A DNA stretch of 64,000 nt from Bispira polyomma (GCA_965649765.1 OZ287752.1:13020001-13084000), one strand, 5' to 3'; shown: positions 1 to 64,000, counted from the first letter of the stretch. Notes: a model not told the origin generated them from the sequence alone. Translations and numbers: made by a program.

Positions 1-119
1 ATTGTAGGCCAAACCATTAAAAAAATCAAAAATGGCTGCCGACGGCCATTTTTGATTTTCAGCTCTTACAGATTTAGCCTGCATGTTGCGAGGGGCATGG
101 GGGCTAAAATTATTATTTA

Positions 120-580
120 ACCTTTATAGAAGACAAATTCACTTAGAAATGAACCTTCGCTCTCCACTGTTAGGGCAGTACTCTAAATGACCCAACTATG
201 AAGCCAATGTAATTTGTTGAGGAATGGGGGACATCAGTACTGTAGCTGGTTTATTCAGAGATTTTTATCCCAAACAGAAGGGAATTGCAGTAGTCAGTAT
301 GGCTACTTACAAGGAATTTATCCACAGTGATGGGAGTTCTCTAGTGACAAGTGATTTCTGAATCTTTTGATACCAGGAATGTGATAGTAACAAGAGCAAC
401 AAATGTTATTGATGTGTGCATCAAATGGGAAAGTGGGATCAATAGTGACACCGAGGGCTATATGTCATTGCCTAGTAGTGTAATGGGGAATAATAATCTT
501 AAGTACTTACTGTGTTTGTTGCTAACAATAAGAATAAATTTAGTTTTGTCAGGATTTAATTTCAATTTAAAGCTCATATT
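120..580 (-). mobile_element. Degenerate L2/CR1-like LINE reverse transcriptase fragment
   Basis: Minus-strand translation gives a DYCNSLLFG-like motif typical of the L2/CR1 RT C-terminal region; many stops; boundaries approximate. Confidence 0.5.
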
Positions 581-879
581 TTAATCTCATGAAACATTAG
601 TAATACAAGAAGTTTGTATAATATTTTGAAATAGTTGATAGTTTTAATAGTTTGAATAATGTAGGCACTGCAGAGACTTAGTATATTCGACTTTAATAAA
701 AATAACAATGCAGATAGTTTTATTAGCTACCACCTATGATTTGTGTAATGGTATAATACATGTGTGCTCTATTTTGCTATGGGAAATACTAAATGTTAAC
801 GATTTAGTACACAATGCCTTGTACACTTCAAATTTAGTGTATTCAGGTTCTTTAAAAACACTGTATAATTTTTTTTAAT

Positions 880-1330
880 TATTGACTGAGAATCTTTTCA
901 GCAGGTTAGATTTGACCTTTGACTCTTTCCTCAAGGTCAATTGGCTTATAACTTGCTTATTATGGGTCGTTTACATTAGGAAATAATGGCTGGGAATTTG
1001 TTCAGCAGGTAAGGTTTGACCCTCCGTCAAGATCAAATGGCTGTCTCCAATTATGTAAGGCCCTTCTTGTTTTAGGGACGTAATGTCTTGCTTGATAATG
1101 GTCCCAGAGGTTTGGTATGTGCAACCAATTAGCTGCAAATTGTAGTCTGGGAATCTTCTGAGCATGTCAAATTTAACCCGTTCTTCAAGTTCAAAAGAGT
1201 GTGTCCATACTACTTATTGGTCAACAGGTATGTGTCATAAAATTATGTTATAGAAAGTTATAGGCTTAATCTTTTTTGCAGGTTAGATTCGACCCTTGAC
1301 CTCTCCCTCAAGGTCAAATAACTGTATCCA
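880..1330. repeat. Degenerate repeats with TTGACC..CAAGGTCAA motif (invertebrate non-autonomous element/satellite-like)
   Basis: Motif recurs near 910, 1015, 1170 and 1285, and again near 3365; 580-980 is duplicated at about 3065-3500. Confidence 0.4.
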
Positions 1331-1494
1331 TACATTAAGAGCCTTATATCTTCTCTGAGTTAAAAATAGTATCTTAAAACTGGTAAAAACTATATATTAT
1401 TGAAGCTATAAATGCTTAAGAAAATTTAAAAACTTCAATATTGGCCAAAATTGTATTGCATTTTTTTAGGGGGGGGGGGGGGGGGGGAGAGGGG

Positions 1495-1800
1495 AACTTA
1501 AGGTGGCCAAGAGAATTTGAAGGGATAGGTTTTAAGTTTTTTCTAAACTCAGGAATTGTTTCCAGTGATCTAAGGTCAACTGTAAACATATTTCATAACA
1601 AAGGGGCAGCAATAGAGAAAGCTCCATATCCAGCCCTGTTGGTAGGTTTCCCTTCTTAAGTTTGCTGAGAGAAAGGCAAGCAGCAAGGTAGGAGGGATGC
1701 GGTGAGATAACACATTTGAATGTGGTTACATGGATTTAAAACAAGTAATCATTCTGAGACTGTCATTTTAAAGTTATAACCAGTGTAAAATATCTGTTTC
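1495..1800 (-). mobile_element. L2-like LINE 3' fragment
   Basis: Minus strand reads FSIAAPLL, then (after a frameshift) VDLRSLETIPEFRKNLK..WPP, homologous to the L2 end at about 28130-28260. Confidence 0.55.
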
Positions 1801-2039
1801 TACATGGTATTGACTTGGGATGTGATATGCCCTAATTTTGACCAGTGTTCACTCTATGTGGGTTGTACAATAATTAGATCACTCCAGTTAGTTGGTGACA
1901 GTTAATTCTAACACTAGAACACTACAGAATTTACTTTAAAATTATTTATAAATCATAGATGACTATGGTTATACAGATTGCTGAATTTTTTGTGAAATAT
2001 ATTTACTTAACCTGTAGAATAAATATTAAAATATGAGTC

Positions 2040-2549
2040 TCAGGACCTCAAATGATGCTTCAATAATGATGATTGGTGTTCCAAGTTAAAAACTTTCAGT
2101 GGTCTGTAGTAAGTAAACACATGACTTGAAGTAGCTAGACTAATCCGCCCAAGTTTGTTGATGTCACTTTTAGGTAAACCAGAATCAGAAACTAGGGTCA
2201 TTAAATTTCTGGGTAAGATGTAGAAAGTAGAGCCAGAATCGTAAGGACTTTCATAGTGAGTACTCACTGATACTTCTGCATATATTACTGACCTTTATGT
2301 TGATGTAGAGTGATTAAGCATATTTGTTTCTGCAATGAATACACATATGTGCACTTGTTAATGTGTGAGTAATATTGATCAGTTAAGACAATATATGTTA
2401 TAATCTTTACCAATCTTAAAATTTCTAATAAAAACACTAATAAATGAAACCACTATAGACATTATTAGATGAACCATAAATTATAGGTTATTATATATTA
2501 ATTACTCACCACTGAAAAGTGTATACCAAAACAGCCATTGGACCATCAT
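2040..2549 (-). pseudogene. IgSF receptor copy A' (signal exon plus truncated, degenerate Ig1)
   Basis: Signal exon 2510-2549 (MMVQWLFWYTLFS, donor GTGAGT). Ig1 remnant about 2040-2296 has acceptor CAG>CAT and Cys>Ser. It joins directly to sequence matching the 3' flank of copy B (1850-2040 vs 14940-15190). Confidence 0.8.
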
Positions 2550-5500
2550 ATTTACTTGTTAAGATATTATAGAAAATTATTCATATTATTAGCATACATA
2601 CGTCAATGTTCCTCGATGTGTGTGGTACATGTATTATGTTATATGTGGAACAAATAAGGAAATTATCCATGATCCAGGGCGCCTTTATGTCAATAGGAAT
2701 ATAAGGAGGGCAACTAATATACTTGACTGCCTGATATCTAAACATATGTGTATATATTCTGTGTTTACAATACAATAGTCTATTTCTTACAGAAATTAAA
2801 GAACGAAACCACATTTTTTGTTTCCCCTTTGCAAATATTAACAGTTTAGATTTTGCAAAAAAAACTTTACTTTTTAATATTATTACTTTTTATATTATTA
2901 ATACTCTTTATTACTGAGGATGAGAAGTGATCATCCATTTTGATTGTTAGGGTTCTGAGAGCCAGATAAGATCTAATGCAATCAAGACAGTTTTATTTAG
3001 TCCAAACTAGTGTTTTAGGGCATAAAACATAAATCGGTCCATATCTAAAGGAATAGTCTTTAAATTATTTAATCTCATGAAACATTAGTAATACAAGAAG
3101 TTTGTAATAATAGTGAAGACACTGCAGATAAATAAATGTTCAGCTTCAATAAAAGTAACAATGAAGAAAGTTTTATTTGCTACCACCTATGATTTGTATA
3201 ATGATGTCATACATGTGTGCACTATTCAGCTGTTAGAAATAGTAAAAGGTTGACAACTTAGCACACACATGCCTTGTGCACTTCAAATTTAGTGTATTCA
3301 GGTTCGTTGAAAACATTGTAAATTTCTTTTTCAATTATGGACTGAGAATCTTTTTAGCAGGTTAGATTTGGCCTTTGATTCTTCCCTCAAGGTCAAGTGG
3401 CTTATAAATTGCTCATTATGGGTCATTCCCATTAGAAAAACATTTAAGATTTGACCCTCCATCAAGATAAAATGACTGTCTCCAATAATGTAAGGCCCTT
3501 AGAAAAAAATTATACAACAAAGTATGCAGATTATGAATCACAAATGTAATCTAATCTAATAAATTTAGTCATAGCACTTAATCTAAAAAAAGTCAGTAAA
3601 ATTTCACTAAAAGTAGGATTTAAATAAAATTTAGTAAACTATAAGGATGATACAACCAGTGTTAATATTGTCAGATTAATAAACTGGCCATTTCAATCCA
3701 TCACAGTTCTTTACTTTTGTATTAATATACTCAAAGCCCTGGACAGCTATAAATGGCTTAATGTCATTTATAGACAGGGTACACAGTAGACTCCAGTCCA
3801 GTTATTAATTAGGTACATGCAATATGTTATCACAAAAATGTTTCTCACATCGAAGTATTTAAAGTTCCTTTCATTTAGTACATACACAACTTAAGTTTTG
3901 TTCTTCTATACATCTGTAGGTTTCATGCAGCAGATCCTCAGTTTATGGTTACATATGTCACTTGCTGCAATGACAATGTTATACACATTTAAAGTATCTG
4001 AATAAAAAGTTAAGTTAAAATCAATTCAAACTATTCTTTGCACAGGACGTTATGACATTTGGATATAGTTATTTTAGGAGTATCAATTATTTAATGGCCA
4101 TACCTTTAAATCTGCATACTCAGCTGGTGGTGTTGGTTCTTCCGGTTTTTCATCTCATAGTTGCCGATTCCATGTGTAGATGTTACATTCTCATATGTTG
4201 TTGGACTTTGATTCTTAAAAATATGTCAAAATTAAATAACAACATGTCATTGCATTACATTGCATAAAGTCGTGTCAGCAATTTGGTTCTGGCTCCTTCT
4301 CAACAAAACAGTCAGTATAATTAGGGCAACTGTGAGTAAACCAACCATGATAGACAGGGCTGCTATTCCTGCTATTAGCCTGGTGTCTTTCCTTATAACA
4401 AAGATCTTCAGAAGGGGCTGAAAAAGGAAATTAAAATAAAGCTTACAATTCTAAACAAAAATCTGCAAGTACCAAGTGGAAAGGTAAAAACAAATGTCCA
4501 AGATCACAACTACAAATGATAACAATTACAGTCAGGGGTCAAAACTGTTGACCATATGTACCTGAAAAGGTTCCTGGTCACATCTTGGGTTTTTAAATTC
4601 CAAGACCCTTTTTTTCTAGATACAATCACAAAACATTTAAAAGATGCAAACAGAATAGACATTACATAAGTTCTAAAAAATTTAATTTATATTTGACTCT
4701 TGCGAAACATACCTCTATCCAATAACTCCAGTGAAAAACTAACAGGCTGTTGAATACCATTAGTCACAGTAACTGTATACTCTGTGTAGTCTTCTATTTG
4801 TACAGTATTTATCACAAGTTGTGAAATAAATATTTTTTTTTTTTTGAATTTACACCATCAGTAATACGTGATGCACCCATTTTGCTCCAGATAAAAGCTG
4901 CTTCAAGGTCAATGATTTCCGGAAAAGCTCTCACTGTGACATTAAGAGTGACTTGTTGACTTAGTCCAGCATAGAAAACTAAATCATCAGTGACAAGGAG
5001 TGGTGGATCTGAAGGTAGAAAAATATAAATCTAGTACAGGAAATTGTAAAAACAATCTGTATCTCTTCTTTTTTACTTCCACTGCATTCCCTGCAGTACA
5101 TCTACATAATTACTCGCAATATACAGCAATCTGTTTATCTCCTGTATCACTCCCCACTGTATTCCCTGCAGTACGCTTATAAGTCCCTGCATCAGTGTAC
5201 ACTGTACTCTCTATCACCAGTTCTATGTTCTCATGCTGGTCTGGTAGAGCCTGAGATGTGGCATCTTCATATTTAGATTCAAACTCCCATAACTGGCTGG
5301 TGATTTCCTCAGGGTTACCAACCTCAATGTTACAGTTAATAACAAGCTCTGATCCTTCTTCTATGGTGTCTGATGCACTTTGAGCTGATACGTCCGGAGG
5401 ATCTGAAACACAGAAGTAACATTTGATTAAAAAAACATTTAATTACATATCAAATATAGTAATGATAACATTTGAAATGATGAGGTTAGAATTTCTCAAA

Positions 5501-5555
5501 ATATAGATAATAGAATTTTTTCTGGCATTTAATGGCATTTTAATCTATAACTTAC

Positions 5556-5852
5556 ATCCAACATCCAGTGTTACTGTATCCCTCACTGTTGACTGCCCAG
5601 TAACATAACACTTCGCAACTTTGTTGTTCAATGTTCTGTCCACTGTCACTTCCAACACACTTCTCCTTGTCTTTGTATTACACATCCCCACCTCTTCACT
5701 GTCACTAGTAGAACTGACACTGTTCTCTCCTACAGTCCACTCCACATCCGCAGTTGGTTCAGCCTCATTAGTCACACAGGTGATGGTCACTACTGTGCTC
5801 TCAGAGACTAGATCAGAGGGAAACTCGGTCATTGTGATATTGGAGGCTTGAA
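5556..5852 (-). CDS. Ig domain exon (Ig5, copy A), open frame
   Basis: VTITCVT..VEW..AKCYV Ig signature; AG/GT boundaries; phase 1-1; 297 nt. Confidence 0.75.
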
Positions 5853-6897
5853 CTGTTAGATATAAAGAACTTAAAAACATGTTTTCTAGTGAACTTCATT
5901 GTCCATTCTTAAACCTGCTATTTCTGATTGATTTATGCTGAACAAAGTAAAATATATTTGAAATTCATATCTCATACAACAACAGTACTTTTTAAGAGTA
6001 CCTTATTGCGAAACATATTGTGACCAATACACGAGTATGAGGCCACTAAATTTAATTGTGATATACACTATTCAAAACTCAAAGGATCAGTTTATGGATG
6101 ACATTCCCTGTGCTTTAAAAAATTTTCAAAATATATTGACCCAGCCTTATTTATAACGACAGTTTTAGTAATTGAGAAGAGAATAGTTACTTAAGTTGAA
6201 CATAATATAACAGAATGTAACTTTTTATACAAATTTGTCAGACATCACATATAATGTTCATAAATCGAGAATGAAGAACACTAATATGTAAAAGCTCCAT
6301 GTTTCTCCTTATGGAGTTAGATCAGGTGATGAAGTACTTGTTTTGACCAGCGAATACAATACCGCTAATGATAAATGGAATATACTGTCAAAAATGAATC
6401 GTAGTCAGAGATGTGGAAAATTTCTCTAAAATTACAGAGCATGTAGATGAGTGTAAACAATTTTGGTGAAATTAACATTTGATTTATTTGTGAAGGGTTT
6501 CTTATGGTTTTGGATTGTATGTACCTATTAAGAAAAGTACAAACAGTGTTTTGGTTGTGTTCCAACTGTAATACCAGATGAGATTCTCGAAACCACTGTA
6601 AGACTTTTGCTGGTGCATTTGAATGTCTTGCTTACATATATCATAGCAATCTCAATGAAAACCTCATTGAAAACTTTAATGCACATTTAGGGATTGTGAA
6701 ATTTACACAACTTTGTTAAGTGCTATTGTGCTCAATATTTTCGTAAGACTTTTAATTCAAGGGCGTTGCAAAATATCTTAACAATTAAATTAACTTTGTG
6801 TAATTAATGACATTTCTACAATCATTTTAGTTGTCATTAATGTATAAAATTTATAATTCATTGTTTAGGTACTGAATAATGTAAGACTGTTACTCAC

Positions 6898-7191
6898 ATT
6901 TGACAGTGTAATATTTTGTGTCTGATTCTATAAAGTAGCTCAGTTTGTCTGTGTCTGAAGAAGTAGCTGTACAGTAACACAAGAGTCTATTGATTTCCCT
7001 CTCCATTGTTATTGTCTGTACCAAATTGTTCCTCACAGACTCTCCCACTTGTACTGTGTCTGTACCCTCTTCTCTGTACAAACTGATTACAGGTCCAGGG
7101 TTTCCATCTGCTGTACACGTCAACTCTCGTGTGTCTCCTTCTTCTGGGTCTGGACTGGAGTTCGCAGTGATTGTTACTGTGTCTGGTGAAT
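6898..7191 (-). CDS. Ig domain exon (Ig4, copy A), open frame
   Basis: ELTCTADGNPGP..CYCTA; AG/GT boundaries; 294 nt. Confidence 0.75.
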
Positions 7192-7432
7192 CTAAAAGTT
7201 TAAACCAATACACCTATTTACTGTTTGTGATAGAAAACCGAACACCAGCAAATAAATTAAATTTCTAGCATGAATATTAAACAGAACACTATGGTATGCT
7301 TATGAACATAAAGACAATATTACATCAGGAAAACATCTCATAACAGTTTATGGTAAAAAAATCAAATCACACTCATTCAGTCAGTCTGAAATTCATGTTT
7401 TACTGTATAATATTTTAACAGACCAAACTTAC

Positions 7433-7726
7433 ACAATACTCTAATTGTCAGCCTTTCAGATTCCACATCAAATGTCCACCCTGAGTACAGATTATTGTCA
7501 TCAGCTCTACAGTATAACTGGGCACCATTATCATCCTTGTCAACAGTAAGTTGGTACTCAACTATTTTGGCTGTCACCTGTTTTAGATGTGTAGCTACTC
7601 CCTGTCTGTACAACCTCAGTCTACCTACAGGATTACTCTCTACTTTACAGGTCAAGGTCAACAGGGTATTCTTGTTCACTGTTGAAGATGGTGAGACTTG
7701 CGGTTTACTCAGTGATGATGGTATAT
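7433..7726 (-). CDS. Ig domain exon (Ig3, copy A), open frame
   Basis: LTLTCKVESNP..DDNGAQLYCRA; AG/GT boundaries; 294 nt. Confidence 0.75.
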
Positions 7727-10387
7727 CTAAAATATATATATGCAATAAAAACCCCTTTTAGTAGAACTCTATCAAGTCAATTGGCCTTATTTATTTATTC
7801 TTTACGTTTACATATTTTTAACATGGAATTTCTCTGAAACTAAGGTTATCTAACTTACCTTACTAACAGTGACATTTACTAATAAGTTAATCTATATGAA
7901 AAGCTTATACTTCTTAACATTGAACATACATTTGTACAAACACATATATATTGCTGAATGGTACAGGTAACAGAAGTCGATATGTACTTAAACAGTCCAA
8001 CCCCTTTAACTCAGAAGGACCAGGAGTAACATAAACAAATAAATTGATCAACAATAAACCATCATGCCTGTGAAGAGCTCCTTTAGACGGTACTACTTTA
8101 CTTTTGTGGCCTTATATTCAAGGTATGAGTAAGATATTTGTATTTTGTTTCATACAAATAATATAAAATGACATATATTTAATAATGTACTGTACATTTT
8201 AAGTGTGATATCGATATTTATTTTTGGAAAAGGAATCACATTACTCACTTGTAAACATAAAGGTGTTTTGGTTTTTTGTTTATAAAATAACATAATAAAA
8301 AAGGCTTTTCTGTCAGAGTGGTTTTCAAATGGTGTGACATTAAACAGAATAATTCTTATATGGCTGTCTAATGACTTTATAGCAAATTAATAACAGTTTT
8401 TTCAATTTATTGGGATATCCACTTAAGAATCATTTTAAAGTTTCCATCAGTATATAGACCACAAATTAAATTTTCTAGATGAAGTATCATTTATTGCAGA
8501 TGCATTGTGTGTTTATGTTACTAAACCCTTAAGCATAAATTACCACTTAAATTTCCAGGGTAGATTTCAACATAAAAGGATATTGGTTTAAGAGAGTCGT
8601 ACTTAAAGGGTTTTGACTGTATATACAAAAAAAAACTACCACTTCTATACTTACAGTACAAATCCAATGTTTCAGTGTTTGATGTTTTCACTACTTTTAT
8701 TGGTCTTTCACCCCAAGTCAGTTCACACTGTACTCCTTGACCTTGCTGACCATGGTTAAAGTTCAGTGTCTGTGTATAAGTCACTGTATGAGTCAGTCCA
8801 TTACTTTCCTCACTCTCTGTCTCAACACCTCCACTGTAGTACCCACTGCCTACTTGTACTCTGAAGTCTGTCTACTCTTTACCTGGATAGATGGAGGACA
8901 CTCTACACTTGATAGATTTGGGTACACCCTCAATTACATTACCTATGGTAGTGAGGCTCACAGAATCCGGGGCATCTAGAAGTATAAAAAAAGTAAATAT
9001 GTTAACCATTATAACCATGTTTTAACAAACAGATGTAATGATTGATAACTGTATTTAAATGAGAACAAGCTTTAGCAAATGATAAATTAGGTGGTTATAT
9101 TTTGTTTAACTCTCAAAAAAAATTTAAGAAATCATTTAGATTTGGTATTTATAAATATAGGCACAATTGTAAGTTAACTTGGTTTAAAAACTAAATAAAA
9201 AAATATCTTCCTTGGGTGGTAGTATCTTTCAGTGCTGATATTATGTATAGTCAGTCTATGTGACGTGTCTGTGTAAGTCCAAGTCACATCTCTGTTTTGA
9301 AAGGACCTCGTTACAGTTCGTTACCAGGCACAACTGCTTTAGAGAAAAGTAACACTTCATTGTTTGTCTGACTGTTGTACCAACTGATATCATACAATTC
9401 ATCTTCACTGAGTCCATGTTCACATACAAGAGTAATACTCTCATCATTCAGCACATAGTAGGTAGACCCATCTCTGTAGTCTGATTCATAGTGGGTTGTC
9501 AGACTGATTTCAGCAAAAATGACAGATAGTAGAGACAAAACTGCAAATATGAATTTCAAATATTTCAGGCTGATACAAATTTATACTGAACTGAGCCAAT
9601 TAAAATGAGTTGTTCCGAGAAACTTTGTTTGCTAATAAATATATATAAGGCATAATTTGTTACAATAAATGTGTTCCTGGAATGTCCATATTTTTGTTTC
9701 AGCTGAAATGTGTTTAATGTTTAGATATGTTAATGTTTGACAAGAACCACACATTTCATACAATTTTCTATGTTAGGAAGTGTGGCTATTATTAAGTTTG
9801 TGACTGGTTTATACAATTATTAAATATATACTTTATTTAAATTGAAATCTAGAATAATAAATTAGCATCTGTAAAAGTGTCACACATGTTTAATTTTAAA
9901 AAATGTGTTTGTGTGAATGGGTTTCCTTTTGTATAAAGTATGAAGTTAGCTAAATAAAAGTTGAATAAATAAACCATGAATTTACAAGTAAATCTATAAT
10001 TGCACTGAAAACATGTACTCACTTATTGAAATTATGTATTGATAATCTCCACACATTTTTGCTATGAATCCATTACCAATATATAACTCATATAATACCT
10101 TTAAACATATGTATATTTCTTGTACAACAAGTACTTCCTTGTATGCATTATATACAGGAAAATCTTTGTGGGTCGAGTGTCATGTGATTTCTCTATTCAA
10201 AAAAGGGTTTTTGAAATACAGTATATTTACAATGCCCTTGTGTAACGGCATAATAAACGTCCTATTTTATTATGCAATAGGTTTAAAAAAAAAGCACATG
10301 TGTCAATACCACTTGGAAAAGCGGTCTACGTAACTTTTTAATATTGTGATTTAATACAGTTTTTAAGGAATATTTTATGATATTGTA

Positions 10388-10490
10388 CACCTCTGTGTGG
10401 GTTCGCCTCCCACAAGTGACAAATGCTCTGGGCCTGTCCTAATATGACCCTAGGTGTTGAACAGGACGTAAAACTCTGAACTTTGACTTT
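10388..10490 (+). mobile_element. SINE fragment
   Basis: B-box-like GGGTTCGCCTCCC and 3' segment CCTAATATGACC..GGACGTAAAAC resembling the SINE end at 27370-27415. Confidence 0.45.
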
Positions 10491-11369
10491 ATAACATTTA
10501 TGATACTTGTGCTTGCATTTAAATAGTCCATTCTATGTTGACTACTGCTTGTCAGAATTACTAGTTTATCAATGTCTTTCCATGTGAGTGATGTACTTCA
10601 CTCCACTACACGTTACTGTGAGGACTGCCATAAACGGGCCATAAATCTCATTTCTGTGCCATAGCTGGACAGATAGTATCGCACCTTAACCATGTCATAA
10701 ACATGAACTATGAAGGTAGTTTGTGTTTGCATTGTCACTGGTTAACATTTACCTGTGACCTGTCTTGTGTCAAATGTCGTCTGATTTTGGTTATTTCTCT
10801 ATCAGTGTTCCTTAAGTTTTGAAAATCTTTACACCACAGGGTCGAAGTTCTAAAATTTTTGTAATTTCCTGATCAGCCAAAACTTCTTTCAAGGTTAGAA
10901 CCAAGGGCCTTGGACAACCCCGCCTAGCAGGGGTAAGTCCAGCCTCTCAGCGCCCTTATTCTACTCTGGCACCCCAGTGGTTTGCTCAGTGGAGGGATAA
11001 AAGCAGCCTGGACCCCGCCCCCACACGGCCCAAGGTTTAACCAACCCAGATCTAACTGGGCCCTTATTCTTAGTGTTATATCGTGAATCAGTCTATTTCT
11101 AGCTGTGGTAAGGGAGGTGGTGGGATGCTTAAAATATTTTCTGATGCTTTCATGTCATTCAATATGGGGTCCCTCAAAAAGCGGGAATAAAGCTACAGGA
11201 GGAATAATCTGATTGGTCAGTCTATGGATGGACAGAACTTGCTTAGCATAGCTGTGTGTAATTCACACATTTAAGGTAGAGGTACAATAATTGCTATGAG
11301 GACTGAAGCAGTAGTACCTTAAAGTATCCTACTAGTCACAGTCCCCATGCTTGTAAGTCAATTAATTAT

Positions 11370-12150
11370 TAAAATAGAAGTCCCTTGATACTTTTGGGCG
11401 ATTTTCCGTGAATCGCCCAATTGACTAGATACAGTCACAGACCCCTTGCAGTTAATACACTCTAGAATTGTCAATATCTGTCAGATTTGAATCATTTAAA
11501 CATTAATTGAAACCTTATGCCATATACAATCCATATATATTAGCGTTTAAAGTGTTATTTGTATAGAAACATTATAATTTATCAAAATAGAAGTCCCTTA
11601 ATACTTCTGGGCGATTTTCCGTGGGTTGCCTAATTGACTTAATACAGTGACAGAGCCCCTGCAGTGTATGTACTGAAGAACATTTGAGGCGATTTCCAGT
11701 GGAGCGCCCAATAGACTTGATACAGTGACAGAGCCCCTGCATTGAATACACTGTGATATCTTTAATAGTTGTCTGATTTTTATAATTTAAACACCAATGG
11801 AAACCTTATGTCATATACAATCCATATATATTAGTGTTTAACGTGTTACTTGTATAGAAATATTATAATTTATTAAAATAGAAGTCCCTTACTAATTCTA
11901 GGCGATTTTCTGTGGATCACCTAAAAGACCCTGCAGTATAGTATATACTCTGGAACATTTTAGGCGATTTTCCATGAATTGCCCTATCCACTTGATAAAG
12001 TGACAGAACCTCTGCATTAAATACACTGTGATATCTTTAATATTTGTCTGATTTTTATAATTTAAACACCAATTGAAACCTTATTTCATATACAATCCAT
12101 ATATATATTAGCGTTTAAATTGTTATTTGTATAGAAATATTATAATTTAT
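11370..12150. repeat. Degenerate tandem repeat (about 210-290 bp units) within an unclassified insertion
   Basis: AAAATAGAAGTCCCTT at about 11371, 11584, 11876; GAAACCTTAT..CATATACAATCCATATAT at about 11510, 11800, 12075; recurring GCGATTT. Confidence 0.7.
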
Positions 12151-12623
12151 TAAGGCCTTAGTAACGTAAACACACAAATACATCACCGATGAATCATACT
12201 GCATTTGTGCAAGTCCATTTTTGCATATAGACACACTGTGGTCGCCTTAATATAATTCTATAGTGGTGTTTTTAACTATTTTTGGTATGCCGACACAATT
12301 ATGTTTGTGTTTAGTGTAAGATATAAGTATATTGATAAAAATTCTTTGTGTATGTTCTTTGATGTACAATAAATATATATTCACCCTATTGTTTACTTAT
12401 TTCTTGTAGCATCTGTACATGGCCCTCGTTATAAGGATAACAGTGGTGCTTAAATTATCAAAATCGGTTGATAAATAACGATTTTAGGTAACTTATGTGT
12501 CATCCTCCTTTCTTTATATATATATACTATGTATATGTATCTGTTATATATATATATTTAGTGTAAGATAAAAGTATATTGATAAAAAGTCTTTGTGTAT
12601 GTTCTTTGATGTACAATAAATGT

Positions 12624-12627
<4 letters not shown>

Positions 12628-12688
<61 letters not shown>
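12628..12688. repeat. (AT)n microsatellite
   Basis: Direct observation. Confidence 0.95.
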
Positions 12689-12691
<3 letters not shown>

Positions 12692-14196
12692 GCGATTTTG
12701 AGGCGATTTTTCGTTTCTCTAGATTCTTTTACATTTATAGATGGCTAACGGTAGATGTTTACGGGAAAAAGAACGCAAAAATACAGATCGAATATGTGAT
12801 TTTATACATCAAGTGATTCCTTGCTTTGTGAACACCGATTGGATTCAAGGGAATACTTGTTCTCAAATTTGATCTGATCTTGATCCTTGTTCATGAATAC
12901 TCTCCCCCTGATCCTTGTTCCTGAATACTGTCCCCATGATGCCTGTTAACAATTCTGTTATTCCCCTACCTGTGTATGAAAACATATACTTTCGTGTAGG
13001 AATTCATGTATTATAGATATTTGATGAAATATATTTTCTCTATATATTATTTTCACATATAGGTCGACAGGTTGACAGATTTGAGATGTTATGAAATATA
13101 TAGTATATATGTAGGTTGTCAGGATGACAAGCCGATCGCCCACAGGTTGATGGGTTGACATATTTATAAAAAATTGATAATTATAGTTCCTCTATATTAT
13201 CTTCATATATAGGTTGCCATGGAGAAAAAATATTTGAAAAATATTAATGACCTGTCGACCCTTCAACCTGTAACCACAATGACCTATTAATCTGTCTATT
13301 GGTTTGTATTATATATAAATATTTGACGGAACTACTTTATTTGGTACTACTTTATAAAATGGTTGCCAGGTAAAGGAATTCTAGAATTTGGCTAAAAACT
13401 AATCTTCAAAAAAGAAGGTCATACCTGTGGTTTCGGTTATATTTATGTCTGATTCAGGTAATGTTTTTCCAGCCACTCCTTGCCACGTAAAATTTATACT
13501 GTGGTACCGCCATTTCCTTTTCCCACTCTTCTACTGTGATGACACTTCACAGCAACGTCATAAAGATGTGAATTTTGCAACTACGTCAGAGCTTATGTCA
13601 GCAAGTATGCAGTGTTTCTCACATTTCCGTCCTCATTAACATAATATATTTATCATGAAACTGACAAAAGCGGCTTCATTTTATTAGTGCCGTTTTATAC
13701 GGATCAGTCATTGCTTCATTAATCAACATGTAAATACTAAAGACGTCTTTTTTTATTACTAGCTTTTTAAACTGGCCCGTCATTGCTCCATTAAAAAATA
13801 TTTAAATGCATAGTCAATGGGGACTGGCAAAATCGCTAAATACAGCATTTTAAGATAAAATAATAATATTAAGTAATTTTAAAAAATATCTTTTACACCA
13901 GATAGATTAAATATTAGTATATATTACAGAACAGGGTTTCAATTTTTACTATTATGTTATTAATTTTCATTTTTGGAACTATGAATATGTACAATTATGT
14001 ACAGGGCCAACTATAAAGGAAACCCTGTTGAAAGGTTCTTTAACAATGGAACGTCTGTATACACAGATTATTTGTGTTCTCTATTGATTCAAGGGGTCAA
14101 TTTGGATGGAAAGATCCCATGATTCATCCTGGCTGCAGTCTGGAGAAGGTACATCACACAAGTGGGCATCTTGCACTAATGGAGTAAAATAAATTT

Positions 14197-14371
14197 ACCC
14201 ATTTATAATAATTAAAAGCATCTCAACTTGGCAAAACTCTACGAAGAGGTCGTCCATGACTCTTGATAACTCTTGGCAGCTGTTAAACAACTCCTTATAA
14301 CCCATATCAAGATTCTGCCAAGAGGCATGTAGAGTTGATCAAGAGTCAAAATTTGTTGTGATAAACAGGGT
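14197..14371. mobile_element. About 175 bp MITE
   Basis: Imperfect terminal inverted repeats ACCCATTTATAATAA / TTGTGATAAACAGGGT; internal inverted blocks GACTCTTGAT/ATCAAGAGTC and CTCTTGGCAG/CTGCCAAGAG. Confidence 0.55.
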
Positions 14372-15387
14372 TTAATAAATAGGTATTTTAGTATAAAATG
14401 TAAAAGACATCTCAACTCACTAGGGTAAAGTTCAGTTCATCAAATCAAATATTATAATAATAAACCTTTAGGGTTGAGAATAAGACCAAAGTTTTGCAGA
14501 AGCAAGAATTATAGCAGTAAACATATTTTCAAATTTGGTGAGGCTAGCTTCAGTAACTTTACCGTGAGAGCATTAATGAAAAAAAATATATAACTGTGTG
14601 TAACCGCATATATATCAAAGTATCTACCATACGTCAAACAGATTATGAATTGGTTAAACTTCATAACAATGAATATATTAACTACGCCTGATATGATCAT
14701 AAAACGTATTTAACATGCTCAATATTGATGGTATGTGGCAGTTACAAATTTTGACAAAAGTTACAAACAATTGGAAAAGAGATATATGATTTTACAAAAA
14801 ATATTAGTTCTTAGAATTTAAAATTTTTTGATTTTGGAAATAATCAATTTGAGATTGGCGGAGGTCATAACAAAGTTTCAGCAAAACTACTACAAATTAT
14901 CGTTTTCTACATGCTATTGACTGTGTGTGTGAGGTTGTCTGATTGAACTAGTGTTGATTCTTTGTGGGTTGTACAATGATAATGTCATTCAAGTAGTTTG
15001 GTGCCAGTTAGTTATAATACTGTAACACCACAAAATTTGCTTTAAATTTATTTTTGTTTTTGAAATTTTTAAATTTTAAGTCAAAATCAGAAGCATAAAT
15101 GACTATGGTTACATAGATTGCTGAACTTTTCATGAAATATATTTACTTAACAGTAGAACAAATATAAAAATATGATTCTCATGGTCTTCCAGGATAAAAA
15201 ACCTTAGCTTAAAGGTTAAGCGAATATTATTTAATATCAAGATTAGACAACAATGTATGCTGATTACGAATTATTAATGAAATTATAATTAAACAAAAAT
15301 TAGTAAATTATATGTACGACTTATTGTCAGTAGACTCAAATCCAGTTATTAGTTGAGTGCATGCAATATGTTATCATCACAGTTGTT

Positions 15388-15390
<3 letters not shown>

Positions 15391-15454
<64 letters not shown>
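15391..15454. repeat. (AT)n microsatellite
   Basis: Direct observation. Confidence 0.95.
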
Positions 15455-15457
<3 letters not shown>

Positions 15458-15501
15458 ATTTAAGTTTTGTTGTACATCTGTAGGTTTCCAACAGCAATTC
15501 G

Positions 15502-18500
15502 TCAGTTAATGGTTTCATATGTCACTTGCTGCAATGACAATGTAATATATATTGAAAGTAATAAGAATAATAAGTTGAGTTACAAACAATTTTAACAAAT
15601 TTTTACATGGTAAGTTATGCAATTTGAATGCAATTATTGAGTATCAATAATGTGATGTCCATACCTTCAAATCTAAATACTCAGATGGTGGTATTGGTTC
15701 CTCTGGTTTTGTCATCTCATAGTTGCTGATTGTATGTGTAGATGTCACATTTTCATATGTTGTTGAACTTTGATTCTTAAAAATATTTCACAATTAAATA
15801 ACAACATGTCGCCAGAAGAAATGTAAGTAATGTAAACTTACTAAAGAAAAGAACACACATTGCATATGACACAAACTATCTTTTCAGTCATGCAAGACGG
15901 TAAAGCATTGTTATTCTTACTTACTGAAGTCCATTTGGTAGTGTCACCATTCTGGTTCTGTCTCCTTTAAAACAAAACAATCAGGCCCACTGTAAGTAAA
16001 CCAACTATGGTAGAAAGAACTGCTATTCCTATAATTAATCCGATGTCAACAAGATCTGCAGAAGGGGCTGAAAAGGAACCTTAAAATAAAGGCCTACAAT
16101 TCTAAACAATAATATGTTTCGACTGTCAAATACCAATTATGTACTTTTATAGTGTAGGAGTTTTATTATCCTATATAAAAAAAGGGTTGTCTTTCACAGG
16201 TCAACTTACTTTTGTCAATTATAGTAAATTGCTGGACTGTTACTTCATCAGCATCCTGATATATTACAAGGTAGTAGTCCTCTCTATCATATACTATGTT
16301 TACTGCATACATTGTAACATTGGCATCCGTAATCTTGTAAATTGACATGCAATCTTGTCGTCCAATGTAACACTTTAACAAAGAAGCTCTTGTCTAGTCT
16401 CCATCTATGTGTTCCGAGAACAAGACCACAATATCTTCATATATTTTTGCCTCCAATATCCCTCTCAATAATGGTAGACCTCAGATCAAGTAAAACACAA
16501 TATGAGTAATGTAAATCATGTAATGGTCATTATATCATATATGCATTCAAATGTATTTATTTGCTGGTATTTGAAGTGTTTGTTAATAACCTTTCTTGAC
16601 TTCAAAAGTACAGCCAACCAGCCACAGTAACTGTCATTCTGCTCAAGACTGCTTAAGACAGAGAATTAGTCATTTAACCTATTTCCTCTAAGCGAGTGGG
16701 TTACCCACTTTGCCACAGAGGCAAATTTCCACTGTTTTATTCAATTATGTCTGACAACCCCACTAGCTTGGGACCAATTGGTGTCTATGGCATGAACATA
16801 TACATATATATTGTTACATAGCATATTGAGTATATAACACAATATGGAGAATATATTCTAATTTAAAGGCTCTTAGGACAAAAATATACATTGATTAATT
16901 AATAATAGTGACATAGCTAAATAGATGCAGGTACCTAAAGTTATAACTGATATCTCTGGCTGGTGATCACTTTCACCATATTGGTTTTGAGTTTGAACCC
17001 TAAAGAAGTACTCTGTATCAGGTAATAAATTTGACACTTTGTACATAGTTCTCTTGCTATGTTTACCAGTCTGAATTCCACCATAATACAGTATTTTAGT
17101 GTCCTTTTGATGTCTGGAATACACTCTAAATGTTTGTTTTACAGTACTTCTGCCGGCGATATGGCAGTTATGGACTCAAATATAAAGGAATGTGGTGGTT
17201 CTGAAACACCTGAAATACAAGCAATAGGACAAATTTTCCAATGAACATAACTAAGATTGAAAATGTTGGTAAATAACAATACTAACAGTAGGCAATGATA
17301 ATTAGAGCACTGTAAATCAGTATTGTTCTGTTAGCATAGATAAAAAACATACTGACAGTTTCTGGAATGTGGCGAAAAGCTATGTTAAATACCATACAAA
17401 ACATGACCAGCAAATAATATTTGCATCAAATATAAACTTCTTCTTACAGTGATATATATAATGACATAAATACCAGATCTGAAGTAATTTCACTTCATCT
17501 CAGTCACTTGGGCGACACAGTGGGACTGATAACTATGTTACCATTTCAAAAAGGATGGAAAGGAAAACAAATGTCCAAGATCCCAACTACGAATGAAATT
17601 TATTACAAATAGTCCTTTAGTCAGTGGCCAAAACTGGCGACCATCCGTACTAAAACAGGTTCCTTGTCATATCTTTGGTTTTTAAGATTCTGTAACACTT
17701 TTTTCCAGATATAATCACAAAACATTTCCAGGATGTAAACAGAGTAGACAATTTATGAATTCTAAAAAATCGATTTTCTATTTGACCGCTGTGAAATATA
17801 CCTCTTTTCAGTAATTGTAGTGAAAAACAAACAGGCTGTTGAATACTATTAGTCACAGTAACTGTACACTCTGTGCAGTCCTTATTCTCTCTCAGGTAGA
17901 GCCTAAGATGTGGCATCTTTATATTTAGGTTCAAACTCCCAGAACTGGCTTGTCATTTCCACAGGTTTACCAACCTCAATGGTACAGCTAATTACAAGCT
18001 GTAATCCTTCTTCCATGGTGTCTGATGCACTCTGAGCTGATACTTCTGGAGGATCTGTTTGAAACAGAGAAAGGAACATCATACTAAATATTTAATTGTG
18101 AAGCAACTGATTCAAACAGATTTATTTCTGGAATTTAATAGCAGTAACATTTCCAGATAATTACATCTCATGAACTGAAATGCTCAAAGTATGAGATAAA
18201 ATTTTAAAATACAATGTGTATTAGTTCATCCCTGTAAAATCTACATTGTATAACTTATAATTATTCATAATAAACAGTATTGCAGAAATGTTATAAAACA
18301 TCGTGCAAAATTTAACAAGTTTACTTCTTCGTCAGTAACTTTTCAAAATAAATCCTGCATATTATACAATGACAAGTAGAAAACGAAAATAGGATTATAT
18401 GTCCAGTATCTTTAAAATATGTCATTCTTCAATAACAATATAATTTTATCAGACCAAACTTACACAATACACTAATTCTCAGCTTTTCAGACTCCACATC

Positions 18501-20535
18501 ATATTCCCACCCCGAGTACAGATCATTGTCATCAGCTCCGCAGTAAAACTGGGCTCCATTATATATCATCCTTGGTAACAGTAAGCTCTTACTCCAGTGT
18601 TTTGGCTGTCACCTGTTCTAGATGTGTAGCTACTCCCTGTCTGTACAACCTCAGTCTACCTGCAGGATTACTTCTGCGTCAAAGGTCAAGGTAAACAGAG
18701 TATTCTCATTTACCGGTGAGGATGGAGAGGCAGTAGGTTTACTCACTGATGATGGTACATCTGGAATTTAAATAGTACTTTACTCAATAAGGCAAATATT
18801 ACCTTGAAAATTATTATAAATCTATTAATCAATATCAAAATTTGGTGTTTGGTATGATTTTTAAGCCTTAATTAGCATTGAATGTGTATAGGTTGTCTGA
18901 TTAGAAAAATATCTTTGGCTAAATTTATTCAAGCATAAACTCTATAAAGATGGCAACATAAAAAGTTTGTTGTGAATGAGCCACATTATTGCTGCTAATT
19001 TATGACTATAATTACATCAGTGAGATCTTGACTAATAATGAACAATAATATTTAACATAATATAAAGAACAAGGTCAATAGTGACACTAGACCATGTATC
19101 TGTCTCTTAAAGAGGCTTGTTTTTACTGATATGCGAGCGTATCGTCAGTAAAAGCATGGTCAATGGGACAGACATCTTGGTCCATACTGACACAGTCACG
19201 AGAAAATTTATATGTGCTCATCTAGTAAATGTACAGATATATTTTACAAACAATGAAAATAATTAGGAATTGTCTCAATTTAATGTAGGTGTATATCAAC
19301 TCCAGCTACATGAACCACAGCTGCTCCACAAAGTCATGGTCAGGTATTTCGTCCACAGTGCGCACACCCTTAAAAAAGTAACCCTTTATGTTCACAAAAA
19401 ACTCCCAATACTCTAGTTTGTGAGGTAGCCCTGAGGGGGCTAGTGTATTCTTTCTCTGGTATTAAAAGCTCTACTTATTTTATCTTGTTTCTGAACACTA
19501 TGATTTATCTTACATTTACCAATTTTAAATTCCAAATTCTAGTGTAGTCATGCATATTTACTTTTTATCATGGAAGTGAGAAAGATGACTAGTAAAATTG
19601 ATAGGCTGAGGCAGGCTCAAGTTAAAAAAATGGTATTATAAAAATAGCAATAAGAGATGGAAGACACTCTACACAGGATGGCTTTGGGTACACCCTCAAT
19701 TACATTACCTATGATAGAATGACTCACAATAGCAGGGGCAAATGAAATAAATTCAACATGTCGATGTAGCAATGAAAAACATGAGATTATATATGATAAC
19801 ATTGTGAATTTGAAAGATCAAAATCTTGCACAAGTTAATTCAATGTTATCTGATTTATTATTAAGGATACTGGTTTATAATAGCATGACAATATTTCAAA
19901 CTGGAGCTACTGTACCCCATATTTTCCCAGTTAAATCAAACACATTAGTTCCTTGATCTAGGCTTGTCATCTCTACATAACATACAAACTGTTCACCATT
20001 AGTCAGTATGTCCACATCAGCCGGTGATTTGTACCACTGAATTCATACTCTACATGTCTTCCAGTGAACATACTATCCAATGTGCTCTTGCCCTGTGGTC
20101 CATAGTAACTAACCACACGACTCGAAGTAGCTTGATTATACCAGTCAAGTGTTCTGATGTCACTTTTAAGTAATCCAGAATCACAAACCAGGGTCATTGA
20201 GTCTCTGTGTAAGATGTAGAAAGTGGAGCCAGAACTGTAAGGACTTCTATAGTCAGTACTTACTGATACTTCTGCATATACTAGTGACCTCTGTGAAATA
20301 ACAAGTTTGTGTAAAGTCATCAACCATATTTGCTGAATGTATCTGTATATGTTGAGTAATTGACTATTATAAGACATAATTAATTGCATACAAACAGCAA
20401 TTGTAATAATGTTTACCAATTGTAAATTAAAGCTAATAAATAAACCACACAATACACATTAAGAAATATGATACAAATTATATGTTCAATTACTTACCAC
20501 TGAAAAGTGTTAGCAAAAACACCCACTGGACTACG
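15502..20535 (-). pseudogene. IgSF receptor copy B, pseudogene
   Basis: SP remnant without ATG about 20498-20535; Ig1 about 19916-20292 (internal deletion); Ig2 fragment about 19652-19742; Ig3 18464-18760 (frameshifts); Ig4/5 absent; fused Ig6/Ig7 17802-18054; FN3 16935-17209 (19 nt short); FN3-like 16210-16479; TM 15925-16067 (TAA after helix); tail 15665-15775 and 15502-15528. Confidence 0.85.
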
Positions 20536-21924
20536 GGTTAAGAAATGATAACATAGCATTCATATTTCTTGACTACATACATATATGTACCTCAATGTTT
20601 ATGGTACAAGTATTATGTTATATGTGGCATCAAAAAACATACAAGGAAGTTAATTCACAAATAGTAATCCAAATAGATATCCAAATATATACATTTTACA
20701 GGTCCCCCATTTAGGTCGGTATTTCATTTTTGTTATAAAGTGGCCTCCATCTTTTAAAGGGGTTGCTGAACTTTTCATCACTACAGTTTATTTTTAATAG
20801 AATTTCTTGCTCATTAAATAATTTTGTAAACCTAAACTCAGTGAGATTGTGTAGACCATTTGAATGGACACAGGAGAATAGGTATTGTTTCATTAAAATA
20901 TAAAGTTTATAGGTATGAAGTCCTGGTCATATTGTAAGTAGCCCATGATAATATTTAACAAGGTCACTGGTGTACTGAACTTAATTTTGCCTTCTATCCA
21001 TTTGCTTATTAATTTTAAAATTTCTTGATTTTTTCACAGTACTAGAAAAGATGTGTTAGAGATTCCTCATTTTTACTGCACAATCTGCCTTTGACACTTA
21101 GTTTGCACAGCACAAATACTTTAGTGGGCTACTGACTCAGTTACACCCCACAACTCTATTTCACATTATTAATACTTATGTTTGTTACACTTTTTGTCTA
21201 GCCCCCACAATTTGCTAGACCAATCATTAGTTAGCCTTCTCTTAATCAGACTTTTTAGCCGCAAAATCAATCACCATATTAAATCTGATACACCAAGGGT
21301 AAACACTGAAAAATTCCCAACTCCACCCCTTTGTTTCCTTCTTTTTGTGTGTTCATGTATCACACACACTATTTTCCCATTAAGGCTTCACAAGGCCACT
21401 GGGTCTCATTTTCATAAGGATATGGTGACACTATTGTGCCATGGCTGTGATAGTTACCTTGAACGAAACATGGTGTGTGCCGTGCTGGGTAACTGGAGCT
21501 CAGGCACCAAGTGGAGGATTCTGTCTCCTATACGTCCTCTTAGTGCATAATTTATGAGCAAGAGTTGGGAGGCAGGACCCTCTGATAAGCGATTGCATAA
21601 TGTGAACAGGGTGTAATTGTTACTCTGCTTATTTCTATATGATTTCACTCTCTGCTTATGTCCGCAATTGTGGGCTTTAATACATTCTGTTACAGAACAA
21701 AATTTAATATTCATGGCATGTCCTATGATAGTGTGTTAATACGCTAGCTGATATTTTAATGATTTTAAATATTAACTTTATTGTGGTGTACATTATTATA
21801 TGTTAGACTATAATGTAACCATCTTTATTCATGTTGTAACTGATGGTCCTAATACACCTGTGTGGGTTTATTTTAAAATTTATTTCACTCCTAAATTTTA
21901 ATATACTTTACTCCTATATTTACA

Positions 21925-22470
21925 CTCCTGTACATAGATGCTAACCTTGTACAAAATAAAATGCCAAAATTATTTTTTACTGTCTTCAATCTGATATCTT
22001 TTGCCATTGCATTCACCTCTAAACTGAATTTTGAACTTAGTGGAAACTGCTAATTCCATTTTCAATCTTAGCTTCTTTGTTCAAATAATTTTTTTGAGTA
22101 TTATGTACTGAAACCATCTTAATGTGTTGTCATTGACAGTTTAGAAACATGCCTTATAAATACTTTTCCAAGTCAGCTCATCTATATGCAAAGAAAGGTC
22201 ACGAGTCCACTTAAATTTCATTTTCGATTTGTCACATGTTTTTTCCAGAGCAAGATACAACCTTTGCTCCTTTATTTGATTTTCCCACAAAAATATTTAT
22301 ATGGAATAGAAAGTTGTTACAATTTTTTTATTTCATGGGCCGTTTCTAAAACATGTGACTAAACAGTATGTCCACCATTTTAATTCAAATTTCCATTTCC
22401 GGTTTCAATAGCTAAATTTTCATTTGTTTTCTGTTTAGTTTATATTTTTAATATATTTTGAAATTTCCAC
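21925..22470 (-). mobile_element. L1/Tx1-like LINE 3' ORF2 fragment
   Basis: Degenerate minus-strand reading with KWLRDLSL..TWKSIYKACF..LRWFQY.I motifs of L1-clade ORF2 C-termini; boundaries approximate. Confidence 0.55.
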
Positions 22471-23131
22471 TCCCCTCTTTATCCAATCCAACCAACAATA
22501 GAGACATTTATATTTTAAAATTTTCATTGCGAATGCCACGGATGGGATCTCGACAGGTATATATCAACAATATATTTTTATTGTTTATAAAAATTTTGTG
22601 GGATTGTACCTGTTTAGATTGTACCACACCTGATTCGGTTAGCAAGACCCTTAATGTGGCAAATGTTTAACATAATATTAAAAAATGATTCAATAGTGAC
22701 ACTAGACCGAGTTTTGTGTCTCAGAAAGAGCCATGTTTTTACTGATATGCGTGCATACCATCTGTAAATCAAAACATTGGAGATCTCGATCTCTATTGAC
22801 ACACAGTAAAAGCCAATTGATTATTTTTTTTGCAAACGAGAACTTTGAAAGGAAATTACAACTAGAAATTGTCTTAATTTAATGTAGGTGTATACCTACT
22901 CTAGCTACTTCACAAACCATAGCTACTCCACAAAGTCATGATCAGATATTTCGCCAACAGTGTGCACACCCTCAATAGAGTGACCTTTCTAATCACAAAA
23001 ACTCCCAATACTCTAGTTTGTGAGGTAGCCCTAAGGGTTATAGTGTGGTATGTGTTGTACATTAGACGGTAGTGATTTGTAAATGGTTGGCCTAATTGAT
23101 GAAAACATTAATGGGCAGAATCTGACAATCT

Positions 23132-23896
23132 AAAGCAAGAGAAACTAGCATTCTGAGTGTGAATGAATGCTAAAAATGATATGCAGTTAAATAAATTGGT
23201 TAATGCCTACTGGGTGTATTGCTCCAATATTCCACATCCACCACTTTTTCAACTTTTTTCTGTGTTCAAGATTAGGAGTGTTGTATTTTAGAGAACACCA
23301 TTCCAGAATTGAGAATCTCAGATCATTAACAGAATGTCCCTTATCTGTAAAATGTTTAGACACAGGGGTTGATCTGCTTTCCTTTGGTTTTTTTACTGAG
23401 AGAATGTGTTCATACATTCTTGATCTGAATGCACGCCCTGTCTCACCCACATAGTATGTATTACACTTTCTACAAGTGATTAAATATACTATGTCACTTA
23501 GCTCACAACTTATTTGTCTGGATAATTTGACGAGTTTGTGAGTCTTGTTGGACACATTGCACTTTACTGATGTGTCTTTATGGATCAATTAACAATAAGT
23601 GCATCTGTCTAGTCTCGTGCAGTGTTTGCATCAGAGAATTTCTCCTGGGGAAATGGAGTGTCTGGTCTTCTCAAGTCCAGTTCACTTGACTGTATGTCTA
23701 ACCTGGACACAGCACTAGTCACAGTGGTATGACTGGCATCAGTTGAAATCACACTCATTGTAGAAAATACAAAACACAGGAATATATGTGTGTCAGTCAC
23801 TACTACTAGATCACTTAATAGATTGTGATAGGCCCATCACAATCTATTAAGTGATCTAGTAGTAGTGACTGACACACATATATTCCTGTGTTTTGT
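23132..23896 (-). mobile_element. Penelope-like element, internally deleted (N-terminal stub fused to GIY-YIG endonuclease)
   Basis: ORF 23187-23588 with IVYLITCRKC..YYVGETGR..RMYEH..HF..GH..ILE..PVGIN (PLE GIY-YIG). 15-bp TSD AGAATC(T/G)GACAATCT at 23117-23131 and 23897-23911. Terminal 62-bp inverted repeat. Confidence 0.85.
23187..23588 (-). CDS. GIY-YIG endonuclease domain of a Penelope-like element (fragment)
   Basis: VY-x-CxxC-YVGET motif; preceded by an RCTYC remnant. Confidence 0.8.
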   Translation of the reverse strand: MIHKDTSVKCNVSNKTHKLVKLSRQISCELSDIVYLITCRKCNTYYVGETGRAFRSRMYEHILSVKKPKESRSTPVSKHFTDKGHSVNDLRFSILEWCSLKYNTPNLEHRKKLKKWWMWNIGAIHPVGINQFI

Positions 23897-23897
23897 A
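23768..23897. repeat. Perfect 62-bp inverted repeat with 6-nt loop
   Basis: Arms 23768-23829 and 23836-23897, loop AGGCCC. Confidence 0.95.
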
Positions 23898-26252
23898 GAA
23901 TCGGACAATCTTTTGTACATTATTTTGAAGTCAATTGTTTGCTGATTCCAGTTGATGTTTTGTGTACCTAATGTCTAGGCATGCATTATGTCGTATTCAT
24001 CTACCTTTAGCTGGTATTCAAAGTGCTAATGATTTTTACATACAAAATTTCATAGTCATGCGAATTTGCATTTGATCATCCAAGAGGGACAAATCACCAG
24101 TAAAATTGATAGGCTGATGCAGGCTCATGTTTAACAAATTGTTTTCTTGAACACGTTCATACCATGTACGGTTTGTTCAAAACATACACCTTTTCAGAAG
24201 AATGATGAGTCCTATTGAGTTTTAAAGCCATATTTATACAACCTGTCTGGCTTGTGAATGTGGTAACACCATATTGCAAAAAAGTAAATAATACAATGCT
24301 AATTGGGAATGTAGTGCCACAGTTATGAACAGATAAAATGCAGTAGTGCTGCAAATATACTTGCTGAACTCAAGTAATGGCACGTTTTACAATAATGCTC
24401 GTAGTTTGCGCATTACAAGCTACTTACTCATTCAAGTAAATTTTCAGTACCCATTAATCACATTACTATCTCTATACCCAGTGAACAAAACAAATTACAT
24501 TTAAAACTTTGAGGCGTAGAAGATGGTTGTCAATCATTCCTGGTTTCCTCTTTTTACCGACCACCCATCCCTTTTCTAGCCATCTTCACACAAGAGTTAT
24601 CCGAATTCTTTGAGACCCTCAACCTTCTCCCATTTGAAGCTGTTATCCTTGGTGATTTCAACATCAAGGTCGATATAAAAAATACTGTAACAAAAGATTT
24701 TATTAACCTCCTCAACACTTTTGGTTTCTCACAGTTCATTTAAAGTTCAACCTACCTCCACAATCATATACTTAATCTGGTAATTGCAAGACCAAATTCA
24801 AATCTCATCAGTGAATAATGGGTTACTGACGGGATTTTGCATCATCTATCAACCTTTGCCTATTTAAACCTGCCGGTACCTGCCTCATAAAAACATTTTG
24901 TCATAAAATACAGAAATATCAGAAAAATCAACATTGATAAATTCAGAGGCGACATCCTTGCATCCAATCTCATGAAACATCCTTGCAAAAATGTGAATAG
25001 CCTCAGCTTGCAATATAATAACAGCCTTTCTACTGTCCTAGATAAACATGCTCTGTGGGTATCTAAAACCCTTCCCCTAACAAGCTCCCATGAATGGACC
25101 AATGCCGTCATTACAGAGGCTAAAAGACGCAAACGCCAACTCGAGCATTAATGACGTCGCACTAAATCCTCTTTTGATCGAAGCCAGTACCACATTGCCA
25201 CAAACAATTTCAACAGGCTAATATCTAGTGCCAAAAAGGAGCAGTATGACTCTATCATCAGTGACAATAAAGACAATCTCAAAAGGCTATAGGCCTCCAT
25301 CAGTAAAATTCTGCATCGAACATCCGCGGAAGTTCTCCCCATAAACCACTGTTTCACATTTTTAGCAGATAAATTTGGAAAAAATTTTGACGATAAAATC
25401 AGCAACATTCGAGATGGTTTTTCAAGTATGTATCACTTCTGTCCTCCAACCCCAGGATATAAGGTTTCTAGCCTGCTACATTTCAGCACACTCTCCAAGC
25501 AGGATGTTCTAAAACTCGATAAGAACTTGATAAGAACCAGCTCAATAACTACAGACCGGTGTCAACTCTCAGCTTTGTCTCAAAACTTATCGAGAAAGCT
25601 GTAGCAAAACAAATTTCTAACCACCTAAACAGACAAAACATTGAAAATCGTCACCAAATTGCTCACCGAAAATTCCATTGCACAGAAAGTGCTTAGAGTA
25701 AAACGAATTAAATTAGATGATCACCTATCATCCTCCATTAACCTACCATACGGAGTATCTCAGGCATCTGTCCTTGGGCCTCTACTTTTCACCCTTTGTA
25801 CACATCCTCTCAGCACTGTTATCAATAATCATAATATAAAACACTACATGTATGCCGTTGACACTGAAATCTATCTCTCTCTCAACCCTCAAAACGCAAA
25901 TAAAAATATTGACATACTCGCAGACTGTCTGTCGGCTGTCCAGGCATGGATGAACTACTCCAAACTTTAACTAAACCAGGAAAAAACAGAATTCATTCTC
26001 ATTGGAAACAAAAAAACAGTGAATACATAAAATCTTTGTTTCCAATCTCCCTTCTGAGAAAAGACATACTACCTTTCGAAAATGCTAAAAACCTGGGTGT
26101 CACTATTGATTTAGCTTTTTCGTTTGATACTCATATTCCCAACATCTGTCGTTCCTGCTATCCGAAACCACCTGTCAATGGACACTGCGATAACTGTGCC
26201 TAACTCCCTTGTGAGCAGCTGCCTCGACTACTGCAACTCTCTTCTGTATGGA

Positions 26253-27840
26253 GTTTTTTTTGTTTTTTTTTTCATATATATGCTACACAACAGAACTGGT
26301 ACATATTGTAAACAGGTATATAGTTAGTATATAATTATACGGGTTAAAAACATGCAACTTCTTACAATGCCAAAAAATAAACTTTTTTAGATATACGCAT
26401 TAAAGAATTGCTGACCAATAACTGACCAAAACGATCTTGAAAAATATTAGTTTTACCATTTTTAATAAAAATAGAATGTTCTATTTTACGTTTACTGTTT
26501 AAAACACAGAGGAATTTAAAAACAGGAGAGTTCCTTGCTATCTTTCTTTGATTGGTAAATATAGTATTTGCCAATTAAAATTGTGTAATTCACACTAAAT
26601 TAATATTTTGTATCAACAACATATTAATCCAAATAGTATTTGCAATACTCTAAAGTTTACATTAACGGACATAGATACTAATAACTAACTCTCAACTTGT
26701 TTCCAGAAATTAACAGCTTTGCTGCAATAAAAAAAATAGTGTTCAATGTTATCAATAGACATACAACTGTGGAACAGTAGGGACTCTTTTATATTCCAAA
26801 TAGACAATTTATAATTACATGAAAAGATTCTCTGAAGGATTTTAAACTGAAGGCTAACCAAATATGTATCTTGCAAGATCTCGGATGGCAACAAGTAGAT
26901 ATTATGCCAGTTCATAGTTTCTAAAAATGGGTAGTATTCTATCGATTTATTTTGACTAGCTGTGATATGGTGTAAGCTCCTTATAAGATAGTTATAAACC
27001 TGTGCGCTTTTTAACTTTGTTATATCTTCAATGCACTGATTTGGCACATTTTTAATATAAATTGACCAGTTATTGAATTTAGGCACTTTCTGAATTCAGA
27101 GGATACAGCACTAATTATTCTATTGTATTTCATTTCAGAAATTGTTATATTGATTGTCTTTTCCAAGACTACTTTGGGGGCTGTGGAGGCCTAGTGGTTA
27201 GCAAGCATTGAGCTTCACAATCACTGGTGTCTCACCTCTGGGCGACGTGAGTTCGAATCCCGTCGATGCCTATGTGGGAAAGGTGGTAGTTCCTTACTGT
27301 GGGCCGCTGGTTTCTCTGCAGAACCTTGACCGACTGTGTGCAGTGTTTTCTCCAGCGTTTCCAACTATCCGTCCCAATATAACCTACTAAAAGGTACTAG
27401 AGTGGACGTTAAATATCCAAATTCAAATCCAAGACTACTTTGCTTTTGAATGTGCATTCATTTTCTAATATATCAGACACCACAGTTATCTCATTGCTGA
27501 GCCATTCAGAGTATTTAACAGAAATAACCTGTTTGCCAATTGTAAAGAGGTCATTATAGAATAAAGGTTTATTCAAAAAGTCGTCTATATTTTTTGGCTC
27601 TGATCTCATAAAGCTGTACCAAATTGACAGAAGATCTTGATAAAATAAGACTTTTGTTTTTTTTCAATCCTCGCGTACCAATATTTCCTTAATAGATGCT
27701 TTTTATCAATGCCCATAAGTTTTTCTGCAACTTTTTTCCATTTTGAATTGTTGCTGTGTAGATATCTCTTAATCCACATTATTTTTGCAGTTTTGATTAT
27801 ATGAGTAATTGATACCATTTTTAAGCCACCACTATCCACA
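26253..27840 (-). mobile_element. 5'-truncated L1/Tx1-like LINE inserted in the L2
   Basis: Poly-T (tail) from 26254; TSD TTCTGTATGGA at 26242-26252 and 27841-27851; GGLKM..WIKR and DNIEHYFFYC motifs. Confidence 0.85.
27177..27427 (+). mobile_element. Full-length tRNA-derived SINE
   Basis: A box GGCCTAGTGG, B box GTTCGAATCC; 15-bp TSD TCCAAGACTACTTTG at 27162-27176 and 27428-27442. Confidence 0.9.
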
Positions 27841-28404
27841 TTCTGTATGGAATTAACAAGTCACAGATTAAAAAGTTCCAGTCCATTCAAAACTACCTAT
27901 GCAGGGTTATTTTTCAAATGAGTAGTCGTACAGACGTCAATCCTTACCTCAAAAAATTACACTCGCTGCCCATTCACTCCCGCATTTTGTTCAAAATACA
28001 TGTTACCACTTTTAAGGCTGTAGTCACTCAACAGCCCTCTTACCTGGCTTCCCTTTCCCCCTTTCAGTAACCCTAAGAGCGGCAACAGACTCTTCCGTTC
28101 TTCGGTCAGACCCAGCAGGAAGGCGGGATCCAGAGCGTTCTCCTTTGCAGCTCCTTTGATATGGAACAGTCTACCAGTTGACCTCAGATCAGTTGATACA
28201 CTCATCAATTTTAGGAAAACGCTTAAAACCCATCTTTTTAACCTTGCCTACACACCTTACCTTACCTCGTGCACACTCCCACTTCTTTCCTTATGACTCT
28301 GTTATCCCGATCGATTTTACAATTGTATCAATTATTCTGCTGTTGCGCTTTAGAAGATGCCTAGCATCAATAAAGCGTGTTAAAAATTACTTATAATAAT
28401 AATA

Positions 28405-29610
28405 GCTGTAAATTAGTTGTTTGATAATATCTACACTGTTCAATGTAACCTGTTAGAAACATTTTTTTAGTGGATTTGGCACAGATTAGTAATATAAACT
28501 ACACAATTGCTTTAGAAAAGTCAAAGAAACTGTCATTAATAGGAAAAAAAGAAACTGGACTCCTCTTGGAAAAGTCACAATTATCAAAACTTTCATTCTT
28601 TTAAAATTTTATCATCTCGTCTCAGTTACCCCTTCACCAAATAAAACATGTATTCAAGACATTAATAGACTATTGGTTACCTTCCTGTGCAGAGATAAAC
28701 AGGACAAAATGAAACATATCTATATTACACAAGATGATCAAGTTGGTGAACTGAGAATTGTTAATTTGGAAAACTTCATTCACTCTTTGAAACTGGCTTG
28801 GATGAAAAGAATTTTGAAAACAAAATCATCTCCCTGGCTTTTCCTTTTTGAGAAAACTATATCTCCAGTTTCAAAATTTTCTAAATTGGGGATACAATGC
28901 TGTAAGTATCTAAATAATATGACATCAAATGAATTTTGAAAAGAACGGTTGATCTCACGGATCAAACTGTCTGACAATAATAACATTAAAGACAATAGTG
29001 ATGTCTTATCTTCCCCATTATGGTACAATCTACAAAATTCCAGACATACACATTTTCTTCCTAAATAGTTTAATCTTTAATCGTGAGATTCTAACTGTTA
29101 GAGATATTATTGATATTCAAGGAGGTGTACCCAGCCAACAGGATATTGAAAAACAAATTAGCCTAAAACAAATTAATTTTTTTGAATATTATCTTTCAAA
29201 ATATTGACTAGTGTTTTTTGTGAAAAAAGCATAAAATAGGAGAAGAATGTATTTTTAATCAACGATATATTCTAAATTGACTGACTTTCCCTCTCCTAAG
29301 TCCCTCTCCTAACTGTTTCATGTGTAATGCTACGGTAGAATCTCTACTGCATCTGTTTTACTTTTGCCCCAAATATACGAAACTTGCAGAAGACTTGATA
29401 CAAAAAAAGACCAGTTATAATCTTGAAATCAAACCGGAGGCTATTATGTTGGGATATTTATACAGAAATAGTAACTCCATTGCATTTAATATACAAGTTT
29501 TTGTAACAAAAAAAATTACATATACATTATTATTACACCTTAATATTGTTGAATTAGTGTCAAAAATCAAAATTGTGTATGACGAATATAAACTGGTAGC
29601 TAAATTAAAT
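28405..29610 (+). mobile_element. L1/Tx1-like ORF2 3' fragment
   Basis: TPLGKVTIIKT, HSLKLAWMKR, C..C..VESLLHLFYFCP motifs with frameshifts. Confidence 0.75.
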
Positions 29611-29655
29611 TTTAAAGAATATATTTTGACATAATATAATTTATGACATACTTAC

Positions 29656-30849
29656 AGTACACGTCCGGGGTTTCGGTGTTTGATAATTTCACTACTTCTA
29701 TTGGTCCCTCACCCCAGGTTAGTTCACACTGTACTCCTTGACCTTGCTGAGCACGGTTAAAGCTCAGTATCTGTGTATAAGTCACTGTGTAAGTCAGTCC
29801 ATTACTCTCCTCACTCTCGGTCTCAACATCTCCACTGTACTCTGTCTGTATATAACTCACTGGATAAGTTAGTCCATTATTCTCCTTACTTTCTGTCTCA
29901 AGGCCTCCACTGTAGTACTCATTACCTACTTTTACTCTGAAGCCTATCACCTCTGTCCCTGGATAGATGAAGGACACTTCACACTCAATAGATTTAGGTA
30001 CACCCTCAATTACATTACCTATGGTATAAAGGCTCACAGCATCTGGGGCAACTGAAATAATTATAGCATTTAGATGTAACAGTGAAACAACATTAAATTA
30101 TATATGATGACATTGTGAATTTATACAATAAAAATAAAAGATATGTTAATTTAAATGTTCACTGGTAGATTATAAAGTATACTTTTTCATCTATTATTTG
30201 ACAGAATAGAGCTACTGTACCCCAAATGTTCCCAGTCAAATCCAACGCACTATTTCCTTCTTGTAGGTCATAAGTCTGTACCTCGCATTGATACTCTACA
30301 CTATCCATCAGTATGTCCACATCATTTACAGTCAGCCTGTGTTCTGTACCAATAAACTCATACTCTACATCTCTCCCAATGAACTCATTTTCTAATTCAC
30401 TCTTGTCCTGTGGCCCATAGTAACTAAACACATAACTTAAAGTAGCTAGATTATACCAGTAAAGTTGTTTGATGTCACTTTTAGGTAAACCAGAATCACA
30501 AACAAGGGTCATTGAGTCTCCGTGTAAGATGTAGAAAGTAGAGCCAGAATTGTAAGGACTTTCATAGTGAGTACTCACTGATACTTCTGCATTTACTACT
30601 GACCTCTCTGAAATGAAGTTTATGTAGAGTTATTAAGCATATTTGCTGGATTCACTAACTACACATATGTGTACATGTTGAATAATTGATCATATATGAC
30701 AATATATGTTATAATGGTTACAATCATAAAATTGTCACAAATAAATGAAACACATTACACATTATTAGATATAATATATATCATAAGTTCACAGATATCA
30801 ATTACTTACCACTGAAAAATGCAAACAAAAACAGCCATTGGACCATCAT
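29656..30849 (-). CDS. IgSF receptor copy C: intact signal peptide, Ig1 (V-like) and Ig2 exons; downstream exons lost
   Basis: SP 30810-30849 (MMVQWLFLFAFFS), Ig1 30221-30607 (387 nt; C..W..D..EYQC), Ig2 29656-30051 (396 nt); canonical AG/GT sites, all phase 1, no stops. Confidence 0.7.
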
Positions 30850-31234
30850 ATTTACCGGTTAAGGATTGGTTTAAAAGTATTCATATGATTAGAATATATA
30901 AATTTATGCCCCTCAATGTGTGTGGTACATGTACATATGTATTTTGTAATAAGTGGAAGAAATGACAATTATGTCATTATGTCAATAAGAATATCTAGAC
31001 GGAAAATTTTACAGTAGACTGCCTGATATCTATACACACACATATATATTCTGTGTTTTCAACACAATAGCCTTTTTTCTTACAGAAAAATGGCGTAAGA
31101 AAACATATATTTTGTTTCATCTTCGTAAATATTTGCATTCAAGCTTTTTACTGAAAAACTTTACTTATTAATATTGGTTTTTGGTGCCTTTTCATTAATA
31201 CGAATTTATTCACAACATGTACATATAAATGTAC

Positions 31235-31460
31235 AGTAAAACAGAAAAATACAAACAGAACCCTGTAGTTTAAAAGAAAAAGCATACAATTAGCTTAACA
31301 GCAAAATGCAAAGAAAACCATGTAGTTTAAAAGAAAAAGCATACAATTAGCTAAACAAAAAAACCCATGTAGCTTAAAAGAAAAAGCACACAATTACCTA
31401 AACAGCAAAATACACACAAAACCATGTAGTTTAAAAGAAAAAAAGTGCAATTAGCTATCA
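31235..31460. repeat. About 50-57 bp minisatellite, 4 copies
   Basis: TGTAG(T/C)TTAAAAGAAAAA..CAATTA recurs at about 31264, 31321, 31368, 31425. Confidence 0.8.
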
Positions 31461-32242
31461 AAATGTATAAAGATTTCTATCAATCTTTTAGAAATCCCCA
31501 AAACGAAATTTAAGGTGAAACTTGCAAAGCACAACTTTGTTAAAGCATAATTGTAAAACTGACAATTAACCATTTGTATATTGTCAGTTATCTGAAACAA
31601 TCTAGATCACTCAAAGGTAATATTAAAGCATTATGTTTAGGTTCAAAGTACATGACAAATTTAATAACATTTTCATTAAAATTTTAATTTAACGCCTAAA
31701 ATTTACTAGATTAAATTAGATTTTTTTCATGTCTTGCTCCAGTGAGTTATGATAAAACATAATTTTTCAACCGCATAGTACACACTACAATATTCTCGGG
31801 CATTGAGCCCAAACAGACTTTCTCTTAGTAATATTAAAAAACATTTCAAATACTGTTTAGGTGGAATTTTGCACTATCAATGAATTTATGCTATTTAAAA
31901 AACACACATTGAAACATCCAAACAAAAACTTACACAGTAATACAAGGTAACAACTAAATTAATTTTAAATGAATTTCAGTAAATTTTGCTAGAAATAATG
32001 AAATTGGTGAAATTTTATTCCAGCTAAAATTGGTATTATGTACAATAATATTATGTACCCTTACATGCTCTAGGTTGTTTAAATACAAACACATGCACAC
32101 TCCATATATCTGTGGTTTAAAGCAGAAAGGCAAGGCAGTGGGATATATGTGTGTGTGAAAAGGGGGCGGGGCTTGCATACAAGCATAACCTGGTCACAGT
32201 CTCAAAACTGTAGTCGATTTATTTACAATAATCTTATGCAAA

Positions 32243-32292
32243 GTACTCTTGCGTACTCTTGGGTAGTCTTGCGTACTCTTGGGTACTCTTGC
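32243..32292. repeat. 10-bp tandem repeat (GTACTCTTG[C/G]) x5
   Basis: Direct observation in the 5' region of the DIRS element. Confidence 0.85.
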
Positions 32293-35200
32293 GCACCTAC
32301 TTGTGTCTGATCTGAACTCGTCATTCTTTTTCTGGCCGCCATTTTTTTAGACTGTAAAGAAATATTTGTGTACTTTTGTTCATTTTTATAGCTGATTCAG
32401 CCTTTTTTGTGAGAAAAGTGTGTGTATTATATAAACACTCGTGTTGTAGAACAAAATGATATGTGTTTGGATGAAAATATGTGCGACATGTTCTGAATCA
32501 AGGTTTAAGATCGCTGCGCACGTGTGTGAAAGAGTAAGGGTTAATTGGGACTACTGTAAGTTTTATTTATTCTGTCTGTTTTTTGCCTCGAATCCGGTTC
32601 AGGCTAGACCCCTTTCATTTAACCCAAGTAAAGCCACATGAATAACTCTCACGTGTATTGGCATAGCCATTTTTGTTTCCCTGATAATTGACTTAGTGTA
32701 GGTACTTTCTTCTAAAAAGAAACTGTCTCAGAAGAGGGGAAAATGTGGGCACTTGTTTGCACATTGGGATGAGCAACTACGTGACCTACGTGTAGAGGTG
32801 ACCACAAGGGTGAAAACCCTTGTGCCAAGGGTGCTCTAAAGTGTAACCATTGTGAATCAATGACAGTAGAACAAAAACGGAAACTGGAAAGGAGATGAGA
32901 GACAGAAAACAAGCCCCTGGTGCAGGGGAAGATGAGATTTTACTGGATTCTCCAGCATCGATCGGTACTGCACCAGGTCAGGAAGTATCTGGCCAACAGG
33001 AGAAATTACTTCTGGGACCTGATGAGGGCATAACCAAAATCACTCAAACAAACCAACCTACTGGCCCACCAAAGGTCCAGAGGTTTGACTTTGTGGACCA
33101 TACAGCTGTAGAGGTCCTCCAGCACATCCCGGGTACATCTACCATACTCCCAACCCTGGATTCTCAAGTACGCAAACGAGGTTAAAGCCGAAATGGCCAG
33201 ATTCCAGATTGAATCTGGTAAGAGAATGTCTGAGATACAGCAGACTTCCTTCCAATCGTCATTGGTTTTGCAGGATGTTTTGAAGGAACTACAAGTCTTG
33301 AAACAGAAGACAGATAGACCCCCACCGGTCATTACAGCACCAGCTGCCAAACTGGAAGATACTCCCGAACCCGGACCAGCACCAGATGCAGAAAAAGTTG
33401 TACCAGTAAAACCACCTAAACTGGTGACCAGCAAACCGGTGACCAGCAAACCGGTAACCAGTAAACTGAAACCGATTAACAAGAAGGGCACTGATAAAAA
33501 GACTGAGTCCTTACCGGTGGTGAAGAAAACCGACAAGAACCGGTCCGACAAGAAGCAGTCAGACAAGAACCGGGAACCGGAACCAAAGACCGGTCAAAAA
33601 AAAGAGAACCAGAGCAACATAAGAAACGATCTCGCTCCCGGTCAAGAGAGGACCCGTCCGAGAAAAAGATCCTATAGATCAAGAACAATCTCTAATGATG
33701 CTGAAACTGAATTCACCAGGGGATACCGGGAACCCCAGTACAAAACAGAGGAAAACATTATGAGTCTAAGAGACATAGAAATAAGAAAGATCTCAGGGAC
33801 AAACAAAAAGTTAAACACACTTCTTCTCCAGAATCAGACTCTTTCTCTTCCTCCTCAGAAGAACCGACTCCTCGTAGAAAACACCAGAGTCATTCCAGGA
33901 GCAAACCTACCAAACAAGACACTTCCCCAAAGAGAGATACTGAATTGGAACAGGGTGAATTGGGACAAACTGAATCCCCCTTTGAGGAGGCTTTGGAAAG
34001 AGCAAAGGCCATCTCCAGAGCATTTAAAACTCAGAATGATCTAGACTACTTTCCAACCTACCTAGAAACACTTAAAGTAGTTGGAAAGGTATTAAACATT
34101 GAGGAGTTGGACGAACCTCTAAAAGTAACCCTGGCGGACCTAATGTTTAGGGATCCTGAAGCAGCATGCTCAGACTCTCTGAAGACTCCTTCCTCAATGA
34201 AACAACCCTGCTTAGATCTGAAGGATAAAAGGGATGCCTTAGCGGCCCCGACCACAATCCAGACCCCAGGCGATCAATGGAAGATGCAACAGGGAGAGTT
34301 GCTAAAATTATCGAAATCGGACATTAAATATTACCCTCTACTCAAACCCACCTGATCGGTTATCCCACAGAGCCTTAAAGACAGCCTCAGGGGAATAGCG
34401 CAGAACAATCCAAAACAGTACACCCTGTGTTCGGTTTCACAATAACAGATAAAACAGATGGAGGGCAGATACAAAGAATGGCTGTGTAACCTCAACCATT
34501 CCTCCTACTTCATGACAGCAACTGAGACAGCCCTCATTAAGGCACAGGCGGAAACTGATACTGCCACAAAATATGAGAACATCGCAGTAGCTAGATGGAC
34601 CATGGTCAATTTATCGAAACTATTGGGCCATTTGACAGTGGATATCATGTATAGCATTGGGAACTCCATCTTACTCAGACGAGACGCTGCCTTGACAAAT
34701 CTACATCCTTTTGTGCCTACACACCTCATATCAGATTTAAGAGCTTCAAGTTTCCAGGGATCAGATTTTTTGAGGAGTCAATTGTTGAAGAGGCCCATGA
34801 GGCCATTAAATCAGACAAAAGGTATACAGCACCTAACAGGCGCGGAGAAGGCATCCACAAGCCATCATCCAATACCTCCACTACAGGATCCCACAGAAGC
34901 TCCTACAGACATACTCCGTACTCTTTCTCTGGCTCCTCATGGGGCAAGAACGAGCAGTATCGGTGTGTTGGTGGATGACAACAATACCAGAAAGTAGATA
35001 GTCAACAAGATTACTCTAACAAACAACACGACCAATATAAACCCAGAGGAGGCAACCTCAAGAGTCCTTCCAGTCACGGCACCACACAAATTTACTTTAA
35101 TGGCAAAGGAAGTGAAACTTATGGCATTGATACTAGGAATCAGACTACATCAGTATCTGGATGACTGGCTGATAAGGGCCCCATCAGCACATCGATGCCA

Positions 35201-36351
35201 CGAATACACACAAATGTTCATAGAACTGGTCACTTGATTAGGTTTAATTATAAACAGAGAAAAATCAGAACTCTCACCAAGCCAGGCTATCAGTTTCACC
35301 TCAAGAAAGAATCAGTCACTCTAACACTGGACAGATGTCAATAATTTGTAGACACAGCCTGGTCTCTATTAAAGCTCAACCACACCTCAGTGAGATCATG
35401 AATATTTATAATAGGCATCCTCGCATCAGCGGAAAAAGTCATCCCAGGAGGGAGATTTTAACTACGCTCCTTACAGTGGCACCTCAAAAACCACTGGAGG
35501 ACACACAAGATTTTAGAGAAATCAATCCCAATAGACGACTCAGTAAAACCTCACCTTCACTGGTGGTCGACCAGAAAGAACTTATTACAGAGAGACTCTC
35601 TGCACCCCAAGGAATACAATGTGCTCATGTTTACCGATGCCTCAAACGTCAGTTGGGGCGCACACTTTAATCAAGGTACAATAGGAGGTCAAAGGTTGAA
35701 CAACTCCTACACATCAATGTATTGGAACTAAAAGCAGTGTATTGGCGAATTGATATGGCGAATAACCACGTGGTGCAACTCCAACCAAACGTCGCTTGGA
35801 GCCTAACACATAGCCGGTCATTGCCGACACCCTGTCTCGAAGACATCAGATCACTCAGATGGAATGGTCCCTGTATCCTCACACATTCAGGAAACTGTGT
35901 CTCCGGTGGCACACACCTCTCATCGACACGTTTGCCACAAGCCACAACTTCTAACTACCACTTTACATATCTCCACTTCCAGATCCAGCAGCCTGGGTAG
36001 TGGACGCCCTCAACATATCATGGGAAAATCTGAACCTGTATTATTTTTCCCCGACAATCTTAATACCAAAAGTAATCCAAAAGATAAGGACTTACAATTG
36101 TCAAGTAATTCTAATAGCCCCAGGTTGGCCAGGCATGTCCTGGTTCGGGGACCTAACAGAACTGTCACAGGAAATACCTCTACTCATACCACCACACAGA
36201 AGACTATTAAAACAGTCGCTATCTCAAAACTTCCATCAACACCCAGCTTTTCTGAATCTACACACATGGTCTCTAGGAGCACCAATCTACAGAAACAAGG
36301 GTTTACGGCATCAGTGGCAGAAAGAATTGCTGGACCACAGAGACTATCAAC

Positions 36352-37098
36352 ATGAGCAGTTTTCAAGTCAAGTGCACCGTATTTCAGCGATGGTGTCAGG
36401 AAGAGCAGGTGGACGTCACAAAACCATCTATAGCTAATATAGCCGATTTCCTCATGTTTCCTTTTAACGAGAAAAACCTTAGACCCTCCACAATCGAAGG
36501 GTACAGAACAGCAATAGCGGATACTGTAAGTACCACACAGTAAGATATCAGCCACAATCGAGATCTCAGTCGACTTTTGACAAGTTTTCACAGGGATCGT
36601 CCCAAAAGCTCACGGGCATTACCTAAGTGAAACTTACAGGTAGTATTACATTAACTTATAAAACCACCATTTGAGCCCATGCGCAAGGTAGAACTAAAAT
36701 ACATCACATACAAAATTGTTCTTCTCATGGCGCTTGCATCAGGGAAAAGACGAAGTGAGATACACACCTGGATCGAAACGTTTACCAGGAATCTAGGCCA
36801 CTGGGAAAAGATATCGTTTGCAGCCTCACCAAGTTTTTTAGCCAAAAACCAGTCAGCAAAGAAAAGACCGGAATGTATCGGCCCGGTTATCAGCTCGGCT
36901 CTCACTCCTTCACTGGATCAAAATCTGACTACCTACAGAACATTATGCCTGGTCAGATCGTTACAAATTTATATGGAAAAAGCAGTAGAAATGAGGAAGG
37001 ACAGGAAACTCTTGTTCATCTCCTTCAAAAAAAGCCACTCCTCGGAAGTTAAAACCTCGACTATTTCCTCATGGATAAAATCTACTATCCAACTCTGA
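36352..37098 (+). pseudogene. Tyrosine recombinase of the DIRS element (disrupted)
   Basis: IADFL..LRPSTIEGYRTAI and LMALASGKRRSEIH..LCLVRSL..LFISF..TISSWIK; internal stops; C-terminal catalytic part missing. Confidence 0.8.
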
Positions 37099-38731
37099 TT
37101 ACTCAGAAATTACTGAAGGTAAAAGTTTTATGAAAATATGCTTATATTTAAATGTGCTTTTTGTTGCATCAATTTGTGCCAATTTGGTTACCGACCTTAC
37201 GATTTTGATGTCTGGGGCGTGTCTGTTTAAACCGGGGGTAAAAACAGGGCGAACATGGAGGTCAGGAGGGATAACATGTTTGATATTTTCAAAAAATACC
37301 CCCACTTACCTCCTCGACTCCTAAAAATGGAAAGGTTGGTATTGCCGAAAAGGTCAGATTGTCATTATGTTCTATCTAATAACTCTTATCTCACTCCAGG
37401 CCTGCCCGAACACTGGCTTGTTAAAACATATAGGTCAGGGGGTAAAAACGGGGCAAACAGGGGGTCGGGGAGGATATAAGACGATTTTGTCAGTTATTTT
37501 GCGATAGCAGTGCCAACCTTGATTATTAGAAGTACGATCATGAGAGACGGGGATATAGATCCGTCAGATCATACCTATCCTATTGTCAGTAAGTTCGATC
37601 CTTGGGCGATACGTCAGATCCTATCGCCAGTACATTTGATTCTACGCTGGGTCGGGGAGGCCCGAGTTTTGGTATGGACTTCAAGTTTGATTGTGGTGGG
37701 TGTCCCGTCAAAACTAAACACAATCAGTTCGATCTAGAAGGTCACCTCACACTTTCAGTTTCCCACCCAAAATATTACATTATCTCAAAATCGGGACTAT
37801 TTTGCCGTCAAACTTGAATATGGAAGACTGTTGTGAATACCAGCCATGTATGGGCATAAAGCTAGTATATATTAATATCAATAATGATATAAACATCATA
37901 GACAAACTTATTACTTGAAGTTTTTTTTAGAAATTATTATTTATAAATATAATAAGTTATGAGTATAATTGTCTGTGTTTTTTTCAGATGTCTTGTAGTA
38001 AAGAGTTTCACAATATGTACCAATTTGTCTTTGGTCACAATGTAATCTTCCAAGTAACATATTCTTTTATATTGTCAATATGTTATTGTAAGAGTGATAC
38101 ATACCCACAGAATTATTCATATTAACAGTAGTTCACAGCTGTCATGGCCTAATGGTTAGAAGCACCTGATTCATAATCTACTGGTTATTTTTTTCTGAAA
38201 ACAGCAGAACTGTCTATTTTTTGTAGGTTTTCATCTGCTGTGCATATCTACTCTCTTCTCTCTTCTTCATCTGGGTTTGGACTGGAGTTTGCACTGATTG
38301 GAACTTTATCTGGTTAATCTAAAACAATTAAGCAATATCACCCCCATTTACTTTTTAGTGGTAGAAACAGCGCAAATAAATAAAATTTCTGACTGTAATA
38401 CTATACAGTAAAGTGAATCGAAGAACACTCTGCTATGCTTCTGTACGCAAAGATAATATTACATCTTTTAATATTTAATGCAAAAAAAAATCACAATCCT
38501 TAGTAAGTAAATTTTTTCACATATCCATGAACTGCAATCCAATGAACTATGTAATTCATGTTTTAGTCCTGATATTGTTCCAAATATTTCTAATATATTT
38601 AGTGCTGCAGTTAAGGAGCTCTCTGAACCATCAAGAATTAGTGTGGTATCATCGGTAAATTGTGTTATTTTAAATTCAGCATATAAGGGTTTATGTCTTG
38701 TGTATGAACAAGTAGACTAAATAATATATGT

Positions 38732-38799
38732 AGCCTGATATATATTTCTTTTATCAATATATATTTCGATCTATTCTGTAGAAGATCTCATCAGAGGCT
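38732..38799 (-). ncRNA. Type I hammerhead ribozyme
   Basis: Minus strand: AGCCU-CUGAUGA-GAUCU(10-nt loop)AGAUC-GAAA-UAUAUAUU(9-nt loop)AAUAUAUA-UC-AGGCU; all three stems are perfect and the cleavage triplet is AUC. Confidence 0.9.
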
Positions 38800-38909
38800 G
38801 AAATGTTAAAACAACTTATTCTCCTAAGGTATGTTTTATAGCCCCGGTTGCTCCGGTGGTTGCCCCTGTTGCCCCTGTCATTTAGGGGCTATTTATAGAA
38901 AGCAAAGTG

Positions 38910-39984
38910 TTATAGTTGTCCATTTTGTTGGGATATATGGCTATAGGGTGTGTATAAGAAATATGATGATTTCTTCTGACCTTAGATTAGGGAGTTACCA
39001 TTTATATCAACTTGCATTTCACTCAAACCCATTGCCCCCTACCGATTTAGGGTGGTTGGGTGTGATTTATATGGTATACTGTAAAACATGGATAGTTTTA
39101 AGAATAAGGCATGATCATATTTGATGAATGGAACTTTATTTATATTCAAAGTTGTGGTATCCATATGATCATTTAAATAGTGGTATCATAGTTATTACTG
39201 CATCAGATAATTTTAATAATTCAAATTGTAGTTTATTAAAATTAGATAAAGATAATTAATGTAATTTTTATACAAAAAATGCCAAACAAAAATGTATATA
39301 TACAAATAAAAAGGATTACTTATTGAAGAGTATAGATGGGTAGCTTAGGGTGAAAGCTCTCCATATAGGTCCCTCATTTTCATGATGAAGGAGTTGTCCT
39401 TTTTTACCAGTAGGTCTTGCTTCCTCCAACTGGTGCTTAGTGGTTTGTCAAGGGTCCCATCAATGATCACAGTGTTGGTGGTCAGTGCTGGTTTGGTAGG
39501 GGAGTATGCCTCATTCACCAGGCTAGACCAGTCAGTTGTGCTGGTAGGTGTGGTTCTGATCTGTTGATGTTCCATAGGGAAGTATTTTTTGGATAGTTTG
39601 AGTAGGTGGTTCTTAGTGTGAACTTTATTAGGGGTCAGTTTTGGCGAATTTTGAATGATGTGTTTTTGTTTTCATTAGTACTTCTTTTTTGGCTGTTTGT
39701 TTACAATTGACCACTATTTAAATGATCATATGGATACCACAACTTTGAATATAAATAAAGTTCCATTCATCAAATATGATCATGCCTTATTCTTAAAACT
39801 ATCCATGTTTTACAGTATACCATATAAATCACACCCAACCACCCTAAATCGGTAGGGGGCAATGGGTTTGAGTGAAATGCAAGTTGATATAAATGGTAAC
39901 TCCCTAATCTAAGGTCAGAAGAAATCATCATATTTCTTATACACACCCTATAGCCATATATCCCAACAAAATGGACAACTATAA
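38910..39984. repeat. 275-bp inverted repeat (arms 38910-39184 and 39710-39984, 525-bp spacer)
   Basis: Arms are reverse complements by direct reading; no mismatch noticed. Confidence 0.9.
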
Positions 39985-42900
39985 ACCCTTATATGCTTTA
40001 TTACCTCTGGACATACCATGTCTACTAGTGTATCACAAGAAACCTTGATTTCAGCCATTGGCACCTAAGGTGTAGAATCAGCCACCTATATTACACCTGG
40101 AGCAGGGACACCTTTTCCCAAAAGTAATCTCAGTGATGAAACACTCCAACTACTAAATATTTTACCCAGAAAAAACATACCCATAATGATATGGAATTCA
40201 GTGTAATAGAATGGTTGGGAAATCCAAACATTCCTTATACCACATCCATTCGCATAAGAAAGGAATTAAATTACATCTGGAATGTCCCTTCCATTCACCC
40301 TATTGGCATAAACCAATATATATGAATTATATTCCCCTCTTACTGGTGTAATTATGTCCTTACACCCCCTTTTATTCCTTATTTTAAATTCAGTTTGTTT
40401 TATGGTTAAGCCTTTGATTTCTTTATTATTTTCAAGTAACAGAAATAAAATTTGACCACATAGTATAAATAGATATGGCGCCAATGGGTCACCTTGTTTG
40501 CAACCTCTTTCTATGTCAAAAAAGTCAGAGAGTACACCAACCTGTATAACGGAGGCTTTAAATGCAGTGTTAAACAGTGTTACCTATTTTATAAATTTTT
40601 CACTAAATCTAAAATATTTCAGAACACTACCCAAAAATTTCCATGAAATTGAATCGAAGGCCTTCTCAAAATCTATAAGCATTAATAGTTCATCCATGTT
40701 ATTTTTTTCTGTGTATTCCATAATGTCATATATTAAACAAGTGCTATCACCTATGAATCTACCTTCTAAAATCCCGGGTTGAGCCATTGAAATTAATTTT
40801 GATAAAACAGTTTTCATGCAAGACACTATAACGCTCGACCCTAATTTATATATTACACTTAGCAAGGAAATAGGTCGCCAATTTTTAAGTAGATCTCTTG
40901 GTTTGTCCCCTTTTGGTATGCAGTTTGTTATACTTTGCCTTAAACTCAGAGGTAGGATACCCCTAATGTAGCTTTCATTCAGGGCTCTTAATATATAATG
41001 TTTTAGTTTGCACCAAAAGACTTTATAAAAATCGGCCGGTAAGCCATCTATGCCTGGAGTTTTATTGTTCTTCATATTTAGAAGTGCTTTACTTAGTTCC
41101 TCTATTGTTATTGGACCATCTATTGCATTAGATCCCAGGTTAGATAATACACTGATATTGTTTGATGACAATTGTTCAAAAATTTTATCGTTTTTTTGAG
41201 AACAACTTTGCATAAAAACGCTTAACCTCATTGAGAATATCTTTTTGACATGTTAAGAAACCACCATTATCTACACGGAGTCTTCTTATAGTTTTATCAA
41301 TAAAATGTTTTCTTTCTAAACCACAAAAATATTTTATTGGTTTCTCATTAAGCAAGAGGTGTTTTGCACGAGAGCGTATCATATAACCAGTTATTTTTAT
41401 TTCTCTAATTGTTTCTAATTCTTTTTTCTTTTGATCAAGTACATCTAAATGGGTATTATTATTTTCAGTCTCAATGTTTTCTATTTGACTTTTAAGTTTT
41501 TCCTCTTGTAAACGTTCTTTTTTCTTTAAAATTGATTCTCCCCGAATTTTTAACAGTATCATTTCCAAGAAGGTGCTATCAGAAACAGTAAATTCAATTT
41601 TTGAGTCCTCCATATTATTTAGATACTCTGTGTTATAAACAGGTAATGCATACTGATGTTTTACTTCCATTATGGCTGTGTCAATAATGTCTATATAGTC
41701 CGATTTTCTTAAGAGGCTGCAATTAAGGTGCCAAATACCTATACCCCTCTCAAATTTGTTTATCAGTAAGGTTAACTCAACCGATGAATAGTCACTCCTA
41801 TAACTTGGTTTTATTATACAACTGTTTATTAAGTCGGTCAATTTAATGGAAGTTATAAAGTAATCTAGACGTGCTTGCTTAAAAGGGTTGCGACGACGCC
41901 ATGAGTATCTTTTTAGAAGTGGATTCCGATGTCTGAAAGTATCTATTAAGTCATGTGTTTTCATTGGGTCAAGCAAGGTTTTTCTTGACTGTGGGTTATT
42001 AATATTCACATAGTTACAGCTGTCTAACGAAGGGTTCAAAACTAGGTTGAGATCATAACATATCAAGATATAAGTTTCATCCGATTTTTCAATATAGTCC
42101 CCAATTTTTTTGAAAAATTGTGGACTCTCCTTATTTGGTGCATATACATTGATAAGTCTTAGTGATATATCTTGTAATTGTATATCTACTAAGAGAAGGT
42201 TACCATCTAAATCTTTATCTATATTTTTAATTTTGTATTCAAAGTTTTTCTTTATCAGGATTAGTACACCACGTGAATTTGTCTTGACACCATGGATTAT
42301 TATATCACAGTCATGGTGCATTGTAATATCATTTCCATCCGATTCCAAGAGGTGAGTGTCTTGTAGACATAAGATATTTGTAGCATTACTAAGGAAATAA
42401 TTTATCACATCAAATCTTTTTTTTTTATCTCTAATACCTTGGACATTTGCCGATGATACCTTAATCGTGTTATTCAGATAAGTACTGATAATTTTCTTTA
42501 GACAGAGAGCTCCGAAAGTGCAAAGCAAAGATTATAATAACATTTTCTAAATTCCATTTTAGCTTTGATAACCCCATCTCTAAATCGTAGGCACTATGTA
42601 ATGTGTTATATATAAAAATAATATAGGTTATATCTACCACATACAAATTTAAGTTCTTTTCAGCCAAACCATACATTTTGTACAATAAATCTACCACTGT
42701 AAATGAAATTGGAAAATATAAATATGAAATCAACATTGAAATAGTAACGAACAGTAATTTTAAATTATAAATAGTAAAAAAATATGGACATAACAGAGAA
42801 GAAAGAAGAAAAAAATTAAATAAATATTGGTGAATAACACACAAGTATAATCTTTACCAATCTTAAAATTACTAATAAAAACACTAATAAATGAAACACA

Positions 42901-43611
42901 ATAGACATTATTAAATGTACCATAAATTATATGTTATTATGTATTAATTACTCACCACTGAAAAATGTAAACCAAAACAGCCATTGTACCATCATATTTA
43001 CTTGTTAAGATATTATAGAAAATTATTCATATTATTAGCATACATAAGTCAATGTCCCTCGATGTGTGTGGTACATGTATTATGTTATATGTGGAACAAA
43101 TAAGGAAGTTATCCATGATCCAGGGCGCCTTTATGTCAATAGGAATATAAGGAGGGCAACTAATATACTTGACTGCTCGATATCTAAACATATGTGTATA
43201 TATTCTGTGTTTACAATACAATAGTCTATTTCTTACAGAAATTAAAGTACGAAACCACATCTTTTGTTTCCCCTTTGCAAATATTAACATATAAGATTTT
43301 GCAAAAAAACTTTACTTTTTAATATTATTACTTTTTTATATTATTAATACTCTTTATTATTGAGGATGAGAAGTGATCATCCATTTTGATTGTTAGGGTT
43401 CTGAGAGCCAGATAAGATCTAATGCAATCAAGACAGTTTTATTTAGTCCAAATCAGTGTTTTAGGGCATAAAACATAAATTGGCCCATGTCTAAAAGAAT
43501 AGTCTTTAAATTATTTAATCTCATGAAACATTAGTAATACAAGAAGTTTGAAATAATAGTGAAGACACTGTGGATAAATAATATGTTCAGCTTCAATAAC
43601 AGTAACAATGA

Positions 43612-43770
43612 TTTAATTTAATTTGGATATTTAACATCCACTCTAGTATTTGCTTAGGTTATATTAGGACGGGTAGTTGGAAACACTGGAGGAAACACTG
43701 CATACAGTTGATCAAGGTACTGCACTAAAACCAACGGCCCACAGTAAGGAACTACCACCTTTCTCACACA
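43612..43770 (-). mobile_element. 5'-truncated copy of the tRNA-SINE family seen at 27177
   Basis: Reverse complement matches about 27270-27425; absent from the paralogous segment at about 3160-3265. Confidence 0.85.
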
Positions 43771-44345
43771 TGCCTTGTGCACTTCAAATTTAGTGTATTC
43801 AGGTTCGTTGAAAACATTGCAACTTTTTTTTCAATTATGGACTGATTCTTCCCGCAAGGTCAAGTGGCTTATAAATTACTCATTATGGGTCATTCCCATT
43901 AGAAAAAACATTTAAGATTTGACCCTCCATCAAGATAAAATGACTGTCTCCAATAATGTAAGACCCTTAGAAAAAGATTATACAACAAAGTATGCAGATA
44001 ATGAATCACAAATGTAATCTAATCTAATAAATTAAGTAATGGCGCTTAATCTCAAAGAAGTCAGTACAATTTCACTAAAAGTAGGATTTAAACAAAATTT
44101 AGTAAACTATATGATTGATACAACCAGTGTTAATATTGTCAGATTAATAAACTGGCCATTTCAATCCATCACAGTTCTTTACTTTTGTATTAATATACTC
44201 AAAGCCCTGGACAGCTATAAATGGCTAAATGTCATTTATAGACAGGGTACACAGTAGACTCCAGTCCAGTTATTAATTAGGTACATGCAATATGTTATCA
44301 CAAAAATGTTTCTCACATCGAAGTATTTAAAGTTCCTTTCATTTA

Positions 44346-44800
44346 TGGGCCGGTCCCACCGGATTTACGTTAGGATATGTAAGTCACGCATGGCCTTGTG
44401 AAATATTTGATGCAAAACGTCATGCAAAACTCCTTTAAAATTCATCTATTAGTACATCAAAAGCTGTAAAGTCTCGCAGGGGATGCATAAGTTCACGTCC
44501 AAGTACATATTTAAACCTCCGTATCACATGTATGAGTACGCCAATACACGTAAAATGACATCATGATGATGCACATTTACACACTGTGACGCATATCCAC
44601 ATTTTAGTACGTCATACTTTTGCATCTCTTGCGTGTCCAAATTTCAAACGGTTTAAAATTAGAAATTTCTTGCATCTCATCTCTCACGCCAGGTTATGTA
44701 TGTTTATTTATATTATGTTAACTCCTGCATACTCCATGCAAACCCTACGCAAATTAATTTTCTAACAACTCCTAACGTGACAGCCGGTGGGACCAGGACA
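44346..44800. mobile_element. MITE, probably PIF/Harbinger (Tourist-like)
   Basis: TIR core GGTCCCACCGG..ACGTTAGGA at both ends; flanked by TTA/TAA; empty site in the paralog at about 3870-3880. Confidence 0.8.
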
Positions 44801-45257
44801 TAAGTATATACACAACTTAAGTTTTGTTCTTCTATACATCTGTAGGTTTCAAGCAGCAGATCCTCAGTTTATAGTTTCATATGTCACTTGCTGCAATGAC
44901 AATGTTATACATATTTAAAGTATCTGAATAAAAATAAAAAGTTAAGTTAAAATCAATTTAAACTATTGTTTGCACAGGATGTTATGACATTTGGATATAG
45001 TTATTTTAGGAGTATCAATTATTTAATGGCCATACCTTTAAATCTGCATACTCAGCTGGTGGTGTTGGTTCTTCTGGTTTTGTCATCTCATAGTTGCCGA
45101 TTCCATGTGTAGATGTTACATTCTCATATGTTGTTGGACTTTGATTCTTAAAAATATGTCAAAATTAAATAACAACATGTCATTGCATATTGAAAAAAAA
45201 CTATGTTATCAGTGATGCAAGTCTGTCAAACATAATGCTATGCTTTTTATGACTTAC

Positions 45258-45418
45258 TAAAGTCCCTTTGGTAGTGTCAGCAATTTGGTTCTGGCTCCTT
45301 CTCAACAAAACAGTCAGTATAATTAGGGCAATTGTGAGTAAACCAACCATGATAGACAGAACTGCTATTCCTGCTATTAGCCTGGTGTCTTTCCTTATAA
45401 CAAGATCTTCAAAAGGGG
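45258..45418 (-). CDS. Transmembrane exon (copy D)
   Basis: LIAGIAVLSIMVGLLTIALIILTVLL followed by RR stop-transfer; phase 1 to 0; AG/GT boundaries. Confidence 0.8.
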
Positions 45419-46252
45419 CTGAAAAAGGAACTTTAAAATAAAGCTTACAATTCTAAGTGTAGAAGTTGTCTTATCCTATATATTACAGATATGTTGTCTT
45501 TCACTGGTAAACTTACTTTTGTCGGTAATTGTAAATTGCTGGGCTGTTACTTTATCAATATCCTGATATATTACAAGGTAGTACTCTTCTCCATCATATA
45601 CAGTGTCCACTGCATACATTGTAAGACAGACATCAGTAATATTATACATTGAAATACAATTTTGTTGTCCATCGTAACACTTTAATAAAGCAACTCTGGT
45701 GTAGTTTCCATCTACGTGTTTCCAGTACAAAACAACAACATCTTTATATATGTTTTCCTCCAATATCCCTCTCAGAGATGGCAGACCTTAGAAAAAGTAA
45801 AATATTACTAGAAAAATTATCAGTCGACAGAAAGTCATGTAATGGTGATTCTTTCATATGTGCATTCATATGTATTTATTTGTAGGAATTCAAAGTGTTC
45901 TTGACTCTTCAAGTACAGCCAACCAGTAACAGTGAATGTCATTCTGCTCAAGACTGCTAACGACAAAGGATTAGTAATATTAATGTTGCCAAGATTCCTG
46001 GGAAAAGAACAGAATGAAATATGACTGTCAGTTGAGCCACTATCTTTGTGCCTGTTCCAGAGTTCCAAAGCCCCTGACAAAATTTATGTCCTTCCTCTGC
46101 TTACCTAAGTGAGTGTGTTACCCACTTTGCCACACATGCACATTTGTACATTATACTTTTTTATTTTTAGTATATTCTAGTTTTATAGGTCTTTGGACAA
46201 AATATACATTAATTTAATACTTATAGTGACATAGCTAAGTAGATGCAAGTAC

Positions 46253-46546
46253 CTAAAGTTGTAACTGATATCTCTGGCTGGTGATCACTTTCTCCATATT
46301 GGTTTTGAGCTTGAACCCTAAAGAAGTACTCTGTATTGGGTAATAAGCTGGACACTTTAAACACAGTTCTTTTGCTATGTTCACTGGGCTGGATTCCATT
46401 ATGATACAGTATTTCAGTGTCCCCTTGATGCCTGTAATATACTGTAAATGTTTGTTTTACAGGACTTCTGCCAGCAATCCATGACATTGTCACTGATATG
46501 GCAGTTAATGACTCAAATATAAAGGAATGTGGTGGCTCTGGAACAC
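46253..46546 (-). CDS. Fibronectin type III exon (copy D)
   Basis: VPEPP..SVTMSW..F.VYY..LLPNTEYFFRVQAQNQYGES; 294 nt, open. Confidence 0.85.
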
Positions 46547-47941
46547 CTGAAACAAATAAAAGAAGAAATATTCACCAACAGACATAACAATATCAACAGT
46601 AGTCAGTAAAGTAGTAAAGGAATAGCACATTGAAAATTTGTGGTGTTCTGTTAGCATGGATAGGATATATACTGGCAATTACTGACAAGAGGGAAAAAGC
46701 TATGTTGGATGCCATACAAAACATGACCAGCAAATAATAATTGTATCAAATATAAACTTTGCCTCACAGTGATGTACATTCTTGATATAAATACAATATA
46801 TTAACTGTTCCTGAAAAAGCAATTCAACTGCATCTCAGTTGCTTGGGCAACACATTAAGACTGATAACTATGTTACCATTCCAACCAGGTGGAAAGGACA
46901 AACAAATGTCCAAGATCACAACTACAAATGATAACTATTACAGTCAGGGGCCAAAATTGTTGACTGTTTGTACCTAAAAAGGTTCCTGGTCACATCTTTG
47001 GTTTTTAAATTCCAAGACCCTTTTTTTCTAGATACAATCATAAAACATTTAAAAGATGCAAACAGAATAGACATTATATAAGTTCTAAAAAATTTACTTA
47101 TATATTTGACTCTTGTGAAACATACCTCTATCCAATAACTCCAGTGAAAAACTAACAGGCTGTTGAATACCATTAGTCACAGTGACTGTATACTCTGTGT
47201 AGTCTTCTATTTGTACAGTATTTATCACAAGTTGTGAAATAAATACCTCATCAATTATTTTTTTTGAATTTACACCATCGGTAATACGTGATCCACCCAT
47301 TTTGCTCCAGATAAAAGCTGCTTCAAGGTCACTGATTTCCGGAAAAGCTCTCACTGTGACATTAAGAGTGACTTGTTGACTTAGTCCAGCATAGAAAACT
47401 AAATCATCACTGACAAGGAGTGGTGGATCTGAAGGTAGAAAAATATAAATCTAGTACAGGACATTGTAAAAACAATCTGTATCTCTTCTTTTTTATTCCC
47501 ACTGCATTCCCTGCAGTACATCTACATAATTACTCACAATGTACAACAATCTGTATATCTCCTGTATCACTCCCCACTTTATTCCCTGCAGTACACCTAT
47601 AAAACCCTGCATCAGTGTACACTGCCTTCTCTATTATCAGCTCTCTGTTTTCTCTCTGGTCTGGTAGATGTGGCATCGTTATATTTAGGTTCAAACTCCC
47701 ACAACTGGCTTGTGATTTCCTCAGGGTTGCCAACCTTAATGTTACAGTTAATAACAAGCTCTGATCCTTCTTTTATGGTGTCTGATGCACTTTGAGCTGA
47801 TACGTCTGGAGGATCTGTTTGAACAAAAAAGGAACATTGCACTAAACATTTAATTACACATAAAATACATCTGAAATGATGAAGCCAAAATGTTTTTAAA
47901 TATTTTTTGGGCATTTACAGGAATTTGAATCTATCACTTAC

Positions 47942-48238
47942 ATCCAACATTCAGTGTAACTGTATCTTTCAATGTTGACTGCCCAGTAACATAACACACC
48001 ACCTCCTTGTTGTTCAGTGTTCTGTCCACTATCAGCACTAACACACTTTGTCTTGTCTCTGTATTATACACCCCATCCTCTGTTGCATCAGTAGTAGAAC
48101 TTAAACTGTTTCCTCCTACAGTCCACACCACATCAGCAGTAGGTTCAGCCTCATCAGTCACACAGGTAACAATCACTTCTGCATTCTCAGAGACTTGACC
48201 AAAGGGATACTTGGTAATAGTGATACTGGAGGCTGAAA
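47942..48238 (-). CDS. Ig domain exon (Ig5, copy D), open frame
   Basis: VIVTCVT..VVW..VVCYV; 297 nt. Confidence 0.75.
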
Positions 48239-50424
48239 CTGGTGTAAGAAATAGTGACATTAGAACCGGTTGCTCTAAACATATTGCTCCACCTATAGTT
48301 TTGGGATTTGCAGGAAGTAACCCAACTTCACAGATACACTAACAATGACTGAAAAACATGGCACTATACCTCCCTTTACATCAGTTGACAAATATCCCAC
48401 ATTGATGTGATGTTTGTATATATTATATGTATATATCTATACATATAATAAAAAATGGTAACATCATATTTGACTGATACAAGGTATATACAGACAGATT
48501 TATAAGATCTACTTACATTTGACAGTATAATACTTAGTGGCAGAGTCCATAGAGTAGCTCAGTTGGTCTGTGTCTGAAGAAGTAGCTGTACAGTAAAACT
48601 GGAGTCTGTTAATTTCCCTCTCCATTGTTATTGTTTGTACCAAACTGTTCCTGACAGACTCTCCTACTTGCGCTGTACCCGTACCATATCCTCTGTACAA
48701 ACTGATCACAGGTTCAGGGTTTCCATCTGCTGTACATGAAATCTCTCTTGTTTCTCCTTCTTTTAGGTCTAGACTGGAGTTTGCAATGATTGTTACTGTG
48801 TCTGGTGAATCTGAAAGTTTAAAGCAATATAACTATTTACTTTTTGTGGTAGATAATGTGACACCAGCACATAAATGAAATTTCCAACATTAATATTAAA
48901 CAGAACATTTTTTTTTTTTTTATTTTTATTTTTTTTTTTATTTCTACATTAATACATTATAATACAATTCACAATGACAACACAAATAAGAACAGTTACA
49001 CAGAGACGTATACAGTGGTATTATTACTATTATTATACATAGTGACAAAAGTATTAAAATTTACAAATCAGTTAATTCATTATTTACTAAACTTTGAAAA
49101 ACTCCTACCATATATTTAATTCTATACATTTCTTAGGATAGTTTTCAGGCCGTCTTTGATTTCAATGTTAACTATTTTAAAATTATCAGAGTAGTCGGGG
49201 AGTTGTAAATATAATTCAATCTTTGACTTTACCAAATGCAAATATTCACCAAACATTATTTGACTTTGAAAATTTTTTTTACCATTTACCCAACAAAATT
49301 ACCGTATTCGACGTAATTAGCGCTCAGTGCCCTCCGAAAATTGTTCTAACTCAACAAATTAAGTGAAACATCACATTCTAATTAGCGCACACTCAATAAA
49401 AAGTGAATGGTCCACCCCCAACTCCGATATCCAACTTGGCGGTAAATCCTGGTGTGTGTTTTCCATTATAAAACACCTGGAATCTCTCTCCACTATAATT
49501 ATCTGTTGTAAAAGATAAATATTTGAGAAAACAAGCCTACTCACAACTACAGTACAAATAAGAATCTTTATCCTCCTCATTTTTTTACCGCAATGTTTGT
49601 TTACCAAAGGGGGGAATGCTAAACGTAATTTACCACCTGTGGCTCAGCACACATATATGTTTGAAAAGCAAAATTTACTAAGTCCAACTTAAACTGAAAT
49701 CTATGACAGGTAAACTTTTGTGCAAAGTTAAGGATATAAATACAACATAATATTTGTATAAAGATCTTGAAAAATAGTGATAAGGTTGATTTGCTTTCAG
49801 TCAGTTTTATTATAACTACACAGTTTACGGTTGTACTCATTCAGCTTTTGTATTAACTCAGCGGATGTTGGATGGGGAGATGCAGAAGTTCCAGAACACT
49901 GTCTTATCAAGGCATGTGTAGATCATTGGGGGTAAATTCATTTAAAAATGTGCTTCTACTAGAATATGCTTTATTACTCTACACATTTTATGATTTTTTA
50001 TATTTCTTTTGGCATTTTTTTCTCTGAATATAACAGACTGCTTTTTTTAATGTATGATAATGCCACGTGAATATTACATATAACCGATACAGACTTCTAA
50101 AACCCCAATAATATCCTTGCTATATTTTTTAATTTTGTGAAACCACAAAAAGGCAAATTTAGTATACTATATTGTAAAGAGAACTAGTTTTTTTTTCTAT
50201 TAGATGGAAATGTGAAATTTGTGTTGGCTCCATATGACATGCTTCAGATTAAAAAAAATCCCCTTTAGTTTAATACAAATGAATCAAAATATAAAAACAT
50301 CACACTGTAGTTTAAACAGTTCTGTTTGGTGTCGACTTCACTCAATATAAATAAATTAAACAAAGTAGGATTATTTTAGACTAAAACTTAAGCTACAAGA
50401 TCAATCCAATGTTTGCTTTATATT

Positions 50425-51800
50425 TTAATGGCCTGGTGATCCTGGATCATCATAATTCTCCTCAATTTCCTCCTCTTCTGGTTCACTATATTCATTAGAG
50501 TCTAGCATGAGGGCATTTTGGTGTATTGCTGAGGTTATCAGCAAAAGTTGTTGATTCTCGAACCTCATTTTCATCAAACCCTTCAAATGGATCTTCGTCT
50601 TCACTGTCACAGAACAGCATTTGATCTTCTGTTCCATCCATGCTGTTACTAAGTCCATTTTTTTTGAAAGACTTCTGAATTATTTGTGGGGTAACAGAGG
50701 CCCAGGCTGTTTTGATCCATTCCAGCAGAGTAATTTTACTGACTGGCTTTCGATTTCCTTTTTTTGTCAATTCGACTTGTCCATCAACCAGCCATTCATC
50801 ATAAAGGTCCCTGAAGGCATCTTTGAATGGCCTGTTCCAAGACACATCACATGGTTGAAGTTTGCTAGTGCAACCTGGAGGAATGATGGCCAAATCGGTG
50901 TTGTACTTGACCCTCACTTCCTCCTTCACTCCTGGTGTGATGTGACCTGAAAAGCAATCCCACACAAGAAGCCTTCTGGTTACATTATTTCTTTTCCACA
51001 CTCTAAACAGCCACTCTTTAATAAGAGTTTGCCCATGCTTGAGGAGTCATTTTGATAAAAATACCACCTGGGGTATCCTTGAGAGGTCTAACACCCTTAA
51101 ATAGGACCATTGGTGGCAATTTAGTTCCATCAGCTAAAGCAGCCAGCATAACTGTGACTCGAGATTTCTCATGGCCAGTTGTCTGCATAGACACAGTTTT
51201 ACTGCCACATTCTTGGAGAGTGTAGTTTCCAGGCATGTCTAACCAGATAGGGGTCTCATCCATATTGCAAATATCAGCCAGATTGTAATTCCTGATTTTC
51301 CTCATTCTAGTCACATAAGTCAGGAAGTTGTGCATTTTTTCACCCAGCACTTCTTCACTCTTTTGAGCCATGTGGGTTGCCCTCCTAAAAGAAATATTGT
51401 GTCTTTTCATAAATGACCTGAGCCACCCACAGCTAGCCTTAAATGACTGGTTTCCATTGAGCTTATATAGTCTAAGACATTCTCTTTTCAACTGCTTTCC
51501 AGTGATTCTTGCACCTGCTTTCCTCCTTCTGGTGATAAATCCCTGAAGTTCAGCGTAAATGTCAGGATAGACCAGTTTTCTCCCTGCACCTGATTGTCTC
51601 TTTCTGCTGCCTTTATTATCCATTTACTGAAAAGATTTCTCAGATTTTCTCCACTCAATAACTCGCTTTCTGTCCACCCCAAACAATTTTGCTGCCTTTG
51701 AATTGTTTGTAGATTTGGCATATTCCACCACCTTTAACTTGAATGCTACGGTGTAAGAACTAATTTTGACACCTTTGTGTGATGGATTACTTGATTCCAT
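50425..51800 (-). pseudogene. pogo transposase (Brinker-like DBD, CENP-B HTH, DDE_1), disrupted
   Basis: ATG 51800, SYTVAFKLKVVEYA; FKASCGWLRSFMKRH; NMDETP, WDCFSGH, LQPCDV (DD36D as counted here); stop at about 51625 and frameshifts at about 51030 and 50530. Confidence 0.88.
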
Positions 51801-52148
51801 GATGAAAATTACTAAGAGGTGTTAAGAAAAATTTTCAGTACAATATATTATTACAACCTTATAATTATTAGTGTAAAATGAACAGGCTATGACAAGTTAC
51901 ATCATCTGTACTACCCTGAACGTGAATAATTAGTAAAGTAGAAAAGGTGTTTTTTAAATACTATAATTAGGTTTATCTATATGGGCTAAAGAAAAAAAAG
52001 AAACATCAAAACACAAAAAAAAAAAATCCTGTATGAATGTTTAATTTTCAACAACCCTCCCCCTGAGAAATATAAATGATCAACCCTAAACTATAAAGTT
52101 CAGCACTTGCTTCTTCGTTGTAATCTGTCAAGTGGATCAATCGACAGC

Positions 52149-52511
52149 ATGGCTTCAGTAGAGAACAGCGGTACTTTTAAATATACATCAAATGTCCGTG
52201 GTTTTCATGTTTATACAGATATTTGGACCCCAGTTATTGGTGAAACACTAGAATGTGAACAAGAACCTAGTAATGAATTTGACAAGTATGCAGTGAGTGT
52301 TTTAAAAAACAATTGTATTGTTGGGCACCTGCCCAAAGAAATATCTAAAGTCTGCCACTTCTTTATAAAACGTGGTGGTCAAATTACAGCTACAGTTACC
52401 GGTAAAAGAGAAAATAACGGTGTTGGATTAGAAATACCTGCAGAATATACATTCACTGGAACCAAAAAGGATACACAAATTCTGAAGCAGTTGTTACCAA
52501 GGCACAAATAA
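52149..52511 (+). CDS. HIRAN-domain-like protein (120 aa) inside the pogo TIRs
   Basis: VRGFHVY..GETLECEQEPSNEFDKYAVSV..IVGHLPKEIS matches the HIRAN pattern (EP.N.[FY]D..A[VI].V..[IV]G[YH][LV]P); open frame from ATG 52149. Confidence 0.75.
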   Translation: MASVENSGTFKYTSNVRGFHVYTDIWTPVIGETLECEQEPSNEFDKYAVSVLKNNCIVGHLPKEISKVCHFFIKRGGQITATVTGKRENNGVGLEIPAEYTFTGTKKDTQILKQLLPRHK

Positions 52512-53451
52512 TCCAGTAAGTTTAACACATTTTTTGGGAAATCTCGGATTTATTTATTTTTTTTCACTGCTCACTAATCCATACGGAGACGCGATTGAGA
52601 TCTAAGCTATGGAGAGTCATGTGACTTATTCAGTGGTGTTGATTGGCAGAAAGAGGTGGTGTGCGGTTAATAGAGCATGTGCGCTAATTACATCGAATAC
52701 GGTAGCAAGTTTTGAATCATATTAGATGTAGTGAATTTTTGTTCCTTAGATCCAGAGCCAAATAATATCTCACAAATAGTATATTCTGTATTATCAATAT
52801 TGAAAGCTACATTTGCCCACTGTTTCAGTTGCCCTCAAAATTTTCTGCTAGTAGCACAAAAGAAAAAATGATGATCAATTGTATCTATTGAGTCACAATA
52901 ATTACATTTTGGTGAAATCTCAATTTTCCATTTATGCAGATTTAAATTGCAGTTGATCACTCGGTTTATAATTTTATATTGGAAGGATTGAAGGTACGGT
53001 TCTTTTACCATGAAGTGGACCAAGTTAAATATTTTCTGTCAAGGAGCAACCTCAAGCAACGGATAGGCTTCAATCCATTTTTCTGTAGAAGATGGCTGCT
53101 GTAACTTCTCATTTATGGCTACCCAGTATAATACCTTATTATTTAATTTTGAGAAATCTGATAATTTACCCTTTACTAGAATTCTTGGCATTGCGCTTCT
53201 TGTCGTATTTGACATTAACATGGTTTTTAAAACATCTTTCCAAGCCTGTGGTATGGACCTAAAAAAATGATATTGTAAGTTAAAAAATCTATATTTAATC
53301 TAAACTTCGTGGCAAACTGTTCAAAAGATAGAAAACTGCCATTACTTGATAGCATATCACTTATTACTAAATTCTGGGTGTCGGCTTCCTGTAATTTAAA
53401 ATCTTGTGACTGTAAAGGTTTATTTCCAGAACATATAAATTTATTTTCAAA

Positions 53452-53706
53452 TCTAATCTAATCTAATCTAGTCGTACTTTTATAGCGCTTAATCTTTGTA
53501 CAACAAATTCTAAGGCGCAACAAACCCAAAACGTTAATCGCAAATCAAAAATAGTGGGCGGATGGAAGTCGTAACCAGGGAGACTACCGTAGATGGTTGC
53601 GACGGCTAAGGTGGAAAAGCCTGTTCAAAAAGATAGGCCTTCAGCTTACTCCTGAAAGAGGAGAAAGTTTGAGCCAGGCGAACATGATCAGGTAGGCTGT
53701 TCCAAA
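53452..53706 (-). mobile_element. 5'-truncated L2-like LINE 3' end nested in L1 ORF2
   Basis: LWNSLPDHVRLAQTFSSFRSKLKAYLFEQAFPP*, 3' UTR and (TAGAT)n tail. Confidence 0.8.
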
Positions 53707-54037
53707 GATAAATTCATTCATGATTTCATCGCCTGATTTTGGAGCTACACCATGAAATTGCTCCCAACATTCAAACATCTGCCTGTGAAAAAGTGTTAGG
53801 CATTTAAACCTCTGCGTTGGTGGTAATTTTTTCTTTATTTTACTTTTTCCTATATTTAATAGATACCAGGTTAAAAGTTGCCACTTTCCATGATTTTGAA
53901 CAAGCAAGTTTTTGATCCATTTTATTTTGGATACTATATTAATAGCAAATATATCAGGCATTTTAAGACCACCCATGGCATAGGGGGCAGTTATTGTACT
54001 CCTTTTAATTATTGCAGGTTTATTTTCCCAAAGAAAT

Positions 54038-56590
54038 TCAAATAAAATTCTGTCTATTCTTTTCAATATGTTTGTTGACAAAACATACTGACAGTAAATA
54101 GGTTATCTTAGGTAGAACTAGTGATTTTAATATTAAGATCTTGCCTTTCAAAGACAATTTCCTGCCTTTCCACATACTTATTGTAGTCCCCATTGCTTTT
54201 AGCTTATCTTCAAAATTCAGTGAAATTGATTCATTTAAGTTATATGAAAACCATATGCCTAAAGTTTTAAAGTTTGCTTGATTGATCATAATTTTGTGTA
54301 TTGACCTAGGTAATGTTACCTTTTGAAACCTCGATGTACCAATTGGAATTATTTTGCTTTTTTCAATGTTAATTTTTAATTCTGAACAGTTGTGAAATCC
54401 CTTGAGATACGAGATTAAATGAACGACAGAGTCAATATTACTTGTGAATACAGTTGTATCATCTGCTAATTGACAGATCTTATATTCCTTCTTTTCTATA
54501 TTTATTCCTTTTATCAATTTATTTTTTCTTATTGCAATGGCCATTATTTCTACAACTAGTAAAAACAAAAGGGCAGATATTGGACACCTTTGTCTTATTC
54601 CTCTACTTAACTGGAAATATTCAGAAAAGTCTCCATTATTACTTACACAAGATGCTATACTTCTATATAGTATTTTGATCCACTTTTGGAAATTCGGTCC
54701 AAAATTGAAAGCTTTTAATGTTTTAAAAAGAAAAGACCATTCCACACTATCAAAAGCTTTTTCAAAATCTAATAATACAATATAGCCAGGCAAATTTCTC
54801 AAATCTGTGTATGAAATAATGTCTTCTATCAATCTAATATTTTCCCCTATATATCTACTTTTTAAGTAACCTACTTGATCAGAATCAATTAATTTTGGTA
54901 GTACCAATTGTAGCCTATTTGCCAATGCCTTAGTTAAAATTTTGTAGTCAGTTTTGAGAATGCTTACTGGTCTGCAATTTTTTAAAAATCTTAAATCTTT
55001 GTTCGGTTTTGGAATAAGGTTAAGGATACCTCGCCGCTGATCATCTGTCAACAGTCCATTTTGAAAAGAGTACATAAAACTGTCAAACAATAAGTTTTGG
55101 ATATCTGGCCAAAAGAATTTATAAAAATTTGTTGTAAAGCCATCATTTCCTGGTGTTTTATCATTTTTTAAATGTTTCAGTGCTGCTGCAATTTCTGGTA
55201 ATTTTAGGGGACTATCACACATTTGTTTTTCAATATCATTTAAGTGAGGTATATGTTGTTGCTCTTTTATGAAATCTTCAATTCTTTCATCCTCCTCAGT
55301 GACCTTAGAAGAGTATAGGTTATAGTAGTACTTTCTTTCTTCTTCTAAAATGTCTTTAGGATTTGTTATTTCAGCTGTGTCATTACATATTAATTTCTTG
55401 ATATATTTGGAATTATAGTTTCTTTTCTCTAAGTTAAGGAAATACCCAGTATTCTTTTCTCTCATTTCAACCCATTGCACCTTTGACCTGAGGATTGCCC
55501 CTTCGGCCTTTTCATTTTGTAATTCTTCCCACTGAGTTTTTACCTCATTATATTCATGTATATTTTCATTGTTTTTTGCTATTTCCTTTTCTAAATTTTC
55601 TAGTTTTTGCTGTAAACACTTTTCCTTTTCTATTTTTTTCATTGCTTTTGATTTTGAATATGTTATAGTTATTGTTCTTATTTGGCACTTAACAAAATCC
55701 CATAATACATTTTTATTTTGTAAGTAGTTATCTGGGGTTATTTTGTGTAGTTCTTCTTTTACTAGACCAACATAAGTTTCATCATGTAGTAATTTGTTAT
55801 TAAATTTCCAATAACCTCTTCCTCTGCGCTGAGTATTAATAAGCCGCACCTTTAACTTAATTACACTATGATCTGATTTAAACCCTGGTTTAATAGAACA
55901 GTTTGATACCTGGGCTCCAACATTATTTGAAATTAAGAAGTAGTCTAACCTTGACTGAATCAAACCTGCCCTTGAGTTTTCTCTTCTTGTAAATTTTAAC
56001 TCTGTTGGATGTCTCAATCTCCATATATCACCTAAATTATACACTTCCATAATACTTATGATTCCTGATGCATATTTTGTCAAACTTTCATTACTTCCTC
56101 CCTTCTTGTCAAGTTTAGGATTCAGGTAGGTATTGAAATCTCCACCAATAATTACACTCTTATCAGCAAATTGTTCCAATAAATTTTTAAAGCTTTCCTA
56201 AAATTCTAACTGTAAATCCACCTTATCTTTTGTAGGTGCGTATAAATTTACTAGTAGAAATGGGTTTTCATCTATTTCACAATCTAGAATAATCATCCTA
56301 CCTTCATTATCTTTATGCACATTCAAAATTGTTAATTTGATATCATTTGGTATTAAAATTGCTACCCCTCTACTTTGATTGCTACCATGTGAGAAATATA
56401 TGTCTCCTTTCCATTCGTCTTATCACTTTTTTTCATCTAGTATAACAGAATGAGTCTCCTGTAACATTATCAGGCCTCGACGTTTGGACAGTAACCACTT
56501 AAAAACTGTGTTTCTTTTCTTAACATCCCTTAACCCTCTGCAATTAAAAGAGTTGACCGCTATCTCATCTTTATCTGAATACATCTTCAT
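54038..56590 (-). pseudogene. L1 ORF2 endonuclease/reverse transcriptase (main block; lesions at both ends)
   Basis: 713-aa open stretch 54038-56179 with APE C-terminus and RT; upstream APE start has a stop/frameshift. Confidence 0.88.
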
Positions 56591-57782
56591 TAAAGGACAT
56601 CCATATTATTTTCAATATCATTTGATACTGTAAGAGTTTTAAAACATGTTAGATACACTGATTTTTTTGCAATATATTGATCTCTATTTAGAGTCATACC
56701 AGGAACATAGAAGGACACGACACACAAATTACACATAACACACCTCAAATAACAGATACAAAGAACATAATACATGTAATAGAACATGTGACAACCAAAT
56801 ATCACTAAAAGTTACAGGTGTTTAGGCCTTTCTCTCACAAAAATAATTCTAAATAGAAAGCTAAATACATATAATAGTTTTCCAATTTTATATTTAAATT
56901 AACCTTTCATTACATGAATAAACTCATGCAGTTTCATTACCATAAATCTACCATGTACTTTCACGATACATTTCAACATGTAAATACTTTTTATCATGAG
57001 TACAAAGGTAAAAAAACATAGAAGTACTAGTTAAACAGTAACATATTATAAGCAAGTCAAGGGCCAGAAGTTTTAATTGTTTAAATATACTAGTACTTTG
57101 TTATCTGCCACCACTATTTTGTAATTATGGACATTTCTGTCAATGATACTTTATATGGTATGTACTATGTACATGTATATGCATAATCTACTAATTATAA
57201 TTCTTTAAGTATACACACATATTAGTAAGTTATTTCTCACCATACATTTTCACTTGTAAATCTATTTTATCATTAGTAAAAAGGTAAAAAAACTTCTACT
57301 GAATTGATGCAAAAGCACATAGAAATACTCGTTAAACAGTGACCAAGGCAAGCAAGTTAAGGGCCAGCATTTTTAATTGTTTAAATATACACACATATTA
57401 CTATGTTATCTGACACAATTCATACATTTTAACTATTTTGTAATTACTAAAATTTCTGCCACTGCTACTTTATGGAGTATGTATTACCGGTATATATATG
57501 CATGTTGGTAGCTTCACAATTTGTTCGCTGATATTTCAACATATGTACCATACAATTTTTCTTCTTTTTTTTTTTTAAACCGTTAGTATTTTGGTTAATA
57601 AAAGTATGTATTTAAATTTAACACTCATATTTACATATGAAAAAAAAAACTCGAGTACTCAAAGTTCGATGGTAGAATGAGAATCAGGACTTGAAAAATA
57701 AAAACAAATTGTAAAGTCATGATAGGAATAATCATAATAAACCACATAACCCAAAAAATATATATGTCTCTATTATAAACAG

Positions 57783-58821
57783 TTACATGGAAGGTTTTAG
57801 TTCAGTTCTTACTTTCATCAGTGCTCGTCCCATCAGGTTGTTTCCTTTCCATTGTCTTTTATCCCATAACTTTTTATCTACAAGTGAAAGTCTTTTAATA
57901 ACTACTGGGTCATGCTCAGATGATAGTTTGTGGATTAGATGTTGGTCTCCAAAACGCTCTGCTATCCTTATAAACAGAAATTGTTCCATGCTGCTATATG
58001 ATTCTCCATTCACAGTAAATTTACACTGATAATGATTAGACAGCATACTGTACTTTGAGTAAAATCCTGTTACATCTCCTCTAGTTGGTGTGAACAACTT
58101 GTTCAAATCCAGCTTACAGTGTTGTTTCTCCAAGTCCCCAACTTCATATACCTCCGATTTCACAATTAACTTGTCATCTTTGAGATATATTCCTCTTGTA
58201 TCTTTAATTTCCTGTTCAAAACCAGCTTTTACTGCCTCCATCACCGGGAACAACTTCTTTCTTGCCTGTGCAATTTCCAATGGTAAATCTTCCACAGTTG
58301 TTATGCCGTGTTGATTACTTATCTCCCTTTTTATCCTCAGGATGCTCAGTTTGTCCTTAAAATTTGCTAATCTTGCTATAACAGCCCTATTCTTCTGGTC
58401 TGGTGTACCTCCTAATCTATGAATTCTTTCAAAAGATCGCCAGTCCAGTCTTAGAGGCCCTTGAGAAACTTGTTGCAAATATCCAACATTTTCTGCTCTA
58501 AATTTTCATCTCTCTCTTCAGCTACACCCAGAAATCTGATATTATTTTTCCTTTGAAACAGTTCTAACTTATTAACTTGATCGTGAAGCTTCTTATTTTC
58601 CTCTTTCAACTGTGTAATTTCTTCTATGTTCTTTGTTTTTGTCTGACAAAAGTCTTTTTTAAGGATTCAAGATTGCTCTGAATAGGTTTTATATGCTCAT
58701 TTAACTTCTCATCCAATACTTCTCTTAAAATATACTTGAAATTTTCATTTTGATTTAATAATCCTTCAGGTGAAAATAACATATCTGTGTGTAGGCGTTT
58801 TGGGGTACAAGGTGTAGCCAT
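57783..58821 (-). pseudogene. L1 ORF1 (coiled coil, RRM, CTD) fused to a C-terminal NADAR/YbiA-like domain
   Basis: ATG 58821; FERIHRLG..RAVIARL..EDLPLEIAQARKKLFPV..LKDDKLIV (ORF1p); then FYSKYSMLSNHY..SMEQFLF..FGD..DP..KRL and WKGNNLMGRALMKVRTEL (NADAR). Two frameshifts upstream. Confidence 0.8.
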
Positions 58822-61800
58822 TTTAATAACCAATCATTTTAATAACCAAACACTATATTTTGCTTTTTTTCTGCACTACACTTCAATGACCTAATTCTTT
58901 GACAGTTCTAAAAAAGACTATTTGGCTGTACTGGGTCTTCCGCTATTGTTCATAGAAATCACAACATGTCATTCATTACCCTGCCTTCCCAAAACACTAT
59001 AACTTGTTTCTCTGCAGTGCACTCCAATGACCTAATACTTTGACAGTTCTCTGTGCTGAATAAAATTAAACAGAACACACTGGTATGCTTCTGCACATAA
59101 AGACAATATTACATCAGGAAAACATCTCATTTTATGGCAAAAAAAAAAACAAACCACACTCCTTCAGTCAGTATGTAATTCATGTTTCACTGTATAATTT
59201 TAACAGGCCAAACTTACACAATACACTAATTCAGCTTTTCAGACTCTACATCAAACGTCCACTCTGAGTACATATTATTGTCATCAGCTCTACAGTAAAA
59301 CTGGGCTCCATCATCATCCTTGTCAACAGTGAGCTCATACTCTAGTGTATTGGCTGTCATCTGTGTTAGATGTGTAGCTACTCCCTGTCTGTACAACCTC
59401 AGTCTACTTGCAGGATTACTGTCTACTTCACAGGTCAAGGTTAACAAGGTATTATCATTTACTGTTGAGGATGGGGATGCTATAGGTTTACTCACTGATG
59501 ATGGTACATCTGGAATTGAAATAGTACTTAACTGAAAAAGACACAATATTACCCTGAAAACCATTGTTAACATATTAATTAATATCAAAATTTGGTATAG
59601 GAAACTTTAAGTGCAAAAGGTATGGTTTAAGCCTTAATTAGCATTAAATGTGTAAATTAAGTAACAGTAACATAATAAAAGTTTGTTGTGGACGAGATAG
59701 CCACATTATTGCTGCTAATTTGTCACTATAATTACATCAGTGAGATCCTGACTAATAATGAACAACCATATTTAACATAACATAGATAACAAAGTCAATA
59801 GTGACACTAGAGCAAGTTACCATCTCTGAAAGAGGCGTGTTATTGCTGATGTGTATGCGTGCCATCAGTAAATCAAAGCATCAGTCACACAGTCAGGGCA
59901 ATTTCATATGTGCTTATCTAAGAAATGCACTGATTTTTCTTTTGCAAACAAGAATTTGAAAAGGAAAAAAATTAGACATTGTCTCAATTTAATACCGATG
60001 TAGACCTACTCTAGCTACTCCACAAACCACATCAAATCGGATATTTCGTCCAGCGTGCTCAATAAAACCCTTTGATTGGGTGGAGGGCAGGAAATTTTCC
60101 ACTTGTTGACGCCTTGCTTGTTAACGTAAAAGTGAGGGTGCTTAAGGAAAGGTGGCAAAACCTTCTTCTAGGCGACCTGTGATTGGTCGCTATGCTAGTA
60201 AACAAAATTTGAGGTTATTTTACTTTAAAGCCCTAACTTTTGACGACTGACTTGTCATGCTGTCCGAACTGCAGTGACTTACACATTATGATTTTTAGTT
60301 AATCATAAAATAAAAGCTTTTATTTAAGAACTCCCATGAAAAGATATAGTAAGTACCAGTAAGTGACATATTAGATTGTGATTACACACCAACAAACACA
60401 AACCAAAAAAACTCTCCTACAACAGGAAAGCAATGTCCATGTATAGCAATGGACATGTAATACAATTCATTACATACTTACAGTACACATCTAGGGTTTC
60501 AATGTTTGATGTTTTCACTACTTCTATTGGTCCTTCACCCCAGGTCAGTTCACACTGTACTCCTTGACCATGCTGACCACGGTTAAAGCTCAGAGTCTGT
60601 GTATAAGTCACTGTATAAGTCAGTCCATTACTCTCCTTACTCTCTGTTTCAAGACCTCCAGTGTAGTACTCACTCCCTACTTGTACTCTGAAGTCTGATC
60701 TTTACCTGGATAGATGGAAGACACTCTACACTGGATGGTTTTGGTTACACCCTCAATTAAAATACCTATGTTCTGTACCATTGAACTCATACTCTACATC
60801 TCTCCCAATAAACTCACTCTGTAATGTACTCCTGTTCTCTTGCCCCCAGTAAATAAACACATGCTGTGAAGTAGCTCGATTATACCAGTCAAGTGTTATG
60901 ATGTCACTTCTAGTTAAACCAGAATCACAAACTAGGGTCATTGAGTCTCCGTGTAAGATGTAGAAAGTAGAGCCAGAACTGTAAGGACTTTCATAGTGAG
61001 TACTCACTAATACATCTGCATTTACTACTGACCTTTCTGAAATGACAAGTTTGTGTTATTAACCATATTTGATGGTTTCACTGAATACATGGGTAAATGT
61101 TGAGTACTTGACCAATATAAGACATGATTGATTGTTTACAAACAACAAAAGTTGCAATGTTTACCAATCGTAAAATTAACACTAATAAATGAAACACAAT
61201 ACACACTATCAGGTATGTTATAAATTACATGTTAATATATAATAATTACTTACCATTGAAAAGTGTCAGCAAAAACATCCACTGGATCATCATCTTTACA
61301 GGTAAAGAAATGATAAAGAAGTATATATCATTGGACTACATGCATACGTCCCTCACTATTTCTGATATATGTATTATGTTAAAAGTTAAGGAAGTTAAAT
61401 TTACAAGTACTAGATATTCATTCAAAGGGTACGTTATATTACAGCACGACTATCAAGAGGGCATATCTTATAACAAAATGCATGATATGTAATAGTAAAA
61501 CTACATGTCAATCGGTGTGTATGAACGAACCATGACAAAGCATTACAAAACAAGCTTGTCATCGTGAGTTAAAAAAACACAACACGAATAAAGTTTTACT
61601 ATTATTATACATTAGCTTTTATCACTATTATGCTTAAACTCGAACAAAATATAAGAAAAAAATCCCCCAAAGCCCTAAAATGGTTATCATTGTTAGTTTT
61701 GAAAACCTTCTGTCTGTTATTATGTCACAATGCAAGTTTAAAAAAGTTAGTACCCAAAGAATTAACTCCAAAATTATATTTAGAAAGGTATAAAAATCGA

Positions 61801-62395
61801 GTTTTATACTCCAAAATATAATTTTAGGTTTATATTTTATGTTAACCACACTTTCTAGCAACTTTCAGTCTGAAATATTGCGTAAGATTTACTGTAAGAT
61901 TTACCGTAGAAAATCTTGGAAATACTATGATGTTTATTATATATAGATAAATACCAAGTGGCACTACATTATGTAAACTTAATGTGTACGAGGGCCTTTA
62001 GGTTTTACATAATGTATGGGCCACATAGTGTTTATCTATTAAAAAGCCCAACTAAAATTACATTGTTGAATGAAGTGTAAACAAATTAAATTAAGAATGC
62101 TTGTTTAAATATTGTGTGATTTTAAAAAATTAATAGAAATGTCCATATACCATCGTAGTAGAGTGGCATATGTAGGGTGGTGTGCCAAATACATATATTC
62201 TATTTCTTACAAAGAATTGGATAAAGAAATAACATCTTTTGTTTCCCCTTTGCAAAAAATGTTCGCATTCAAACTAGCTTTTAATGAAAAACTTTACTTA
62301 TTAATATTATTATTTCTTTCATTATTTTCTTTACATGTTCATTAATTTCCAGATATCATATGTAATTCTTCTATCACTGTATAATACTGATAGAC

Positions 62396-63949
62396 ACAAT
62401 ACACTAAATCTCAACCTTTCAGACGTCATATCAAATTCCCATCCTGAGTGCAGATTATTGTCATCAGTTTCACAGTAAAGCTGGACTCCATCATCATCCT
62501 TGTCCACAGTGAGTTGGTACTCCAGTGTCTTGGCTATCACCACTGCTAGATGTGACGTCCTTCTAAGTCTGAACAACTTCAGTCTACCAGCAGGATTACT
62601 GTTTACTTCACAAGTCAAGGTCAGCAGAGTATTCTCATTTACTGTTGAGGATAGGGAGGCTGTAGGTTCACTCACTGATAATTGTACATCTAGAATTTAA
62701 CTAGTACGTAACTAAACAAGGCACAATATACCGCGAATACCATTATAAACCTATTAATCAACATCAAACTTTGGTGGAGCAAACCTTATGTGCAGAGGCA
62801 TGGTTGACCCCTTAATTACCATTTAATGTAAAGCATTTAACGGTAACATAAAAAATATTGTAATGAGCCACATTATTGCTGATAATTTCTGACTATAATT
62901 ACATCAGTGAGATCCTGACTAAGAATGAACAACCATATTTAACATAACAGAAAACAAAGTCAATAGTGACACTAGACTAGGTTACCGTCTCCAAACGAGG
63001 CGTGTTATTGCTGATGTTCTTGCGTATCATCAGTAAATCAAAGCATCAGTCAGGGGAAATTTCAAATATGCCAGAATCTGATTGTAGCCAATTGTTTGCT
63101 GGTTCCAGTTGATGTTTTGTGTACCTAATGTCTAGGCATACATTGTATCATAGTCAATCTATTCTCCCTTTATCTGGTATTCAAAGTGCTAATTGTGTTT
63201 TCTTCTGAACACTATCATTTATCTTCAATTTACCATTTTTAAATTCCAAATTCTAATCATGAAATGATACAAGTGTTGTCATATCTATATGCTTTTCATC
63301 ATAAAATAGGGACAGATCACACGTAAAACTTTATGGGCCGAGGAAGGCTCGTGCTAAAAATGTAACAACACTATAAGTTATAAGAAAAGTCCTTAGGACA
63401 AATGCATACCATGTACAGTTTGTTAAAAAGACTGACGTTCTCAGAAAAATGACATGAGTCTAGGGGACTTTAATGCCATATGTATACAATCTGCCTGACG
63501 TTTGGATGTGATAACACCCATCCAGCTGTATTGTTAACTGATACATAAGAAAAAGGCCTGAGAGCCATAAGTTGAGAGGCCCACTGCAGGAACTCAGACA
63601 GGAAAGCAATGTAATAGAATTCATGACATACTTACAGTACACAACTAAGGTTTCAGTGTTTGATGTGTTCACTAATTCTATTGGTCCCTCACCCTAAGTC
63701 AGTTCATACTGTACTCCTTGACCTTGCGGTTAAAGCTCAGTATCTGTGTACAAGTCACTGTATAAGTCAGGCCATTACTCACCTCACTCTCTGTCTGAAC
63801 ACCTCCACTGTAGTACTCACTGCTTACTTGTACTCTGAAGTCTGTCTGCTCTGTCCCTGGATAGATGAAGGACACTTCACACTCAATAGATTTGGGTGCA
63901 CCCTCAATTACAAAACCTATGGTAGTAACATTCACAGAATATGGAGCAA
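62396..63949 (-). pseudogene. IgSF receptor copy E (5' end outside window): Ig2 and Ig3 exons only
   Basis: Ig2 63636-63949 with deletions and Trp>TAG; Ig3 62396-62689 open; followed by sequence matching the upstream flank of other copies (62230-62320 vs 2810-2900). Confidence 0.8.
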
Positions 63950-64000
63950 CTGAAATAAATATAGTAATCTATATTTATATAATTACTTCGATGTAACAAT

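What the first reader, a model, noticed from the sequence alone, without database searches (positions are those of the whole stretch)
2040..63949. Birth-and-death cluster of Ig/FN3 receptors: candidate invertebrate immune or allorecognition locus
Seen: at least 7 same-strand tandem copies of a SP-7xIg-FN3-FN3-like-TM-tail gene, with one domain per phase-1 exon, each copy damaged differently, and dense TE invasion. Known: tandem IgSF arrays with pseudogenes, a variable N-terminal V domain and tyrosine-motif tails characterise vertebrate Siglec/KIR/LILR clusters and the Hydractinia Alr complex; true nephrin is a conserved low-copy gene. Inference: a lineage-specific, rapidly turning-over recognition receptor family rather than a nephrin orthologue.
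Basis: partly seen in the sequence, partly recalled or inferred. Interest (0 to 1): 0.75.

Follow-up and report, generated by a model that had tools for sequence, protein, structure and literature searches.

The report
Decayed array of Ig-receptor pseudogenes
This stretch of an invertebrate chromosome holds seven broken copies of a cell-surface receptor gene from a very large family, riddled with jumping genes; it shows how fast the family gains and loses copies, but nothing here tells what the receptors recognise.

Summary
The window carries seven same-strand (minus) tandem copies or fragments of one IgSF receptor gene. Each domain sits in one symmetric phase-1 exon, and every copy is broken in its own way. 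About 60% of the window is dispersed repeats and TE genes.

Only two copies (plus one fragment) have 7 Ig exons. At least two others are the 5-Ig form that dominates the local array.

The unit is SP, V-set D1, D2, 3-5 further Ig, FN3, a beta-sandwich, TM, and a tail with TTYENV and a C-terminal VTYETI (ITIM pattern).

The local array has 14 copies in 209 kb. Only one, 21.6 kb outside the window, is intact (831 codons). Genome-wide there are at least 70 FN3-exon matches, 65 of them on this chromosome.

D1 evolves fastest (dN/dS about 1.0, against 0.3-0.8 elsewhere). Its variation sits in the C-C'-C'' and F-G segments. Exon-sized patches of 97-99% identity on an ~85% background show conversion or unequal crossover.

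Read-derived contigs from two samples reproduce one whole copy, so it is no assembly artefact. No RNA run was listed, so immune or allorecognition function is untested.

The scan has already reported this family on other DNA of this genome.

The parts
62396..63949 (-). Copy alpha (its E1 and D1 lie beyond the window end). D2 is at 63636-63949, with a 7-nt deletion and a stop. Ig3 is at 62396-62689, with a -1/+1 local frame slip. The copy is then truncated: at 62188-62326 Ig3 abuts the intergenic stretch that normally lies upstream of E1.
44864..61293 (-). Copy beta (7-Ig form).
- E1 61254-61293.
- D1/D2 fused by a ~310-nt deletion and out of frame, 60482-61036; D2 also carries a -4 deletion.
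- Ig3 59218-59509, with a -2 deletion.
- A 10.25-kb TE-filled intron.
- Ig4 48517-48810 and Ig5 47942-48238, both open.
- Ig6 47538-47814, with a -8 deletion.
- Ig7 47126-47428, FN3 46253-46546, FN3-like 45517-45786, TM 45258-45418, T1 45036-45146 and T2 44864-44890, all open.
48911..59161 (.). TE block inside beta's Ig3-Ig4 intron. It holds pogo (DDE_1 and HTH_Tnp_Tc5, 50495-51623, minus strand), a HIRAN ORF (52107-52511, plus strand), a LINE (RVT_1 and endonuclease, 54038-56179, minus strand) and a NADAR-domain ORF (57783-58478, minus strand).
38226..42995 (-). Copy gamma. E1 at 42956-42995 is intact. D1 to Ig3 are replaced by a LINE (RVT_1 ORF at 40584-41231) and other repeats. Only the first ~93 nt of an Ig4 exon survive, at 38226-38318, with its upstream intron to 38465.
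31296..38225 (+). GC-rich (41-45%) dispersed repeat with several plus-strand ORFs. The genome search gave 4,643 first-look candidates and 105 matched pieces on many contigs.
29656..30849 (-). Copy delta. E1 30810-30849, D1a 30221-30607 and D2 29656-30051 (with a 75-nt in-frame duplication) are all open with AG/GT sites. All later exons are missing. Homology ends about 20 nt past the D2 donor, where a plus-strand ORF (29320-29634) begins; from its sequence it looks like a LINE tail, though Pfam was not run on it.
20682..29636 (.). Repeat block between epsilon and delta. It holds a Penelope-type GIY-YIG ORF (23187-23588, minus strand), an ORF that looks like an RT fragment (25641-25970, plus strand; Pfam not run) and LINE-tail-like ORFs.
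15502..20531 (-). Copy epsilon (5-Ig form).
- E1 remnant 20498-20531, start codons lost by a 9-nt deletion.
- D1a 19916-20292, with AC in place of the AG acceptor and a -10 deletion.
- A D2 fragment at about 19655-19741.
- Ig3 18464-18760, with a stop and frameshifts.
- Ig6 fused to the end of Ig7 by a deletion, 17802-18054.
- FN3 16935-17209, with a -19 deletion.
- FN3-like 16210-16479, with a TAG stop.
- TM 15925-16067, with a stop.
- T1 15665-15775 and T2 15502-15528, both open.
9586..15186 (.). Mostly dispersed repeats between zeta and epsilon. The 10232-12880 piece gave 4,389 first-look candidates and 149 matched pieces genome-wide.
3938..9540 (-). Copy zeta (7-Ig form with the other D1 type).
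- D1b 9146-9540, with a TAA stop, degraded 3' part.
- D2 8655-8975, with an in-frame TAG.
- Ig3 7433-7726, Ig4 6898-7191 and Ig5 5556-5852, all open.
- Ig6 5118-5402, open but with a GC donor and the second Cys lost.
- Ig7 4713-5008, with a -7 deletion.
- FN3 and FN3-like exons deleted.
- TM 4256-4417, with a +1 insertion and the donor lost.
- T1 4104-4213, with a -1 deletion.
- T2 3938-3964.
Contigs from two samples reproduce this stretch.
2043..2549 (-). Copy eta. E1 is at 2510-2549. The 5' half of D1a is at 2099-2296 and has lost its acceptor and the first Cys. The rest of the gene lies outside the window at -674 to -5130 and carries many lesions.

Best explanation
The window is a decayed stretch of a tandem array of a lineage-restricted IgSF receptor gene family.

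What the intact unit is (shown). One intact unit lies just outside the window and another 4.4 Mb away. It has 11 or 13 exons: signal peptide, V-set D1, D2, three to five further Ig domains, FN3, one more beta-sandwich, TM, and a short tail with four tyrosines. The tail includes TTYENV and a C-terminal VTYETI.

What the window holds (shown). All seven copies here are pseudogenes or fragments. The processes that shaped them are visible in the sequence:
- tandem and block duplication;
- exon-scale gene conversion or unequal crossover;
- deletions that fuse neighbouring paralogous exons;
- small frameshifts and stop codons;
- TE insertions that truncate genes or swell their introns.

What is inferred.
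- Intact members are type I surface receptors.
- Their membrane-distal V-set domain is the diversifying ligand-binding tip.
- Their phosphorylated ITIM-pattern and ITSM-pattern tyrosines recruit SH2-domain phosphatases to dampen a signal.
- The dead copies in the window make no receptor, but they still exchange sequence with live neighbours.

Whether the family serves immunity, allorecognition or cell adhesion is not known.
For: Exon structure and phases.

Integrity census of the 254 kb around the window: 14 copies, of which 1 is intact. The intact copy is 2,496 nt with no junction stop codons.

Family size and chromosome-bound clustering: 70 FN3-exon matches, 65 on C5; 26 D1 matches, 22 on C5; at least 150 Ig5-type matches.

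Domain assignments:
- Ig and fn3 Pfam hits.
- The D1 model (pLDDT 70) matches V domains (VHH, TCR V, nectin-3 D1) at Foldseek E about 6e-6 and TM 0.55-0.6.
- D1 keeps the C...W...D-x-x-x-Y-x-C pattern in 14 of 14 sequences.
- The membrane-proximal domain is all-beta and matches FN3 and Ig sandwiches at Z about 8.

Tail motifs.

Selection:
- dN/dS is 1.03 for D1a, 0.32 for FN3, 0.37 for Ig7 and 0.41 for T1, at dS about 0.2.
- Within D1a, the C-C'-C'' plus F-G segments give 1.44 against 0.40 for the rest.

Mosaicism:
- Zeta and beta are 95-99% identical over window 2399-5060 but 78-91% over Ig6 to D2.
- The nearest relative of the intact neighbour changes from exon to exon: 98.6% to a copy 100 kb away in Ig3, 97-98% to another copy in Ig7 and FN3-like, and 93% to a third in D1.

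TEs.

Not an artefact: contigs of 3 runs from 2 samples cover all 30 bins of zeta at 97% likeness or better, with no indel or joint and only 3 base differences.
Against: - No RNA run was listed, so neither the intact neighbour nor any window copy is shown to be expressed.
- The tail motifs are short patterns. Binding of any phosphatase is not shown, and the ITSM consensus is recalled, not taken from a call.
- dN/dS was computed partly on pseudogenes, which pushes values towards 1.
- The D1 sub-regions were chosen after I had seen the amino-acid variability. The permutation result (5 of 200) is therefore biased in my favour.
- The D1 model is only of moderate confidence.
- Logan contigs show presence, not absence, so an intact allele of zeta in some individuals is not excluded.
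- Delta's three exons are fully open, so 'all dead' rests on the missing downstream exons rather than on lesions in the exons that remain.
Confidence: 0.75

Rival explanations
1. The locus is a working invertebrate immune or allorecognition receptor complex, like KIR/LILR, Siglec or Hydractinia Alr, and the window is part of its active repertoire.
For: - Tandem IgSF array with pseudogenes.
- V-set tip with the fastest protein evolution, concentrated in the C-C'-C'' and F-G segments.
- ITIM-pattern C-terminus conserved even in dead copies.
- Two deep D1 types (38-43% aa identity to the D1a query) swapped onto otherwise similar genes.
- The Alr family shares the same layout: V-set D1, one exon per domain, an Fn3-like spacer, ITAM/ITIM tails, and 12 pseudogenes among 41 gene models (PMC9546547, passages read).
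Against: - None of the 7 window copies can encode a full receptor.
- There is no expression, tissue, polymorphism or ligand evidence, and no RNA run was listed.
- The two samples differ at only 3 bases over 5.7 kb of zeta, which gives no sign of unusual polymorphism there.
- The same sequence features fit adhesion families.
Confidence: 0.3
2. The family is a cell-adhesion or neural-wiring recognition code (nephrin/Kirrel-, IgLON- or Dpr/DIP-like). It has expanded in tandem, and the tyrosine motifs serve adhesion signalling rather than immune inhibition.
For: - The body of the protein is a chain of C2/I-type Ig domains plus FN3.
- The best solved-structure sequence match of the Ig5 exon is SYG-2, the worm nephrin homologue, at E 6.4e-5.
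- The weak best matches of Ig3 and Ig7 are NCAM2 and neurotrimin/Dscam.
- Diversifying tips also occur in homophilic adhesion codes.
Against: - The pseudogene load is very high: 13 of 14 local copies. From recall, not from any call here, that seems unusual for wiring genes.
- dN/dS of D1 is about 1, and 1.44 in the C-C'-C'' plus F-G segments.
- All the matches to adhesion proteins are weak. Only SYG-2 is below E 0.01.
Confidence: 0.3
3. Some window copies still make products. Delta could make a secreted V-C two-domain protein, because reading through its D2 donor reaches a stop after 14 codons. Beta could make an exon-skipped isoform, because all domain exons are symmetric phase 1-1 and skipping the three damaged ones keeps the frame.
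For: - Delta's E1, D1a and D2 are open with AG/GT sites.
- Beta keeps 9 open exons, including TM and both tail exons.
- Exon symmetry is shown.
Against: - There is no transcript evidence.
- Delta's D2 carries a 75-nt internal duplication that probably disturbs the fold.
- A skipped beta isoform would lack the V-set tip.
- Both ideas are untested possibilities.
Confidence: 0.1
4. The array or its lesions are assembly artefacts, either collapsed or expanded repeats or indel errors.
For: Three of zeta's small lesions sit in short homopolymer runs.
Against: - Read-derived contigs of 3 runs from 2 samples match zeta across all 30 bins, with no indel and no joint. Unique pieces of 1,651 and 938 nt match at 0 differences.
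- The copies differ from each other by 5-25%, so they are not duplicated assembly blocks.
- Stop codons and kb-scale deletions are not homopolymer errors.
- Only zeta was laid; the other six copies were not checked against reads.
Confidence: 0.03

Closest known systems
Hydractinia Alr family in the allorecognition complex (PMC9546547; passages read)
   Same: - Tandemly clustered IgSF genes with many pseudogenes (12 of 41 models there; 13 of 14 local copies here).
- V-set domain 1.
- Each extracellular domain and the TM encoded by a single exon.
- A membrane-proximal spacer with an Fn3-like fold.
- ITIM-pattern tails in some members.
   Different: - Alr proteins have 1-3 Ig-like domains, against 5-7 Ig plus a true Pfam fn3 domain here.
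- Alr tails are highly diverse and often carry ITAMs. Here the tail is conserved (T1 dN/dS 0.41), with ITSM- and ITIM-type patterns and no ITAM seen.
- Homology was not tested, because I held no Alr sequence.
- Allorecognition is shown genetically for Alr1/2; nothing functional is known here.
Vertebrate leukocyte-receptor-complex families (KIR, LILR) and CEACAM/Siglec clusters (PMC1193534 and PMC5112662: search listing and start of abstract only; the rest recalled)
   Same: - Birth-and-death tandem arrays with pseudogenes.
- Exon-per-domain, phase-1 organisation.
- Exchange of the extracellular part between paralogues.
- ITIM/ITSM-type tails.
- The fastest evolution is in the membrane-distal domain.
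   Different: - No sequence relationship was found.
- The ectodomain is much longer, with FN3 plus an extra sandwich.
- No charged-TM activating partner was seen in this window.
- Expression in immune cells is unknown.
- The host is an invertebrate. Earlier scan notes call it a probable segmented worm; I did not test that.
Nephrin / SYG-2 and Kirrel
   Same: A chain of C2-type Ig domains followed by FN3, TM and a tyrosine-bearing tail. The Ig5 exon's best solved-structure match is SYG-2 at E 6.4e-5, and it hits Pfam C2-set_2.
   Different: - 5 or 7 Ig rather than 8.
- A V-set tip.
- An extra membrane-proximal sandwich.
- Tens to hundreds of copies instead of a conserved low-copy gene.
- Different tail motifs.
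It is not an orthologue.

Membership tests
Nephrin (NPHS1/SYG-2/Hibris-Sns) orthologue | Ectodomain of eight C2-type Ig domains plus one FN3 (architecture recalled) | tested here: not met
   Units have a V-set D1, D2, 3 or 5 further Ig, FN3 and one more beta-sandwich.
Nephrin (NPHS1/SYG-2/Hibris-Sns) orthologue | Conserved low-copy gene | tested here: not met
   At least 70 FN3-exon matches and at least 150 Ig5-type exon matches in the genome; 14 copies in 209 kb around the window.
Nephrin (NPHS1/SYG-2/Hibris-Sns) orthologue | Significant sequence similarity along the ectodomain | tested here: inconclusive
   Only the Ig5 exon matches SYG-2 (E 6.4e-5, 72 residues). Ig3 and Ig7 have no PDB match below E 0.08. 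Full-length comparison was not done, because the joined model was left out.
Inhibitory IgSF receptor clusters (KIR/LILR/CEACAM/Siglec kind) | Tandem array evolving by duplication and loss, with pseudogenes | tested here: met
   14 local copies, 13 defective, each with different lesions; exon-scale mosaic identity.
Inhibitory IgSF receptor clusters (KIR/LILR/CEACAM/Siglec kind) | Cytoplasmic ITIM, [I/L/V/S]xYxx[I/V/L] (definition as quoted in PMC9546547) | tested here: met
   VTYETI is encoded by T2 in 6 of the 7 local copies printed, and the seventh (zeta) has VTYVTI, which also fits. This is a pattern match only; phosphorylation and SHP binding are not testable here.
Inhibitory IgSF receptor clusters (KIR/LILR/CEACAM/Siglec kind) | Expression on immune cells and an inhibitory function | not testable with these tools
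   No RNA run was listed for this organism.
Inhibitory IgSF receptor clusters (KIR/LILR/CEACAM/Siglec kind) | Sequence homology to a named vertebrate family | tested here: not met
   Pfam gives only generic Ig/fn3 models. The PDB sequence searches give no KIR, LILR, Siglec or CEACAM match.
Hydractinia Alr family | V-set domain 1 | tested here: met
   The AF2 model of D1a matches V domains with Foldseek probability 1.00, E about 6e-6 and TM 0.55-0.6. C36, W50, D101, Y105 and C107 are invariant in 14 of 14 sequences.
Hydractinia Alr family | Membrane-proximal spacer with an Fn3-like fold | tested here: inconclusive
   The model (pLDDT 76.5) is an all-beta sandwich. The best Z is about 8, shared by FN3 domains and Ig-like domains alike, and Foldseek gives nothing below E 0.001.
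Hydractinia Alr family | Sequence homology to Alr1/Alr2; allelic polymorphism that controls fusion/rejection | not tested
Siglec | V-set domain with the sialic-acid-binding arginine (recalled) | not tested
   No structural superposition on a Siglec was made.

The most novel reading that the evidence does not exclude
The dead copies are not just debris. The array may work as a germline exchange pool, in which pseudogene exons, especially the two deep D1 types and the variable C-C'-C''/F-G segments of D1, are copied into the few live inhibitory-type receptors. That would give an invertebrate a KIR/LILR-like, or chicken pseudo-V-like, way to renew recognition tips. The family would then be a true non-self or allorecognition system outside vertebrates, cnidarians and tunicates.
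Probability: 0.15. Interest if true: 0.8.

Novelty: new member of a known kind. Interest (0 to 1): 0.45.

Why it matters
Large, fast-turning-over IgSF receptor arrays with inhibitory-type tails are well documented in vertebrates, in Hydractinia and in Botryllus. My four literature searches found none described for annelids or other lophotrochozoans. Those searches cover only the held library, and supplements were closed.

If intact members prove to be immune or self-recognition receptors, this family would be an independent origin of that strategy. This window would then show its turnover in detail: block duplication, exon-scale conversion, exon-fusing deletions and TE truncation.

As it stands, the window documents gene death, not function.

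Tried and rejected
- Pfam on D1, D2 and the FN3-like exon gave no relevant hit.
- The ESM Atlas gave only V-set leads for D1 (score 0.95) and nothing usable for the FN3-like exon (score 0.85, recognition below threshold).
- The representative search with the FN3-like exon gave 12 hits. All are unnamed ORFs of about 100 aa, or doubtful repeat proteins, so no taxon or named relative came of it.
- P0001 is at most 48% identical to anything in this genome, so it comes from another species.
- PDB sequence searches of Ig3, Ig7 and a D2 profile gave only marginal matches. D2 matches antibody light-chain constant domains, best E 0.0013.
- I could not identify the first exon of the D1b-type genes.
- I did not use the search for homologous proteins (0 of 3). 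So I did not re-test the earlier notes' claim that the closest annotated relatives are brachiopod receptor kinases.
- I did not test the organism's identity.
- I rejected the assembly-artefact reading and nephrin orthology (see the membership rows).

Full report
**What is in the window.** The window is G000:C5:13,020,001-13,084,000 of a 1.035-Gb, 75-contig animal genome with about 33% GC. An all-against-all comparison of the 350 stop-to-stop ORFs of at least 50 aa sorted minus-strand ORFs into about ten recurring exon families. DNA alignments of the copies, together with an intact paralogue 4.4 Mb away (L017), fixed the exon borders. The unit is:
- E1, 40 nt, encoding MMVQWLFLFAFFS, the signal peptide;
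- D1, 387 or 405 nt;
- D2, 321 nt;
- Ig3, 294 nt;
- optionally Ig4 (294 nt) and Ig5 (297 nt);
- Ig6, 285 nt;
- Ig7, 303-306 nt;
- FN3, 294 nt;
- an 'FN3-like' exon, 270 nt;
- TM, 161 nt;
- T1, 111 nt;
- T2, 27 nt including the stop.

Every domain exon has a length that is a multiple of three, sits between AG and GT, and is in phase 1-1.

**Domain identities.**
- Pfam finds Ig families on Ig3-Ig7 and fn3 on the FN3 exon. Only Ig_2 on Ig3, C2-set_2 on Ig5 and fn3 pass Pfam's own cut-offs. D1, D2 and the FN3-like exon get nothing.
- For D1, I aligned 14 paralogous exons. C36, W50, D101, Y105 and C107 are invariant. The AlphaFold model built on that alignment has mean pLDDT 70.3, and its best PDB matches are V domains (nanobodies, TCR V, nectin-3 D1) at Foldseek E about 6e-6 and TM 0.55-0.6. 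The Atlas search also points to V-set clusters.
- The FN3-like exon models as an all-beta sandwich with pLDDT 76.5. It matches FN3 domains and Ig-like domains equally, at Z about 8, with nothing significant in Foldseek. 'FN3-like' is therefore plausible but not settled.
- A D2 profile matches antibody light-chain constant domains only marginally, best E 0.0013.
- The tail reads NQSPTTYENVTSTHGIGNYEMTKPEEPTPPAEYADLK followed by QVTYETIN-stop. VTYETI fits the ITIM pattern as quoted in PMC9546547. TTYENV fits the ITSM pattern as I recall it.

**The seven copies.** Reference-guided alignment and direct translation give the following, from high to low coordinates.
- **Alpha.** D2 has a 7-nt deletion and a stop. 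Ig3 follows, and the gene is then cut off and abuts the next gene's upstream region.
- **Beta (7 Ig).** D1 and D2 are fused by a deletion of about 310 nt and are out of frame. D2 carries a -4 deletion, Ig3 a -2 deletion and Ig6 a -8 deletion. Its Ig3-Ig4 intron has swollen by 10.25 kb of TEs. The other nine exons are open.
- **Gamma.** Only E1 and the first ~93 nt of Ig4 survive. A LINE and other repeats fill the space between them.
- **Delta.** E1, D1 and D2 are fully open, D2 with a 75-nt in-frame duplication. Everything downstream is missing, and homology stops about 20 nt past the D2 donor.
- **Epsilon (5 Ig).** The start codons are deleted, and lesions sit in eight exons, including an Ig6/Ig7 fusion.
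- **Zeta (7 Ig, D1b type).** There are stops in D1 and D2 and a -7 deletion in Ig7. FN3 and the FN3-like exon are deleted. TM has a +1 insertion and has lost its donor. T1 has a -1 deletion.
- **Eta.** E1 and half of D1 lie in the window. The rest lies upstream of the window start and carries many lesions.

So the count of seven and 'each damaged differently' are confirmed. The '7xIg' description fits only zeta and beta, plus gamma's fragment.

**TE load.** Only 23,285 of 64,000 nt align to an intact unit or to the Ig4-Ig5 segment. Another 38,378 nt lie in 18 other blocks longer than 300 nt. Pfam on ten large ORFs gave RVT_1 twice (once with an endonuclease domain), GIY-YIG, DDE_1, HTH_Tnp_Tc5, HIRAN and NADAR. 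Three ORFs had no hit. The two blocks I searched genome-wide returned 4,643 and 4,389 first-look candidates, with 105 and 149 matched pieces on many contigs.

**Surroundings and genome.** I fetched 190 kb of flanks and annotated the resulting 254 kb.
- The local array has 14 copies or fragments between window coordinates -55.7 kb and +153.2 kb, all on the minus strand.
- Only one copy is intact, at -21,605 to -28,480 (C5:12,991,520-12,998,395). It has 11 exons, all with AG/GT sites, totals 2,496 nt and has no stop at any junction codon.
- Genome-wide, the FN3 exon has 70 matches, 65 of them on C5. Identity falls in tiers by cluster: 76-100% locally, about 68-79% at 17.0-17.5 Mb and about 35-52% at 18.3-19.7 Mb.
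- D1 has 26 matches, 22 on C5.
- Ig5-type exons reach the 150-match list limit.
- Ig4-type exons have 9 matches at 74% identity or more, so 7-Ig forms also exist in other clusters.

**Outside this genome.** The FN3-like exon found only 12 proteins at E of 0.001 or less among 1.84 billion representatives, the best at 45% identity. The ten I looked up are all unnamed ENA ORFs, nine of them of about 100 aa and several lying on the same 2.5-Mb contig. The best of them, P0001, is at most 48% identical to anything in this genome, so it belongs to another species that also has several copies. The family is thus restricted to a lineage but not to one species.

Named full-length relatives were therefore not sought.

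**Evolutionary signals.**
- Among local copies, dS is about 0.2 for every exon, but dN/dS differs: D1a 1.03, TM 0.80, Ig3 0.67, FN3-like 0.65, Ig6 0.60, D2 0.55, T1 0.41, Ig7 0.37 and FN3 0.32. Most of the divergence therefore built up under purifying selection, and the lesions are comparatively late. Because pseudogenes are included, all the values are somewhat inflated.
- D1 comes in two deep types, a and b: D1b exons are only 38-43% identical in protein to the D1a query. Both types sit on otherwise similar genes.
- In nine intact D1a exons, amino-acid variation is concentrated in the C to C'' region and the F-G hairpin of the model, while strands B, D and E are conserved. dN/dS is 1.44 in those segments against 0.40 in the rest. 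I picked the segments after seeing the variability, so the permutation figure (5 of 200) overstates the support.
- Identity is mosaic. Zeta and beta are 95-99% identical from the next gene's E1 through T2, T1, TM and Ig7, but 78-91% from Ig6 to D2.
- The nearest relative of the intact neighbour changes from exon to exon: 93.3% to one copy in D1, 98.6% to a copy 100 kb away in Ig3, and 97-98% to others in Ig7 and the FN3-like exon. This is what gene conversion or unequal crossover among array members, live and dead, would produce.

**Reads.** One search for runs returned three runs from one study and two samples. None is recorded as RNA. I laid them on the whole zeta copy (5,701 nt) at 97% likeness or better. 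Their contigs covered all 30 bins in all three runs, with no insertion, deletion or joint and only three base differences, all in one contig of the second sample. Unique pieces of 1,651 and 938 nt matched without a difference. Zeta and its lesions are therefore real and present in both samples. The other six copies were not checked against reads. Expression could not be tested.

**Literature.** I ran four full-text searches combining annelid or lophotrochozoa, immunoglobulin (superfamily), ITIM, tandem or gene cluster, pseudogenes and expansion.
- They returned no description of such a family in annelids or other lophotrochozoans.
- A 2025 review of invertebrate IgSF (PMC11999971) names Annelida only once, in a list of phyla in its introduction (passages read).
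- The nearest described analogue is the Hydractinia Alr family (PMC9546547; passages read).
- For Botryllus fester, NK-receptor clusters and Xenopus CEACAM I saw only the search listing and the start of the abstract.
- Supplements were closed and might hold gene lists that I could not see.

**Verdict.** The window is a graveyard sector of a large, chromosome-bound IgSF receptor family. It is not a nephrin orthologue and not an artefact. 'Immune or allorecognition' is one of two equally open functional readings.

Earlier notes of this scan describe the same family on other windows of this chromosome, some with dead-kinase tails. None of those occur here.

Noticed in passing
outside the window: G000:C5:16,934,711-16,953,295 (+), C5:11,458,662-11,477,688 (+) and C6:14,474,691-14,476,127 (-): Runs of 4 to about 17 Ig5-like (C2-set_2) exons on one strand. 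Spacing is about 0.7-1 kb on C5 and about 390 nt on C6. One run lies downstream of a D1a exon at C5:16,928,793. These could be giant multi-Ig family members or cassette arrays of alternative exons.
   Followed up: no
window 29656-30051 (-): Delta's D2 exon carries a 75-nt in-frame tandem duplication (25 codons), while the exon stays open.
   Followed up: partly
window 60482-61036 and 17802-18054 (-): Two independent deletions join neighbouring paralogous exons at short shared sequences: D1 to D2 in beta, and Ig6 to Ig7 in epsilon. This suggests microhomology-mediated deletion between domain exons.
   Followed up: partly
I did not examine whether they belong to the elements.
   Followed up: partly
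window 38910-39184 versus 39710-39984: A perfect 275-nt inverted repeat (100% identity) lies between the Ig4 fragment and the LINE of gamma.
   Followed up: no
window 11390-12153: Internal tandem duplication of about 290 nt units (81% identity) inside a dispersed repeat.
   Followed up: no
L017:3950-4300 (G000:C5:17,476,950-17,477,300): The otherwise intact 5-Ig reference gene keeps a decayed half of an Ig4 exon in its Ig3-Ig6 intron, with Cys changed to Tyr and the 3' half lost. The 5-Ig form may therefore derive from a 7-Ig ancestor by exon loss.
   Followed up: partly

Follow-up and report, generated by a model that had tools for sequence, protein, structure and literature searches.

The window analysed here is a 64,000-nt stretch of the Bispira polyomma genome (GCA_965649765.1, OZ287752.1:13020001-13084000). 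At positions 49302-52702 it contains a Passer-type pogo element of 3,401 bp with two genes between one pair of terminal inverted repeats (TIRs). The 25-nt TIRs (49302-49326 and 52678-52702) are identical in 23 of 25 nt and TA flanks both of them. The element has inserted near the 3' end of a LINE ORF2 on the minus strand, which itself lies between exons of an Ig/FN3 gene. When the element and one TA are excised in silico, the frame of the ORF2 tail is continuous over the junction. Hence TA represents a true target duplication, and the pogo transposon with matching TIRs proposed in the original prediction is confirmed. The individual parts are as follows, with the underlying evidence in brackets.

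49300-49301: left TA target-site duplication (LINE frame restored at the computed empty site)
49302-49326, plus strand: left TIR, 25 nt, starting with CCGTA (TIR comparison)
49327-50424: 1.1-kb region 3' of the transposase gene with no ORF of more than 90 aa (ORF and domain search)
49379-49388, plus strand: subterminal copy of a 10-nt TIR motif (sequence repeat)
50425-51800, minus strand: transposase gene with three lesions (Pfam matches, contigs of sequencing runs)
51801-52148: AT-rich spacer of 348 bp separating both ATGs (sequence)
52149-52511, plus strand: stand-alone, intact HIRAN ORF, 120 aa (open frame, Pfam, predicted fold)
52678-52702, minus strand: right TIR, 25 nt (TIR comparison)
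52703-52704: right TA target-site duplication (LINE frame restored at the computed empty site)
52705-56197, minus strand: decayed LINE ORF2 hosting the insertion (endonuclease, RT, zf-RVT), whose 3' end resumes left of 49300 (Pfam)

The two genes are arranged head to head, as had been predicted, with ATGs at 51800 (minus) and 52149 (plus) and 348 bp between them. Their promoter or promoters presumably lie within this spacer. Judged from the repeat, the motif copy at 49379-49388 is possibly a second transposase site. The 1.1-kb region contains no Ulp1 or HIRAN match, and neither inner TIRs nor introns were found at the gene pair.

Several other features of the window were recorded. Upstream of the LINE ORF2 at 54041-56197 lies an ORF of 240 aa (57786-58505, minus strand) that matches NADAR with 43.9 bits at a cut-off of 35.1; it may be an ORF1 to which this domain is unusually fused. 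Over 5113-63950 (minus strand) Ig and FN3 exons recur in scattered positions, as if nephrin-like genes stood there in a tandem array. At 32856-37095 (plus strand) a GC-richer, decayed element with overlapping ORFs resembles a tyrosine-recombinase retrotransposon by eye; five pieces of it gave no Pfam match. Furthermore there is a GIY-YIG ORF at 23190-23588 (minus strand), inferred to be Penelope-like, and a second decayed LINE at 40269-42531 (minus strand).

The transposase gene shows Pfam matches to BrkDBD, HTH_Tnp_Tc5 and DDE_1, each in a separate piece. It is broken by a stop codon (51624-51626) and by frame changes near 51024 and 50516. DDE_1 together with the HTH_Tnp_Tc5 DNA-binding domain, TIRs and TA duplication places the element in the pogo superfamily. 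In addition, it shares with Passer the combination BrkDBD plus HTH_Tnp_Tc5 (the definition also admits HTH_Tnp_Tc5 alone), a TIR of less than 30 bp with a CCGTA end, and the TSD. The catalytic spacing is DD36D in the window copy and DD35D in the match columns of its relatives; as far as described in PMC7386202 and PMC9976928, "almost all" Passer members have DD35D and one mollusc Passer is tabulated as DD36D. The window element differs from Passer by a second conserved gene, since the same two papers describe Passer as a single-ORF family. The term HIRAN does not occur in their main texts or in the available supplements. Yet 3 of the 30 rows viewed in the published Passer supplement (Amphimedon, Ephydatia and, on the reverse strand, Montipora) contain unannotated HIRAN coding motifs; these rows were read by eye over their first 400 nt, and further cases could lie beyond this point in the rest of the rows. 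For this reason we name the element Passer-type, by domain architecture, TIR end and TSD as read from its sequence, and do not file it as a member.

The element was found again in three sequencing runs (at most two samples of one study, contigs only, possibly from the source of the window). In runs X1 and X2 its contigs, which start at 49305 inside the left TIR, reach a depth of 457-635 along the full length, compared to 13-21 in neighbouring host contigs. This excess of about 30-fold, which is a depth and not a copy number, is uniform over both genes. One X2 contig (51726-52461) links the beginning of the transposase gene to the HIRAN ORF, with five differences from the window. The runs thus show a multi-copy family carrying both genes. 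At each of the three lesions of the transposase the majority contigs depart from the window, with length changes that fit a single frame of about 459 codons. Therefore the window element is a dead copy, diverged by about 1%, of a young family in which both genes were likely open. The original prediction had stressed the contrast between three lesions in the transposase and none in the small ORF. The contrast is real but carries no weight, because at the lesion rate of the transposase an ORF of 363 bp stays intact by chance with P = 0.45.

The ORF at 52149-52511 matches the Pfam HIRAN family (PF08797) with 32.6 bits at a cut-off of 24.7, and HLTF HIRAN chains are its closest solved relatives by sequence (E 1e-4). 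A structure prediction (pLDDT 90) retrieved the HLTF HIRAN domain (4xzg) as the top structural match with a TM score of 0.74 (E 1e-6). According to this model the 120-aa protein adopts the HIRAN barrel fold, in line with its predicted identity.

In HLTF, D94 senses the 3'-OH and Y72/Y93 clamp the final two bases (PMC5773155), while N90/N91 are described as essential for function (PMC11237066). The equivalents of N91 and D94 in the window ORF are N42 and D45. Among the 150 relatives examined N42 is conserved in 148, D45 in 144, H60 in 146 and K/R63 in 125, whereby the relatives were picked by a profile holding those columns. All four match HLTF pocket positions, H60 and K/R63 those of H110 and K113. 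The stacking tyrosines are seemingly altered. The position of Y72 is V21 in the window ORF and V or I in 135/150 relatives (motif alignment, by eye); that of Y93 is F44 and variable in the relatives (H in 60, Y in 14, F in 8 of 150). The binding mode may hence differ from that of HLTF. R17, H20, Y22 and W26 on the other hand are specific to the family and conserved in 139-145 of 150 relatives. These residues and the altered clamp would suit a repurposed fold serving another nucleic-acid or protein ligand, for instance in transposase regulation, without any 3'-end binding. The match of N42, D45, H60 and K/R63 to the HLTF pocket argues against it, and we regard this reading as improbable.

The likeness to the HIRAN domain at the N-terminus of HLTF/Rad5 thus lies in the fold and the N91/D94 pocket positions, whereas the transposon protein has neither motor nor RING domain. 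Among PF08797 forms it stands out by an R-G-x-H-V-Y...W signature, its location inside TIRs and a frequent fusion to a Ulp1/C48 protease. Its next neighbours are stand-alone HIRAN clusters of phages and bacteria; HIRAN has been linked to phage replication (PMC3417536).

A profile built from the HIRAN ORF collected 3,112 protein clusters at E ≤ 1e-10. Of these the best 150 were examined and 71 scanned with Pfam; the scanned ones are either stand-alone HIRAN or HIRAN combined with Peptidase_C48. In metagenomes 343 stretches were confirmed, many of them copies from the same assemblies. Among the best 80 of these 343 loci a pogo transposase lies within 3 kb in 46, and a transposase or a TIR pair is present in 52. 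For the 30 loci flanked by 1.5 kb or more on each side, the respective numbers are 27 and 29. The TIR finder fired in 1/31 control flanks and in none of 15 window stretches. The complete example L001 shows a perfect 30-nt terminal match including TA, and both genes are open and in tandem, the transposase at 4245-5831 and HIRAN at 5953-6339. Of 73 two-gene loci, 47 were within coverage limits, and these 47 represent 25 distinct families. The nearest Atlas cluster to the ORF is most frequent in Porifera and one homologue is named as annelid. The paired loci look like animal host DNA within metagenome assemblies. The bacterial genome record G001 (L001-L002, L095-L133; about 16 Mb) has contigs of megabase size in which 65 HIRAN matches occur along with LINE and pogo sequence; like G002-G006 it seems to contain much contaminating animal DNA.

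The genes are convergent in 18 of the 25 families, divergent in 5 and in tandem in 2. A bidirectional promoter, which had been proposed from the window copy, is consequently not supported as a feature of the system. HIRAN is fused to Ulp1 in 9/25 families, and of 16 long homologues 11 have the full set of three Ulp1 catalytic motifs. A HIRAN and Ulp1/C48 protease fused or adjacent in one gene inside pogo TIRs was seen in L005 (5947-7101), L025-L027, L035, L037-L043, L196 and L197. Moreover 34 loci, some of them duplicates, are TIR-bounded elements of 390-1150 bp with HIRAN and no transposase (L002, L007, L017, L040, L066, L084, L088, L091 and others). Many such derivatives carry a truncated HIRAN only, and several of 870-1020 bp retain a near full-length domain. 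In L100, L111 and L151 HIRAN pieces lie within TIRs starting with CAGT instead of CCGTA, a terminus that the literature gives for Tigger-like elements. The HIRAN gene may thus ride in other pogo families, too.

The pairing was also approached from the transposase side. A DDE_1 search of six host-contaminated genomes, each picked for having a HIRAN match, yielded 36 matches. In G001 HIRAN is found within 1.5 kb of 4/9 DDE_1 matches (P between about 3e-6 and 2e-5, with the bait among the four). In a midpoint-rooted transposase tree, from which seven matches were omitted as too short or unaligned, a separate pogo clade of 14 matches (support 0.978) has no HIRAN in its 1.5-kb flanks, compared to 12 of the 14 remaining matches. 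With wider regions included, 12 of 15 elements of the window transposase type carry HIRAN (8/11 without baits) and three lack it, although remote HIRAN-like genes would be missed by the profile. L188 shows no HIRAN in 11 kb, L184 is a deleted element without HIRAN, and L131 has a HIRAN fragment only, 2.6 kb away.

Both genes evolve under purifying selection, as judged from codon comparisons. Between L062 and L087 dN/dS is 0.127 for HIRAN (dS 0.65) and 0.181 for the transposase (dS 0.70); between L035 and L080 it is 0.19 and 0.17 at similar dS. Four HIRAN pairs without a nearby transposase gave 0.20-0.37. Near-identical copies within clusters of one assembly show a pooled pN/pS of 0.18-1.52, often near neutral, which is expected if selection acts on active lineages and not on inserted copies. 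The protein distances of HIRAN and transposase correlate (Mantel rho 0.49, p 2e-4, 25 families; rho 0.53, p 1e-3, 17 deep families). The HIRAN tree itself is poorly resolved and places the L062 group otherwise than the transposase tree. Module swaps and inversions in the history of the pair are hence possible.

These data bear on the view that HIRAN is a passenger without function, acquired from a nested element or from the host, that evolves neutrally. The truncated derivatives and the near-neutral pN/pS within assemblies would fit it. It is largely refuted and hardly credible in the light of dN/dS values of 0.13-0.37 between lineages, equal dS in both genes, the recurrence in 25 families and the lack of inner TIRs and introns. 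Taken together, the three outcomes that would contradict the predicted two-gene transposon (an ORF unlike HIRAN, its restriction to this copy, neutral evolution) were not observed. The pair recurs over copies and hosts under purifying selection, and represents a real, recurrent and selected two-gene variant of pogo/Passer.

We found no description of a HIRAN gene in transposons in the literature; existing annotation is possible, as Repbase and subscription literature were outside the scope. The term is absent from the available main texts of PMC7325037, PMC9587614, PMC6431247 and PMC3627910, and in PMC10530073 it appears in author names only. DNA transposons with accessory genes are known from Kolobok lineages (PMC9587614), TBE and Tec elements (PMC7325037), Fanzor-bearing Mariner (PMC3627910) and Ulp1-bearing Ginger (PMC2836005). 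They share with the present element a DDE transposase that is accompanied by another conserved protein with DNA or SUMO as its target. Their partners, as far as described there, are nucleases, helicases, recombinases and methylases, and no non-catalytic 3'-end binder is named.

What might the protein do? When Sleeping Beauty or mariner elements are excised, both the element and the flanks of the donor site are left with 3' overhangs of 3 nt, and the break is repaired by NHEJ or HR (PMC7827188). Pogo excision is assumed to proceed alike, with staggered cuts and short 3' overhangs on both. We propose, with a probability of roughly 45%, that the HIRAN helper binds these 3'-OH overhangs, with the donor break as the most plausible site, and thereby biases repair. 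The recurrent pairing, the purifying selection, the HIRAN fold and the conserved N42 and D45 speak for the proposal, as does the binding of isolated HLTF HIRAN to a nuclease complex after cleavage (PMC11237066). The element's own 3'-OH ends would be held by the transposase, so that the ligand left free would be the donor flanks. Capped by a HIRAN without motor, these would be protected from end-binding factors of the host. Repair would then be tilted from end-joining to recopying of the element off the sister chromatid or homologue, and copy number would rise. KolobokP has likewise been proposed to exploit sister-chromatid repair (PMC9587614). In the 9 fusion families HIRAN would bring a Ulp1-type protease to the donor ends. 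The protein is accessory, with cutting and joining in no need of it, since one-gene Passer elements transpose well: those of fish are highly active in human cells with transposase alone (PMC9976928). These one-gene elements and the three HIRAN-less elements of the window transposase type also count against the proposal, as do the altered tyrosine positions and the discordant HIRAN tree. Isolated HIRAN inhibited resection in an HLTF assay (PMC11237066), and 3'-end capping could equally delay resection-dependent repair.

A cap could instead sit on the 3' ends of the excised element, which likewise bears 3' overhangs (PMC7827188), protecting it from degradation, circularisation or autointegration. 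Its 3'-OH groups are the nucleophiles of integration according to the same source, so that a cap would block joining. This makes such a role quite improbable. In the paired-end complex of Mos1, moreover, the element 3'-OH groups are held in the active sites.

Donor-end capping has a further competitor in a targeting or timing factor, whereby HIRAN on nascent-strand 3' ends at forks would bring or time the transpososome, and jumps during replication would gain copies. There is a precedent in TnsE of Tn7, a transposon-encoded factor that binds 3' DNA ends. TnsE is described as directing non-attTn7 insertion; being bacterial, of unrelated fold and acting via TnsC, it is an analogy and no relative. 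[quoted passage not shown] Contact to the transposase would be needed, yet one HIRAN family accompanies transposases that are only ~27% identical. Around the TA of 53 element insertions there is nothing but a common AT-rich palindrome. The absence of a HIRAN-transposase fusion among proteins of 528-2000 aa adds a weak argument. We consider fork targeting rather unlikely. Of the two roles in the original prediction, our analysis thus ranks 3'-end handling above it, and places the likely site at the donor break, not on the excised element.

Isolated HLTF HIRAN binds the Cas9 post-cleavage complex, blocks HLTF and is dominant-negative against HLTF removal of Cas9 (PMC11237066), and HLTF restricts HIV-1 via its HIRAN domain (PMC6511057). 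A free HIRAN could accordingly be an anti-defence decoy that outcompetes HLTF/Rad5 of the host; left unopposed, HLTF/Rad5 would remove the transposase from the cleaved DNA or restrict the element. SUMO-based control would be countered by the Ulp1 fusion with its mostly complete catalytic motifs. Such a decoy presupposes HLTF action on DDE transpososomes and appears distinctly unlikely. It overlaps with the donor-repair proposal, with the same ligand and a different step that benefits.

Copy gain of cut-and-paste elements is usually credited to host repair and replication timing, beyond control of the element. A conserved end-binding helper would make element control of copy gain directly testable via one 120-aa protein. 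Tentatively, and with considerable doubt, a large and old branch of animal pogo/Passer elements might be two-component: the transposase cuts, and a 3'-end sensor, alone or with a SUMO protease, would seize the break from the host and force gap repair, resulting in net copying. This would have been overlooked in the published single-ORF references, including those of the gene-delivery family. The second gene corrects the single-ORF picture of Passer. It also explains why metagenome protein sets hold stand-alone HIRAN clusters by the thousand, as these are likely transposon genes, and with a HIRAN helper the footprints or the efficiency of Passer-type vectors could be adjusted.
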